The position numbers and the translations under genes were made by a program. A stretch of DNA of 57,369 bases, from NCBI GenBank assembly GCA_903858595.1, contig CAIOJL010000004.1:1-57369 (forward strand). The letters run 5' to 3'. A model generated the notes under the pieces. That model was given only the letters and a program-made list of their open reading frames with translations, was not told the origin of the DNA and made no database searches. This stretch comes from an uncultured Spartobacteria bacterium (GTDB lineage: Bacteria; Verrucomicrobiota; Verrucomicrobiia; Chthoniobacterales; UBA6821). Shown one piece after another: positions 1-57,369 of the stretch. Position 1 is the stretch's first letter, and every line of letters begins with the position of its first letter.

Positions 1-160
1 CAACTCCCCGGCAGACTCCACAGAATCTTCCAGCTTTTGAGTGTTCATCCGTTTGAGAAAGTTCCTATCCATGAGCTACTTACAGAAGAAGACCTCAAAT
101 CTTATATGCCTCACAAAAATAACCAGTTGATGCTGTGGGACTTATAACCGGACGCTTGTG
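1..160 (+). mobile_element. Right end of an IS4-family (DUF4372-type) insertion sequence: transposase C-terminus (1-147, partial) plus putative terminal inverted repeat
   Basis: Frame +1 is open from base 1 to TAA 145-147 and reads QLPGRLHRIFQLLSVHPFEKVPIHELLTEEDLKSYMPHKNNQLMLWDL, resembling the L.x.ILQILS...FEK.P...NQL.LF tail of IS4/DUF4372 transposases. It runs into TAACCGGACGCTTGTG (145-160), similar to the TAACCGGACxxxxGTG ends recalled for such elements. AT content rises sharply after 160. Confidence 0.7.
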
Positions 161-670
161 GAAAGATATGAAGAAAAACAAAAGGCGCGATTAGAGGCGT
201 GGTACAAAAGTTGGGAAAACAAGTTCTGCACTTCAGATCATGTTAAAGTGTATTGGCTGCTTACATTGTTGATACCGGAACCGTCAGAAATGTCTAGTGA
301 GTATAATTCTGTAGTAGCGCGAAATGAAAAACTTAAAAATAGTATAAAGAACGGAGAAGTCGACTTTGAGGCAGCTGATTTTGCTGATAAAATTAACATA
401 GCAACCCTTACAAGATTAGGGCGAACAAAAGATGCTCAATATATTGAGGGACTTAGGCAAGCTCGGATTAATAAAAGAAACGAACTAATTGAACGCCAAA
501 AGATAGTTAAAGCTGCTGAAGAAAGAGAGGCAGCTTTGAATCAACAAATCAATCTTCTAAATCAACGAGTAGCTCAGGCACAAGCGGAGGCTAGACAGGC
601 ACAAATGGATGCGGATGATAATCGAATAAAAGCTAGAAATATAGAAATTCAGAGAATTAATAGATATTAG
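158..670 (+). CDS. AT-rich hypothetical protein with C-terminal coiled coil, probably 5'-truncated by the IS
   Basis: 170-aa ORF whose GTG start is the last 3 nt of the putative IS end; E/Q/A/R-rich helical C-terminus; much lower GC than the rest of the window. Confidence 0.5.
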   Translation: MERYEEKQKARLEAWYKSWENKFCTSDHVKVYWLLTLLIPEPSEMSSEYNSVVARNEKLKNSIKNGEVDFEAADFADKINIATLTRLGRTKDAQYIEGLRQARINKRNELIERQKIVKAAEEREAALNQQINLLNQRVAQAQAEARQAQMDADDNRIKARNIEIQRINRY

Positions 671-774
671 ATGTTCGCAATATTATTCTGATAACATAAA
701 CTGCTTATAGGGTTATAAACTAGTATCTTTAACAGACTCTTTTCCTGCCTTCCTGAGTTCCAGATTAGTCCCTG

Positions 775-1959
775 TCAGTCATTCTTCTGGAGCCGCTTCC
801 GGGGCGTGTCCCCGAAGCGGTCATGGGCTTCGTGCAGGAAGTTTACCAACGAGGGGTATCCGGCCTTCCTGCCGATCTCTCCGATTGCGGCCTCGTCCAA
901 CTCCGCGGCATTGATGCCGGGAAACCAATGCCCTCCGTTCCCAAGCAGGTTGTAGCGAAGCTTTCCGTATGCCTGCATGTCGAATGCCCGGTCCAGCGCC
1001 CGGAGCCTTACGATCTCCTGAAGATTGATCCCCCCCGGCACCTCACCGAAGGGTGGGAGATCCCGATCCCAGCGCGCCGGCATGGGAGATGCGTTGGTAC
1101 GCAGAAACTCCTCCTCAATGCGCTCCGCCGTTTCGCGGACCCGATCCCAAGTGTCCTTGTGCTCCATGAGGGGAAGGATCTTCAGATGCTCGTCGAAATC
1201 CGAAGGTCGTGCGGCTCCGATGCTCAGCGTGTGGACCTCGGGATGCATCAGGCAGTAGAGGTCGTTGAAGACCATCGGTGAATAGGGGGAGCAGAGCGCG
1301 GTGAGCTTCTCCGTGGGTTGATGCATGCATCCCCCCTTCTCCGTGGGGCTGATGATGAAGACCCCCATGTCATGCCTGGTGGCCGCCTCGACGGCACTCC
1401 AGTTGGTCTGGTTCATGAAATACCAGTGGATGTTCACATAGTCGAAGGCATCGCTGGCGATGATCTCCTCGATGAGATCGCAAGGTGCGTGGGTGGAGAA
1501 TCCAAGGAATCTCGCCTTCCCCTCCCTGATGATCTGCTGTGCAGCCTCAAGAGCGCCGGCCGGTCCCACCGTTTTCTCCCAGCACTCCCTGTCGTTGATG
1601 CCGTGAATCGAGAGAAGATCAACATGTCGAAGTTGGAGGTTGGCCATCGACTGGTCAAACGTCTCGCGGAACTCGGCAGCTGAGGATGGCCCTACCTTGG
1701 TCTGCACGATCATCTCCTCGCGTGGAAATAGGGGTAGAATCTTTCCGAGCTGAACCTCCGACGTTCCATAGCCTCGGGCTGTCTCTATATGATTGATCCC
1801 TGAATCAAGCGATTTACGGATGCAGGCCTCAAGATTGGCCTGCCCATCGGGTGTTATTCCCCCGGCATCCTTGTCGTTCCAACTGTGCTGATAGCGCATC
1901 CCTCCGCAGGATAAGACTGGCATCTCAAGACCTGTTCTCCCAAAGCGACGGGTTATCAT
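775..1959 (-). CDS. Aldo/keto reductase family oxidoreductase
   Basis: RRFGRTGLEMPVLSCGGMR N-terminus, GINHIETARGYGTSE, IVQTKV, DLLSIHG and LGFSTH motifs of the AKR fold. Confidence 0.88.
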   Translation of the reverse strand: MITRRFGRTGLEMPVLSCGGMRYQHSWNDKDAGGITPDGQANLEACIRKSLDSGINHIETARGYGTSEVQLGKILPLFPREEMIVQTKVGPSSAAEFRETFDQSMANLQLRHVDLLSIHGINDRECWEKTVGPAGALEAAQQIIREGKARFLGFSTHAPCDLIEEIIASDAFDYVNIHWYFMNQTNWSAVEAATRHDMGVFIISPTEKGGCMHQPTEKLTALCSPYSPMVFNDLYCLMHPEVHTLSIGAARPSDFDEHLKILPLMEHKDTWDRVRETAERIEEEFLRTNASPMPARWDRDLPPFGEVPGGINLQEIVRLRALDRAFDMQAYGKLRYNLLGNGGHWFPGINAAELDEAAIGEIGRKAGYPSLVNFLHEAHDRFGDTPRKRLQKND

Positions 1960-2064
1960 TTTGTTTAAGAAAGAGTTTGGTTAACTAAAAACCAATTTCC
2001 AGAAGAATGGAGGATGTCTTCAAGGCCATCATATCACTGGGCCAGACTACCCAGGCGGGCGGGA

Positions 2065-3198
2065 TTAAGGAGCGATGGTCTCCACATAGGCGAACTTGCC
2101 GTTCTTCACCTGAAGCATCACGGCCGACTTGGTGGGATTGCGGTGCTCATCCAGCGTGATCTTGCCCGTTATTCCAGGAAAATCCTTCGTGGCAGCGATC
2201 GCTGCATTCACCTTATCTGGATCGGTTGTTCCAGCCCGCTTCATCGCATCAGCAAGGAGTTTCAACGAGTCATATCCGAGGGCCACCATGGCATCGGGAT
2301 CCTCATGGTATTTCTTGCGGTAGGCATCCACGAAAGCCACAACCTGCGGATCGGTGCTCTGGTTGGAAAAGTGATTGGAAAAATAGCACCCCTCGACCGC
2401 GGATCCCCCGACACTGATCAGTTCGGTGGAGTCCCAACCATCCCCACCGATGAAGGGAGCTGTGATGCCGAGTTGACGGGCCTGACGAATAATCAGGGGA
2501 GCCTCCGTGTAATAGGCTGGAAGGAAGACCACATCGGGGTTAGCTGACTTGATGGCCGTCAACTGGGCGCTGAAATCCTTGTCGCCACCGCTGTAGCTTT
2601 GCTCCCCGGTGATGACGCCCCCATTCTTGAGAAATTCGGCCTTGAAGCTCTTGGCCAAGCCGAGACTGTAATCCTTGGAGACGTCGGTGATGATGGCTGC
2701 CTTTTGGGCCGCAAGCTTGCCGGCAAACTTCGCACAGACTGTCCCCTGGAACGGATCGATGAAGCAGACCCGGAAGATGTGATCGCCGGTCTCTGTGACT
2801 TTTTCATTCGTCGAGGCGGGCGAGATCATCGGTATCCCACTGCGCTGGGCGATCGGAGCGGCTTCCAGTGAACGACCCGAGGCGACCTCTCCGATCAGGG
2901 CAACCACCTTGTCACGAGTGATCAGTTCACGGACAACCGTGGATGTCTCTCCGGGCTTGGACTGGTTGTCCTTGGTGATCATCCGGATCGGTTGACCCAG
3001 GACACCACCGGAGCCATTAATCTCCTCAAGGGCAAGCTGAACGCCCTTGTCGGTGCTCTGACCGAATGTGGCCTGCCCGCCGGTCAGTGAAGCGAACTGT
3101 CCGACGGGAATTCCGGATTCCTGCTTCTTGGAGCATGAGGAGCCGGAAAGGCTCAAAGTTGCTAGGAGGAGAGTGCTGGAGAGTTTAAGGAACTTCAT
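2065..3198 (-). CDS. Branched-chain amino acid ABC transporter substrate-binding lipoprotein (LivJ/LivK-like)
   Basis: Lipoprotein signal (LSGSSC), SLTGGQATFG, ISPASTN, FRVCFIDPFQG, GGDGWD, GITGKITLD. ATG 3198 preferred over the upstream GTG 3222. Confidence 0.88.
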   Translation of the reverse strand: MKFLKLSSTLLLATLSLSGSSCSKKQESGIPVGQFASLTGGQATFGQSTDKGVQLALEEINGSGGVLGQPIRMITKDNQSKPGETSTVVRELITRDKVVALIGEVASGRSLEAAPIAQRSGIPMISPASTNEKVTETGDHIFRVCFIDPFQGTVCAKFAGKLAAQKAAIITDVSKDYSLGLAKSFKAEFLKNGGVITGEQSYSGGDKDFSAQLTAIKSANPDVVFLPAYYTEAPLIIRQARQLGITAPFIGGDGWDSTELISVGGSAVEGCYFSNHFSNQSTDPQVVAFVDAYRKKYHEDPDAMVALGYDSLKLLADAMKRAGTTDPDKVNAAIAATKDFPGITGKITLDEHRNPTKSAVMLQVKNGKFAYVETIAP

Positions 3199-3275
3199 AA
3201 CTCGGAGTGTAGGCAGACCCACCGGAAAAAAGCAGCCTATTGTTTCCAGTGCACTGTTGAGGCAATTCAGGCAAT

Positions 3276-4268
3276 TCAGGCCATGTGGTCAAGCATCTCT
3301 AGGGAGACTCCGTGAAGAAGAGGCTTGCCCGCCAGGTATCGATCGAACTCCTCCAGCATCCATGCTCCCATGCGAGCGACCTCTCCGCCCACACTCCCGG
3401 CGATGTGAGGGGTGAGAACGACATTTCCCAACGCATGAAGGGGGGAATCGGTGCTCGGCGGCTCGGGATACGTGACGTCCAGAATAGCGGTCAGATCGGG
3501 TCGGTCACGGAGCACGACGCAGATTTCGGCTTCGTTGACAATCGCGCCTCGCGATGTGTTGATGAGGCAGGCACCGGGTTTCATCATAACGACCAGTCCC
3601 CCGCCGATCAGATTTTCGGTTTCCGGAAGCCACGGAGTATGCAGGCTCACCACATCGCATCGTTCAAAGAGTTCCTCCAGGGAGACAAGGGAGACTCCGA
3701 GTTCCGCGGCCTGCTCCGATTTGACATAGGGATCGTAAACCAACACATCCAGATCAAATCGCGCCAAAAGCGCGGCAACCCGTTTGCCGATGGCACCCAG
3801 CGAGACTAGTCCCACCTTGGAACGGTAGGCGCCTGGAATCGGCGAGGAGATGACGTCGAAGGTGCCGGCCTTCATCTGGCGTGATGAGCTCCAGAACCCT
3901 TTCAGGCCAAGGAGAATTGTCCCAAGGGTATATTCGGAAACGGGGATGGCATTGGCCTCCCAGGCACTTGAGATGAGAATGCCGCGTTCGTAGGAGTGAG
4001 GTGTGGCAAAACATTTCACCGATCCTGCGGCGTAAAAAACAGCGCGTAATCGTGGCGCAGCTTCAAGGAAGGCCTGGTCAAGGACGGGCATTCCCCATGA
4101 GGAGAAGATGAGATCGGCCTCGGCAAGCAAGGGTAAGCGTTCTTTCCACTCCTCTCCTTCCAAGGATTCTGGAATCAGGGTGACGCGTTTTTCAATCTCC
4201 CGTCGAAGTTCTTCAGGATAAGCACACGGGAGGTTCCCTCTCATCCCTACAAAGATAGCTTTCAGCAT
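3276..4268 (-). CDS. D-isomer-specific 2-hydroxyacid dehydrogenase
   Basis: VGLVSLGAIG NAD-binding motif, SLHTP, LINTSRG, LDVTYPEP, LTPHIAG. Confidence 0.88.
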   Translation of the reverse strand: MLKAIFVGMRGNLPCAYPEELRREIEKRVTLIPESLEGEEWKERLPLLAEADLIFSSWGMPVLDQAFLEAAPRLRAVFYAAGSVKCFATPHSYERGILISSAWEANAIPVSEYTLGTILLGLKGFWSSSRQMKAGTFDVISSPIPGAYRSKVGLVSLGAIGKRVAALLARFDLDVLVYDPYVKSEQAAELGVSLVSLEELFERCDVVSLHTPWLPETENLIGGGLVVMMKPGACLINTSRGAIVNEAEICVVLRDRPDLTAILDVTYPEPPSTDSPLHALGNVVLTPHIAGSVGGEVARMGAWMLEEFDRYLAGKPLLHGVSLEMLDHMA

Positions 4269-4440
4269 TCCGACTTCTTAACGGACTGCCTGAAGCGAAG
4301 CGAGTCTCTCATGATACCTTAACCAAAAAAACATCCTCCTCGGAACAATTTCATTGCCGAAGTAATTCTAGCGGCAGGCCGTAAAAGATCCGGTGTGGCA
4401 AAGACAGCCGAGCACTTGGTGCCGCGAACTTTTGATAAAA

Positions 4441-4532
4441 TGGCGGAAGGGGAGGGATTCGAACCCTCGGTGGGAATAACCCCACGTTCGATTTCGAGTC
4501 GAGTGCCTTAAACCGGACTCAGCCACCCTTCC
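4441..4532 (-). tRNA. tRNA-Ser (anticodon CGA), CCA encoded
   Basis: Reverse complement GGAAGGGTGGCTGAGTCCGGTTTAAGGCACTCGACTCGAAATCGAACGTGGGGTTATTCCCACCGAGGGTTCGAATCCCTCCCCTTCCGCCA shows the acceptor stem, anticodon loop CT-CGA-AA, long variable arm and GGTTCGAATCC T-arm. Confidence 0.95.
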
Positions 4533-4549
4533 TAAAAACTGGGATCGCA

Positions 4550-4577
4550 ACCATACCCCTATGATCAAGGAGGTCAA
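4550..4577 (-). promoter_or_regulatory. Putative sigma70 promoter of tRNA-Ser
   Basis: Minus strand TTGACC-16 bp-TATGGT just upstream of the tRNA. Confidence 0.45.
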
Positions 4578-4602
4578 GACCTCCCCTTCCCTTGAAGGAA
4601 GA

Positions 4603-4995
4603 TTACCTAGACCAATCCAAAGCGCCCTTTTTGATGGCGTAAATATAGCCAACAAACAGAATCACCGAGAAGATTACAAGGGTCCAAAGGATGCCTATGC
4701 CATACTGCATCAGATACTCCCGGTAAACCACGGACCAAGGATACAGAAAGACGATTTCGATATCGAACAAGATGAACAACATCGCCACCAGGTAGAATTT
4801 GACACTGAAGCGTGGCTGAGGGCCCGGTTCAGGAAGCATTCCACACTCATAGGCAACATCCTTGACTCCTGTGCGTGTGCCGATCCGTCCGAGCAGAGTA
4901 CTGGCAATCCACATTGTTAGCGCCAGACCGACACAAACCACAATGTGAATGAGGAGGGATCCATAGCCGCTTAAGCTTCCTAGGGTGCCGTCCAT
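4603..4995 (-). CDS. nuoA: NADH-quinone oxidoreductase subunit A
   Basis: Three TM segments; YECG, RFSVKFYLVAMLFILFDIE, LYPW, KKGALDW. Confidence 0.93.
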   Translation of the reverse strand: MDGTLGSLSGYGSLLIHIVVCVGLALTMWIASTLLGRIGTRTGVKDVAYECGMLPEPGPQPRFSVKFYLVAMLFILFDIEIVFLYPWSVVYREYLMQYGIGILWTLVIFSVILFVGYIYAIKKGALDWSR

Positions 4996-5007
4996 GATCG
5001 GATGCCG

Positions 5008-5598
5008 TTACTTGCGCTTAACGGGAGCCTTCTTCACCGGAACTTTCTGAATCGGCTTTTTGACAACCGCGGCTTTCTTAGGCGCTGGCTTAACCGAAGA
5101 CATCGAGGCCTTCACGGGAGACTTCTTCAAAGGTGACTTGGCTGGAGCCTTCTTGGCAACAGGATTGGAAGCTACCTTCGAGGACAACTTTGAAGTTTTA
5201 GCAGCAGGCTTTACAGGAGATTTAGCCGCGGGTGTTGGTGCAAGCTTTTTGAGTGATTGAACAGGAACGGGCGTTATGGAGACGATGCCTGGAACCTGGG
5301 GCGCCGGGAGAGGTTCCTCCGGAGCGATGGCATGGGCCAAAGAGACAAGCCCTTTGTACTTTTTGCCGCTTTTCTTCACCATGTTGCGGGAAACAAGGTG
5401 CTGAAGCTTCTCGTAAGCTCGGAGACGAAGCATTTCCTCTCCACCGCTAGCGGCATTACGCTTCTTCAGACGGTCATGGACGACATCGAAGAGTTGCTTG
5501 AACTCAAAGGAAGCTCCCTTCTTGGAAAGAACTGCTACCAGCTCTTCAGTGACCAGATCGGGGAGTCTGCGGGAGAAGGCACTTTTACGTTGCATCAT
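5008..5598 (-). CDS. Putative DNA-binding protein: basic helical N-domain plus histone H1-like K/A/P-rich tail
   Basis: About 85-aa globular region followed by PAAKSPVKPAAK...KKAPAKSPLKKSPVK...KKAPVKRK. Confidence 0.7.
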   Translation of the reverse strand: MMQRKSAFSRRLPDLVTEELVAVLSKKGASFEFKQLFDVVHDRLKKRNAASGGEEMLRLRAYEKLQHLVSRNMVKKSGKKYKGLVSLAHAIAPEEPLPAPQVPGIVSITPVPVQSLKKLAPTPAAKSPVKPAAKTSKLSSKVASNPVAKKAPAKSPLKKSPVKASMSSVKPAPKKAAVVKKPIQKVPVKKAPVKRK

Positions 5599-5729
5599 AT
5601 TTAAAAAATAAACATATCACTTGATCTCGTGGTCTGTCACTAAAAAAGCATTGCCGTGTATATCGCACCGTTTTGCATGGGCACAATGAGGAAATGTTAT
5701 TTATCCTAAAATTTCCCATCATGGACGCA

Positions 5730-5758
5730 TTGACTTAGGTTTTTTAGATTCATAACGT
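5730..5758 (+). promoter_or_regulatory. Putative sigma70 promoter of the phosphatase-glyA gene
   Basis: TTGACT-17 bp-TAACGT in an AT-rich divergent intergenic region. Confidence 0.4.
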
Positions 5759-5812
5759 GAAGACAATGTTGAGGTTCCTCCCCATCCTTTTCCAACGGAC
5801 AAAAAGTCTTTT

Positions 5813-7537
5813 ATGAAAACCATTCTCTTCGTATGCACGGGCAATGTCTGCCGAAGCCCTATGGCAGAGGGTCTCATGAAGGATCTTCTCACAGACCGGC
5901 TGGATATCATTATCCTCTCCGCGGGCATGAATGCACCACAAGGTGCCCAGGCCAGCCAACCCGCCGTCACTGCTCTCTCGGAACTGGGAATCGATCTGCG
6001 CTCCTTCAGGAGTCAAGCGGTTACCGAGGAGTTGCTAGAACGCTGCACCCATGTTTTCACCATGACACGGGATCACTATCGCCTAATCGACCTCCTATTT
6101 CCGGAACACTCCGGGAAGGTCCGCCTGCTGGGTGAATTCACCCGGAATGGCGGCGATGTGCCCGATCCCATTGGACAAGGACTCACTACTTACAAGCGCT
6201 GCCGTGATGTCATCAAAAGCGCGCTGGTACAAATCCGCGATTTTGTGGATCAATCTCCCTTCACCATGTCACAAGCAACTGACTCTCACCTCTCACACAA
6301 CAACTCCAGTGCCCTCGCGACGATCGATCCCGAGATCGCCGCAGCTATCACGGCCGAACATCATCGCCAGTTCGAACACATCGAACTCATCGCCTCGGAG
6401 AACTTCACCAGTCAAGCCGTCATGGAAGCCCAGGGCTCTTGCCTGACCAACAAGTACGCCGAGGGCTATCCCGGACGCCGCTGGTATGGGGGATGCGAGC
6501 ATGTCGATGTGGTTGAAACCCTCGCCATCGAGCGCTCGAAGAAGCTTTTTGGTGCCGAGCATGCCAACGTTCAGCCCCACAGTGGAAGCCAGGCCAACAT
6601 GGCCGTCTACTTCAGTGTGCTCCAGCCAGGTGATAAAATCCTCACCATGGACCTGGCCCATGGCGGTCACCTCACCCACGGACACAAGGCCAACTTTTCA
6701 GGCAAGCTCTACAACGTGACCCACTACGGGGTCTCTAAGGTTGATGGCCGCATCGATTATGATGCCCTCGCCAAGCAGTCCGAGGAGGTTCGCCCGAAAA
6801 TGATCACTGCCGGTGCCTCCGCTTACCCTCGCGAGATCAACTTTGCTCGTCTCCGCCAGATCGCTGATGCGGTTGGAGCCTATCTCTTCGTCGACATGGC
6901 CCATATTGCCGGACTTGTTGCCGGAGGGGTCCATCCCAATCCGGCCCCCCTGGCCGACTTCGTCACAACGACAACTCACAAGAGCCTCCGAGGCCCCCGC
7001 TCCGGCCTTATTCTCTGCAAGGAGCAGTATGCGAAGAAGATCGACGGGCAGGTATTTCCCGGCGTTCAGGGCGGTCCTCTCATGCAGGTCGTCGCGGCCA
7101 AGGCCGTCTGCTTCCACGAGGCGCTCCAACCTTCCTTCAAGGAGTATGCAAAGCAGATCGTCCTGAATGCCAAGGCACTCGCAGCACGCCTCTCGGTGCT
7201 CGGCTACACGATCAGCTCGGGAGGCACGGATAATCATGTCCTTCTGGTCGATCTCCGATCAAAGGGGATTAACGGACTCGAGGCTCAGCAGGCACTTGAT
7301 CAAGCGGCCATCACCGTCAACAAGAACGCCATTCCCTTCGATACCGAACCGATCAGTAAGACCGGCGGCATCCGCCTCGGCACTCCGGCCATGACCACTC
7401 GTGGACTCAAGGAGGAAGAGATGATGCAGGTTGCAGACTTCATCGATACAGGCCTCAAGGCTCGGAACGATGAATCTGCCCTTGCCAAACTCCGAAAGGA
7501 AGTCACGGCTTTCACAGCACGTTTCCCGCTCCCTTAA
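5813..7537 (+). CDS. glyA: Fusion: low-molecular-weight protein phosphatase + serine hydroxymethyltransferase
   Basis: N-terminal [16 protein letters not shown] and DVPDPIG (LMW phosphatase); from about aa 168 [45 protein letters not shown] (SHMT). One uninterrupted frame. Confidence 0.93.
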
Positions 7538-7635
7538 ATAAGTGGAAAGTTGGGAGTTGAAGTTAAAGTAATACCAAAATTCTCCAGCTTCATAGCTCTC
7601 CTGCCGTCTGCCCTTCAGCCTTCAGCCTTTTTCAA

Positions 7636-9165
7636 ATGCCTTCTCCAATAGTCAATCCTCTCCGTGAGGGGATCGCCAGCCGCCTCACACCCGAGCCCTG
7701 CACGCTTGTCATCTTCGGGGCGACCGGTGACCTCACCCACCGCAAGCTCATCCCGGCGCTCTATAATCTGGCCGCCGAAGGAGCGCTGCCTCCTGCCCTC
7801 ACGATCATCGGGTTTGCCCGAAGGGAAAAGACCTCCGAGCAGTTCCGCAAGGAGCTGGAGGAATCGACGCGCAAGTTCTCCCGCACCCCTCTCAATGAGG
7901 AACTCTGGGCGCAGTTCGCTTCCTCGATCATCTACCATCAGAGCCCCTTTGATCAGGCCGAGGGTTACACGACGCTCGCGTCACAGATGGATGAGGCAGA
8001 TCGCAACTGCGGCACAGGCGGCAACCGCCTCTACTACCTGGCCGTGGCACCCGACCAGTTCCCAGTCATTTTGAGCCACCTGCGTGAGAGCGGATTCAGC
8101 ACTGCCACCCAAGGAAGCTGGGCCCGCGTGATCGTGGAGAAGCCCTTCGGCAAGGATCTCAAAAGCGCACAGCTTCTCAACACCCTTGTCAGCGAAGTCT
8201 TCCCAGAGTGCGACACCTACCGCATTGACCATTATCTGGGCAAGGAAACCGCCCAGAACATCATGGTGATGCGCTTTGCAAATTCGATCTTCGAATCGCT
8301 TTGGGATTCCAATCACATCAGCCACGTTCAGATCACTGCGGTCGAACCGCTCGGCGTCGAGGGACGCGCCGGTTACTACGACACCTCGGGGGCCATGCGT
8401 GACATGATCCAGAATCATCTGCTCCAGCTCCTCACCCTCACGGCCATGGAGCCTCCTACCAGCCTGAGTGCCGACGCGATCCGTGATGAAAAGGTGAAGG
8501 TCTTGCGATCCCTCCGCCCCCTCCGTGGTGATGATGTCTTCAAGCATGTCGTCCGAGCCCAATACACCGCCGGTTTAATCGACGGCCAACCCGTCTCAGG
8601 CTATCGCGAGGCCGACGGGGTTCCCAAAGATTCGACGACCGAGACCTTCGTGGCCCTTCAGGTAAACATCGACAACTGGCGCTGGGCGGGAGTCCCCTTC
8701 TTCATCCGTACCGCCAAGCGTATGCCCAAGGGCGGCACGGAGATCGCCATCACTTTCAAGAGCGTCCCGCCCGTCCTCTTCAACCGGAACGGCGAAGGCC
8801 TCGACGAGAACGTCCTCGTCATCCGCATCCAGCCCGACGAGGGAATCTCCCTCCGCATGAGCGCGAAGATGCCCGGCTCCAGCCTGCGTATTGAGCCGGT
8901 GAAGATGGATTTCCATTACGGAACCTCCTTCGGCAAAGCAACTCCCGAGGCCTACGAGCGCCTTCTACTCGACGCGATGTCGGGCGACGCCACCCTCTTC
9001 GCGCGACGGGACGAAGTGGAGGAAGCTTGGGCCTTTGTCGACGGGATCGAAGAAGCCTGGAAGACCCGTTCCGATGATCTTGCCTTCCACACGGCCGGCT
9101 CCTGGGGACCAGCAGAGGCGGCCGACCTGGCAGCACGTCACGGTGTCACCTGGAGGAGAATGTGA
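7636..9165 (+). CDS. zwf: Glucose-6-phosphate 1-dehydrogenase
   Basis: IFGATGDL, VEKPFG, YRIDHYLGKE, RDMIQNHLLQ, YERLL. Confidence 0.97.
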   Translation: MPSPIVNPLREGIASRLTPEPCTLVIFGATGDLTHRKLIPALYNLAAEGALPPALTIIGFARREKTSEQFRKELEESTRKFSRTPLNEELWAQFASSIIYHQSPFDQAEGYTTLASQMDEADRNCGTGGNRLYYLAVAPDQFPVILSHLRESGFSTATQGSWARVIVEKPFGKDLKSAQLLNTLVSEVFPECDTYRIDHYLGKETAQNIMVMRFANSIFESLWDSNHISHVQITAVEPLGVEGRAGYYDTSGAMRDMIQNHLLQLLTLTAMEPPTSLSADAIRDEKVKVLRSLRPLRGDDVFKHVVRAQYTAGLIDGQPVSGYREADGVPKDSTTETFVALQVNIDNWRWAGVPFFIRTAKRMPKGGTEIAITFKSVPPVLFNRNGEGLDENVLVIRIQPDEGISLRMSAKMPGSSLRIEPVKMDFHYGTSFGKATPEAYERLLLDAMSGDATLFARRDEVEEAWAFVDGIEEAWKTRSDDLAFHTAGSWGPAEAADLAARHGVTWRRM

Positions 9166-10202
9166 GCTTTATCCCCGGCATCCCGGTGCCGATCGGTGGC
9201 ATCGAAAAAAAACTTGGAAAACTCTGGGACGAGAGCGGCGAGAGCAAGACGCGCGCCTCGCTTATCAACCTGGCCATCTATAACGAGAAGCTCGGATCTC
9301 TGGAGAGGAATACTGAAATCACTCGAGGGATAGCAGGAGAGCACGCGATGCGGGCCATTCTTATTGAGGCTGATCCCAAGGCGGAAGGAAGTAGCGCCGA
9401 AGCGTGGATCACCATGCACTGCTACCTGAGAGGGTCCAAGGGGGGCTCTGTCTGCAGCGAACAGATTTCCTTCCAACTGGCAGGCATGGCGGCGCGTTCC
9501 CTTCAAAGCGTCGTTTTCTCGCATCTCGATTCTGACCTGCCGCTGGTACTCTGGTGGCAGGCAGATTTCCATCCGCCGATCGACGGCAAGCTCTGGCGCT
9601 GGGTTGATAGACTGCTTTTTGACAGTAGGCACTGGAAGAATCCCAAGGAACAATTCGGTTTGATCAGACAGATTTCCGGACTCGCCGAAGCGCGCACCGT
9701 ACTCTGCGATCTGAACTGGGCCCGCTCCCTTCCCGTGCGACAGGCTCTGGCGGCTATCTTTGACGTCCCCGGCAACTTGTCCGAGCTTCAGCTCTTGCGG
9801 AAGATCGAACTCGATCACACCGCCGGATCACGCACCACAGCCATGCTTCTGGTGGGCTGGCTGGCCGACCGCCTCGGATGGAGCCTCTTCAATCCCTCGG
9901 CCAATCCTGAGTTCCGTGATGCCCAGGGCAATATCGTTTCTATAGAACTGAGAGAGAACGAGGGTGCCAGCATCTCCCGCATGAACCTCGCCTCCGAGAA
10001 TGCGGAATTTCATCTCCTGCGGGAATCGGGTTCCGATCTCTATGTCACCACGGCGCAGGGAGCGAATATCGTAACCACCACCAGAATACTCCGCGCACCC
10101 CGTGAAGAAACGCGTGAGATTCTTTTGGCGGAGCTCTCCCGCGGAGGACGCCACCCGCTCTACACCAAGGCCGTGAAAGCCGTGGAAGAACTCTGGGAGT
10201 AA
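9162..10202 (+). CDS. opcA: Glucose-6-phosphate dehydrogenase assembly protein OpcA
   Basis: Overlaps the zwf stop (GTGA); RASLINL, VCSEQI, DLPLVLWW, DRLLFDS, DLNWAR, GWLADRLGW. Confidence 0.85.
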   Translation: MSFIPGIPVPIGGIEKKLGKLWDESGESKTRASLINLAIYNEKLGSLERNTEITRGIAGEHAMRAILIEADPKAEGSSAEAWITMHCYLRGSKGGSVCSEQISFQLAGMAARSLQSVVFSHLDSDLPLVLWWQADFHPPIDGKLWRWVDRLLFDSRHWKNPKEQFGLIRQISGLAEARTVLCDLNWARSLPVRQALAAIFDVPGNLSELQLLRKIELDHTAGSRTTAMLLVGWLADRLGWSLFNPSANPEFRDAQGNIVSIELRENEGASISRMNLASENAEFHLLRESGSDLYVTTAQGANIVTTTRILRAPREETREILLAELSRGGRHPLYTKAVKAVEELWE

Positions 10203-10213
10203 ACGCTCGTCTT

Positions 10214-12781
10214 CTAAAACTCCGCCGGTTTCGGGGCTGGGATCGTCATGACCGGCGCGGCGCTCGGCAGATCCATCGGCCGAACGGCTTCCGCTTTCCT
10301 GACCTCTTTTTCACCGACTGGCAAAGCAACGGGCACATTCGTGGCAACTGCCGTCCCAGCCCCCCCCTTACCGTCGGTTCCGGGATCCTTACCGTCAGGT
10401 GATGTGGCACGCGCCACCTTGATACTCCTGTCATCCACGGCAGCGGTGCTTATGGTGGGATTCACCGCACGGTAGAGATCATTCTGGGCCAGAAGCGTCG
10501 GAGCATTCACAGGGACTGGTCGAACGCGCGTCAGATCGACCGCAGCAGCAGCTCTTGGCCACTCGGCCTGGTCAATGTCGCGATTGTAACTCCGTACCCC
10601 TCCCCCATGGACATCACAGGACACGGTGGGCATCTCAGCCTCCGTGGCGTACTCAGTGGCAACAACTCCCTGGAGTTTCCGACATCCCTCGGTGGGAAGC
10701 AGCCCTGAACTTCTGCAGATCTCGACCTGCTTCAAGCCCATGGGCATGGTCAGAAACTTGGAGGGAAAGGATCCCAACGATGCGTTCATCACCTGAGCCC
10801 AGATTGGAAGGGCAAGATCCTTACCGAAGGCTCCGCGGTAGATCTTCTGCGGTTTGTCGAATCCGACCCAGACCCCGCAGGTCACGGCGCTTGAGTAACC
10901 AACAAACCAAGTATCAGTGAAGTCGTAAGCAGTCCCGGATTTGCCGGCGAGCGGAGCATTCGTCGCGATACCGGAAGCGGCCGCCTCCTGAGCACAGGCC
11001 TTGAAGAGAGCATCCTGGAGCACGGAGTGCACCTGATAGGCTGCCTCTGCAGGCAACACTTGGACCCGGGTCACAGGATTCTCATAGAGGAGGTTACCCT
11101 CCTGATCGGTGATCCGAGTGATCGTGAAAAGCTTGGCCGAGCGTGTGCCCCCGCCCGGGAAAGCCGTGTAGGCAAGGGTCATTTCATCAAGGGACATCTC
11201 GCTGGATCCGAGATAGGCATTCGCCACATCTCGGAGTGGAGAACGTATGCCAGCGGCTTTACAGAATTCGTTGAGCTGATCGAGACCGGTCTTATAACCG
11301 AGACGAACGACGGCTGCATTCTTCCCACGGGCCACAGCCTCACTCGAGGGCATCGGCCCCTCATACTCATTGTCAGGGCGTTCCACGCCCCATTCCCCCA
11401 GGATGCCATTGACTCCACCGATCATGACGAAGTGATTGTCGATGCAGTCATCATCGACCGATTCTCCCGGGAAGAATCCGTTCGCATAGGCGGCGGCGGC
11501 CACCATCGGAGTGAAGAGTGTTCCGGGAGGACGGCGCCCCTGCAGGGCCCGGTTGTATTCGCTGTGCAGGAAGTCACGTCCACCCGCAACTGCGAGGATG
11601 CCACCAGTGGCATTCTCAACCGCCAAGACCGCACCCTGAAGATAGCCGGGAGGAGGCATCGTGACAGGTTCTCCACGCTGTGCAGCTTCTTCTATTGTTG
11701 CGTTGATCTGGCGGTACTGCTGATAGGTGATGTGGGCGAAGCCAGGTTGGCTCTCAACCTGTGTAAGGTGACCTTTCACCGCACGTTCCGCCACCATCTG
11801 GAGCTTGGCATCGAAGGTGGTTTCGATCTTCACCCCCTCGTTCATCGCCGTGTCATATCCCAGGGCCGCAATAGCCTGCTGGCGGACCAGGTCGATCGCA
11901 TAGGAAACCCTATTGGGATTCGTTCTCTTGCGGACTGAGAGGTTCAGTTCCACGGCGCTCTCATATTCTTCGCGCGTGATCAGATGCATCTCCCGCATGC
12001 GCCCCAGTACAAAATCCCGTACCTTCTTTGCACCCGTCGGATTATTCCAGGGAGAATAATAATTGGGGCTCTTGAGCAGGCCCGCAAGCATGGCGCATTC
12101 GCCGACACTCAGATCTTTCGAAGCCTTCCAGAAGTAGCCCCTGGCAGCAGCCTCGACCCCGTAAAACCCGCTCCCGAAGTAAACGCGATTCAGATAGCAC
12201 TCCATGATCTTCTCCTTGGTCAGATGATCCTCGATGCGTTCGGCCAAGAACATTTCCAGCAGCTTGCGGCGGTAGCTCTTCTCATGGAGGTCGAACGAGT
12301 TTCGAGCCAGTTGCTGGGTCACCGTACTGGCTCCCTGCTTCACCTTACCCTGGTGCCAGTTGCTGACGGCCGCACGCAACACGCCGAAGTAATCGACACC
12401 GTGATGATCGAAGAATCTGTTGTCCTCCTCAGCGACAACAGCATTCACCATCTCCTTCGGGATCTGATCATAGGGAATGGGCAGTCGATTCTGGATGAAG
12501 ATCTTGCCCATCTGCTGGCCGTTGCGGTCCAGGATCACGCTCGCGGACTCCATCTTGGGTATCTTCGCCAGATCAAAGGATTCAGCCTTGGTCTTGAACT
12601 CGGAAACCAGCCATCCGTAGACGATGAGGCCACACAGCGAAGCAAGGATCAGGAGCGTCACGGGCACGAGAAACCAAAGCCGTAGAAACCATGGTTTCCG
12701 ACGACGTTCCCTCTTCTCTTCCCAGCTGTAGCGATAGCGTGCGATCCGTCCATCTTTTCCATGAAAGCCCTCACCGGGCAA
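10214..12781 (-). CDS. Class A penicillin-binding protein (PBP1A-like); glycosyltransferase intact, transpeptidase motifs degenerate
   Basis: Single N-terminal TM; EDNRFFDHHGVD, GASTVTQQLARN, RKLLE, YLNRVYFG; TP domain has GTLFTP, GKN, GKSGT. Start position uncertain. Confidence 0.9.
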   Translation of the reverse strand: MPGEGFHGKDGRIARYRYSWEEKRERRRKPWFLRLWFLVPVTLLILASLCGLIVYGWLVSEFKTKAESFDLAKIPKMESASVILDRNGQQMGKIFIQNRLPIPYDQIPKEMVNAVVAEEDNRFFDHHGVDYFGVLRAAVSNWHQGKVKQGASTVTQQLARNSFDLHEKSYRRKLLEMFLAERIEDHLTKEKIMECYLNRVYFGSGFYGVEAAARGYFWKASKDLSVGECAMLAGLLKSPNYYSPWNNPTGAKKVRDFVLGRMREMHLITREEYESAVELNLSVRKRTNPNRVSYAIDLVRQQAIAALGYDTAMNEGVKIETTFDAKLQMVAERAVKGHLTQVESQPGFAHITYQQYRQINATIEEAAQRGEPVTMPPPGYLQGAVLAVENATGGILAVAGGRDFLHSEYNRALQGRRPPGTLFTPMVAAAAYANGFFPGESVDDDCIDNHFVMIGGVNGILGEWGVERPDNEYEGPMPSSEAVARGKNAAVVRLGYKTGLDQLNEFCKAAGIRSPLRDVANAYLGSSEMSLDEMTLAYTAFPGGGTRSAKLFTITRITDQEGNLLYENPVTRVQVLPAEAAYQVHSVLQDALFKACAQEAAASGIATNAPLAGKSGTAYDFTDTWFVGYSSAVTCGVWVGFDKPQKIYRGAFGKDLALPIWAQVMNASLGSFPSKFLTMPMGLKQVEICRSSGLLPTEGCRKLQGVVATEYATEAEMPTVSCDVHGGGVRSYNRDIDQAEWPRAAAAVDLTRVRPVPVNAPTLLAQNDLYRAVNPTISTAAVDDRSIKVARATSPDGKDPGTDGKGGAGTAVATNVPVALPVGEKEVRKAEAVRPMDLPSAAPVMTIPAPKPAEF

Positions 12782-12908
12782 GCGGCGATGGCAGGAAATC
12801 AGGATGCTTTTTACAAACCGGCTTCGGGCTTATCTTTCGCAAGGTATGGAAGCTTCGGGAAGATCGATTTCCAGCCTCTCTCTCCGTGCCAAGGGGAGAG
12901 TCTGACAC

Positions 12909-13994
12909 TTACCAACCGGGCAGCAGCGTGATACCTTCCACCATACTGCAGGAATGAATGGCGTATTTTCCCGGCATATTCGGGATGACTGCGGGGGTAG
13001 GCCGTCTCCACTGCGGAGCGAGCAGCCGCCTCGCTCTCCTTGAGCACCAGGGCACCGCTGGCTCCCCGGTCACCGCCGCCAAGCATCCTCTCGCCGAGAA
13101 CACCAGGAATCGTCCTCACGATATCGCACATGGTTTCGAGTTCCTTACCGGAGACCTGATAGTCGTAGCGCAGTCCAAGGCCGTCAGCGCGGAAGATCTC
13201 ACCGACCATCTCGATATTCCCTTCACTCCAGGCTCGGAGCATCCGTTCGAACCGCCGCTGCGCATGCTAGATGTAATCCAGACGCTTGCAGAGATGAGGG
13301 TGACTGGCACCGAATTTTGCGAGGATCGACCGGAAGAGATCCTCGGAGCGGACATCACCCAGCAATCTGATGCCGAAAGGTTCGCGGCAGAGATCCACCA
13401 TCTCGGCGCACTAGGGATGGCGGATCGAGCGGTCGGCACATGGCGGATCGAGCGGTCGGCGGGGTTGTAATGCGTCCCCATGCCCGAGGGAAACTCGATG
13501 CCGTTCACCTCGGCCAGCGAGATCAAAAGATTGAGCGTTAGCGACGCGGAACGCGACATATCGCCGCCAAGTATATTCCCGTACAGAACCGCGTCCATGC
13601 CCGTCTGTAAATTGTAACCTTTTTGCTTGAGGATCCACGCGACACCAAGCGGAAATCGTGACCAGGAATCAGGAGCCGATCCGGGTTCGGGAATCGCATC
13701 GAGCGCCACGTCGATCAGCCCATCCTGCTCGAAGTTCCCACTGAAGAGACGGAGACGACCCAGATCATTAGGCTTGAAGGCCATCCAGATGAACCGGTCC
13801 GTGCCTACTCCAAAGAGTTCGGTCCCGTTATAATCCCCATGCTCCACACCGAGACAGAAGCGTGAGGAGGAACGCCTGATACTGCATCCTCCCATTGGGA
13901 TTCCGGCAGAGAGGGCAAGATCCAAAAGGACTTTTACTATTCCCGCATCGTACTCGTCGGCTTTCTTCATATTTCCGAGATCATGCTTCATCAT
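12909..13994 (-). pseudogene. Galactokinase-like (GHMP kinase) pseudogene
   Basis: GVEHGDYNG and GGDMSRSASL in one frame; LRYDYQVSGKELE and ERMLGGGDRG in a second; C-terminal YAIHSCSMVEGITLLPGW in a third. Also in-frame TAG stops and a 23-bp-period duplication at 13417-13460. Confidence 0.8.
13417..13460. repeat. Tandem duplication (21-nt unit, 23-bp period) inside the galactokinase pseudogene
   Basis: ATGGCGGATCGAGCGGTCGGC at 13417-13437 and 13440-13460. Confidence 0.9.
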
Positions 13995-14050
13995 CGTATC
14001 AATGATAGAAGAAGGAGAATCGATTTGGAAGTCGTGTCACGGATTGGCTC

Positions 14051-15004
14051 ATGATAAAATTTATAGAAATGACCGGAGAGCTCAATCCCAATGCTTCCAA
14101 GGAGCTGAAACAGCGATGGGGATTCGATTTGGGTGGAACCAAGATCGAGGGGGTAATCCTGGATCCGTTTGACCCTACCAAGGCGCTTCACCGACTCCGT
14201 TTACCCACCAGATCAGAGGAAGGTTATGAACAAATCCTGAAGCGTATAGAGACCCTTGTCGCGATGCTGGAGAGCGAATCAGGAAGCAAGAGACCTACTG
14301 TTATCGGAATCGGAACTCCCGGGGTCACCGACCCGCAGAACGGCCTGCTTAAGAATTCGAACACGGTCTGCCTGAACGGAAAAGCGTTGGACAGCGATCT
14401 CTCAAAATTTCTCGGATGCGAGGTCCTCCTCGCCAACGATGCCAACTGCTGCGCTCTGGCAGAGGCCACACTTGGAGCGGCCAAGGGGTACCGCACCGTC
14501 TTCGGAATTATTCTCGGGACTGGTGTCGGAGGAGGCATCGCTGTCGATGGCCGGGCATTAACCGGAGCGCACGGCATCTGCGGCGAGTGGGGGCACAATC
14601 CGATTCCGGGCGAGGTCACCCCCTGCTACTGCGGTCGCACGGGATGCGTGGAGACGGTTATTGCTGGACCAGCCCTAGAGCGCTTCTACAGGGAACTTAC
14701 AGGCAACAACCTTAGCCTGCCGGAGATCGTTGAACTGGCCGGCAGAGGAGATCCTCATGCCAAGGCAACCTTGGAGAAACTCCGGGAGAAGTTCTCCAGA
14801 GCCTTGGCTGCCGTGATCAACATTTTCGATCCTGACGCCATCGTTATCGGAGGTGGTGTTGGTAATCTCAGCCTGCTCTACGCGCAGGAGACCCGTGACG
14901 CCATCCGAGCTCACCTCTTTAACGACCGATTCGACACCCCCCTACTCCGTCCCCTGCTCGGGGATAGCGCTGGTGTCTTCGGAGCAGCAATGCTGACGGG
15001 CTGA
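14051..15004 (+). CDS. ROK family sugar kinase (fructokinase/Mak-like)
   Basis: GFDLGGTKIE, IGIGTPG, ANDANC, ILGTGVGGGI, GEWGH, CYCGRTGCVE, LGDSAGVFGAA; no HTH. Start could be 14069. Confidence 0.9.
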   Translation: MIKFIEMTGELNPNASKELKQRWGFDLGGTKIEGVILDPFDPTKALHRLRLPTRSEEGYEQILKRIETLVAMLESESGSKRPTVIGIGTPGVTDPQNGLLKNSNTVCLNGKALDSDLSKFLGCEVLLANDANCCALAEATLGAAKGYRTVFGIILGTGVGGGIAVDGRALTGAHGICGEWGHNPIPGEVTPCYCGRTGCVETVIAGPALERFYRELTGNNLSLPEIVELAGRGDPHAKATLEKLREKFSRALAAVINIFDPDAIVIGGGVGNLSLLYAQETRDAIRAHLFNDRFDTPLLRPLLGDSAGVFGAAMLTG

Positions 15005-15089
15005 ATCCCGCCTGACGAAGGAGGCCTCTCAAGATTTTTTTCTTAACCGGAAAGAAAGCTTCATAGCCCAGGGCAGGCAAGCAAACGCA

Positions 15090-17051
15090 TCAGTTTGACT
15101 GATCCGTGGTGGACTGATCCTGATCCTTTGACTTGTCTCCCTTATCGGACTTTTCTGCCTTATCTTTATCGGTCTGGTCATTAGAGTTATGAGAGTCCGT
15201 AGAGGTTGACTTGGATTCCTTCTCTTTATCTTTGTTCTCTTTGGAGCCGTAGACCTCCTGGAGGACTTTACCGATGAGCGGTGCAGCGTGGCTGCCTCCA
15301 TGGATGTTGTTATCGCCGGGTTCTCCCTCATAGACGGCGGCAAAGGCATACTGGGGATTCTCGGCGGGAACGAATCCCGCAAACCATGCTGCGGTGCGCT
15401 GCTTCTCCTTGTTCCCTCCTCCACCCCATTGGGCAGTACCGGTCTTACCTGCGACATGGTAACCCTTGACCTGCGCATAGTGGGCTGTTCCCTGTCCATC
15501 TTCGGTCACGGCCACGAGAGCTTTTTTCAGCGTCTTCATATCCTCGGGCGTGATCTGGAGGTCATCCCGGAGACGGTCTGGGTAGGCTGAGACAACTTTG
15601 TTATCGATGCCCTGGATCTGCTTCACGAGCCGTGTCTGGTGGAATTGTCCACCCGTCGCGATTGCCCCGTAGGCCTGGACCATCTGGAGGGGGGTGATGA
15701 CGATGGCTCCCTGGCCGATGCTCATGTTGGCGACATCGCCCTTGAGGATCTTCCGCTTCTGGGTGCGTAGCATGTATTCATCGCTGGGAATGATGCCGCC
15801 CGATTCGGCTTTGAGCGGGATGCCGGTCTTCTTCCCGAGTCCTAGGCGTTCGGTCCAAGTGATGATGTTTTGCGCCCCGATCTTGATGCCGGCCTGAATG
15901 AACCATGTGTTGCAGGACTGGGTGAGCGCCTCGACAAAATTCAGGCGGCCCGCATTTGTCTTCTTCCAGTTGTGAAAGGTGAAATTGCCGATATCGATCG
16001 CTGTGGGACCGCTGTAGATATCGGTGGCCGTGAGCTTGCCTGACTGAAACCCGGAGAGCGCGACAAAAGTCTTGAAGGTGGAGCCGGGGGGGTAAGCGGA
16101 TCGGTAGGCTCGTGGCAGCAAGGGCGTGGAAGGATCTTCGCTGAGTTGTCTGTAGATCTCGGGATTCAGGATGGGCACGAAATGGTTCGGATTGTATTCC
16201 GGCCAGGAGGCCATGGCATGGATTTCACCCGTCCAGGGATCGATCACCACGATGGCGCCTCGCTTACAGTTCTCACTCAGGACCTTCTCGCAGATGCGCT
16301 GCAGATTCTGATCAATGGTCGTGATCACGTTATCGCCGGGAACGGGAGGCTGAGCGATCCTCTCCGAGGTCTTCCGCCCCTCCGCATCGTAGGTAACATG
16401 GATGCTGCCGGGGTGGCCTTTCAGCTGGTAGTCGAAGGTTTGCTCGATCCCCTCGCGCCCCTCGCTCTCGGTGAAGATGAGGTCCTTGTTCTCGATCGGG
16501 CGGATGGAGAGCGGAGCTTCCTTGCCGGTATAGCCGATAATGTGGGAGGCAAGTTGCCCATTGGGGTAAATGCGCGCGTAGACCTGCTGGAGCACCAGGG
16601 CACTGGTGAGACCGCGCCTGGCGGCGGCCAGTTCCTCGGGTTGTAGATCCTCAAGCAGAGTCAGCGGCAGGAGCCCGCGGTTGCGGTAATGATTCAGGAT
16701 AGCCTGATCGTGCAGTGAGATCTGGCGTCCGAGGAATCCCTTGGCGAAGGTAATTTGTTGGCGTGCGAATGCCAGAACCTTGGCTTCGCTCCAGTCGAGA
16801 GGGGTGGGAAACTGAAGCGCCAGGTTGTAACTGAGACGACTCTGTGCAAGCGGATAACCGTTCCTGTCGGTGATCTGTCCTCTCGGGGCAGGAATACCCA
16901 GATGGAAGGTACGCGCCTGCTTCTGGGTCTCCCATGTCGGCTTGGGATTCTCATCGACAGGTGCATTCGTCCCGTTGTTCATCTGAGCCACTGCCCAGAA
17001 CGTGAGGAAAAAAGAGCACAGTAGAGTAAGCAGAAGGGTCCGTGCGATCAT
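15090..17051 (-). CDS. mrdA: Penicillin-binding protein 2 (class B)
   Basis: PAPRGQITDRNG, RIYPNG, PGSTFK (SxxK), SCN (SxN), GKTGT; charged low-complexity tail. Confidence 0.88.
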   Translation of the reverse strand: MIARTLLLTLLCSFFLTFWAVAQMNNGTNAPVDENPKPTWETQKQARTFHLGIPAPRGQITDRNGYPLAQSRLSYNLALQFPTPLDWSEAKVLAFARQQITFAKGFLGRQISLHDQAILNHYRNRGLLPLTLLEDLQPEELAAARRGLTSALVLQQVYARIYPNGQLASHIIGYTGKEAPLSIRPIENKDLIFTESEGREGIEQTFDYQLKGHPGSIHVTYDAEGRKTSERIAQPPVPGDNVITTIDQNLQRICEKVLSENCKRGAIVVIDPWTGEIHAMASWPEYNPNHFVPILNPEIYRQLSEDPSTPLLPRAYRSAYPPGSTFKTFVALSGFQSGKLTATDIYSGPTAIDIGNFTFHNWKKTNAGRLNFVEALTQSCNTWFIQAGIKIGAQNIITWTERLGLGKKTGIPLKAESGGIIPSDEYMLRTQKRKILKGDVANMSIGQGAIVITPLQMVQAYGAIATGGQFHQTRLVKQIQGIDNKVVSAYPDRLRDDLQITPEDMKTLKKALVAVTEDGQGTAHYAQVKGYHVAGKTGTAQWGGGGNKEKQRTAAWFAGFVPAENPQYAFAAVYEGEPGDNNIHGGSHAAPLIGKVLQEVYGSKENKDKEKESKSTSTDSHNSNDQTDKDKAEKSDKGDKSKDQDQSTTDQSN

Positions 17052-17683
17052 GATACGATGGCTGTGGCTCTTAGCAGGGTGATGTGGGGAGGCTTTAGGT
17101 AGATTGGCACGGGAGTTCTCGAGACAAGGAAAAAGGGATCGTTCTTTTCCGCAAGAATTGCAAGTCGCACGGCACTTGGAGTGGCAATCACCAGGCTCTC
17201 GATTTCCGGCAAGCCTGCCGACCCGAGCACGGGCAGATCGATATACGAGCTCAGATGACTCAGCGTCTCGGCGGGAGAAAGCAGCTGGGGTTTCTCGACG
17301 AATACCCCTTGTTGAACCCGGGCTATCCAGTAATGGCCTCCCCGTGCATCTCCGACAGCCCAGAAGCCCTCATCCTGCTCATGCAACGCCAAGGGCGATG
17401 GGATGGCATGGAGCGGGAGATGCCGCGCGGTGGCGAATCCCCTAGCGGCTGCAATTCCTGTACGCAGGCCATTATACGATCCGGGACCGAGTCCCACGCA
17501 AATGGCATCAGGAAGACCGCATCTCTCCACGGCATCACGTAGTCCCTCGAAGAGAACCGCGGAGTCGGATCGCGCATGGGGAGTCTGCTTTTCAAGGAGA
17601 ACCTCCGGCATACCTCCTGTGAAGGAAACGAAGGCAACCGAGGCGACCGGTGAGGAGGAGTCGAGGGAAAGGATCTTCATCAT
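17048..17683 (-). CDS. tsaB: tRNA threonylcarbamoyladenosine biosynthesis protein TsaB
   Basis: ILSLDSS, VGLGPGSYNGLRTG, DARGG, PIYL. Confidence 0.9.
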   Translation of the reverse strand: MMKILSLDSSSPVASVAFVSFTGGMPEVLLEKQTPHARSDSAVLFEGLRDAVERCGLPDAICVGLGPGSYNGLRTGIAAARGFATARHLPLHAIPSPLALHEQDEGFWAVGDARGGHYWIARVQQGVFVEKPQLLSPAETLSHLSSYIDLPVLGSAGLPEIESLVIATPSAVRLAILAEKNDPFFLVSRTPVPIYLKPPHITLLRATAIVS

Positions 17684-17687
17684 TATT

Positions 17688-18143
17688 TCAGAGGACTTCC
17701 CAGCGGAACGTGCGGATCTCTTCCGTACCCTCGAGCTGTGGCTCGATCCGGATTCTCAGCGTCCCGGGAGGGAGGATGGAGGCAAACTTGTCTCCCCATT
17801 CGATGAACATCAGCCCGTCATGATAGTAATCCTCGAGTCCAAGAGCTAGCGCCTCGGATTTGGATTCCAACCTGTACCAGTCCGAGTGATGCAGGCGGTT
17901 GTCTCCGGAACCATAGCTCTGAAGCAGAGTGAAGGTCGGGCTGGTGACATCCTCCACGATGCCCATGGCGAGGGCCGTGGCTTTGACAAAGTAGGTCTTT
18001 CCGGCACCAAGCGGCCCCTCCAGACTGACCACACCCGACTTCAGCATCAGGGGCAGGAGTTCTGCGGCAATAGACGCCGTTTCCTGAATGCTCCGGGCAG
18101 TATGCTCTCCCAGCTGATGTGTGACGGTATTGTCGGTTGCCAT
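17688..18143 (-). CDS. tsaE: tRNA threonylcarbamoyladenosine biosynthesis ATPase TsaE
   Basis: [30 protein letters not shown]. Confidence 0.93.
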
Positions 18144-18191
18144 TTTTGAGGCATTCTAGTTGGGTTACGGAGTCTAGCAATCTTACTGGAA

Positions 18192-18226
18192 TAATCCTTC
18201 ATCATTCATCACTTATTACTCATCCT
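18192..18226. repeat. Degenerate 7-bp tandem repeat (5 units) upstream of pgi
   Basis: TAATCCT TCATCAT TCATCAC TTATTAC TCATCCT. Confidence 0.6.
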
Positions 18227-18232
18227 TTCCCC

Positions 18233-19855
18233 ATGATAAATCCGACCCAACTCCCTGCCTGGAAGGCACTCGAAGCCAATCGCGACCTAATCGCCCAGAC
18301 CACGCTCAAGGATCTCTTTGCAACCGATCCGACCCGTGGCGAACGCTTTACCGCCGAAGCTTGCGGCCTCTACCTTGACTACTCGAAGAACCGAGTCAAC
18401 GACGAGACCCTCAAGGACCTGGTGCAACTTGCCAAGGAAGTCGGACTGGAGGAACACCGCGACAAGATGTTCGCCGGTGAGAAAATCAATATTACCGAGG
18501 ACCGTGCCGTTCTCCACGTTGCCCTCCGGGCGCCGAAGACGGCGGTGATCAAGATAGACGGGGTCGATGTCGTCCCCGAGGTGCACAAGGTCCTCGAGGC
18601 GATGGGTTCCTTTGCCAACCGTATCCGCTCCGGTGAGTGGAAGGGCCACACCGGCAAGCGCATCAAGAATGTGATCAATATCGGCATCGGCGGCTCCGAC
18701 CTGGGACCTGTCATGGCATACGAGGCACTCAAGTCCTACAGCGACCGCGATATGACCTTCCGCTTTGTCTCCAATGTCGACGGTACCGACTTCGTCGAGG
18801 CCGTGCGTGATCTCGATCCCGCCGAGACCCTCTTCATTGTCTCCTCGAAGACTTTCACCACGCTCGAGACCATGACGAACGCCAACAGCGCCCGCGAGTG
18901 GTCGCTTGCTGGCTTTGGCAATGATGTTACTGCCGTTGCGAAACACTTCGTTGCAGTCTCCACCAACGCCGCAAAGGTCTCCGAGTTCGGCATCGACACT
19001 GCGAACATGTTCGGCTTTTGGGATTGGGTCGGCGGCCGCTACTCGATGGATTCCGCGATAGGTCTCTCCACGATGATCGCCATCGGTCCGAAGAACTTCT
19101 CCGATCTCCTCGCCGGATTCCACGCGATGGACGAGCACTTCCGTACGGCCCCACTCGACAAGAATCTCCCCGTCCTTCTCGGTCTCCTTATCGTCTGGTA
19201 CAGCGACTTCTTCGGTGCCCAGAGCATTGCCGTGCTTCCCTACGAGCAATACCTGAAGCGCTTTCCGGCCTACCTCCAGCAGCTTACCATGGAGAGCAAT
19301 GGCAAATCGGTTCGTCTTGACGGCACTCATATCACCTTCGATACCGGTCCGATCTACTGGGGCGAGCCCGGCACGAACGGCCAACACTCCTTCTACCAGC
19401 TCATCCACCAGGGAACGCGCCTCATTCCTTGTGATTTTATCGGGTTCAACAAGGCGATCAACGAGCTGGGTCACCACCACAATTATCTCATCTCGAATAT
19501 CTTCGCGCAGGCCGAGGCGCTCGCCTTCGGCAAGACGTCCGAGCAGGTGAAGGCTGAGGGGACGCCCGACTGGCTGAATCCCCACCGCGTCTTCGAAGGG
19601 AACCGTCCGTCGAATGTCATCATGGCCGACAAGCTCGACCCTCGTACCCTCGGCGTTCTGGTCGCTCTCTACGAGCACAGCGTCTTCACGCAGGGAGCCG
19701 TCTGGGGGATCAACTCCTTCGACCAGTGGGGTGTTGAACTCGGCAAGCAGCTTGCCCAGCACATCATTCCCGAACTGGAGTCGCCGGCCGAGCCCGATCT
19801 TAAGCACGACAGCTCTACGAACGCTCTCATCCGCCACTACAGGGCAAAAAAGTAG
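18233..19855 (+). CDS. pgi: Glucose-6-phosphate isomerase
   Basis: [52 protein letters not shown]; ATG 18233 preferred. Confidence 0.97.
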
Positions 19856-19875
19856 GCCCACAACCAAATTAAGTC

Positions 19876-20577
19876 ATGGCTCTCACGATCGAGGTTCTTG
19901 CTGATGATGATGCGGTTGCCAAAGCGGCCGCCGGAGTGATCGCAGTCGCTGCACGTGAGGCGGTGGCTGCTCGTGGCGTCTTCACCCTAGCTGTGAGTGG
20001 AGGCAAGACTCCTTGGGCCATGCTGAGGGATCTCGCATCCGAGGAGGTGCCTTGGTCCCAGGTCCATGTCTTCCAGATTGACGAGCGTATCGCTCCCGAG
20101 GGGGATCCTGATCGGAATCTGACCCACCTGCATGAATCTCTCCTAGGTAATGCTCCTATCCCGAAGGAAAACATCCATGCCATGCCGGTGAATTCCGTTG
20201 ATCCCATGGAGGGAGCCAAAGAGTACGAGAAAGTCCTTCAGGAGATTTGCGGCTATCCCCCGATTCTCGACATGGCTCATCTTGGCCTTGGACCTGACGG
20301 TCACACCGCGTCGTTGACTCCGAACGATCCTGTCCTTGAGGTCACTGACCGCGATGTGGCGCTGACCGATCCGGCGAATCTCTATCAGAACCGCCGCCGG
20401 ATGACCCTGACCTACCCGATGATCAATCGCTCACGACGCATCATGTGGCTCGCCACGGGCGCAGCCAAGATCCCGATGATAGTGAAGCTCAAGGCAGCCG
20501 ACTCCTCAATTCCCGGAGGAAAGATCAGTCAGGCTAACGCGCTGCTACTAACGGACACCGCCGCAGCTGGTATTTAA
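19876..20577 (+). CDS. pgl: 6-phosphogluconolactonase
   Basis: LAVSGGKTP, DER, LGLGPDGHTASL, RMTLTYP. Confidence 0.92.
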   Translation: MALTIEVLADDDAVAKAAAGVIAVAAREAVAARGVFTLAVSGGKTPWAMLRDLASEEVPWSQVHVFQIDERIAPEGDPDRNLTHLHESLLGNAPIPKENIHAMPVNSVDPMEGAKEYEKVLQEICGYPPILDMAHLGLGPDGHTASLTPNDPVLEVTDRDVALTDPANLYQNRRRMTLTYPMINRSRRIMWLATGAAKIPMIVKLKAADSSIPGGKISQANALLLTDTAAAGI

Positions 20578-21713
20578 TATTTTAAGGCCCGCTGATCCAA
20601 AGGCACGACGGTCTTGCCAACAGCAGGACCGACGTACTCGCTTAGCGGCCTGTAGAGACGGTTGTCGACGAGTTGCTCCAGGATGTGCGCCGTCCAACCC
20701 GAGGTGCGAGAGATCGCGAAGATCGGGGTGAACATATCGGTCGGAAGACCGAGCGAGTAGTAAACGGTGGCCGAGTAGAAATCGACATTGGCATTCAGTC
20801 CCTTGCGTTCCTTCATCAGCTCTGCGATGCGCTCGGACATGCGGATCCACTTCCCCTCGCCGAGTTGTTCGCAGAGCTGGACGGCCATGGATCGTAGGTG
20901 CGGGGCGCGCGGGTCGAGGGTCTTGTAGACGCGGTGACCGATGCCCATGACCTTCTTCTTGGTGGCGAGTGCCTCCTCGACCCAGCCGTCGACCTTGGTC
21001 TCGTCGCCAATCTCCTGAAGCATGTGAATGACTCCCTCGTTGGCACCGCCGTGGAGAGGTCCTTTGAGGGTTCCGATGGCGGAGGTGACGGCGGAGTAGA
21101 TATCGCTCAGCGTGGCGATCGTGACGCGGGCGGAGAAGGTCGAGGCGTTCATGCCGTGATCGGCATGGAGGACATAGGCAACGTCTAGGGTCATGGCGGC
21201 CTCGGCGGTGGGCTCAACGCCATTCAGGAGATAGAGGAAGTGGGCGGCCTCGCCGAGATCCTTGCGGACAGGGGGAAGATCCTGATCGAGACGGGCGCGG
21301 TGGTAATAGGCTGCAATCACGCCGATCTTGGCGGTGATGGAGACGGCACGGTGGCGATTGTTCGCCGGATCGATGTCACCGCTCGGGACCTTGTCGTAGA
21401 GACCCAGCATGGAAACGCCCGTGCGAATCACATCCATGGGGTTCGCATTCTTCGGGGCGGACTTGATGAAGTCGATGACACCCTGCGGGAGCTCGCGCTG
21501 CGATCCCAGTTCTTCGTGAAGAGCGTGGAGCTGTGCCTTGTTCGGGAGTTCACCTTGCCAGAGCAAGTAAACAACCTCCTCGTAGCTTACCTTGCCGGCC
21601 AGTTCGTCGATGTTGTAACCGGCGTAAATGAGGATGCCCTCTTCACCCCTAACGTCGCTGAGGGCTGTGGAGTTGGCGACGATACCTTCGAGTCCTTTGG
21701 CGATGACGGGCAT
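20574..21713 (-). CDS. gltA: Citrate synthase
   Basis: KGLEGI, ADHGMNASTF, GPLHGGAN, GIGHRVYK, NVDFYS; start at MPVIAK (21713), since the longer ORF overlaps sucD. Confidence 0.93.
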   Translation of the reverse strand: MPVIAKGLEGIVANSTALSDVRGEEGILIYAGYNIDELAGKVSYEEVVYLLWQGELPNKAQLHALHEELGSQRELPQGVIDFIKSAPKNANPMDVIRTGVSMLGLYDKVPSGDIDPANNRHRAVSITAKIGVIAAYYHRARLDQDLPPVRKDLGEAAHFLYLLNGVEPTAEAAMTLDVAYVLHADHGMNASTFSARVTIATLSDIYSAVTSAIGTLKGPLHGGANEGVIHMLQEIGDETKVDGWVEEALATKKKVMGIGHRVYKTLDPRAPHLRSMAVQLCEQLGEGKWIRMSERIAELMKERKGLNANVDFYSATVYYSLGLPTDMFTPIFAISRTSGWTAHILEQLVDNRLYRPLSEYVGPAVGKTVVPLDQRALKY

Positions 21714-21760
21714 GGGAGTGGGCTTTTGAGAGGGTGGATGATTGAGTTGGAAAGTGACGT

Positions 21761-22657
21761 TTAGTGCTTCATCCGGCGGATGAGCGCGTCTGCCATATCG
21801 GAAGGAGTCTCGGCAATTTCGATGCCGGCCGCCCGGAGTGCGGCGATCTTGCCGGCTGCCGTTCCCTGACCACCGCTGACGATGGCTCCTGCATGACCCA
21901 TGCGTCTTCCCTCGGGAGCGGTCGCGCCCGCGATGAATCCGGCGATCGGTTTCTTGCAATGCTCGGTAGCCCAGGCGGCGGCTTCTTCTTCAGCGCTTCC
22001 ACCGATCTCGCCGATCATGATGATCGCCTCGGTCTCGGGGTCTTCGTTGAACATCTTCAGGATGTCGAGATGGGAGGTGCCGTTGATCGGATCTCCGCCG
22101 ATGCCGACGCAGGTGCTCTGGCCGTAGCCGCGGGTCGTGAGCTGCCAGACGGCCTCGTAAGTGAGGGTGCCTGAGCGGGAGACGACACCGACACTTCCTT
22201 TCTTATGGATGTAGCCGGGAGCGATACCGACACGGCAGCCTCCATGGGACTTGTCACCGGTACCTGGTGTCACGAGACCAGGGCAGTTCGGGCCGATGAG
22301 ACGGGTCTTGGAGCCCTTCATGGCCTCCTTCACCTTCATCATGTCGATGACGGGAATTCCTTCGGTGATACAGACAACGAGGTCAAGGCCTGCGGCAACA
22401 CCTTCCAGGATGGCGTCAGCTGCGAACGGAGGCGGCACAAAGATGGCGGAGACGGTCGCTCCTGTCTCACGGACGGCCTGCTCGACGGTATCGAAGATCG
22501 GCACCTGGTTCTCAAAAAGCTGCCCCCCCTTGCCTGGGGTGACGCCGGCCACAACTTTCGTGCCGTAGTCGAGACTGAGCTTGGCATGGCGTGCGCCGAA
22601 GCTGCCGGTGATACCCTGAATAAGAACCTTAGTGTCGGGAGTGACGAGAATAGACAT
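21761..22657 (-). CDS. sucD: Succinyl-CoA synthetase alpha subunit
   Basis: [36 protein letters not shown]. Confidence 0.97.
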
Positions 22658-22699
22658 GGAGTGGGAGTGAAAAGTAAAGGTTTGCAGTTGACCCTGGGA

Positions 22700-23890
22700 T
22701 CAGGCGGCTGATTTTACGGCGGCGACGATCCTGTTCGCGGCGTCGAGGATGTTCTCGCCGCTTTCAAGCTTTAGGCCGCTCTCGGCAAGGGTCTTCTTGC
22801 CCGCCTCGACGTTGTTTCCCTCGAGTCGCACGACCAGCGGGATCGAGAGGCCGGTTTCCTTGGCTGCTTCGACGATACCGTTGGCGATGACATCGCAGTC
22901 CATGATGCCTCCGAAGATATTGACCAGGATTCCCTTCACGCGGGAATCCGCCAGGATGATACGGAAGGCCGAGGCGACCTGCTCACGGGTGGCGCCACCC
23001 CCGACATCGAGGAAGTTCGCGGGACTGCCGCCCGCATGCTGGATGATGTCCATGGTGGCCATGGCAAGACCCGCGCCATTGACTAGGCAGGCGATATTTC
23101 CATCGAGACCGATGTAGTTGAGGCTGTGCTTCGAGGCTTCGACTTCGCGCGGATCCTCCTCGGTGATATCGCGCATGGCGATGATCGAGGGCTGGCGGTA
23201 GAGGGCATTGTCGTCGAAGTTGAATTTCGCATCGAGGGCTATCAGGCGGCCATCGGTGGTGACGACAAGAGGGTTCACCTCGACCATCGAGCAGTCCCGC
23301 TCGATGAAGAGGCGGTAGAGATTAGTGAAGAGTTTTGAGGCCTGATTCATCAGCGGGCCGGTGAGTCCCAGTGAGGAGGCGATCAGACGAGTCTGGTAAG
23401 GCATGATCCCGAGGAAGGGATTGATGGAAAGACGGAGGATCTTCTCAGGGGTGTTCTCGGCGACCATCTCGATGTCCACACCTCCCTCGGTGCTGGCGAT
23501 CAAAACAGGAACCGACGTGGCGCGGTCGATAAGGATCGCGAAGTAGAGCTCACGGGCGATGTCTACGGCCTCACCGACAAAGATCTTGCCGACTTCCTTC
23601 CCCTCGGGGCCGGTCTGGTGGGTGACGAGAATCTGGCCGAGCATCTTCGAGGCAAAATCCTTGGCTTCCGCAGGGGTGTCGCAGAGATGGACGCCGCCCT
23701 TGAATCCGTTTTTGAACGTTCCCTTGCCGCGTCCTCCTGCATGGATCTGCGCCTTGATGACCAGCTTGCCTTGATTGAGTCCCGTCGCCACTGTCTCGGC
23801 CTCGTCGGGAGTATGGGCAACACTGCCCGGTTGGGTGGCGACGCCGAATTCGGCGAAGAGTTCTCGGGCTTGGAATTCGTGGATATTCAT
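22700..23890 (-). CDS. sucC: Succinyl-CoA synthetase beta subunit
   Basis: [44 protein letters not shown]. Confidence 0.97.
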
Positions 23891-23986
23891 TTAAGGAAAA
23901 AAGATAAGCGTAACTCATACACAGGCATCGAACGGAGGGAAAGAACTCCCTTGTGAATGTGTGTAAAATCATACAGCGGGGTTGAT

Positions 23987-24005
23987 ACCCTCTCTCAGAG
24001 AGGGT
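23987..24005. other. Inverted repeat between the giant exoprotein gene and sucC (operator or hairpin)
   Basis: ACCCTCTCT-C-AGAGAGGGT; no U-tract on either strand. Confidence 0.3.
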
Positions 24006-24213
24006 GGAGATTTTGGCGAAGGGCGAAGAGGAAGACCGATGGCTACCTTCAGGCAACCAGAGCGATGACGACAATGCCATGCGCAGAAAGAAGCAGCTAG
24101 AGAGTCCGCTTAATGATGAGAGGTGATATGAGTTCCAGATTAACTAGATGATGTTTTAGAGGGCTTAACAGTCGAGAAGACAGTCCAAGATGACCACGCT
24201 CGGATTGCGAATG

Positions 24214-27200
24214 CTAAAGTGAGGCCTGCACTGGTGCAGGGGAGATATCGGCGGCCTTGCGATGTTCGTCGTCATCGTCGGAACCGCCATCCCCTCCCCC
24301 GTAGCCCATGATATCAATCGAGAAAACCGAGGGAGTGGCATCATCTTGATTGCCCGAATTGCTCTTATCAGCTGTCTTGTCAGCCGCGCTATTAGCTGCC
24401 GCCGCAGCGGCACTAGCTCCAGCTGGGGCCGAAACAGGAGGTGCTGCCGGTGGAGGGGCCGCGGCTGGGGCTGCAGCTGGAGGAGCTCCCACGATGGCAC
24501 CGGATGCCGCGATATTATCGGCGTTCAGGATCTTAGTGGCCGCCAGATTCAGAGTTCCCGAGGAGCGGATACCCGCATCACCCGCATCAATGACGCCCGA
24601 TGGCGCAACGAGATCGACAGTCCCCACGGCGGCATCTTTGACTGTTGCGAGGACACCGATGCCGCCACCGGTTGCGAGACCGGAGAGATCCGTTTCCACA
24701 TTGCCGCTGGTGGGATTCACCAGCACGCGGGTCGGAGGTGCTGTGGCCACCGTCTTCGCGGAGGATCCTGCGGCGATGTTCCCCTTGTCTGACCACATCA
24801 TGATATCTCCACCGCGAAGTGTGAAGATACGGCCGATTCCTATGGAGACATCGTTGCGGGTGTAGACATCGATCGCGCCGCCATGCTGGGTGACGATACC
24901 CGGAGGAGTCAGCGTGCTGAGGGTCGGTGGGACAATCGAGGCCAGGGAGACCCCTCCTTCCGGGGCAATCATGAAAATCGAGCCTCCATTCTGGGTACGG
25001 ATACTTTGAGTCCTGAGATTGATGTCTCCGGCTCGGGGGGTGGATCCGAACATCTCGGCGATGGCATTCTCTCCAGCTGAGTAGGTTCCGTAGCCGGGAC
25101 TTCCGACCTTATTGTGATCCCTTCCCGCATCACGAAGAACAAGAGAGAACAAGACCAGAGAGAGGCGCGCCTTCTGATCATCCGTGATTAAGGATGACAA
25201 AATCCCGGAGAGAGATCCGGCCGAGGCAAGAGCGGTGGCCAGATCATCATCCCCTCCCTGCAGGACCTGTTTCGATAGTTCCTTATAGTAGTTGGATGCT
25301 TCGGGAAGCGTCTGCACCTTTTGAATCAACCCAGTGAAATTAAGGGAGGAGGCTGCATCGAGGGAGGAAGGGAGATTGACACCAGCCATTGTGATGATGT
25401 CAGCTCCGTTGAAACTCAGGGCCGGATTGCGGGCATTTCCGATACTCGTGATGCCGACGCCCGTTCCATCGGCATTATTGGGGCCGTTGCCGAGATCGAT
25501 CCCGCCACCGGAGACCACCTCCAGGGTTCCGGGGCCGCTAATCTGGATATCCCCGCTACCGGTAATTCTCGCCTTGTATTGGCTGAGTTGCTGGTCGCTG
25601 AATCCAGTCCCCGCGGCTTGGGCAACCCTTTGGTAGAGGGTTTGATCATTATAGGCAATGATCCCGGAGACCGCAGAAATAACGCTGACATCCGAAGGGG
25701 AGAGATTCTGGAGATAAAGTCCCACATCCTCGATAAATCCCCCCGAAGAGATCTGCGCGCGTTTGGGTGAGAAGAGAGTGATGCCGGTGAGATCCCCCGA
25801 TCGGGCCACGATCTGCAGAGGGTTTGGATCGTTTTTGTGAAGGAGACCGGCATCGTGGAGCTGCTGCTGGAATTGCAGACTGGCCGCATCCCCCGAATAG
25901 GATCCCGTCTCCTGGAAGGGAAGGCCGTTGAATGAGGAGACGGGGGCCGACGGCGAAGGCATGCTGGAGGGACTCGCATCGGAGAGGTTGATCGTCGAGG
26001 AGATGTAGAGTCCCGAAGTGCCGATCGAAGGGGAGCCCGCTCCGTCTGTGGAGAGTCCGATCACACTGCCTGCGGCATCGAGAACAATATTGCCTGAAGG
26101 CGACGTCGCCGCGGTATAGCTGCCCTGCAGGAGGATATCCCCACCGAAGCAAACCGCCTGCAGAGAGGCCGGTTGGAGGGCCGTCTGAGAGACCAACGCG
26201 TTGACGCTTCCCGTGTTCAATCGCAGCCACGGCTGATAGAAGGACGACTTGTAATTATCGCTGGGGAGGATCGGACTGACATCCCCCTGATACCAGTTCA
26301 GCAGGATCGGAGAGACCGGATATCCTGCATTGGCGGCATACTGCCGGAGAGTCACGGAACCGCCGAGAGAAGCCACCGAGACTGAGGAAGAAGCGTCGAG
26401 GGTCGAGAAAAAAGAGTTGTAGTTAAGTCCGTTGTTGAGTCCCTCGGGCATCAGGAAGACGTTCGCCGCCGGCCCAAGAAGGACATTCCCAGAGGCGGCA
26501 ACGTCAAACGAGCTCTTGCCGAGGAACAGGGTGGTTGGCAGGGCTGCCCGATCCGTGCTTATTGGGGCACCCGCAATGGCGGCCAGCGAGGGAGTCATGA
26601 AGGTGTCGCGCGAGGGGTTGGTGATAATGGAACCACCCGCCCGGAGACGTCCCTGCCCCCTCTCCACATAATAGACACCGGCATCGAGGTTCTTGCCGGC
26701 ACGGATTGTCATGTCACCTCCTCCTGTTTCCACCAATGTTTGGGATGAGGGGGAAACCGGAACGGAGACTGTCGATCCTTGCGTCACCACATAGTCCGCA
26801 ACGGAGAGATTGTTCGCGGCAGCGAGATCAGCAGGGATCACACCGAATGCATCGGCCACGGTTTGGAGCGTGTCGCCGGAAGCCACCGTGTAGCTATCAC
26901 CGTTGCCGTCGGGAATGCTCAATGTGGCCCCCTCGGAAGGTCTTATCATTCCGATCGTGATCCCGTTCATCGAAGCAAGGGTTGAAAGCGGCACTCCTGA
27001 TTGGCTTGCAACGACTCCCAACGAAGAGTCATTACCAAGGGAGAGGGTTGTTTTTCCAGCCATGCGGGCCTGGGTCGGGATCACGGAGTCGACATTGCAG
27101 ATGATGCCGCCGGCCTTCATCGTGATATTCCCGCCTCCAAGAGCACCGACACCCTCGAAAAAATTGCTGAAATCGACCCACCAGGCGGTGGAGGTGATTT

Positions 27201-30200
27201 CGGTACGGGTGGTGGTCAGGGGCGTGACCCCGTCCGTGTCCAGCAGCATGTTGCCATTGGCATCCAGCTGATACGTCGTGTTTGCCACCGCGACGAATTT
27301 TCCGGTGATCGGATCGACGGCCCCCCTCCGGTAGAGCCAATTGGAGGGAAGTTCCCTCACGGAATCATCGACAACGACGGGGTTTCCGTCTCCATGGGTG
27401 ACGACCGCTCCTGTGGAATCTTTCTGGTAGGTCTTGTGGGCGATATTGCCGCCGACCTCAATGGAGATATTGCCGCCAGCCATCGAGAACTGCGCCTGAT
27501 AGGTCTGATAAATAGGGAGCGGGTTCCCATTGGCATCCATCAGGGGAGACCCGTTGACATCAGAGAGAGGAACGGGATTTCCATCAGCGTCGACCTTGAT
27601 CTGCTGGGCAGCACCGAGGCTGGTAGTTTCGATTCCGTTCATACTTGCAGCGGGCGTGTCAAAGGTTCCTCCCAGATTCTGATCCGGGACAAGGGTGCCG
27701 GCCGTGTAGACCGAGGAAAATTGGTTCCAGAGTTGAAAATCCCCCGAGGCATTGATGGCAATGTCACCGGTTCCGGTGCGGATCACCTGATAGAGTCCCC
27801 TGATCACCTGAGGGGTCAGCGCGTTTGCCCCATTCCCCGGATCATAACCCAGACCGGGGAGACCGAGCGTGACATTGGCAGCGGATCCTGTCGAAACGGC
27901 GCTGGTGTTGGCGGAGGACAGGTCAGTCCCGGCGGTGATGGCATACGACCAGCTTTGGAAGTTCGCGGGCAGCGCCGTGTTATGGCTCAGCAATGTGGCG
28001 GTGTAGTCGCTTGATGAGAATCCGTCGCTCAGACTGGCATTAAGGGCAATGTTTCCGGAGGCTCTCAGGGTCAGGAAGCCGGGCGCACTGTTGGCACCCG
28101 TACGGAACTGCGACAAATCCCAATCCTGCGAGAGCGTGAGATCACCTCCTTGATTAATGATTTCAACACCCGGGGCAAGATTCAGAACAGCTGCGACTGA
28201 GGGATCAAGGTCTCCTGTCAGTCTCGTGAGAATTGTGGCTGCCACGTCTGAGTTCGCACCCGGAGTTCCTAAAAATCCTTGGGCATCCGAGACCACTAGA
28301 GGAATGACAGAGGAAATCTCTGCAGATCCTCCGCCGTCCGGAGTCAGATCATAGAGTTTATAAGCCTCTACCGCGACACTCGAGGCCCCTGTGATCGTAG
28401 AGGAAATCTCGGAAATCTGAACATCGGAGCCATTGGCCAGTTGGGGAGCTCTCAGGTGCAGGGTGCCGCCAAACTGATCGATTCTCTCAGGAAGCGCTTT
28501 CACACCGAGATCCAGTGTGGATCCCGTTCGGAGATCAAGGAGAGCGTCGGGATTGATCACCCCGTTAACCGCCGCACCAGCACTCAGGAAGATCGATCCC
28601 CCCTTGCCCGCGGCATCGTAGGTGTCGCCATGGACGGAGAGAGAGCTTCCATCTTCCAGAATTACGCTTCCCGAAGCCTGCAGGGCGATAGCCCCGCCCG
28701 TCTTTCCGGAGGCATTGATTGATCCCGTGACATCAATAGATCCACCGTCTGCCGTCACCGTGAAGGAATGGGACTTCACGGCGGCATCGACCGCCACATC
28801 CCCAGAGCGAATCCTGAATGATTGGGAGGAGCTGAATCCAGCCGTTGCCAGCACCGGTTCGATGATCGACAAGGAAGAAAGCGATCCGACATCCAGGGTA
28901 AATGATCCTCCGATACCACCCGAGTTCCCTCCCTTGGCATTGATCAGGGCTTCTGAATCCACGGAGAAGGCACCACCGGGCGCACTGACCGAGAGGCTTC
29001 CTGCGGAGGAGGATTTGATGGCCGAAAGAACCAGTGCCGAACCGGCACCGAGAATCACATTGCCGGAACTCGAAACCAGAGTAATCGATCCTGCATCGGA
29101 AGAACGCACGTCACTCAGGAATGTTCCCTGCTTCCCGGAAACTCCGGCAACGGAGAGTCGGGCATTGTCGTTATTCCCGACGGTAAGATCGCCCGAAAGG
29201 GCGGTGGCAGTCAGCGATCCCCCTGGCAGGAGGATCGACGAATCGAGGGAGACCGATGAACCCAGGAGACTGAGTGCTCCTCCAGCCTGTAAGTCCGGAA
29301 CCGAACCGGAAGCGGCTCCGGATGAAGGGGAGACCAAAGAGAACGCACCGGCGGTGCTGAGCACCGTGGAAACTCCTCCCAAGGTCGTGACCAAAGGAGT
29401 GCTGATTTTCAGGTCGCTCGGCAGGCTTCCCGTACCGGCGGAGAAAGTACCTGAAGCGGTGCCGATCACCGAGGAGGATGCCTCCAGGGAAACAGCAGAG
29501 AACTGATCCCATGACATGCCATTTATACCCAGTGAGAGCTTGTCTGCGGAGATCCGGAGCGTCCCATCGGCCGCCGCCGTGACCGCACCCGGACCGGATG
29601 CCTGAACGGACGGATGATCGGAGCCAAGCGGATTCACCATCACGGCGGGGTTATCAAGCAGGATCGATCGGGCCGAGAGGAGAGCCTCATCCCCCGAATG
29701 ATCAAAGCCGCGGATCTCCCCGGCGTGAAGGGTCAGACTCCTCAAGGAGGTAGAACCGACGACTCCAGCCCCATAGAGATCAAGCGAACTATAGCTGGTG
29801 AATGAAAGGGATGTCGCCGAACTGAAACCATTCAACTGAGCGCTGGAGAGAACAAGGGCGTTGGCGGAGGAGGCATCCAGGTCCGCCGCCGTAAGAGTCG
29901 GAGAGGAAAGAAGAGCGATTTGTCCAGCCGTCAGTAAGAGTGAAGCAGCGCTCAGCGTGGTCGTCGGGGAAACCGTTGCGAGGGCACTGGAATCAAGAAT
30001 CACACCCTTGCCCGACAGGAGCGATCCATCCGCAAGGCTCAGGGAGGGAGCGCCGGGATTGCCATTGCCATCGGTGAAGCCTAACTGGGTCGCCAGAGAA
30101 TCGACACCGGCACGCCGAGAGGTGACCGCGCTGTCCGAACTCACACGGAGAAGAAGACCATCCCCTGCAAGGGTGAGCGATTCATCAGGAGCAGCGGATG

Positions 30201-33200
30201 TACCCGCGGCCGTAAGCGAGGCCCCTGATCCCAGAGAGATAAGCGTACCGCCCACGAGGATAATGTCGTTGCCCACAAGTTTCGTGCCATCCTGGATCGT
30301 GACGGAGGGACTGCTGACAGTGATAGGAGTGGTGCCATCGGACTGCACGGCACCGCGGCTTCCTCCGAGAAGAAGACTTCCGAAAGACCACCCCGAAAGC
30401 TGTTTCGCCCCAAGAAGAAGGGCTCCACTCGGATCTCCCGATCCGTCCGCATTGACCACGATCGCCAGAGGTGAGCTGACATCGATCCGCGCCCCCACAC
30501 CCTTCCCTAAACCTGAACCGCTGACGGAACCGGCCAAAGCCATCCCTGCCGAGGCGACAAAGTGGACACTCCCCCCGTCCGCCGGTTTCGGCGAGGCCAC
30601 ACTGGAATTGAAGAAGGTGTCCACCTGCAGAAATCTCTCCTCGTTTTTCCCCGCGAGAACGTAGGGTGAGGAGAGTATGAAGCTGCTTGCCAGCGATGAA
30701 AGTCCCGATGCTCCGTCCATGCCGTTGAAAACGATTCCCGAAAGTAGGATAGATCCGTCGGGATGGGGGACGGGAGATCCCGTAGCACCAGTGCCGGAGG
30801 CGCTGATGAGATAGGCGCCGGGGAGAGTTGCATAGGATACGGGAAGCAGGGTGTAGTCGCCTGCGGCAAGCCCCCCTGCCCCGGGCAGCCTTACCTTCTG
30901 ACCGAATGGGATGGATCCGTCCGAGTAACCGGTCGGTGCATAATCAGCGGTATATCCGGGAACAATCGCGTAACTGTTCGGCAACTTGGTCCAGTAAGGA
31001 CCGATCACCGGAGTGATTCCCGAGGAGGCCTGAACGGCTGACCAGAGACTCCCCCCATAGAGGACCAGATCCCCGGTACGGTAGCTATTCTGAGATGCAT
31101 AGGAAGTTCCGCTTCCCGTCCAGTTGATCGTTCCGCCAAGGCCATAGACCCACTGGGGAGCCTCCAGCGTCCCTCCACCGCTAACATCGACCGAAGAACC
31201 CTTTTCCATGGTGAGTTGAGAAGCCGAGAGGTTGACCGATTTTCCGGGAACTCCCCTGTAGGTGATGTCGAAGCCCGAGGGGTCCAGCCATTTCTGCCCG
31301 TCGGCAGAGGTTCCGTAAGGGAGAGCCATTCCATTGCCCGAGACGGAGATAAGACTCCCAGCCTGAAGCGTGAGGGTGGTGGTGGAGGGGAGACTCAGAT
31401 TGGAGAGAAAGTCCTTAGAACCACCGGTACCACCCAGCGTGATGGAACCCATCGGCGCGAAGAGCGATCCTCCGATGGTGAGGGTGTCGGCATAGAGCCC
31501 GAGGGAAGCTCCCGCGGAGAGGGGCGCTTCGGGCATGCCGGAGCGGATCAGGGTGATATGCCCCAGAGTGCCTCCCGAGGAGAGAGCCTCGCCGGTCGAA
31601 GGATCATAGCCGTAGGCGACCGCCTTGAACGAGGTGCTTCCGGCAGGATAGATCTCCGCGGCTGTCAGCGTAAGATCCCCGGTGACATCCAGGGTTCCAT
31701 CACCACGAATCGCCCCGCCGGGTGCCGAGAGACTCGTGCGGCGGATTCCCTGCAAGGAGAGATTTCCCAGATCGATAAGCCGCGCGTTCTCAACCGTGAG
31801 GCTTCCCGGGACATTGGCTCCATCGGCACCGGCTGATGGAGCACCCAGAAGGGTTTGATCGGAAGTGCCTGGAGGATTGGGCGTGCCGAATTTCTGCCCC
31901 AGGATGACATGGGCGGCCGAAAGAGTGACCGCATTGTCGGCACTCAGAGTTCCTGCCGTGGCAGCCGTTATGGTTCCAGGAACCGAGAGGGAGACGGGCC
32001 CGGAGAAGAAGGTTCCTCCGCTCAACTTCACCGAATCAAAACCTCCTCTGCGGAACGTGGCGAGGGAGACCTCTCCACCGCCATTCAGACTGGGCGCGGC
32101 GATGGCATCGGGAAGAGTCAGCTCGACACCCACTTGGGAGCCCGGGATGGAGGGATCAACGGCAGGAGGAAGAACGCTCCCCGACTGCACGATCATCAGG
32201 GTTAACGGGTTTTCCGCGGAACCGGAGGAGAAGGATACTGTCCCTCCCGCTGCCGTCGTACCGCCGCTGCGCCCCATCAACGTCGCATCGGAGTAGAGTG
32301 CTTTTTTACCAGAGAGAGTGATGGAGCCCCCGGCGCTGTCGATCCGTGAGGAGACGAATCCACTCTGATTCAATCCCAACTGAGCGGGCAGGAAATCGAG
32401 TAAACCCGAGGTGCCGGAGACATCAAGAAGCCCACCCTCTGCGAGAATATTTCCCCCGAGAGAAATACTTCCACCTGGAAGCACTGCACCGAAGCGCGAC
32501 CTCGCGCCCAGAGGATCAACGGTTGTCAGCACGATGCCAGCCGTCGACAAAACAGCCGACGGGGCGAGATCGAGCGTTGCCTGCGGATAGTTGGGAGGCT
32601 GATCATTGGAGGGAAAATCACCGGCAGCCGCTACCTTGATTCCTCCAGCCGGCGCAAAGATTGATCCATCGATCGTCACCGTGTTGCCGAAGAGAGAGAC
32701 AGATCCGCCCACCCCGGAACCAGAGGCCGTCAACTGGGGATCGACGATGATCGAGGCTCCTGAGCCGAGCACCAGATCACCTCTGGCCAGCACCTTGGAA
32801 CCCAAGAGAAGATTATCGTCCACTGTACCGGCCGAGGAGAAGGAGAGTTGTGCCGCGGGCCGCAGGGGGGATGGCAACAAGAAGGGAACAAGTGAAGAGC
32901 GGGATTGATTCAGAATCTGGGAAGCAATCACCGGATGAATCAAGGTTCCCTGATCGATCACCAAGCCCGGACGATAGGCATCATCCCCGGGAAGACCGAC
33001 TCCGGTTCCTGCAAGGGTGAATGAGGAAAATCCTCCCGTGTTGAAGAATGAGGGAAGGATCTCCGTCTCGCCGGTCAGCGCCGTACCCCCGACGCGGATA
33101 GCCGTGGCGGCCAGCGATAGCGATCCCCCACTGATCCCGGGTCCGGAGTATCCCCTTAGAGTCGATCCCAACCGGAGCGTGCCGTCATGGATGTCGGCGA

Positions 33201-36200
33201 GCACCGTCTGGGGTCGATTGCCCCCCGAGGCCTGCGGATCGGCACCTGCCTTGATCGAGATGGTGCCTGCCTGACCGTAGGTCAGCTTGGCAGAGGCAGT
33301 CACCAAGGCCCCTCCCGAGACATCCACCAGCGCACCTTGCTTCAGAAAAGAGTCATGCCCCGCTAACATGATCGAGCCTCCTCCTATCATGATCGGAGCC
33401 AGGGTCGAGGAACCGAGATCGCTGGTGAGAAGGCCCGCCGTGCTGAGGAGAGCACTTGACTCAACACGCAGATTCCCGGAGGTCAACTCGGGAAATCCAA
33501 GGATCGGTGGGGCGCCGGGATTGACGGCCAGAGGAATCAGATCGTAGGGGACGAGGTCGGCCATCAGTGAGATCGATCCTCCGGGAGCCGTGATGCTTCC
33601 TCCGACCTCCACATTGGCCGCCTCCATCGTGACACTGCCGCCCAGCCCTGCATCCAGCTTCACCCCGCGGGGAATCGAAATCGACCCGTCGTGGTTGAGG
33701 ATGTTCACCTTGCCAAATCCTGAATCGGAAAAAAGTCCCTCCGACAGGGTGATCTGTCCCTTGACGGCATCGGGCAACGGTGCGGCATTTCCCGATTCGT
33801 CCAGTGCAAAAGATTGTAGGGCCGTGGAGGCTGAGGCTTTGGCGAAAAGAACTGATGGGGCATATGGTGAGGTGGGCAAAACTAGGGAGGAGTTCACCTT
33901 CACACCCTCAAGACTCAGATTGAACGATGATGGGGCCGGTGGAGCCCCCGATGTTGCCGTGGCTCGGAGTTGACGGAATCCGGTCACCGTGTTGCCAGCA
34001 ATCCCCCCTTTCAGAGCCACCGAGGGAGCCGCAATGGAAAGGGATCCCCCCGATGCTCCCTGGAGAGAAGGAGCCTCATACGAGGAGGGAGCATTCTTCA
34101 GGATTCCGGTGTAGACTTGATCAGGAGTCGCCTTTGAAATATCAACAGCCCGCCCATCGCTCGTCAGCAGCTTTGTGGTGGCGAAACTCCCCCCCGAGTA
34201 CTGAGTCCATCCACCCGAGACATTGACGATCGACCCGGGACTCATCACCACGGCGTCACCAGCCGAGAGGGAGACCGAACCACCCGCCTCGGTGAGCTGA
34301 CCCACCCTCTTCTGGATAAGCCCCACGTAGCCGCCAGCCTTGCCGAGCGGGGTTCCGACCCAGTAAGTGCCGTTGTAGGATCCCGTGTTCCGGATATCGA
34401 TCGTGATGTCCTTGCCACGAACGGGACTGTTTCTTTGCAGGGGACTGTCGGCAAGCTCCGGCCCGCGGAGCTGGAGGGTCAGGAAATTCTGCGCCGAGTC
34501 GACCTGCACATCGGTCGATCCGGAGGCATCGATGACGGCCCCTTGATCCAGATAGATCTGTCCAGCCGTCGGAAGAAGCATTGAGGGGGAATTTCCATTC
34601 GGGAACCACTCCCCCGCAGAAAGAGTGATGCCATTGACCAAGGAAGATCCACTTTCGGAGAGCGCAAGGGGCTTGCCATTGGCATCGAGGGATTCCACGG
34701 CACCGGGTGCCAGAAGAACAGACCCATTCCCCAAATGGATGTTCCTGCCGATGATGTCGACGAGTGAATTGAGGGCTAAGGAGTTACCGATCACCGTGTC
34801 ATCGCTTCCCCACTCGGGAAGAATCCGAAGGACGCTTCTAGAGCCCAGCTCCACAAGGCCCGTCGATCCCTGATAATAGGCGGGGCCGTTCAGCCCATCG
34901 GTCGTGTAGGCGGAATTGATCATGGTTCCGTAACTGGCGACTAGGTCGACCCGGCCGTTGAGGGAGACCGAGGTGGAGCTGTCGAGAACGGCCCCTATGG
35001 AGCGCCCTCCGTTGACAGGGCTCAGGGAATCATCAGGCAACGATCCCTGGATAACGGACTTGCCGGCCATCGTGGCATTGCCCCGGTCAAAGGAGATAAG
35101 ACCGTCGTTAACGGCATTCCCGGCGTCCCCGGCCAAGGGAACCACCGCCCCGGCCTGAACCAAGGGATCCGGATCATCCAGTCTGGCGTCGCGCACCGCA
35201 CCGACCACGACATCCATGCCGCGGAGGCTCGGATCCTTCGAGGCATGGGGATTGAGCGCTACCTGAAGCCCCGCCGCCAGAACGGTCTGTCCCCCGGCGG
35301 TGCTGATGGTGCCATCATTGCGGACATTGGGGCCGACAAGGGCAACAAGACCACCCACACCGGCGGAATTCGGAGGGGAAACAATCGATGCTCCCGTCTC
35401 CACCACCACGTCACCCGGAGTGGCGCTCTGCGGAACCGATCCAAGGGAGGGATCAAAGGAGGGCGTGGGGCCATTCTTTCCGGAGGAGAGCTTCAGCCCG
35501 CTGAAGAGGAACTGGTTGTCCGGATTGTTCGCGATGCCGCGTCCAGTCACCCCGTCTAGGGCGTCCCCCGCCAGGTTTCTATTGATCGGTAGGGTGGAGG
35601 CGACCAGCGTGTGGGTATTCACGGTCGAGCCATTGTGAAAGAGAAGACCATTCTGGTTGAGAATCCAGACCTGCCCTTGCGCGGTGATATTGCCAAAGAT
35701 GTGGGAAGGATCCGTGGCGCTCATCACCTTGTTGAAGGCGATCCAGTTGCCGGGATCACCGTTGTTTCCCTTCTGGCTGAAATTTATCGTGGTTGCAGGA
35801 CCGACATTGAACTTATTCCAGTAGAGATACGCATTCTGCGAGGTCTGCTGGATATTGACGTAGTTGGGATTCGCCGCATTGGCGGCGTTCTGGGATGGAG
35901 TGATCGAGGCCCCGCTCCAGGAAGTGGTCACGGCCGTCCCGTTGACGATTCCGGCACGCTCACCCTTCACGTAGGGCTCGAGCCAACCGGCCTTCAGCCC
36001 GTTATAGACCGCCGTGTCGCCATTCACCGTCTGGCCGTTCGGAAGCACGGATGCCGGATTGGCCTTCGCGGCTTTAGCCGCCTGAGCCTGCAGCTTCGTC
36101 ATTGCAGAAACCACGGCATTCCCCTTGGCGATATCTTGCCGAGCGAGAGCCGCGGTCAGCGCGGCGGAGGCAGCACCGGCGTTGACAAGATTGGGTGCAG

Positions 36201-36495
36201 AACCCTGCCCCCCGGAGCCGCTTGTCGAACCCGCCTTGATCTGGCCCATCGTGATGGCAAGGAGCGGAGGGGACGAGGTCAGGAAGAGCAATGCCGTAAG
36301 CACCGACGCCACAGCCCTGACAGGCCAAGAATGACGGACCACACGGACCCCAAGGAGTTCGGGCAACGGATCAACGGACCCCTGCGGTACAAGCGCATGA
36401 TTTCCGCCTTCCCCACCGTAAAGGTGCGTCCTTTCCTCCCCGACTCCATAAAGGAAACGAAGCACTCGGTGCGTCATCGGGGAAAAGGCGGACAT
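24214..36495 (-). CDS. Giant filamentous haemagglutinin-family exoprotein (TPS domain, beta-helix repeats, C-terminal DUF3739-like domain) with LysM and CBM5/12-like insertions
   Basis: 4093 aa; extended signal region ending PPLLA; TPS-type WNKFNVG...PSHIFGNITAQGQVWILNQNG; many GGSI/VSL repeats; C-terminal GGDIMMWSDKGNIAAG...GGGIG...IDAGDAGIR...PSVFSIDIMGYG. Start may be ATG 36477. Confidence 0.88.
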   Translation of the reverse strand: MSAFSPMTHRVLRFLYGVGEERTHLYGGEGGNHALVPQGSVDPLPELLGVRVVRHSWPVRAVASVLTALLFLTSSPPLLAITMGQIKAGSTSGSGGQGSAPNLVNAGAASAALTAALARQDIAKGNAVVSAMTKLQAQAAKAAKANPASVLPNGQTVNGDTAVYNGLKAGWLEPYVKGERAGIVNGTAVTTSWSGASITPSQNAANAANPNYVNIQQTSQNAYLYWNKFNVGPATTINFSQKGNNGDPGNWIAFNKVMSATDPSHIFGNITAQGQVWILNQNGLLFHNGSTVNTHTLVASTLPINRNLAGDALDGVTGRGIANNPDNQFLFSGLKLSSGKNGPTPSFDPSLGSVPQSATPGDVVVETGASIVSPPNSAGVGGLVALVGPNVRNDGTISTAGGQTVLAAGLQVALNPHASKDPSLRGMDVVVGAVRDARLDDPDPLVQAGAVVPLAGDAGNAVNDGLISFDRGNATMAGKSVIQGSLPDDSLSPVNGGRSIGAVLDSSTSVSLNGRVDLVASYGTMINSAYTTDGLNGPAYYQGSTGLVELGSRSVLRILPEWGSDDTVIGNSLALNSLVDIIGRNIHLGNGSVLLAPGAVESLDANGKPLALSESGSSLVNGITLSAGEWFPNGNSPSMLLPTAGQIYLDQGAVIDASGSTDVQVDSAQNFLTLQLRGPELADSPLQRNSPVRGKDITIDIRNTGSYNGTYWVGTPLGKAGGYVGLIQKRVGQLTEAGGSVSLSAGDAVVMSPGSIVNVSGGWTQYSGGSFATTKLLTSDGRAVDISKATPDQVYTGILKNAPSSYEAPSLQGASGGSLSIAAPSVALKGGIAGNTVTGFRQLRATATSGAPPAPSSFNLSLEGVKVNSSLVLPTSPYAPSVLFAKASASTALQSFALDESGNAAPLPDAVKGQITLSEGLFSDSGFGKVNILNHDGSISIPRGVKLDAGLGGSVTMEAANVEVGGSITAPGGSISLMADLVPYDLIPLAVNPGAPPILGFPELTSGNLRVESSALLSTAGLLTSDLGSSTLAPIMIGGGSIMLAGHDSFLKQGALVDVSGGALVTASAKLTYGQAGTISIKAGADPQASGGNRPQTVLADIHDGTLRLGSTLRGYSGPGISGGSLSLAATAIRVGGTALTGETEILPSFFNTGGFSSFTLAGTGVGLPGDDAYRPGLVIDQGTLIHPVIASQILNQSRSSLVPFLLPSPLRPAAQLSFSSAGTVDDNLLLGSKVLARGDLVLGSGASIIVDPQLTASGSGVGGSVSLFGNTVTIDGSIFAPAGGIKVAAAGDFPSNDQPPNYPQATLDLAPSAVLSTAGIVLTTVDPLGARSRFGAVLPGGSISLGGNILAEGGLLDVSGTSGLLDFLPAQLGLNQSGFVSSRIDSAGGSITLSGKKALYSDATLMGRSGGTTAAGGTVSFSSGSAENPLTLMIVQSGSVLPPAVDPSIPGSQVGVELTLPDAIAAPSLNGGGEVSLATFRRGGFDSVKLSGGTFFSGPVSLSVPGTITAATAGTLSADNAVTLSAAHVILGQKFGTPNPPGTSDQTLLGAPSAGADGANVPGSLTVENARLIDLGNLSLQGIRRTSLSAPGGAIRGDGTLDVTGDLTLTAAEIYPAGSTSFKAVAYGYDPSTGEALSSGGTLGHITLIRSGMPEAPLSAGASLGLYADTLTIGGSLFAPMGSITLGGTGGSKDFLSNLSLPSTTTLTLQAGSLISVSGNGMALPYGTSADGQKWLDPSGFDITYRGVPGKSVNLSASQLTMEKGSSVDVSGGGTLEAPQWVYGLGGTINWTGSGTSYASQNSYRTGDLVLYGGSLWSAVQASSGITPVIGPYWTKLPNSYAIVPGYTADYAPTGYSDGSIPFGQKVRLPGAGGLAAGDYTLLPVSYATLPGAYLISASGTGATGSPVPHPDGSILLSGIVFNGMDGASGLSSLASSFILSSPYVLAGKNEERFLQVDTFFNSSVASPKPADGGSVHFVASAGMALAGSVSGSGLGKGVGARIDVSSPLAIVVNADGSGDPSGALLLGAKQLSGWSFGSLLLGGSRGAVQSDGTTPITVSSPSVTIQDGTKLVGNDIILVGGTLISLGSGASLTAAGTSAAPDESLTLAGDGLLLRVSSDSAVTSRRAGVDSLATQLGFTDGNGNPGAPSLSLADGSLLSGKGVILDSSALATVSPTTTLSAASLLLTAGQIALLSSPTLTAADLDASSANALVLSSAQLNGFSSATSLSFTSYSSLDLYGAGVVGSTSLRSLTLHAGEIRGFDHSGDEALLSARSILLDNPAVMVNPLGSDHPSVQASGPGAVTAAADGTLRISADKLSLGINGMSWDQFSAVSLEASSSVIGTASGTFSAGTGSLPSDLKISTPLVTTLGGVSTVLSTAGAFSLVSPSSGAASGSVPDLQAGGALSLLGSSVSLDSSILLPGGSLTATALSGDLTVGNNDNARLSVAGVSGKQGTFLSDVRSSDAGSITLVSSSGNVILGAGSALVLSAIKSSSAGSLSVSAPGGAFSVDSEALINAKGGNSGGIGGSFTLDVGSLSSLSIIEPVLATAGFSSSQSFRIRSGDVAVDAAVKSHSFTVTADGGSIDVTGSINASGKTGGAIALQASGSVILEDGSSLSVHGDTYDAAGKGGSIFLSAGAAVNGVINPDALLDLRTGSTLDLGVKALPERIDQFGGTLHLRAPQLANGSDVQISEISSTITGASSVAVEAYKLYDLTPDGGGSAEISSVIPLVVSDAQGFLGTPGANSDVAATILTRLTGDLDPSVAAVLNLAPGVEIINQGGDLTLSQDWDLSQFRTGANSAPGFLTLRASGNIALNASLSDGFSSSDYTATLLSHNTALPANFQSWSYAITAGTDLSSANTSAVSTGSAANVTLGLPGLGYDPGNGANALTPQVIRGLYQVIRTGTGDIAINASGDFQLWNQFSSVYTAGTLVPDQNLGGTFDTPAASMNGIETTSLGAAQQIKVDADGNPVPLSDVNGSPLMDANGNPLPIYQTYQAQFSMAGGNISIEVGGNIAHKTYQKDSTGAVVTHGDGNPVVVDDSVRELPSNWLYRRGAVDPITGKFVAVANTTYQLDANGNMLLDTDGVTPLTTTRTEITSTAWWVDFSNFFEGVGALGGGNITMKAGGIICNVDSVIPTQARMAGKTTLSLGNDSSLGVVASQSGVPLSTLASMNGITIGMIRPSEGATLSIPDGNGDSYTVASGDTLQTVADAFGVIPADLAAANNLSVADYVVTQGSTVSVPVSPSSQTLVETGGGDMTIRAGKNLDAGVYYVERGQGRLRAGGSIITNPSRDTFMTPSLAAIAGAPISTDRAALPTTLFLGKSSFDVAASGNVLLGPAANVFLMPEGLNNGLNYNSFFSTLDASSSVSVASLGGSVTLRQYAANAGYPVSPILLNWYQGDVSPILPSDNYKSSFYQPWLRLNTGSVNALVSQTALQPASLQAVCFGGDILLQGSYTAATSPSGNIVLDAAGSVIGLSTDGAGSPSIGTSGLYISSTINLSDASPSSMPSPSAPVSSFNGLPFQETGSYSGDAASLQFQQQLHDAGLLHKNDPNPLQIVARSGDLTGITLFSPKRAQISSGGFIEDVGLYLQNLSPSDVSVISAVSGIIAYNDQTLYQRVAQAAGTGFSDQQLSQYKARITGSGDIQISGPGTLEVVSGGGIDLGNGPNNADGTGVGITSIGNARNPALSFNGADIITMAGVNLPSSLDAASSLNFTGLIQKVQTLPEASNYYKELSKQVLQGGDDDLATALASAGSLSGILSSLITDDQKARLSLVLFSLVLRDAGRDHNKVGSPGYGTYSAGENAIAEMFGSTPRAGDINLRTQSIRTQNGGSIFMIAPEGGVSLASIVPPTLSTLTPPGIVTQHGGAIDVYTRNDVSIGIGRIFTLRGGDIMMWSDKGNIAAGSSAKTVATAPPTRVLVNPTSGNVETDLSGLATGGGIGVLATVKDAAVGTVDLVAPSGVIDAGDAGIRSSGTLNLAATKILNADNIAASGAIVGAPPAAAPAAAPPPAAPPVSAPAGASAAAAAANSAADKTADKSNSGNQDDATPSVFSIDIMGYGGGDGGSDDDDEHRKAADISPAPVQASL

Positions 36496-36533
36496 CAGGA
36501 TTCTACACTAAAGCACAACGAGTCGATTCCTGC

Positions 36534-36549
36534 GTTACGTTTTTGACAC
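36534..36549. promoter_or_regulatory. Imperfect GTnAC-N6-GTnAC site upstream of the exoprotein gene
   Basis: GTTAC-GTTTTT-GACAC (one mismatch); a minus-strand TAGAAT -10-like hexamer lies at 36500-36505. Confidence 0.35.
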
Positions 36550-36597
36550 AATAGGTAAAATTCTCCCTCCCCTCCGCAACGTTATGAGGGGGGATCT

Positions 36598-37521
36598 CTA
36601 CTGAGCAAGGGGAGGATAGGCGGCCTTGATGGCGGCCGCCTCCTTGTCACCATGGCTGATCTGATCGGGCGTCATCAGGGCCGTGATCTCATAGTACATG
36701 CCGATAACCGGGACGTAGCCGGCATCCTTGGCAAGCTTGATCCAGGGGTAGCTTGCGGACGGCCCCTTGAGCACCATCATCTTGTGGGCATAGAGGAACT
36801 GGGCGGGGGAATTGCCCAGTCTAGCTGCTGTTGCAAGCCACTCATCCGACTTAGCCGGATCCTTGGGGAACCCCGTGCCGTTCTTGTAGAGATCGCTGAG
36901 TCGCAGGGCGGCCCCGTCGTGACCGGCCTGGGCGGCGCGCAGGAGAAGCTCTGCGGCCCGCTTGGGATCCTTCGTCATGCCGTTTTCCCCGGAGAGAGAG
37001 TCATCGGCCACGGAGACCAGAGCCGGTACATAGCCCAGATCAGCGGAACGTTGCATCATCTTCGAGGCTAAGCTCGGGTCCTTCGCCGTCCCGACCCCCT
37101 GACGGAGGAGCAGGGAGCAGGAAAAGAGGGCCTTGGGATCCCCGGCATCCGCACCAGAGCGGATCCAGCGGTATCCCTCGGCGGGATCGGCCGGCACACC
37201 CGCCCCCGCGAGTAGCATCACCCCGAGATTCTGCATGGCCCGGGGATCTCCGGCACGAGCCGCACGGAAGTAGAGTTCCCGAGCCTTCACAGGATCCGGT
37301 GTGTCTCCGATTCCCTGCTGAAGATTGACCGCCTTGTGGAAGAGCCGTGCGGCCTCCTTCCTGGTCAACTTCTCAGGAGAAGGCTCGGGAGTGGGCGTGG
37401 GCGAAGGAAGGATTGCAGGGGGCTGCTCGGCATGACTTCTTGCGACCGGAAGAGCCAGGGAGAGAAGAAGGGCCCCGGTGAGGCCGCGCAGCGGATGTGA
37501 TGATGCGGATAGCAGATTCAT
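36598..37521 (-). CDS. Secreted Sel1-like repeat protein
   Basis: Signal peptide (LLLSLALPVARSHA), Pro-rich linker, about 6 repeats of A...LG..L..G.GV..D...A..W...AA..G. Confidence 0.88.
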   Translation of the reverse strand: MNLLSASSHPLRGLTGALLLSLALPVARSHAEQPPAILPSPTPTPEPSPEKLTRKEAARLFHKAVNLQQGIGDTPDPVKARELYFRAARAGDPRAMQNLGVMLLAGAGVPADPAEGYRWIRSGADAGDPKALFSCSLLLRQGVGTAKDPSLASKMMQRSADLGYVPALVSVADDSLSGENGMTKDPKRAAELLLRAAQAGHDGAALRLSDLYKNGTGFPKDPAKSDEWLATAARLGNSPAQFLYAHKMMVLKGPSASYPWIKLAKDAGYVPVIGMYYEITALMTPDQISHGDKEAAAIKAAYPPLAQ

Positions 37522-37594
37522 GATCGTGGTAAAAGGAGATGAATGGGTGTGGATCATAGCAGATTCTTGGACAGATGGGAGAAGGGAATGTTCG

Positions 37595-37610
37595 GTGACA
37601 ATTTCGTAAC
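37595..37610. promoter_or_regulatory. PHO-box-like 11-bp-period repeat upstream of the Sel1 gene
   Basis: GTGAC-AATTTC-GTAAC; on the coding strand TTGTTAC-GAAA-TTGTCAC. Confidence 0.55.
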
Positions 37611-37629
37611 AATCATGACCTCTCTTACT

Positions 37630-38391
37630 TTATTGTCTGACACGGATCAGACGCCCCTCGCGCTGCAAGACCCGCATCTCCAGCGCATCCTCACCGTAGC
37701 GTGCTCGGAAGGCATCATCAGCCGGACTGAGCGGCGTCGGCTCGGGTGTTGGCGCGGGAGGAGGGCCCTTGAGAGACTGGAGGGCCTCATCTCCATACTG
37801 CTGGCGGAAGATATCATCGGCCTGTTGGGCCGACTGCTTCCAGAGATCGGCATAGCCGGGTGCGTAGGGACTCAGGCCGCTGGACTGGATACGTGCAGTA
37901 AAATCCGCGGTGGTCTGATCGAGAAGCTGGAGCTGCTCCTCGGTGAGTGAGGAACGGGCTTCAGGCTGGGCATAGATGGCAGGGACATAGACTGGGACAG
38001 GCGTCGGTTCGGGTTCCACCACCTCAAAGACCTCTTCCGGTTGCTTGGGCTCTTCCCGGACGACAGTCGTTGCGGGTGAGACAGGGGATGCAGGAGAGGA
38101 GGAAGTTGTCAGAGTTAACGCGGATTGGGTCGAAGGAGTGGGGGGCACCGCTGTCGCTTGGGAACCCTGCGGAGTGGCAGTCCTGGAGGAGCTGCTTCCC
38201 CCATCCAAGGCCAAGGTCGATCCGACAGAGCTCCAGGAGCAAAAGAGCAGGAACGTAACCAAGAGCACGCCACCCCCCAGGGCGATTAGTAGAAATGGGT
38301 GGATGAATGCCGAAGCGTCTAAGCGACGCCTAAACGTGGGAGCATGAGCAGGAGCATAGTAATGTGGCTTGCGGTGAGTCATCACGGGCAA
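37630..38391 (-). CDS. Membrane-anchored hypothetical protein with S/T/P-rich linker and duplicated ADDxFRxxYG motif
   Basis: Hydrophobic stretch at about aa 29-52; low-complexity linker; QADDIFRQQYGDEAL and PADDAFRARYGEDAL. Confidence 0.7.
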   Translation of the reverse strand: MPVMTHRKPHYYAPAHAPTFRRRLDASAFIHPFLLIALGGGVLLVTFLLFCSWSSVGSTLALDGGSSSSRTATPQGSQATAVPPTPSTQSALTLTTSSSPASPVSPATTVVREEPKQPEEVFEVVEPEPTPVPVYVPAIYAQPEARSSLTEEQLQLLDQTTADFTARIQSSGLSPYAPGYADLWKQSAQQADDIFRQQYGDEALQSLKGPPPAPTPEPTPLSPADDAFRARYGEDALEMRVLQREGRLIRVRQ

Positions 38392-38448
38392 CTGGGCATG
38401 AAGGGTTGTTTATTTGTCGAGTAAGAACTCTTTCACTATTTGCCTGAG

Positions 38449-38484
38449 AAAACAAACAGGCCGACGGTTTCCCGCCGGCCTGTT
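38449..38484 (-). terminator. Intrinsic terminator after the PstS-like gene
   Basis: Minus strand AACAGGCCGGCGG-GAAA-CCGTCGGCCTGTT followed by TGTTTT. Confidence 0.8.
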
Positions 38485-38558
38485 GTTAAGTTTTCTTTCC
38501 ACTCCCTCCCGGAGTTGCACTCCAGAAGGTTTCGGCAAGAAGGGAGAGAGGATCTCTC

Positions 38559-40214
38559 TTAGAAGCCAGCTCCGGCGCCGGCAGTTGCCTGCTTGGCGGT
38601 GGTGGAGTAGCTGGGCAGGTTGGTCAGCGTCACGCTGTTGGTCCAGTTCTTCGTGATGCTACCACCGTCAACCGTGCGGGCGACATTGTTGGTAACGTCG
38701 CTGAGCAGGAGAGTCCCCTTGGCCTTGGCCTGAAGGGCAGGTGTACTGAGAGACTGGATCGAAGTGGCAATCTGCGAAGCTAACGACTGAGCGGTCGCAG
38801 AGGCCTCATTGTTCACCAGGATGTGCTCGACGCTCCAGAAGGGATAGGCTCCCGACTTGATCGCTCCGGTACTCGGATAGACACCCTCGTAGGAGAGGAT
38901 GTTGGCACTCTTGCCAGTGGCATCGGCGAGACCGGCGTAGCCGATCGCGATGGCATTGCCGGGAGAGTTTGCCGAGGTGACTGCAGCAATCGTGGTGCAG
39001 AGATCACCACCCGATCCGTATCCATTGTGTCCGGTGGCGCAGAGCTTGCCCAAGGTGACCTCGGCGGGCCAGTTCGTGATCACCAGAGTGCTGGCGCTGT
39101 TGGAGGCATAGAGCGTTCCATCCGACTGGGTGTAGGTGGAGTACTTAATACCGCTGTTGGTGCCGAGGATCAGGTACTGCTTGATGCCGGTGTTGACACC
39201 GTTGGCAACCGAGGTGCTGGTAACTGTGCTGCCAAGACCAAGCATCGAGAAGGTGATCAGACGAGTGCCGGAATCAATGCTGCGACCGACAGCATAGACG
39301 AAGCGGTTCGTGTCATCAAGGCTGCCAGTGAACTGGGCGGCATTGACCTTGCCGAGCTTGAAGAGGGCGGCGGCCTGAGCCTTGGTGATGTTGGCGATGG
39401 CGCCGTTGGTGCCGGCGAAGTTCGCGCCTTGGGTCAAGGCCGAATTTGCGCTGGAAACGAATCCAAATCCGACAATGCCGACAGGGATGTCGTTCGTGAT
39501 CGCGGAATACAGGTTGGAAGCCACAAGTACCGAACGGCTGGCCGGAGCCTTAATGCCCAGGTACGTGGCATTGGTCGTCTGTGCGGGATCGAGGTTGTTC
39601 GTAGCAAAGACAGCAACCGTCTTGCCGGCACCGAAGGCCGAGGAGACCTGATAGGTGTCGGAGAAGGCGATGGTGCCAACAGCGGCCACCTTGCTGATCG
39701 TGCCGGTAGCAACGCCATTGGAGAGCGTGAAGCTCTGAGAAGGATCCCAGAAGCTAATCAGGTTCGGAGTGGCTGCGATGGCGTCGGTAATGCTGTTGGT
39801 GGTCTTCAGCGTGTTGGTCCATTTGCCAGCAACACCCGTCCAGGTTCCACCGACAACCAGATTCGTGGGCTTCACCGAGTTGGTGTAGGTGGTGATATTG
39901 GTGCTGACGACGTTGTAAGGGCTCTTGTAGCTCACGTTCTGGGGACCGGCGACGGTCTGGATGCCAGCCTCGGAACCATTCCAGCAAGCAACAACCTTAT
40001 CGCCATCCACGGTCGTCCAGACCACGTTGCCGGCACTGCCGAGTGTCGCATTGTCCCTGGCGTTCTGGGTTCCACCAGCGGTCGTGATGGTGGAATCAAT
40101 CTGGCTGTTCGCAGCGCTACGGAAAGCCGTAGAACCGGTGATATAGATCGTCTCGGCGGAGGCCGAACCGATCGCAAGAGCTGCAAGAGCAGCTGCTAGG
40201 ATGTTTTTTTTCAT
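38559..40214 (-). CDS. Secreted protein with PstS/DING-like periplasmic-binding fold
   Basis: Sec signal (ASA/E); IYITGSTAF, GSEAGI, AFSD, GRSIDSGTR (R..xSGT phosphate-binding motif), IGYAG, IKSGAYPFW; codons mostly end in C, suggesting high expression. Confidence 0.7.
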   Translation of the reverse strand: MKKNILAAALAALAIGSASAETIYITGSTAFRSAANSQIDSTITTAGGTQNARDNATLGSAGNVVWTTVDGDKVVACWNGSEAGIQTVAGPQNVSYKSPYNVVSTNITTYTNSVKPTNLVVGGTWTGVAGKWTNTLKTTNSITDAIAATPNLISFWDPSQSFTLSNGVATGTISKVAAVGTIAFSDTYQVSSAFGAGKTVAVFATNNLDPAQTTNATYLGIKAPASRSVLVASNLYSAITNDIPVGIVGFGFVSSANSALTQGANFAGTNGAIANITKAQAAALFKLGKVNAAQFTGSLDDTNRFVYAVGRSIDSGTRLITFSMLGLGSTVTSTSVANGVNTGIKQYLILGTNSGIKYSTYTQSDGTLYASNSASTLVITNWPAEVTLGKLCATGHNGYGSGGDLCTTIAAVTSANSPGNAIAIGYAGLADATGKSANILSYEGVYPSTGAIKSGAYPFWSVEHILVNNEASATAQSLASQIATSIQSLSTPALQAKAKGTLLLSDVTNNVARTVDGGSITKNWTNSVTLTNLPSYSTTAKQATAGAGAGF

Positions 40215-40520
40215 GTTGTTTTGTTTTTGTTTTTGGACTGACAGTTTTGTCTGACTAACGACTGGCTGACTGACGGCGCCGGAAGATCTGAGGGCTTTTT
40301 AGTGTTGGTTGGGCTCTCGTTTCGTCCGGGTTGATTGTTTGCTGCGCGGTGAAGCTGGCTGATTCGGTGTCGTGTTTTTGTTTGCCGCTGTTGCTATTTC
40401 GGGACTTGGCAGGCTGCGGATACCGATGAAATCAGGGTTTTTGGGTTGATGGTGAAAGTTTTTTGTTTCTGAACTGCCGTGAATATGCCCGAGACCCCGC
40501 GGATCGTCATGAGCTTTAAT

Positions 40521-40536
40521 GTCACAAGTTTGTAAC
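40521..40536. promoter_or_regulatory. PHO-box-like 11-bp-period repeat in the divergent intergenic region
   Basis: GTCAC-AAGTTT-GTAAC; 15/19 identical to the site at 37595-37613. Confidence 0.55.
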
Positions 40537-40781
40537 ATTGCCTTGGTTGCCATGACCTACTACTCCCAGTCATTTTCCCCCGCCTCCGCAATGAGCGATT
40601 CCCAGCCCATGAACCAATGCCAAAGGACCGCCCGGAGAGAACATCGTGCGGGAATATCTCTCAATGCGTTCTCTTGCCACCCCTTAAAAAAACCGTTACT
40701 TCTTACTCTCGTTCTGATACTTACAATATATTCGGATATGGCTTCGGTGGTCATGCCATCCCCCACAGAACAACATCAACC

Positions 40782-42635
40782 ATGTTGAATCCCTCCGATC
40801 ACCCCCAGTCCGAAGGAGTCGAACGCCGGTCGCGCCAAGAAGCGGTTAATGAGATTCTTCCACCCGAGGGAGATGCAGTGGCCGGCATGCCGGAGCATGG
40901 ACGGGAGCGGGAACTCTCCACTCCGAATGAGGCGACCCAATCCCTCGCCTCTCGCGAGCTAGAGGAACTAGAGGAACTAGAGGAACTAGAGGAGCTAGAG
41001 GAGCTAGAGGCCGGGTCCGGGGAGGAATCTCTCCCACTCCAGACAACTGTCAGCGACTCGAGCCACACGACCCGTATGAACACTGGGATTATCGGCAAGA
41101 TTAGAATTGCTTGGCAGGAGAGTAGATTTTCTCATCAGCAGAGGATCCGCAGGTTCACGCTGCTGGGCGTCCGTATCACCAGTATCTCCCCGGAAGAAGC
41201 TGCGAAAAAGTGCTGCTCGGGAGGCCTGATCCTGGCGCCGTCGGGCCCCGGGCTTTGTAATGTCGCCTATGATCCCAACTATTGCCGGGCCCTGCAGGAG
41301 AGCGACATCAATCTCGCCGACAGTATCCTGGCCATAATGATCATGCTGTTTCTCGGTATCGGACGCCTTCGACGGACAAGTGGCCTGGGCTTCCTGAGGG
41401 CACTTCTCAAGCGGAACGAAATCAAACAGCTAGAATCCAGCTACTGGGTCATGCCAAGCACCGATTCCATGACAAAAAACCTGGCCTACCTGAACTCCAT
41501 GGGGATCCCGGTCCATGAGAACAACTGTTATGTGGCACCGATGTATCCTGCTTATGGCGAAGTAAGGGACTTCCGACTCCTGGCCGAGCTGAAACAACAC
41601 AAGCCTAGGTTCATCATGATCTGCACAGGGAGCGGATCGCAGGAAAAGCTCGGCGCCTGGCTGAATCGCCGACTGGACTATCACCCTACGATCTGCTGCA
41701 TCGGGGCGGCGATCGCCTTCGAGAGCGGGGACCAGATTCACATCCCGCGCTGGGCGGACGCTCTGGGATTAGGGTGGTTGTTCCGCTGCTTCTCCAACCC
41801 CAAGGTATTCGTCCCGCGTTACTTCAAGTCCCTGGAGCTGATCTATCTCTCCATCTGCCACCGCCGGGGAGCCCCTCTTCATGCCGCGCAACTCTTGATC
41901 AAGAACAACGCGCTCAATTACATCTCCTACTTCCTGATCATCCAGGGGATCGCGGTCTTCGGATCCTTAATCCTTTGGCACGATTTCCTGGAGTTTGTGT
42001 GTCATACGGATATGCTGGCCCATCGGCATTGGTTCATTGGTTCGGCGATTCTGCTGCTGAGCACCATCATCACCCGAATTGTGCGGATGCAAGGGAACGA
42101 TTACATCAGCATAAACAACACCCAAAACCTGCGCTCGGGATTTGTAGACTGGTTACTCACCTCCGCCATCTGCCTTGTGGCGCTGGTCATGACGAGGGAT
42201 CTGACGATTTCCAGGACCTTCATCATCACCTATCTGCCCATCCTTCTCCTAGTGATGGTGTCCTGCAATCTGCTGCTGCCGACTATCCTAACAAAGTATT
42301 TTTTTAGAAAAACCCTCACAACCAATACGGTGATCATTCCCCTTGCCATTCAAACCAAGAAAAACAAGACAATGATCGCAAAAATGCACTCTAACTGGGC
42401 GGCCCGCAACAGCTACTACTGCATGGAAATCTCGGGGCGGATTGGGGAGGAATCCTCGCCAGGGCTTGAGAAGATCCGTTATCTCGGGCCCGTAGAGGAA
42501 TTCCCGTCGATCTGCAATTCGCATGGCATACGACATGCCATGATTCTCATGCCGAACTCCCAAAAATCGAAAATCGAGAAACTTATCCAGGAATGCGAAC
42601 ACCTGAAGATCCACCTTTCGCTCATTCATGTCTGA
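40782..42635 (+). CDS. WecB/TagA/CpsF glycosyltransferase fused to WcaJ-like transmembrane and Rossmann-like domains
   Basis: PSGPGL, NLADS, RTSG, APMY, GSGSQEKLG, IGAAIAF, GWLFR...P...RY; then about 4 TM helices (RDLTISR) and YLG..E...I...I. ATG 40782 preferred over TTG/ATG further upstream. Confidence 0.78.
   Translation: MLNPSDHPQSEGVERRSRQEAVNEILPPEGDAVAGMPEHGRERELSTPNEATQSLASRELEELEELEELEELEELEAGSGEESLPLQTTVSDSSHTTRMNTGIIGKIRIAWQESRFSHQQRIRRFTLLGVRITSISPEEAAKKCCSGGLILAPSGPGLCNVAYDPNYCRALQESDINLADSILAIMIMLFLGIGRLRRTSGLGFLRALLKRNEIKQLESSYWVMPSTDSMTKNLAYLNSMGIPVHENNCYVAPMYPAYGEVRDFRLLAELKQHKPRFIMICTGSGSQEKLGAWLNRRLDYHPTICCIGAAIAFESGDQIHIPRWADALGLGWLFRCFSNPKVFVPRYFKSLELIYLSICHRRGAPLHAAQLLIKNNALNYISYFLIIQGIAVFGSLILWHDFLEFVCHTDMLAHRHWFIGSAILLLSTIITRIVRMQGNDYISINNTQNLRSGFVDWLLTSAICLVALVMTRDLTISRTFIITYLPILLLVMVSCNLLLPTILTKYFFRKTLTTNTVIIPLAIQTKKNKTMIAKMHSNWAARNSYYCMEISGRIGEESSPGLEKIRYLGPVEEFPSICNSHGIRHAMILMPNSQKSKIEKLIQECEHLKIHLSLIHV
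40956..41009 (+). repeat. In-frame 9-bp tandem repeat, 6 copies (encodes ELE x6)
   Basis: GAGCTAGAG (GAACTAGAG)x3 (GAGCTAGAG)x2. Confidence 0.95.
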
Positions 42636-42739
42636 TCACACTGAGGTGAATTTTCCTTCCAGGGGTGTTTTAAGGCACGTGCCGCCCGCAGTCAGGATGC
42701 CGGATTGACACGAATTTTGAATCAGATCAAATCAAGGGC

Positions 42740-43765
42740 ATGTTCCATGACGCCATCCACAGTCTGATCGTCCAACCTGATGACGGGATCGCCCCGATCC
42801 TCGGCACTATCGAGACCGCCAAGCACTCGCTCGACATCAAGATGTTCCAGTTCACGGATCCCGTCCTGATCGAGGCGGTGATCGCGGCCCACAAGCGCGG
42901 CGTGAAGGTCCGCGTGATGCTCAACCCCTCCCGATTCACCGGGGAGCATGACAATGACGAGGCCTTCGAGCTCTTCAAGAACGCGAAGGTGAACGTCAAG
43001 GAGACGAACCCCAAGTATCCGATCACCCATGAGAAGTCGATGGTCGTCGATGGCAAACAGGCCTTCATCATGTCGCTCAACTGGGCTCCGAAGTACTTCG
43101 GACTGACCCGTGACTATGGTCTGGTGACCAATGATCCGGAGGAGGTCTCCGAGGTGGCCGGCTGCTTCGAGGCCGACTGGAACCGTGAGGACTTCGTTCC
43201 TCCGGCAGTCTCGAACGTGATCTGGAGCGTCGGCCGTGCGCGGCAGGAGGTGATCGACTTCATCGATGGGGCCAAGAAGACTCTCTACATCCAGCATGAG
43301 AAATATGTCGACACGCCTGTCATCGAGGCGCTTGTCCGGGCCAAGATGAAACGCGATGTGAAGGTCCACGCCACGGCCCTGCCGGTGCATTCGCTCAGGG
43401 ACTTCTACATCGTCGAGGGGGTCGCGGGTCTCAGGCTTCTCGAGGATCTCGGTATTAATGTTCACAAACTCCACGGCATCCATCTTCACGCGAAGCTGAT
43501 CCTGGCGGACAAGCAGCGAGCGCTGCTGAGCTCCTTCAACATCTATCCTAAGTGCTTCAACGAACGCCGCGAGCTTGGCATCCGCTTCAGCGATCCCGAC
43601 CTGATCAAGCGTCTGGTGAAGATCTTCGAGTCGGACTGGGAAACCTCGAAGAAAATGGACCTCACCGACGCAGGCATCCAGGCTGACCGGGAAAAGTATG
43701 CCGCGAAGGTGCTGGCAGAACAAAAAGAAGGAAGAGGCAATGCCGGGGAAAGCCCGGCATCCTGA
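42740..43765 (+). CDS. Phospholipase D superfamily protein with two HKD motifs
   Basis: HEKSMVVD...SLN and HAKLILAD...SFN; no signal peptide or TM helix; TTGACA at 42705-42710 upstream. Confidence 0.88.
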   Translation: MFHDAIHSLIVQPDDGIAPILGTIETAKHSLDIKMFQFTDPVLIEAVIAAHKRGVKVRVMLNPSRFTGEHDNDEAFELFKNAKVNVKETNPKYPITHEKSMVVDGKQAFIMSLNWAPKYFGLTRDYGLVTNDPEEVSEVAGCFEADWNREDFVPPAVSNVIWSVGRARQEVIDFIDGAKKTLYIQHEKYVDTPVIEALVRAKMKRDVKVHATALPVHSLRDFYIVEGVAGLRLLEDLGINVHKLHGIHLHAKLILADKQRALLSSFNIYPKCFNERRELGIRFSDPDLIKRLVKIFESDWETSKKMDLTDAGIQADREKYAAKVLAEQKEGRGNAGESPAS

Positions 43766-44381
43766 CCCGGAAGAGGTGGCGGGCTTCTCCCCCTCCACTT
43801 CTTTAAGGGTCAAGGTATCGCTTCTGGAGATCGCCGGTCTCTTCTGCTTCATCGGTCTCACGAGCTTCGGGGGCGGTATCACCGCCTATATCCGGCGGAT
43901 GGTGGTCACCCAGAAGAGGTGGCTGACGGACGATGAGTTCATGCCCGGCCTGGGGCTGGTCCAACTCCTTCCGGGTGCCAATGTGGTGGGGCTTTCCGTC
44001 TATATTGGCAATCACCTGAAGGGCCCCATCGGCTCGGTGGTGGCTCTCGGCTCCCTGCTTGTGCCCCCGTTCGTATCGACTTGTGCGCTGGGGTTCCTCT
44101 ACTTCCACGCAGGTCACACCGCCGACGCCCACGCGGTGCTGGCTGGAGTCACAGCGGCTGCCTGCGGACTGATGGCGAGCATGGTCTTCGAGGCGGGAGG
44201 TGAGGCGATCAAGGGGGCCTTCGACGTGGTGCTGATCCTAATCACGTTTGCCCTGGTGAGGTTCGCCCATCTCCATGTCCCCTATGTGATCCTGATCGTG
44301 GCTCCCCTAGCCATCTGGTGGCACAGACCACGCCCTCCCAAGCTCAAGGCACCCGATACGGGTGATTCCACGGTCTCATGA
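43740..44381 (+). CDS. Short-chain chromate ion transporter, subunit 1 (ChrA family)
   Basis: IGLTSFGGG, V.QKRWL, QLLPG, hydrophobic; start uncertain (43698 or 43740). Confidence 0.88.
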   Translation: MPGKARHPDPEEVAGFSPSTSLRVKVSLLEIAGLFCFIGLTSFGGGITAYIRRMVVTQKRWLTDDEFMPGLGLVQLLPGANVVGLSVYIGNHLKGPIGSVVALGSLLVPPFVSTCALGFLYFHAGHTADAHAVLAGVTAAACGLMASMVFEAGGEAIKGAFDVVLILITFALVRFAHLHVPYVILIVAPLAIWWHRPRPPKLKAPDTGDSTVS

Positions 44382-44923
44382 ACAAGACCCTGCTTCAGCT
44401 CGCAGGTCTCTTCTCGTCGCTCTCGCTCTCGGCCTTCGGTGGAGGGAAGGTGGTTCTGCCCTCGATGCATCAGGCCTCGGTCGGTGAATATCACTGGATG
44501 ACAAGCCAGGAGTTCGTGGACCTCTTCTCCATCAGTATGGCGGCACCGGGGCCCTCGATGATGGTGGTAACGCTCGTCGGCCTGAAGGCCTGTCTTCCCT
44601 ACGGCCCGGCGATCGCGATTCTCGGTGCGCTTGTCGCCACGCTGGCGATGTTCGTGCCGAGTTCGATCCTGGTCTATTTCGCCGGCAATTGGTGGGATCA
44701 CTGGAAAGAATCCCCCTGGAGGCACTCGGTCATGAATGCGATCCTGCCGATCTCTACCGGCCTGATCCTGGCCGCGACCTGGATCATCACCAAGACCTCG
44801 ATCCACTCGGTGCCGACCGCCATCATGGGCATCGTGGCGCTGGCTCTGATGCTCTTCACCAAGATCAATCCCGTCCTGATGATGGGCATGGCAGGCTTGA
44901 TCAGCTGGGTATTCCTCAGATAA
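44378..44923 (+). CDS. Short-chain chromate ion transporter, subunit 2 (ChrA family)
   Basis: SLSAFGGG, HWMT..EF.D, AAPGP; ATGA overlap with subunit 1. Confidence 0.88.
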   Translation: MNKTLLQLAGLFSSLSLSAFGGGKVVLPSMHQASVGEYHWMTSQEFVDLFSISMAAPGPSMMVVTLVGLKACLPYGPAIAILGALVATLAMFVPSSILVYFAGNWWDHWKESPWRHSVMNAILPISTGLILAATWIITKTSIHSVPTAIMGIVALALMLFTKINPVLMMGMAGLISWVFLR

Positions 44924-45127
44924 AGCGCGGGTGCGAAAATGGGATTGCAGGCGTTTCCCTAAGCAGTTTCGTTAGCGCTGGATAAGCGTTTCCCCATCTA
45001 TCGGGCAGGGTCAGCCGGCATTACTTTTCTTTCATGCGCCGGGAAATTCAATCCGGTTCCATCGCTCGGTTCATTTGGCAGGTGATCCGGCGATCCATGA
45101 AATCCATGCCACACCAACGAAAAAGCT

Positions 45128-45583
45128 ATGAACATGACACTGACACGATGGAACCCGATCCGCGAACTTGAGGAGGTACAGTCACGGCTCTCCAGCATTC
45201 TCCCCTTCCCGTCACTACGACACAATGGGGACAAGGAACTGATGACCGTGGCCCAGTGGGCGCCGGCGGTGGATATCATCGAGGATGAGCACGAATATGT
45301 GATCACGGCGGAGTTACCCGAAATCAAGAAGGAAGAGGTCAAGGTGACCGTGGAAAACGGCATCCTGACGATTTCCGGAGAACGAAAATTCGAGAAGGAG
45401 GAGAAGGGAAAGAAGTACCACCGCATCGAGCGCTCCTACGGCAGCTTCCTGAGGAGCTTCGATCTGCCGGATGATGCTGATGCAGGCAAGGTCGACGCCA
45501 AGTTCAGTGATGGTACACTGAAGGTGCATGTCATCAAGAGCGAGAAGGCCCGTCCGAAACAGATCGAGATCAAGGCTTCCTGA
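45128..45583 (+). CDS. Hsp20/alpha-crystallin small heat shock protein
   Basis: WAPAVDI.E, AELP, LTISGER, ERSYGSF.RSF.LP, GTLKV. Confidence 0.95.
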   Translation: MNMTLTRWNPIRELEEVQSRLSSILPFPSLRHNGDKELMTVAQWAPAVDIIEDEHEYVITAELPEIKKEEVKVTVENGILTISGERKFEKEEKGKKYHRIERSYGSFLRSFDLPDDADAGKVDAKFSDGTLKVHVIKSEKARPKQIEIKAS

Positions 45584-45648
45584 TCACGGCTCAACACTAA
45601 TGACTGGAATGATCCGGAGCGGGAATCCCCCCTCCGGGATCATTTGGA

Positions 45649-47754
45649 TTACTGGGATCGCAGAATGGAGAGAGACCAGGCAGGAAGTGTGAAACACTGA
45701 TTGTCCGAGATCGCGCTTGTGATCGTGCTCTGGGAAGGAAGTAGATTGCGAGTCGGATGCCCCGTGGGGCCGTCGGCTTGCCAGTAATATTGATCGGCAG
45801 CATAAGTCACGAGTCGTGCTGAACCTGCCCAGGGATTCCTTCCCCGGATAAGGAGATGAACAGGGTGCGTCGAATCTTTGTTGATCAGTAGCAAGGACCA
45901 CTTGTTATCGGGGCGCTTGAGTGCAAAGGCACTCAGTAGATCCTTTGTTTTCTTGCCGGAAAGATGAACGGGGAAGCTCTGATGCATCCCTCCCTGGGCA
46001 GCTAACCATTCCCTGTTCATCATCTTCAGGGCTTGGTACGTGGCAACGGGCGCTATCCCGTCCTTGTCTTCCAGCAGCATGAGCTGGTTGCCCCAGGAGC
46101 CGCTGCTGCCATCGAGTTTGTTCGGCTCATAGCCGTAGTAGTAGAAGGCATCCCCTCCCCCACAGAGGAACTGAGCAGGCGTCTCAACATTCAGAAGGCC
46201 ACCACCGAGATCGACCTCTTGGCGGCAGGGGAAGACAGAGTAGTTGCTCTCACCGATCACAAGCGGCAGATGAAAACAGCGTAGAGATCGCATCGTCCGC
46301 GAGAGCATCCCCGAGGCCTTCGGAACCTGCATAGACTCCTTTCCGACGATATCACCCACCTCGTCGAAGGGATAGCACTCGAAGGAGAGGAAGCGGAAAT
46401 CGCGTGACTGATTCCGCCGCTTGAGCTCCCCAAAAAAATCCCGAATCCACCAGCGCTTGTCGAAGCGATAGGTCTGGTCATCACCCGATTCGACATCCAG
46501 CGTGACAAAGCTCGGACCTCCCATCACGGCATCCGGCACGACTTTTCTAACTTCACGGCTGACCTGGGCATAGAGCGCCCCGAAATCCTTCGGGTCGATC
46601 CGCTGGCCGTCGGGTTCCTCGCCGAGTTCATAGCGACTGACAGGATAACTCGAGCGCTGAACATAGGCGGCCAACCCCGCGGCATTCTCTGGGGTGTCGT
46701 AGAGCGCTGGTAATGCCAGCATCAGGGGTAGCCCTCTGGTGATGCCGCATCGGGCCAGAAGATCAATCCCTGCTTGCTCAACCTTTGGATCACGATCGCA
46801 GGCTCGATGCCATGGGTCGGTCGAGGATGCGTAGGTGATGGTCTGCTTCTTGTCCGGGCTGTGAATCACATGATCATCAAAATAGAACTGCGAGGCCTCA
46901 CCCGCACTGATCTCACGAATGGCATAGCCCAGATGATCACGGGGATCCGTCGCTCTCGGCATCGCAGTTCCTGAACCCCCCGTCATCCAGACCCTGAGAT
47001 AACGTGCCTTCACGGCATGCTTCGCCAACTTCAGGAACTGATCCCCTCCTTTTCCGGTGTTAACCTCCCCCTTCGGAAAAGTGCGCCAGACAGGGAAAAG
47101 AATGTTTCCCGGGTGTCCTCCGAAATAGACACGCCCCTTGGTTGCATACTCGACACGGAAGCTCGTGGCGTAGGGCTCGGCCCACAGGATATCGATTGCA
47201 TTTACAGGAACCGGCTTCCCGAAATCCAGAACCACCCACTGAGGATGACGGGAATCAGGCTCCCCAGTGTAAGGTTGGCAGAGGTAAGGATTGCTCTTCC
47301 AGAAGGTCTTAAGATTACCGTCGTCGAACCGCGAATAGCCGTCGTCGTTGGCCTCATCGAGCGTATCACCTCGTCGTGGCAGCTTATAACCGTAGGAAAG
47401 CCGGATGGAATAAGACGGATCGGGTTTGGCATCGGAGGTCCAATAGCCCTGATGATGATTCGAATCACTCCATCTTCCCCTCGGATTCCAGTGCCAGGCC
47501 TCGACCGCTAACTCGGTCCGTAATCTCACCGAAATCGGGCCCAATCCAGCTCCCAGCATCTGCTTCACACTCTCCGGCGAGAGCATTCTCTGACAATCGC
47601 CCTGCTCGTGCCCATCAATCCCGGCGCCAAAGGCCTTGCAAGGGTCAAAGCTCGCTGTCGGGTGCTTGGTATCGATCGAGAGCGTTACCTCCCTTGGCTG
47701 TTCGGCGGAACAAAGCACCCCACCGAGGCAGAAGAAGAGCAGAATGAATTTCAC
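45649..47754 (-). CDS. Secreted discoidin (F5/8 type C) domain protein with GH-A-like glycoside hydrolase barrel
   Basis: Signal-like KFILLFFCLGGVLC; DGNLKTFWKS...QWVVLDFG...ARYLRV (discoidin); YELGEEPD and LVIGESN (clan A-like Glu positions); C-terminal LLLINKD...LPAWSL beta-sandwich. Start uncertain. Confidence 0.7.
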   Translation of the reverse strand: MKFILLFFCLGGVLCSAEQPREVTLSIDTKHPTASFDPCKAFGAGIDGHEQGDCQRMLSPESVKQMLGAGLGPISVRLRTELAVEAWHWNPRGRWSDSNHHQGYWTSDAKPDPSYSIRLSYGYKLPRRGDTLDEANDDGYSRFDDGNLKTFWKSNPYLCQPYTGEPDSRHPQWVVLDFGKPVPVNAIDILWAEPYATSFRVEYATKGRVYFGGHPGNILFPVWRTFPKGEVNTGKGGDQFLKLAKHAVKARYLRVWMTGGSGTAMPRATDPRDHLGYAIREISAGEASQFYFDDHVIHSPDKKQTITYASSTDPWHRACDRDPKVEQAGIDLLARCGITRGLPLMLALPALYDTPENAAGLAAYVQRSSYPVSRYELGEEPDGQRIDPKDFGALYAQVSREVRKVVPDAVMGGPSFVTLDVESGDDQTYRFDKRWWIRDFFGELKRRNQSRDFRFLSFECYPFDEVGDIVGKESMQVPKASGMLSRTMRSLRCFHLPLVIGESNYSVFPCRQEVDLGGGLLNVETPAQFLCGGGDAFYYYGYEPNKLDGSSGSWGNQLMLLEDKDGIAPVATYQALKMMNREWLAAQGGMHQSFPVHLSGKKTKDLLSAFALKRPDNKWSLLLINKDSTHPVHLLIRGRNPWAGSARLVTYAADQYYWQADGPTGHPTRNLLPSQSTITSAISDNQCFTLPAWSLSILRSQ

Positions 47755-47777
47755 AGGGATGAAGGGAATCAAAGGGA
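47749..47777. repeat. Dispersed REP-like repeat, copy 1
   Basis: TTTCACAGGGATGAAGGGAATCAAAGGGA, 26/29 identical to the reverse complement of 53617-53645. Confidence 0.75.
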
Positions 47778-47938
47778 CATTCAAAAAAACTTCCTCCCTT
47801 CTGCACGAACAGCCTAAACCCCTAAAACAGGAACAGCCCCGCAACTTTTCGGTTGCAGGCTGCCTCTGGGTGGATTTCCCCCACGGGAAATCCCATGGGG
47901 GTCTCGGGGAGGAAATCCTGAATTAGTTTAGTGACGAC

Positions 47939-49000
47939 TTACCACTCGAGAGAGCTGGCGTTCTGGTAGGCGGTAACCTTGGTCTCGAAGAAGTTCGCCT
48001 CCTTGGAGAGGTCGGCCACCTCGCTCATCCAGGGGAACGGATTCTGACTTCCGAACTCCTGGGGCATATTGAGTCGGTCAAAGCGGCGGTCGGCGATGTA
48101 CTGAACATACTCGCGGAAGAGGCCGGCATTCAGTCCTAGGATGCCTCGGGGCATGCAATCCTGAGCATAGGCAATCTCGAGTTCGACGGCCTTCAGAATC
48201 ATGGTGCGCACTTCACCCTCGAGCTCCGGGGTCCAGGCCTCGGGGTTCTCCTCGCGGATACCGTTGATGAGGTCGATACCGAAGTTCAGGTGGATCGACT
48301 CGTCGCGCATGATGTATTCGAACTGCTGGCCGATGCCGACCATCTTGTTCTGCCTCTTGAAGGAGAGGAGCATCACGAAGCCGCTGTAGAAGAAGATTCC
48401 CTCCATAATGACATAGAAGCCGACTAGGTTCTTGAGGAAGGTCTGGAGTCCCTCAGTGGTCTCGGTGGAGAACCCATCCTCCATAATGGAGGCGGTAAGG
48501 CTCATCTCGAAGGCATCCTTCTCATTAATGGAATTCACCTCATGGTACATGTTGAAGACCTCGCGCTGGTCCAGCGAAAGACTCTCGACGATATACTGGA
48601 AGGTGTGCGTGTGAATCGCCTCTTCGAAGCCCTGACGAAGCATATACTGACGGGCCTCGGGATTGGTGACGTGCTTGAAGATCGCGAGCACGATGTTGTT
48701 CCCGACGAGGCTCTCGGCGGTGCTGAAGAAGCCGAGATTCCGCATGATGACCTGGCGCTCGTCGGCCGTGAGCTTGTTGGACTTCCAGAGCTCGATGTCG
48801 CGCTGCATCGGGACCTCATTCGGCATCCAATGATTGGCGCAGCCCTTAGTGTAGTAATCCCAGGCCCAGGTGTACTTCAGGGGCATGAGCTGGTTCACGT
48901 CGACCTGCTTGCAGTTGACCAGGCGTTTCTGATCAGAGTCGATCCGCTTGGTGAGGTCGTGAAAGGTGGCTGGTTGGGTAGTGGAGGAGCAGCAGGACAT
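47939..49000 (-). CDS. nrdB: Ribonucleotide reductase beta subunit, class Ic (Chlamydia-type) signature
   Basis: [51 protein letters not shown]. Confidence 0.95.
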
Positions 49001-49124
49001 AATGGTGAGTTCGTTGGTATGGGTTAAGTTATGTGCAGACCGTCGTTTTTTCCAGCGTGGGTGTGTTGTTGGGTTGGTGACGACGGGGTGGGGTGGGGAA
49101 TCTTAAAGGGGTATCGATGTCAAC

Positions 49125-52004
49125 CTATTGACAGGCCTCGCACTCCCCTCCGTTGCGCATCGCCTCGATGCTGCAGGCGGCGGCATCTTCGGCGGTGAAC
49201 TTCTTTTCCTTTCCCCCCGGCTGCGACTGGGATAGGGACTGGGACTGTGATTGAGGCTGATTGACCCAGTTCGGACGGGCCTGACTGGTGCTCTGCTCGA
49301 CCGTGGAAGCTGCTGTGGCACGCAGGTAGTAAGTGGTCTTGAGACCTGTCTCCCAGGCATGGAGATACATGTCGTTGAGTCTCTTACCGCTCGGGGCGGC
49401 GATGTAGAGGTTCAGGGATTGGCCCATGTCGATCCACTTTTGACGACGGCTGGCACACTCGATGTACCAATGTGGCTCGACCTCGAAGGCCGTGCGGTAG
49501 ATTTCGCGGATCTTCTCCGGAATGCGGTCGATGCCGAGGATGGATCCATCCTTGTACTTGAGTTCTTCGAGCATTTTGCGATCCCAGATGCCGAGCGCCT
49601 TGAGATCCTCGACGAGGTAGCTATTGATAACGGTGAATCCGCCGCTCAGGTTTTCCTTGGCAAAGAGGTTCTTGAAAGTTGGTTCGATCGACTGGGAGAC
49701 ACCCGTGATGTTGGAGATTGTGGCGGTCGGGGCGATCGCCATGGTGTTGCTGTTGCGCATGCCATGCTTCTGGACAGCCACGCGAATGACGCTCCAATCG
49801 AGACTGGAGGAGCGATCCATGCTTACGGGCATTCCCCTCTCCTGCTCAAGGAGATCGATCGTGTCGATCGGCAGCAGGTCGCGATCCCACTTCGATCCTT
49901 TGTAGCTCTCGTAGGCCCCACGCTCGGCGGCAAGCTCCGTGGAGGCTAGGATGGCAAAGTAAGAAATCGCCTCCATGCTAGTATCAGCAAAGCTGACAGC
50001 CTCGTTACTAGCGTAGCTGATCTTCAGCTTGTACAGAGCATCCTGGAATCCCATGAGTCCGAGACCGACGGGGCGGTGACGGAGGTTCGCGGTCCGGGCC
50101 TCGGGGGTCGGATAATAGTTGATGTCGATGACGTTATCGAGCATGCGCATGGCCGTGCGGATGGTCTTCTCCAGGAGGGCCAGATCGAGGCCTCTCTCGG
50201 TTACATGAAGAGGGAGCCCGATGGAACCGAGGTTGCAGACAGCCGTCTCCTCGGCTGAGGTGTTCAGCAGGATCTCGGTGCAAAGGTTAGAGCTATGGAC
50301 GACTCCCTGGTGATCCTGCGGGGAGCGGATGTTGGAGGGATCCTTGAAGGTGATCCAGGGATGGCCTGTCTCGAAGACCATGGATAGAATCTTGCGCCAA
50401 ATGGAGGAAGCCTCGATCCGCTTGAAGAGCGGGATCTCGCCGCGGTCTGCCATGGCCTCGTACTCGCAGTACCGCTCCTCGAAGGCGCGGCCGTAGAGAT
50501 CGTGCAGGTCGGAAACGTCGCTCGGACTGAAGAGTGTCCACTGGCCGTTCTCCTTGACCCTCTTCATGAAGAGGTCGGGGATCCAGTTGGCGGTGTTCAT
50601 GTCGTGGGTGCGGCGGCGCTCGTCGCCCACGTTCTTGCGAAGCTCGAGGAAGTCCTCGATGTCAAGGTGCCAGGTCTCTAGGTAGGCGCACATCGCTCCC
50701 TTGCGCTTCCCGCCTTGGTTCACGGCGACGGCGGTGTCATTGGCGACCTTGAGGAAGGGAATGACACCCTGGCTCTCGCCATTGGTACCCTTGATGAGAG
50801 ATCCTGTGGCGCGGACGTTGGTCCAGTCATTGCCGAGTCCTCCTGCCCACTTCGAGAGCTTTGCGTCGTCGCTGATGCACTTGAAGATATGGTCGAGATC
50901 GTCCATCACCGTTGTCAGATAGCAAGAGCTAAGCTGAGGGTGCAGGGTGCCGCTGTTGAAGAGGGTCGGCGTGGAGGAGGTGAAGAGGAAGCTGGAGAGG
51001 AGTTCGTAGAACTCGATCGCCCGCTCGTTCTTCTGCTCCCCCTCATTCATGGCAAGACCGAGGCAGACGCGCATCCAGAAGAACTGGGGTGACTCGAGGC
51101 GGTGGCCGCCGATGTGAATCAGATAACGATCGTAGATGGTTTGCAGCCCCATGTAGTTGAAGAGGAGATCGCGCTCAGGCTTGAGAGCCGCGGCGATCTT
51201 ACCGAGATCATACTCCAGAAGCCCCGGGGCGAGGCGGCCTGCTGCGATCCCCTCCTCGAGGTAGGCTTGGAAGCGGGAAGTATGCGCGATTGTGACATCG
51301 TGGTAGTGCTCGTAGCCGGGAAGGGTCTCGCCGTAGATCACATCCAGAAGAAGACGGGCGGTTACGTAGCCGTAGGCGGGATCCTGCTCGATGCGGGACT
51401 TCGATGCAAAGATCATCGCCTTCTCGATTTCGTCGATGCGGACGCCGTCGTAGAGGCTCCTCATCGTCTCGTCGGCCATCTCGCGGGCCTCACAGCGGTC
51501 CTCGAAGCCGCGGCATGCGCGGATCAGGGTACGGCGGATGCGCTGCGGCTCGAGGATTTCCTTGCTGCCGTCACGAAGGGTTACATGAAGCTCGGCCTGG
51601 ACATGGCCCGAGACATTGCGGTCGCCTCGCAGAGCGCGGGCCTTACGGCGATCCTCACGGTAGATGATGTACCGGCGGGCTACCTGGACGTGTTCCTGCA
51701 CCATGAGGGCCTCTTCCACTGCATCCTGGACACGCTCGATCTCGAGTTCCTCACCGCGGGCGGCTCGGCTGAGCAGGCGTTGAACGACAGCGACCGTCAC
51801 GGAAAGAACGGCAGCCTGATCCTCCGGAGAAAGGGAATAATCGCTGGGAATATCGCGGTCGGCCTTAAAAGCGCTCTCCACGGCAAGTCGGATCCGCTCC
51901 TCGTTGAAGGGTTCGCTGCGGCCGTCGCGCTTGCGGACGATGAATTCGCAACCCTGCAGGGGGTCGACTCCGCTCAGGGAGAGTTGTCCGGAGAGTGGTT
52001 CCAT
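49125..52004 (-). CDS. nrdA: Ribonucleotide reductase alpha subunit with two ATP cones
   Basis: VRKRDG and VTLRDG cones, [35 protein letters not shown]-terminal CEACQ. ATG 52004 preferred because ATG 52046 overlaps a TATAAT -10 box. Confidence 0.95.
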
Positions 52005-52044
52005 AGATTTAGGAAGAGGTTTTTTGATTTTGGGGAAAAAGTCC

Positions 52045-52097
52045 ATTATACACTATATGTTGTGTCTCGAGGACTAGATGACCGCAACTTGTAGATT
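52045..52097 (-). promoter_or_regulatory. nrdAB promoter: -10 TATAAT plus two tandem NrdR boxes
   Basis: ACACTATATGTTGTGT (52050-52065) and CCGCAACTTGTAGATT (52082-52097), 32 bp apart, matching acaCwAtATaTwGtgt; minus-strand TATAAT at 52045-52050. Confidence 0.8.
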
Positions 52098-52296
52098 ATG
52101 CAGTGACATCGGGTCAACCAGAATTGCAGAAATCTTTTTCTTTTTCTTTTTTCTCTTTTGAGGGGGTGAAAAAACAGGGTGTGAACCATGATTTTCCTGC
52201 CCCAGAATCATCTCAGCAAGCACAAGAACCTATTGTGAATAACTATAACTTGGAAAAAGATTGCTCCCTTCTGGTCGTTTACGGGGGGGCTGGCCC

Positions 52297-53547
52297 TTAT
52301 TGGCTGCGCGGCAGGAATACCTCGCCGGAAAGCAAAGTAAGGGCCTCTCCGACCAAGAAGAGCGATCCAGTCAATAGAACAGGGGCTTCCGAAGCAGAAT
52401 CATGGTCCAGGAGCTCCTCCAAGGCCTCCCGAAGTGACCCAAAGACCTTGGGAATGGGTTGTGAACAACCGCTGAAGCACTCCCCTGAAGCTATTTTCCA
52501 AGGATCAGCCGATCGCGGAGAGGCTACCGTCACGAGAAAAATCTCCGAAGCCAGCGGCATCAATTTGGAGAGCATCGCCGAGGGATCCTTGTCCGCAAGC
52601 GCCCCAAAGATCAGTCTGCAAGGGCGCTCTCCATATTCCTCCCGCCACGTGATTGCGAGTTGATGGGCCGAATGGGGATTGTGGGCACCATCAAGGATCA
52701 GCTCAGCCCCGTGAATATGAAGCCGCTGAAAGCGGCCGGGCCAGAACACATCACGGAGCCCTCTATCGAGGGCGTCGGCAGAGGGCTCAAATCCAGCCGC
52801 GCGGATCAGGGAAAGAGCCACCGCGGCATTCCAGCGCTGATGAGATCCAGCTAGACCGAGCGGAATGTCCGAGGGAATCGGCGCGGTGACCCACTGGCAG
52901 GGAGCTTCAATCGCCTGTGCTGTCCTTGCAAGAACCTCCGAGACCTCGGGCTCCTGGGGTGCGATGACAACGGGTATGCCTTCCCGGAGGATCCCGGCCT
53001 TCTCCCTCGCAATCTTGCCCAACGTCCCTCCCAGCCACTCCGAGTGATCGAGGGCGACCGGCGTGATCGCGCAAGCAAGCTTGGTGGCGGTGTTGGTGGC
53101 ATCAAGTCGACCGCCGAGTCCCGTTTCCAACACCACAACCTCGCAGTCAGACCGGTTAAAAAGATCGAAGGCAAGGGCCGTCACCAACTCGAAAAACGTC
53201 GGCTGTTCCTCCTCTCTCCACGATTCCGTGATCTCCCGTAACTGCGCGATTCCTTCATCGATCATGGCATCAGTGACATTCTCCCCGTTGATCCGGATCC
53301 GCTCGGAGAACTCCACCAGATGGGGTGAGGTGTAGAGACCGGTATGGATTCCAATGCTCCGGAGCACGGACTCGGCAACGGCGCAAACGGAGCCCTTACC
53401 ATTCGTGCCCGCCACATGGAGACAACGAAGATTCTTCTCGGGATTTCCCAACGCCGAGAGCAAGCGCTCCATCCGATCGAGTCCAGGATGCACACCCCGG
53501 GACTGCGTGGCCATCAGCCAATCGAGGGATGAGGAATCGGAGATCAT
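52297..53547 (-). CDS. folC: Dihydrofolate/folylpolyglutamate synthase
   Basis: HVAGTNGKGS, YTSPHL, ETGLGGRLDATN, WPGRFQ, LDGAHN, TGSLFLVG. Confidence 0.95.
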   Translation of the reverse strand: MISDSSSLDWLMATQSRGVHPGLDRMERLLSALGNPEKNLRCLHVAGTNGKGSVCAVAESVLRSIGIHTGLYTSPHLVEFSERIRINGENVTDAMIDEGIAQLREITESWREEEQPTFFELVTALAFDLFNRSDCEVVVLETGLGGRLDATNTATKLACAITPVALDHSEWLGGTLGKIAREKAGILREGIPVVIAPQEPEVSEVLARTAQAIEAPCQWVTAPIPSDIPLGLAGSHQRWNAAVALSLIRAAGFEPSADALDRGLRDVFWPGRFQRLHIHGAELILDGAHNPHSAHQLAITWREEYGERPCRLIFGALADKDPSAMLSKLMPLASEIFLVTVASPRSADPWKIASGECFSGCSQPIPKVFGSLREALEELLDHDSASEAPVLLTGSLFLVGEALTLLSGEVFLPRSQ

Positions 53548-53563
53548 CTAAATGAAAAGAAAC

Positions 53564-53645
53564 TCACAGGGCTAAAGGGGAAGAAGGAGATTTTTCGAAA
53601 ACATCTGCATTCCAGATCCCTTTGATCCCCTTTATCCCTATGAAA
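53564..53645. repeat. Dispersed REP-like repeat, two inverted copies between accD and folC
   Basis: TCACAGGGCTAAAGGGGAAGAAGG (53564-53587) and inverted TCCCTTTGATCCCCTTTATCCCTATGAAA (53617-53645). Confidence 0.7.
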
Positions 53646-53687
53646 AACTCGTTACACCTTGATCTCTGTGGGGATTCCCACGCCTCC

Positions 53688-54530
53688 TTACTTTCCCATC
53701 AGGTTCGCAATGATCGTGATGATGGTCTCCCTCATTCGAGAACGAGGCACGATCTCATCGATCAGGCCATGCTCAAGCAAGAACTCGGCGGTCTGGAATC
53801 CCTCGGGTAATTCCTGATGGGTGGTCTCGCGGATCACGCGTGGACCGGCGAAGCCGATCATGGCCCTCGGTTCCGCCAGGGCGATATCACCGAGCGTGGC
53901 GAAGCTGGCCATGACGCCGGCCGTTGTCGGATTCGTCAGGACGGCGATGTAGGGAAGACCCGCCTCGCTGTGGCGGGCTAGGGCGCCGCTGGTCTTGGCC
54001 ATCTGCATGAGGGAGAGCATCCCCTCGTACATACGGGCACCTCCCGAGGCACAGACGATGATCACGGGACGCTTGGCCTTCGTGGAGGCCTCGATGATGC
54101 GGGTGATCTTCTCACCGACTACCGAGCCCATGGTGGCAGCCAGGAAGGAGAAATCCATAACGGCCAATCCGACGGGATGACCTCCCATCACCCCAGAACC
54201 GGTAATCACGGCATCGACGAGTCCGGTCTTCTCCCGATAAGTCTTGAGTCGATCCTCGTAGGTGGCGACTCCTCTGAATCCGAGCGGATCCACCGATGAC
54301 ATCGCGGCATCCGTCTCCTCGAAGGTCCCCTCGTCAACCAGTGTGGAGATCCGCTCTTGCCCCCCCATGGCGAAGTGATGGCCGCATTTGGGGCAGACAC
54401 GCAGATTTTCCTCAACCGCGAGATGATGGACCATCTCGGAACATCCGGGGCACTTTGTCCAGAGACCTTCGGGCATTTCGCGCCGCTTTTTCCCCGAAAA
54501 CTTAAGCGACGGCTTTTTGAACATGGTCAT
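53688..54530 (-). CDS. accD: Acetyl-CoA carboxylase carboxyltransferase beta subunit
   Basis: PEGLWTKCPGC...CPKC zinc finger, MGSVVGEK, SGGARM.EG, GFAGPRVI. Confidence 0.97.
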   Translation of the reverse strand: MTMFKKPSLKFSGKKRREMPEGLWTKCPGCSEMVHHLAVEENLRVCPKCGHHFAMGGQERISTLVDEGTFEETDAAMSSVDPLGFRGVATYEDRLKTYREKTGLVDAVITGSGVMGGHPVGLAVMDFSFLAATMGSVVGEKITRIIEASTKAKRPVIIVCASGGARMYEGMLSLMQMAKTSGALARHSEAGLPYIAVLTNPTTAGVMASFATLGDIALAEPRAMIGFAGPRVIRETTHQELPEGFQTAEFLLEHGLIDEIVPRSRMRETIITIIANLMGK

Positions 54531-54590
54531 GGGTTACAATTCTGCAACAAATCTGCCGTGGATGGAAAGCCTGATGGGGGGAATCGGTTC

Positions 54591-54706
54591 TAGGAGATAG
54601 GTTATAGGGGGAGAATGGAAAGGCGTGGGGCGTGGAAAGAAGAGATCCGTGCCAAATCCAGTTTACCCCATCACCTATGTCCTATTGCCCATTGCTCATT
54701 GCCGAT
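54591..54706. repeat. Two complementary arrays of degenerate 7-bp repeats between comF and accD
   Basis: TAGG at 54591/54598/54605 and C(C/T)NAT at 54667/54674/54681/54688/54695/54702. Confidence 0.6.
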
Positions 54707-55452
54707 CAGCCTCTCGCCACCACCACCGCGCAGACTTCCGCGGCTCCAGCCTCCATCAGAACGGCAGCACAGGCATCCAGCGTGGCCCCCGTCGTCGTGA
54801 CATCGTCAACCAGAAGCATGGAAACTCCTGCCAGTGGAGGCTTCCTGACTTCGAAGGCTCCCTCGAGATTCTCCATTCTTTCCTCACGACTGAGACCGGC
54901 TTGAGGGGCCGTGGCACGGGTACGCTTCAGCAGGTTTTTCACAGGGCATCCGAGATGCTTCCCAATCCTGGCGGCCAGAAGATCTGACTGATTGAACTCG
55001 CGTTCGCGCTCCCGCAGGCGATGGAGAGGTACCGGGACGATGATGTCGAATTCTTTACCAACCAGTCTGGGATCGTTCATAGCCCCGAGCAGGAGATCAC
55101 CCAGAAGAGGCGCCAGTGTCGGGTCGCGGCCGTACTTGAAACGCTTGATCAACTCTCCCGCAACCCCCTCATAGCGACAGGCCGCTACGATGGTGGAAAG
55201 GTGCCAGCTATGGCCGTCGCAGTTCGGACAGCGCGACGTCCCGAGCATCGGATGGGAGCACATCGGGCAAAGATGTTCCGGTGGAGCCAGAATTCCGTTC
55301 CTGCATTCTCCGCAGAGAAAGTTGTCCCGGCTTTCTCTGGCCTCAATACTACATTCACACGAGGCACAATGGGCCGGGTAAACAAGGCTCAACAGGGGAC
55401 TCAGAAACGATGCCCCGGCTCGACGGAGCAATGAATAATCATCGGTTCCCAA
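54706..55452 (-). CDS. comF: ComF family protein (double zinc ribbon + PRTase domain)
   Basis: CxxC pairs, FKY, VPVPLH..R.REREFNQS, LVDDVTTTGATL. Confidence 0.9.
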   Translation of the reverse strand: MGTDDYSLLRRAGASFLSPLLSLVYPAHCASCECSIEARESRDNFLCGECRNGILAPPEHLCPMCSHPMLGTSRCPNCDGHSWHLSTIVAACRYEGVAGELIKRFKYGRDPTLAPLLGDLLLGAMNDPRLVGKEFDIIVPVPLHRLREREREFNQSDLLAARIGKHLGCPVKNLLKRTRATAPQAGLSREERMENLEGAFEVRKPPLAGVSMLLVDDVTTTGATLDACAAVLMEAGAAEVCAVVVARG

Positions 55453-56389
55453 GGGGATGGAGTGGCGGTTGCCTGCGGTGACAGAGCAGGATCATTGCCA
55501 GAAAGCCCGCGAGCAGCAATGCCCCCAGCGGAATGAGCCCCACGGGCACCATGCCGTGGCACTGTGGAGGACCGAACATCGGCAAAAGACGATCCGGAGG
55601 CTGCACGCGGAAACCGATGAGCGCGTTGAATACCTGTTGTCCGAGGATCCAGCTTCCATGGAGTCCAATCGCCGCCCAGAGAGAACCAGTGTGCACCGTC
55701 ATCCAAGCCAGAATGATTCCCGCCACAAAGAGGGTCGTAAACGCCCAGCAGAAGAGCTGCCACGGAGGGAGTGAACTTCCGAGGGAAGCAAGAACGGAAA
55801 GTCCCGAGCACCAAATAGGAGCAACTTCTCCCGACGATGCCGCAGGGAGATTCAAAAAATGAACCCCAGAAAAGATGATGGCCGAGAGCAGGATGGCCAT
55901 CGATGGAACCATCACCTGACGGAAAAATCCTAGAAGCACGCCCCGAAAAAGAAACTCTTCTACCGTGGCGACAACAACGGCGGTCAACAGAAAGCGAGGA
56001 AGAGTCGTCATCAAGCCCGCGCTCCAGCCGGGATGGAGAACAAAAACTCCGGAATAAAGAGCAACCGACTCCAGGAGGAGGAGGCAGGAGACTCCGGAAA
56101 ACAAACCGACCATCAAATCACCCAGGGGGCGGCAGCTGCCATGCAGTCCGAGTTCTCCAACAGATCGGATGCGAAGCGAGCGTAGTAGCGGCCAGAGCAG
56201 CATGATGGCAGCTACCTGCAGACTACGTGAGAGATAGCGGTGGAAGGGCATCCCCTGTATCTTCCCGATCAGACCGCCGAAAAGATGAGGCGGGAGCATC
56301 TGGATCAGATGCCAAGCCATGGGTGCAGCCAGGGTCCCGCCGATCAGGACGAGTAGAAGGTAGAGAAAGATCTTCCCGAGGGAGCGCAC
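55439..56389 (-). CDS. CPBP (CAAX/Abi) family intramembrane glutamic endopeptidase
   Basis: EEFLFRG, FSGVH, GSLWAAIGLH, multiple TM helices; start GTG 56389 or ATG 56416. Confidence 0.88.
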   Translation of the reverse strand: MRSLGKIFLYLLLVLIGGTLAAPMAWHLIQMLPPHLFGGLIGKIQGMPFHRYLSRSLQVAAIMLLWPLLRSLRIRSVGELGLHGSCRPLGDLMVGLFSGVSCLLLLESVALYSGVFVLHPGWSAGLMTTLPRFLLTAVVVATVEEFLFRGVLLGFFRQVMVPSMAILLSAIIFSGVHFLNLPAASSGEVAPIWCSGLSVLASLGSSLPPWQLFCWAFTTLFVAGIILAWMTVHTGSLWAAIGLHGSWILGQQVFNALIGFRVQPPDRLLPMFGPPQCHGMVPVGLIPLGALLLAGFLAMILLCHRRQPPLHPLGNR

Positions 56390-56414
56390 ACAGGGGAAGC
56401 TACCAGCCAAAGCC

Positions 56415-56687
56415 ATGAGAGGAAACCATGAATGGAAAGTCCGTGATGAGGATGGAGTGAAGCGTGAACTCCGTGTCATCAAGGAAGCCAGTCTCTTCCG
56501 CTTCCAGACGAAGAGGACAGATGCCGAAGTCTGGACATACTACGACAACAAGAAGACCAAGCCCCCGGCGGCTGATGTCGAGTCGCTCATTGAAATCCTC
56601 GAACGGAAGTACCAGCGGAAGCGCACCCCCTACAGCGACCTGCTTCTTGCCAAGAAGATGTTGGCCGATGTTTCGAGCCCAAGGTGA
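56415..56687 (+). CDS. Small basic hypothetical protein (90 aa)
   Basis: Host-like codon usage; HEWK...EDG.KRE.R, WTYYD, ILERKYQRKR. Confidence 0.7.
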   Translation: MRGNHEWKVRDEDGVKRELRVIKEASLFRFQTKRTDAEVWTYYDNKKTKPPAADVESLIEILERKYQRKRTPYSDLLLAKKMLADVSSPR

Positions 56688-56864
56688 GCGGTAAGGTTTT
56701 TAGACTGAAGACTGGCTGTTAGGTTAGAGCCGAAGAATACAGACGGAAAAAAACCTCGCTAGGCGTGAGAGCGAAGCCGTAGTAGAGCTACAGCGAGCGA
56801 GCAGCAACAAAGCCACACGCCAAAAGAACCAGCTGATTCCACCAGAATAAGAGTGGAGATGGTA

Positions 56865-57175
56865 TCAGGCCTCCTGAACGACCGGATTGGTGAGCCGTCC
56901 GATGCCGTTGATTTCAATGGAGACCTCGTCGCCGGGCTTGAGCCAGCGCGGGGGCTTGGAGGCCATGCCGACGCCGTGCGGGGTGCCGGCGGGCAGGGTG
57001 TTGCTCCTGCTCAGGAAGGCGATGATCTGGGCGACGGAAAAGATCATGTCGTCGGTGCTCCAGTCCTGCACGGTTTCGCCGTTGAGGATGGTGCGGATGC
57101 CGAGGGGCTGCGGGTCGGTGATTTCATCGGCGGTGACGAGGCACGGGCCCAGCGGGGAGAAGGTGTCGAAGGTCC
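56865..57175 (-). pseudogene. Fumarylacetoacetate hydrolase family C-terminal fragment
   Basis: [10 protein letters not shown]...MIFSV...[11 protein letters not shown]...[16 protein letters not shown]; the N-terminal half and the VILTGT segment are missing. Confidence 0.8.
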
Positions 57176-57218
57176 AGGCCGTGTGCTTGCGGCGGGCGGC
57201 GATCACAAGACCCAAAGA

Positions 57219-57369
57219 CTAAGCCTTTTCGACCTGCCAATATTCGAGCTCCACCGGCGTATCGCGACCGAAAATACTGACCGAGACGCGGAGCTTGCCG
57301 CGCTCGGGGTCGACTTCCTCGACGATACCCTGCTGGTTTTGGAAGGGACCGTCAGAGACCTTGACCTTG
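57219..57369 (-). CDS. nusG: Transcription antitermination factor NusG, 3' end (partial)
   Basis: [49 protein letters not shown] then TAG; KOW domain. Not in the supplied ORF track. Confidence 0.95.

Follow-up and report, generated by a model that had tools for sequence, protein, structure and literature searches.

A verrucomicrobial gene cluster as the probable half of a phosphate-regulated two-partner secretion system of the PdtAB type

In Pseudomonas aeruginosa, PA0690 (tpsA), PA0692 (tpsB), PA0693 (exbB2), PA0694 (exbD2) and PA0695 (tonB) stand in one locus with genes for a putative porin (PA0696), two proteins of unknown function (PA0697/0698) and a PpiC-type isomerase (PA0699). The sources on this PdtAB locus report that all the listed genes are induced with sigma-VreI/PhoB at low phosphate, and place lapA (PA0688) alongside (PMC2729926, PMC7035377, PMC5422565). 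LapA and LapB are described as DING-like proteins of the PstS COG that are secreted at low phosphate (PMC2225411, PMC2242829), and PstS-rich appendages are reported under the same condition (PMC2242829). HxuABC of Haemophilus is a precedent, in which a secreted TpsA captures the source of a nutrient that is then taken up with energy from TonB (PMC5422565).

The window analysed here is a stretch of 57,369 nucleotides from a freshwater verrucomicrobium (Chthoniobacterales-like). It carries four co-oriented minus-strand ORFs, P0001 to P0004 (Table 1), at the places where the initial annotation had put four genes with export signals or a membrane anchor. Judged by eye on the translations, P0004 starts with a classic signal peptide whose end reads ...GSASA, P0002 with a hydrophobic leader, P0003 has a single hydrophobic helix, and P0001 has a hydrophobic stretch N-terminal to its TPS domain. 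The insertion among housekeeping genes is also as first described, with succinyl-CoA ligase, citrate synthase and PGI on one flank and a fusion of the WecG family, a PLD-like protein and chromate transporters on the other. The window was said to lack TpsB/FhaC, TonB/ExbBD and PstCAB. It is indeed without TpsB, ExbB or PstB, no TonB was found among the 37 window ORFs scanned with Pfam, and none of the eight MotA_ExbB matches of the genome falls on the window contig (C4); pstB and phoU are on contig C144.

P0001 is the sole gene with DUF3739 and a TPS domain detected in the genome, and a second search returned the same DUF3739 range. It has more than 1500 relatives of about 4000 aa, annotated, where a name is given, as 'filamentous hemagglutinin family protein'. 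The C-terminus consists of DUF3739 and a Pro/Ala-rich acidic tail, and no toxin domain was detected with Pfam or NCBIfam. The filament may bind glycans, a proposal for which the single LysM domain is the only basis.

Table 1. Features of the window, and candidate regulatory sites elsewhere in the genome
Feature	Position	Strand	Details
P0004, PstS-fold protein with signal peptide and beta-rich insertions	38559..40214	(-)	551 aa
P0003, single-pass membrane-anchored protein	37630..38391	(-)	253 aa
P0002, exported Sel1-repeat protein	36598..37557	(-)	319 aa; PF08238, 95.9 bits, 4 repeats
P0001, TpsA-type exoprotein	24214..36495	(-)	4093 aa; TPS domain, LysM, DUF3739
TPS (NPXG-type) secretion domain, aa 225-302 of P0001	35590..35823	(-)	TIGR01901, E 4.4e-16, 58.6 bits vs cut-off 29.1
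LysM domain, aa 3202-3237 of P0001	26785..26892	(-)	PF01476, E 3.8e-8, 33.6 bits vs cut-off 20.9
DUF3739 C-terminal domain, aa 3895-4005 of P0001	24481..24813	(-)	PF12545, E 8.5e-30
Pho-box-like site, ~305 nt upstream of P0004 start codon	40518..40539	(-)	exact core at 40521-40536
Intrinsic-terminator-like hairpin, directly 3' of P0004	38455..38484	(-)	13-pair stem, 9 G-C pairs, then T run
Pho-box-like site between P0003 and Sel1 gene	37592..37613	(-)	exact core at 37595-37610; 25.5 bits, gene orientation
Weaker Pho-box-like site before giant gene	36531..36552	(-)	core 36534-36549, 7/8 fixed bases; 14.9 bits
Site before tpsB (C222)			32.4 bits
Site before metallophosphoesterase			25.7 bits
Site before OlsB/OlsA-like pair			22.7 bits
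Site before OprB-type porin			20.6 bits
Site before Na/Pi cotransporter			17.4 bits
Site before ppk1			16.6 bits
Site before PHO4-type transporter			exact core, yet only 9.3 bits

A search of the genome for ShlB/FhaC, DUF2341/ExbB and TonB partners, suggested earlier as a check, found all of them on contig C222, in the order tpsB-exbB(DUF2341/LamG)-exbD-tonB-Porin_5-hypothetical-PpiC. The TpsB of C222 is an Omp85-type protein with a POTRA_2 domain and a ShlB barrel. This ShlB match is the only one genome-wide and DUF3739/TPS occurs in one gene, which gives a one-to-one pairing in a 2.35 Mb genome that is 95.95% complete, with about 4% unseen. The initial annotation had assumed accessory parts different from those of Pseudomonas. 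That assumption fails, since TpsB, ExbB, ExbD, TonB, the porin and the PpiC isomerase are present on C222 in the Pseudomonas order. The four window genes and C222 very probably form one system, and the window locus is likely to be one half of a Pho-controlled two-partner secretion system of the PdtAB type.

The analogy with PdtA and LapA goes deeper than was proposed. As in the Pseudomonas system, there is a giant TpsA, a PstS/DING-like gene adjoins the tpsA gene, control appears to be by phosphate starvation (PMC2729926, PMC7035377, PMC5422565, PMC2225411), and the gene order of C222 equals that of PA0692-PA0699. PdtAB-type secretion is a known kind of system, and the verrucomicrobium has its own version. 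This version is split into two loci, and its control appears to act directly through Pho-box-like sites; the window has neither VreAIR nor Hxc type II secretion genes. The ExbB has DUF2341 and LamG domains, the P0003 anchor and the Sel1 gene come in addition, and no counterpart of PA0691 was seen. With Bordetella FHA/FhaC and other type Vb systems it shares the N-terminal TPS domain, the very long exoprotein and the Omp85-type TpsB, but here the exoprotein has a C-terminal DUF3739 and an internal LysM, tpsB is unlinked, and the system is coupled with ExbBD-TonB, with a porin and with a PstS-fold module. HxuABC, as described, takes haem(-hemopexin) through a classical TonB-dependent transporter, whereas here the barrel is of the Porin_5 type and the nutrient link is one that we infer.

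The AF2 model of P0004 (pLDDT 81.9) was compared with the PDB by Foldseek. All 14 rows with E <0.01 are PstS-type phosphate-binding proteins, in agreement with the fold assigned at first reading, and the family profile matches 4ecf (E 6.2e-8). The RxxDSGT stretch aligns with the equivalent stretch in solved PstS chains, and T29, F31, D186, R311, S315, G316 and T317 are invariant across 61 sequences. That P0004 binds phosphate is, on balance, slightly favoured. The protein shares with PstS and DING/LapA the type II periplasmic-binding fold and the RxxDSGT motif. It differs from them in its length of 551 aa with beta-rich insertions of about 200 aa, its weak score against the curated PstS profile (30.4 bits, below the cut-off of 206.6), its location away from pstCAB, its fast divergence within the genus and its pairing with an anchored partner. 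Profile comparison with this genome's own PstS was not significant (probability 0.18%). There are 107 relatives, and the named ones are all 'hypothetical'. In one lake-water metatranscriptome, short RNA contigs lie on P0004 and its leader (40244-40362), a weak hint of expression because DNA may occur in such a library.

P0003 can no longer be called an orphan, since it belongs to a small family without a name and has 65 representative relatives. P0003 itself gave no match in domain searches, and 0/64 family members have a Pfam match. Its AF2 model comprises a helix at 30-57, a low-confidence region at 58-135 and a helical domain at 138-244, which we read as an anchor helix, then a flexible linker and, in the periplasm, a helical domain. 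Complex prediction of pairs, which the initial annotation had advised, gave ipSAE 0.70 for P0004-P0003 (runs 0.70, 0.76, 0.67) and 0.00 for the best of three controls. The 0.70 mark is reached by 58/80 solved complexes and 2/110 mismatched pairs, counts that are only approximate because the analysis used its own alignments. Contacts agree between runs by at least 89%, with a partner pLDDT of at least 72. The predicted interface contains the family-invariant G200 of P0003 and the near-invariant Q189, G328, R513, D516 and G517 of P0004. Binding of P0004 to P0003 is thus predicted with some confidence, and the modelled docking points to a tethered binding protein, not to the free scavenger or surface layer first suggested. 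P0004 and its predicted membrane anchor P0003 are a pair without earlier description.

The alternative is that P0004 is freely secreted or part of a surface layer, decorating or accompanying the fibre outside the cell, with P0003 as no more than a transient export or assembly factor. Orthologues of P0004 within the genus are at most 42% identical, while those of canonical PstS are 67-93% identical, a divergence expected of an exposed protein; paralogues are common. LapA and DING proteins are reported to be secreted and appendages to be rich in PstS at low phosphate (PMC2242829), and a predicted transcript of its own with a strong terminator fits abundant production. However, the window has no type II secretion genes, and the predicted interface with the inner-membrane-anchored P0003 involves conserved residues of both families. 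Moreover, in each of the 21 verrucomicrobial loci with both genes the two ORFs are direct neighbours on one strand, the P0004 type being on the 5' side. A secreted P0004 is therefore doubtful, and a P0004 tethered through P0003 is preferred.

A shared GTnAC-N6-GTnAC site had been reported before three of the genes. The sites before the Sel1 gene and P0004 are indeed exact, but the one before the giant gene is imperfect (Table 1). P0003 has no such site of its own and sits downstream of the strong terminator. With a matrix from the relatives' tpsB sites only, the site before P0004 scores 25.6 and 23.1 bits on its two strands, and an identical core is found 319-335 nt upstream of the P0004 orthologues in two related genomes (G006, G001). 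Exact GTNAC-N6-GTNAC occurs twice in the window; shuffles contain 0.26 on average, and two or more in 3/100. Genome-wide, the loose pattern is not enriched (28 in 2.35 Mb, about 32 being expected from base composition), and the meaning of the site rests on position and conservation, the counts carrying none. The pattern equals a pair of TGTnAC boxes separated by 5 nt, an arrangement described for the Pseudomonas PhoB box (PMC4513871).

In relatives the exact core is present at tpsB in 17/29 loci, upstream of the gene in 16 of them at an estimated 50-110 nt from the start, and tpsB of G006 has three boxes with an 11-nt period. When 16 unique sites from relatives are made into a matrix, it matches this genome 14 times at 20 bits or more, and three shuffles 1, 0 and 0 times. 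Within the genus the site is kept before the Na/Pi gene in 4/4 loci and before the olsB-like gene in 8/12; before pstS, scores of 17 bits or more occur in 3/22 loci and scores of 8 bits or more in 7/22. By its positions at phosphate genes, its conservation in relatives and its PhoB-box architecture, the shared site behaves like a Pho box. A candidate regulatory pair is encoded on contig C97, where a response regulator with PhoB as best hit (232.7 bits) adjoins a kinase with PnpS/PhoR as best hit, both proteins being below the NCBIfam equivalog cut-offs. Because conserved Pho-box-like sites precede tpsB and phosphate genes, phosphate control is well supported by inference, and we regard it as probable for the system.

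The same TPS adhesin could nevertheless be under a TGTnAC regulator that answers another cue, for example a different nutrient, contact with a surface, or stress of the envelope or lipids, the phosphate genes being a mere part of a wider envelope-remodelling regulon. This would account for the pstS promoter of this genome, which has only a degenerate site (score <2), and for the phoB-like operon and the PF00245 alkaline phosphatase gene, neither of which has a site scoring 3 or more. It would also account for the strong sites before the OprB porin and before genes without an evident phosphate link, namely those for Nramp, an unknown secreted protein and an RRM protein, the last being divergent from the prephenate dehydrogenase gene. 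Two further strong sites, on C89 and C3, are unclear, and a second OmpR-type regulator is encoded on contig C119. Such a cue is nonetheless unlikely, as the sites precede two phosphate transporters, ppk1, the olsBA-like pair, the metallophosphoesterase gene and the PstS-fold gene, and are kept at the Na/Pi, olsB-like and, in several congeners, pstS genes. The box architecture is that of the PhoB box (PMC4513871), and the corresponding Pseudomonas locus is reported to be induced at low phosphate.

Under phosphate control, the following course is proposed. At phosphate limitation the PhoR/PhoB-like pair of C97 would bind the putative tandem TGTnAC boxes and switch on three units: P0004, as a separate transcript with a long leader; the Sel1 and giant genes; and the tpsB-exbBD-tonB-porin operon. 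The Na/Pi and PHO4 transporters, ppk1 and the ornithine-lipid genes would be controlled from this site as well. The giant protein would exit via TpsB and form a fibre on the surface, with a LysM module that may hold GlcNAc polymers. P0004 would bind phosphate or a phosphorylated ligand and dock on the helical domain of P0003, whose linker of about 80 residues would tether it to the inner membrane. Energy from TonB-ExbBD may drive uptake or release by the Porin_5 barrel or by TpsB.

All four families adjoin giant TpsA genes across Verrucomicrobia, so that the co-location expected in related genomes is observed in both genus and phylum. The PBP-anchor-Sel1-giant cluster is present in G006 and G015, where the Sel1 gene is inverted relative to the window, and the PBP-anchor pair in G001. 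In 8 genomes a giant gene has a PBP-like gene upstream of it on the same strand. The phylum survey covered 80 verrucomicrobial loci anchored on giant 3' ends. A P0004-family ORF is present in 30, a P0003-family ORF in 27 and both in 21; among the 54 loci that extend 5 kb or more downstream, the numbers are 28, 25 and 20. The Sel1 gene follows the giant gene in 18/80.

That only chance or a common envelope location brings the four genes together, the giant protein being a generic adhesin or contact-dependent toxin with no tie to the PstS-fold protein, would suit the unlinked tpsA and tpsB of the assembly, the inverted Sel1 gene and the gene order around giant genes that varies between lineages, but it is already disfavoured by the synteny counts and highly improbable, since the association of the four families with giant TpsA persists through rearrangement across the phylum, the promoters have a conserved site in common, and the giant protein ends in DUF3739 and an acidic tail with no recognised toxin domain. 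The tpsA and tpsB genes lie on separate contigs here, and the window half and the C222-type half are joined in three other loci: in L175 the giant 3' end is followed by tpsB-exbB-exbD-tonB-porin, in L139 the giant gene is followed by tpsB, and in G005:C2 the order is PBP-giant-giant-PBP-tpsB.

The gene for the giant TpsA protein, P0001, is the single DUF3739/TPS gene of the genome. Its probable export partner is encoded on another contig, C222, where tpsB gives the sole ShlB (74.1 bits) and POTRA_2 (44.3 bits) match in the genome. The tpsA and tpsB genes are on separate contigs here, C4 and C222, and so do not form one operon. They are adjacent in three relatives (L175, L139 and G007:C47), and on sequence the two proteins are predicted to be a cognate pair, with P0001 exported through the C222 TpsB. 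The order on C222 is tpsB, a DUF2341-LamG-ExbB fusion, ExbD, TonB, a Porin_5 protein of 849 aa, a 226-aa protein without a Pfam family, and a PpiC-type/SurA-like isomerase. At the end of C222, the open frame that precedes tpsB was rejected as a second giant gene, being unlike P0001 and L175 and matching no Pfam family.

A corresponding run is printed for P. aeruginosa. The gene lists in PMC2729926 (Table 1), PMC7035377 and PMC5422565 give PA0690 as tpsA (pdtA), PA0692 as tpsB, PA0693 as exbB2, PA0694 as exbD2 and PA0695 as tonB, followed by the putative porin PA0696, PA0697 and PA0698 of no known function, and the PpiC-type isomerase PA0699. According to the same passages, PA0690 to PA0699 are induced via sigma-VreI and PhoB at low phosphate and lie beside lapA (PA0688). 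LapA and LapB are described as DING-like proteins of the PstS COG that are secreted at low phosphate (parts of PMC2225411 and PMC2242829). According to the review PMC5422565, phosphate starvation induces PdtAB in Pseudomonas, and its function is listed as unknown.

Comparison of the C222 families with the printed Pseudomonas list shows the same order from tpsB through exbB, exbD, tonB, the porin and a hypothetical protein to the PpiC isomerase. In both systems a gene for a PstS/DING-like protein (P0004 here, LapA there) lies beside the TpsA gene. This likeness is one of gene order, family assignments and fold. The systems differ in that VreA/VreI/VreR and Hxc genes were not found among the 37 ORFs of the window or the genes of C222, and in that ours occupies two loci and adds a module of PstS-fold protein and membrane-anchored protein, together with a Sel1 protein. 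The initial annotation proposed an analogue of PdtA/LapA with different accessory parts, a proposal that holds in part. The analogy was right and even understated, because the C222 order is the Pseudomonas order and LapA and LapB are DING-like proteins of the PstS COG. The accessory parts match those of Pseudomonas in family and order and are encoded elsewhere in the genome; the ShlB, DUF2341/ExbB and TonB partners that it proposed to search for are all on C222. The system can be described more sharply as the verrucomicrobial form, split over two loci and probably under a Pho box, of the PdtAB/ExbBD-TonB/porin low-phosphate system, a kind of system that is known and has an unexplained function. 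Our literature search found no description of a verrucomicrobial DUF3739, filamentous hemagglutinin or phosphate system of this kind. A scan with the DUF3739 alignment, aimed at Pseudomonas PdtA, returned verrucomicrobial or metagenomic sequences throughout the best 80 of 253 confirmed loci; Pseudomonadota is the phylum in which protein atlas clusters containing DUF3739 occur most often, a lead only.

The 226-aa protein of C222 shares 70–86% identity with many verrucomicrobial metagenome proteins among the best 120 of 369 relatives, and is much more conserved than P0004. Its relatives carry coiled-coil-type names in the sources, and no Pseudomonas names, such as would link it to PA0697, appear among those best 120 of 369 matches.

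Genes of the two loci and scores of the Pho-box-like sites assigned to genes of the genome
Feature	Location	Strand	Description	Site score (bits)
P0004	window 38559-40214	-	PstS-fold protein, ORF of 551 aa	25.6
P0003	window 37630-38391	-	membrane-anchored protein, ORF of 253 aa	
P0002	window 36598-37557	-	Sel1 protein, ORF of 319 aa	25.5
P0001	window 24214-36495	-	giant TpsA, ORF of 4093 aa	
tpsB	C222:13010-14782		ShlB/POTRA_2 protein	32.4
226-aa protein	L002 (C222 locus) 6631-7311	-	no Pfam family	
metallophosphoesterase				25.7
OlsB/OlsA-like pair				22.7
Nramp				20.9
OprB-type porin				20.6
Na/Pi cotransporter				17.4
ppk1			polyphosphate kinase	16.6
PHO4-type transporter				9.3, core exact

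The window is one complete contig, C4 (57,369 bases), of a 2.35-Mb genome in 242 contigs. The four co-oriented genes lie where the initial annotation placed them, amid housekeeping genes, and that observation is largely confirmed. The flanks encode succinyl-CoA ligase, citrate synthase and PGI, and a WecG-family fusion, a PLD-like protein and chromate transporters; the remainder of the contig is also of ordinary content. P0001 carries a TPS secretion domain (TIGR01901, residues 225–302, E 4.4e-16, 58.6 bits against a cut-off of 29.1), a single LysM domain and a C-terminal DUF3739 (E 8.5e-30). P0002 has four stretches of Sel1 repeats (PF08238, 95.9 bits against a cut-off of 30.7). P0003 is without a match in scans with Pfam- and NCBIfam-type domains.

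The same families recur beside giant TpsA genes in related genomes, as the gene-neighbourhood check showed. Eight genomes of the genus have a P0004-like gene upstream of a giant gene and in the same orientation. Genome G006 has the PstS-fold, anchor, Sel1 and giant genes in this order with a second PstS-fold gene, G015 has two PstS-fold genes followed by anchor, Sel1 and giant genes, and in G001 the PstS-fold and anchor genes run to the contig end. The P0004-like gene adjoins tpsB in G005, G013 and G010, and a single stretch of G005 (contig C2) reads PstS-fold, giant, giant, PstS-fold, tpsB. For the phylum, the DUF3739 alignment served as query and loci around the 3′ ends of giant genes were taken, the best 80 of 253 being analyzed. 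Family profiles detected P0004-type proteins in 30 of these 80 loci, P0003-type proteins in 27 and both in 21; a Sel1 gene follows the giant gene in 18 of the 80. These counts are lower bounds, since the upstream side of the loci is hidden within the giant gene. Where at least 5 kb of downstream sequence was available (54 of the best 80), the corresponding numbers are 28, 25 and 20. In all 21 loci with both families (of the best 80 of 253), the P0004-type ORF lies directly 5′ of the P0003-type ORF on the same strand. Locus L175 joins giant gene, tpsB, exbB, exbD, tonB and porin as one run. Among named relatives of the giant protein there is one from Chthoniobacter flavus, a cultured relative.

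The Sel1 gene, co-oriented with its neighbors in the window, is on the opposite strand in G006 and G015 (L016:11274-12215 and L019:14232-15191), which we read as a fixed rearrangement. An invertible switch was rejected, as the only inverted repeat flanking the gene is the Pho-box-like pair itself, 16 nt with 75% complementarity, matched by many chance pairs. Such sites lie on both flanks of the Sel1 gene in the window, and in G006 a 7-of-8 box lies within the divergent Sel1/giant promoter region.

P0004 is the PstS-like component. Its AlphaFold2 model has a pLDDT of 81.9, and in a Foldseek search of solved structures all 14 rows with E below 0.01 are of PstS type, with target TM-scores up to 0.74. 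The family profile also finds PstS chains by sequence (4ecf at E 6.2e-8). P0004 matches no Pfam family, scores under the curated PstS threshold (TIGR02136, 30.4 bits against a cut-off of 206.6), and PF12849 is recorded for one of the 107 relatives found; a profile comparison of the family with the PstS of its own genome was not significant. Residues R311, S315, G316 and T317, invariant in 61 relatives, line up with the RxxGSGT stretch of PstS proteins of solved structure, and the RxxDSGT stretch of P0004 and its other motif residues are likewise invariant in the 61. T29/F31, S81 and D186 may correspond to the other phosphate-ligand positions of E. coli PstS. Insertions rich in beta structure account for about 200 residues of the protein. 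Its gene lies apart from pstCAB, the canonical pstSCAB-phoU operon being on contig C144. Paralogues are frequent. Within the genus its orthologues share no more than 42% identity, against 67–93% for canonical PstS, so P0004 evolves fast.

P0003 has 65 distant representatives that share a region at residues ~125–208. In its model a single membrane helix is followed by a linker of ~80 residues, predicted at low confidence, and by a helical domain predicted with confidence, for which Foldseek gave no solved look-alike at E 0.001 or better; Pfam over 64 family members gave nothing credible. Complex prediction, which the initial annotation had suggested for pairs of these proteins, supports docking of the helical domain with P0004, at a score of 0.70 against 0.00 for the best of three controls. 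Among solved complexes, 58 of 80 score at least as high, as do 2 of 110 mismatched pairs; this calibration is only rough, since own alignments were used. At least 89% of contacts agree between runs, the partner pLDDT is at least 72, and the predicted interface falls on conserved residues of both families. The predicted docking and the invariable adjacency of the two genes suggest that P0004 is a tethered binding protein rather than a free exoprotein. A fast-evolving PstS-fold family paired with a membrane-anchored partner predicted to bind it is a new part of the system.

The shared GTnAC-N6-GTnAC site reported in the initial annotation was found in the window as two exact matches, upstream of the Sel1 gene and of P0004, and as a site upstream of the giant gene that agrees in 7 of 8 fixed bases. 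The loose pattern occurs 28 times in the genome, close to the number expected from base composition. On C222 a match precedes tpsB by 82 nt; the paired boxes occupy 14861-14882 there, and 37592-37613 and 40518-40539 in the window. An exact match is present in 17 of 29 tpsB loci of relatives, being upstream in 16. Read in the direction of the genes, the site comprises two TGTnAC boxes with a 5-nt A/T-rich spacer, and in the site alignment that of G006 has three boxes with an 11-nt period. The Pseudomonas Pho box consensus, in the passage of PMC4513871 that gives it, is two (T)GTCA(T/C)-like boxes 5 nt apart with an 11-nt repeat period. The aligned sites show this architecture of paired boxes, 5-nt spacing and 11-nt period, a pattern that fits tandem binding by a regulator of the OmpR/PhoB type. 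Such a candidate regulator is encoded on contig C97, where a response regulator best-matching PhoB adjoins a kinase best-matching PnpS and PhoR.

A matrix was trained solely on 16 sites from relatives, and the own genome was then scanned. Matches of at least 20 bits numbered 14 in the genome and 1, 0 and 0 in three shuffles. At 14 bits or more, 15 of 20 distinct sites lie outside any long open frame; among the other five, the Sel1 and C20 sites lie only in frames other than those of the real genes. Within the genus the site is kept upstream of the Na/Pi gene in 4/4 loci and of the olsB-like gene in 8/12, and among 22 pstS loci it is strong in three genomes (G015, G016 and G002) and weaker in four others. 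Against phosphate control count the degenerate site of the own-genome pstS, the lack of a site at the phoB-like operon and the alkaline phosphatase gene of this genome, and the several sites that precede genes unrelated to phosphate. On the content of the candidate regulon, which centers on phosphate genes, we consider phosphate control of the system likely, and the candidate Pho box probably governs it. Box and regulon would be the first such candidates in Chthoniobacterales-like Verrucomicrobia, common inhabitants of phosphorus-limited lakes.

A search of the genome did not find PhoD. PhoX has a weak match on C153 (E 2e-5), in the last of a run of plus-strand ORFs (C153:5300-7177), which is cut by the contig end; an exact core site at C153:4931 lies in the divergent region between a DUF3800 gene and this run. 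Several receiver-domain genes at C232:7305-9033, including a fusion of response regulator and SpoIIE phosphatase, immediately precede the Na/Pi cotransporter gene with its box. Two SecY genes (C221:19242 and C78:5909), one truncated at a contig end, have near-identical upstream sequence containing a GTTAC-N6-GTAAC match; this may stem from strain heterogeneity or from a region duplicated in the assembly.

A strong terminator-like hairpin directly 3′ of P0004 makes this gene look like a separate transcription unit. Rfam has nothing in its leader, the sole match in the window being a tRNA at 4444-4532, and sigma-70-like promoter matches are no commoner than in shuffles (6 versus a mean of 5.6). 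One lake-water metatranscriptome contains contigs on P0004 and its leader, 40244-40362. It covers a small share of words (0.08) with short contigs at a depth of 2.5–3.7, at which the uncovered P0003, Sel1 and giant-start parts are uninformative. The leader contigs give a weak hint of a long P0004 leader starting near the box at 40518-40539.

That a distant phylum of free-living bacteria has this gene order together with direct Pho-box-like sites suggests a core role of the system in phosphorus physiology and not in virulence. A much bolder reading, which we regard as improbable, is that the giant DUF3739 fiber, TpsB, the Porin_5 barrel energized by TonB-ExbBD and the tethered PstS-fold protein constitute one ancient phosphorus-harvesting machine. 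It would be common to Pseudomonadota and Verrucomicrobiota and would take phosphorus from extracellular polymers or particles, with the P0004–P0003 pair acting as a phosphate-capturing or phosphate-reporting arm. If true, it would assign PdtA a function, which for Pseudomonas is listed as unknown, and could explain PstS/DING-rich appendages at low phosphate.

Three other genes of the window were noted. A 672-aa protein with WecG/TagA glycosyltransferase and CoA_binding_3 domains (40617-42635, plus strand) is divergent from P0004, and G006 lacks its gene at the corresponding position. The gene beside the ribonucleotide reductase genes (45649-47844, minus strand) encodes 731 aa with an F5/8 type C (discoidin-like) domain for carbohydrate binding. 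A single ORF at 5813-7537 (plus strand) joins a low-molecular-weight phosphotyrosine phosphatase domain (residues 4–140) to a full serine hydroxymethyltransferase, and is either an unusual fusion or the product of a wrong start codon.
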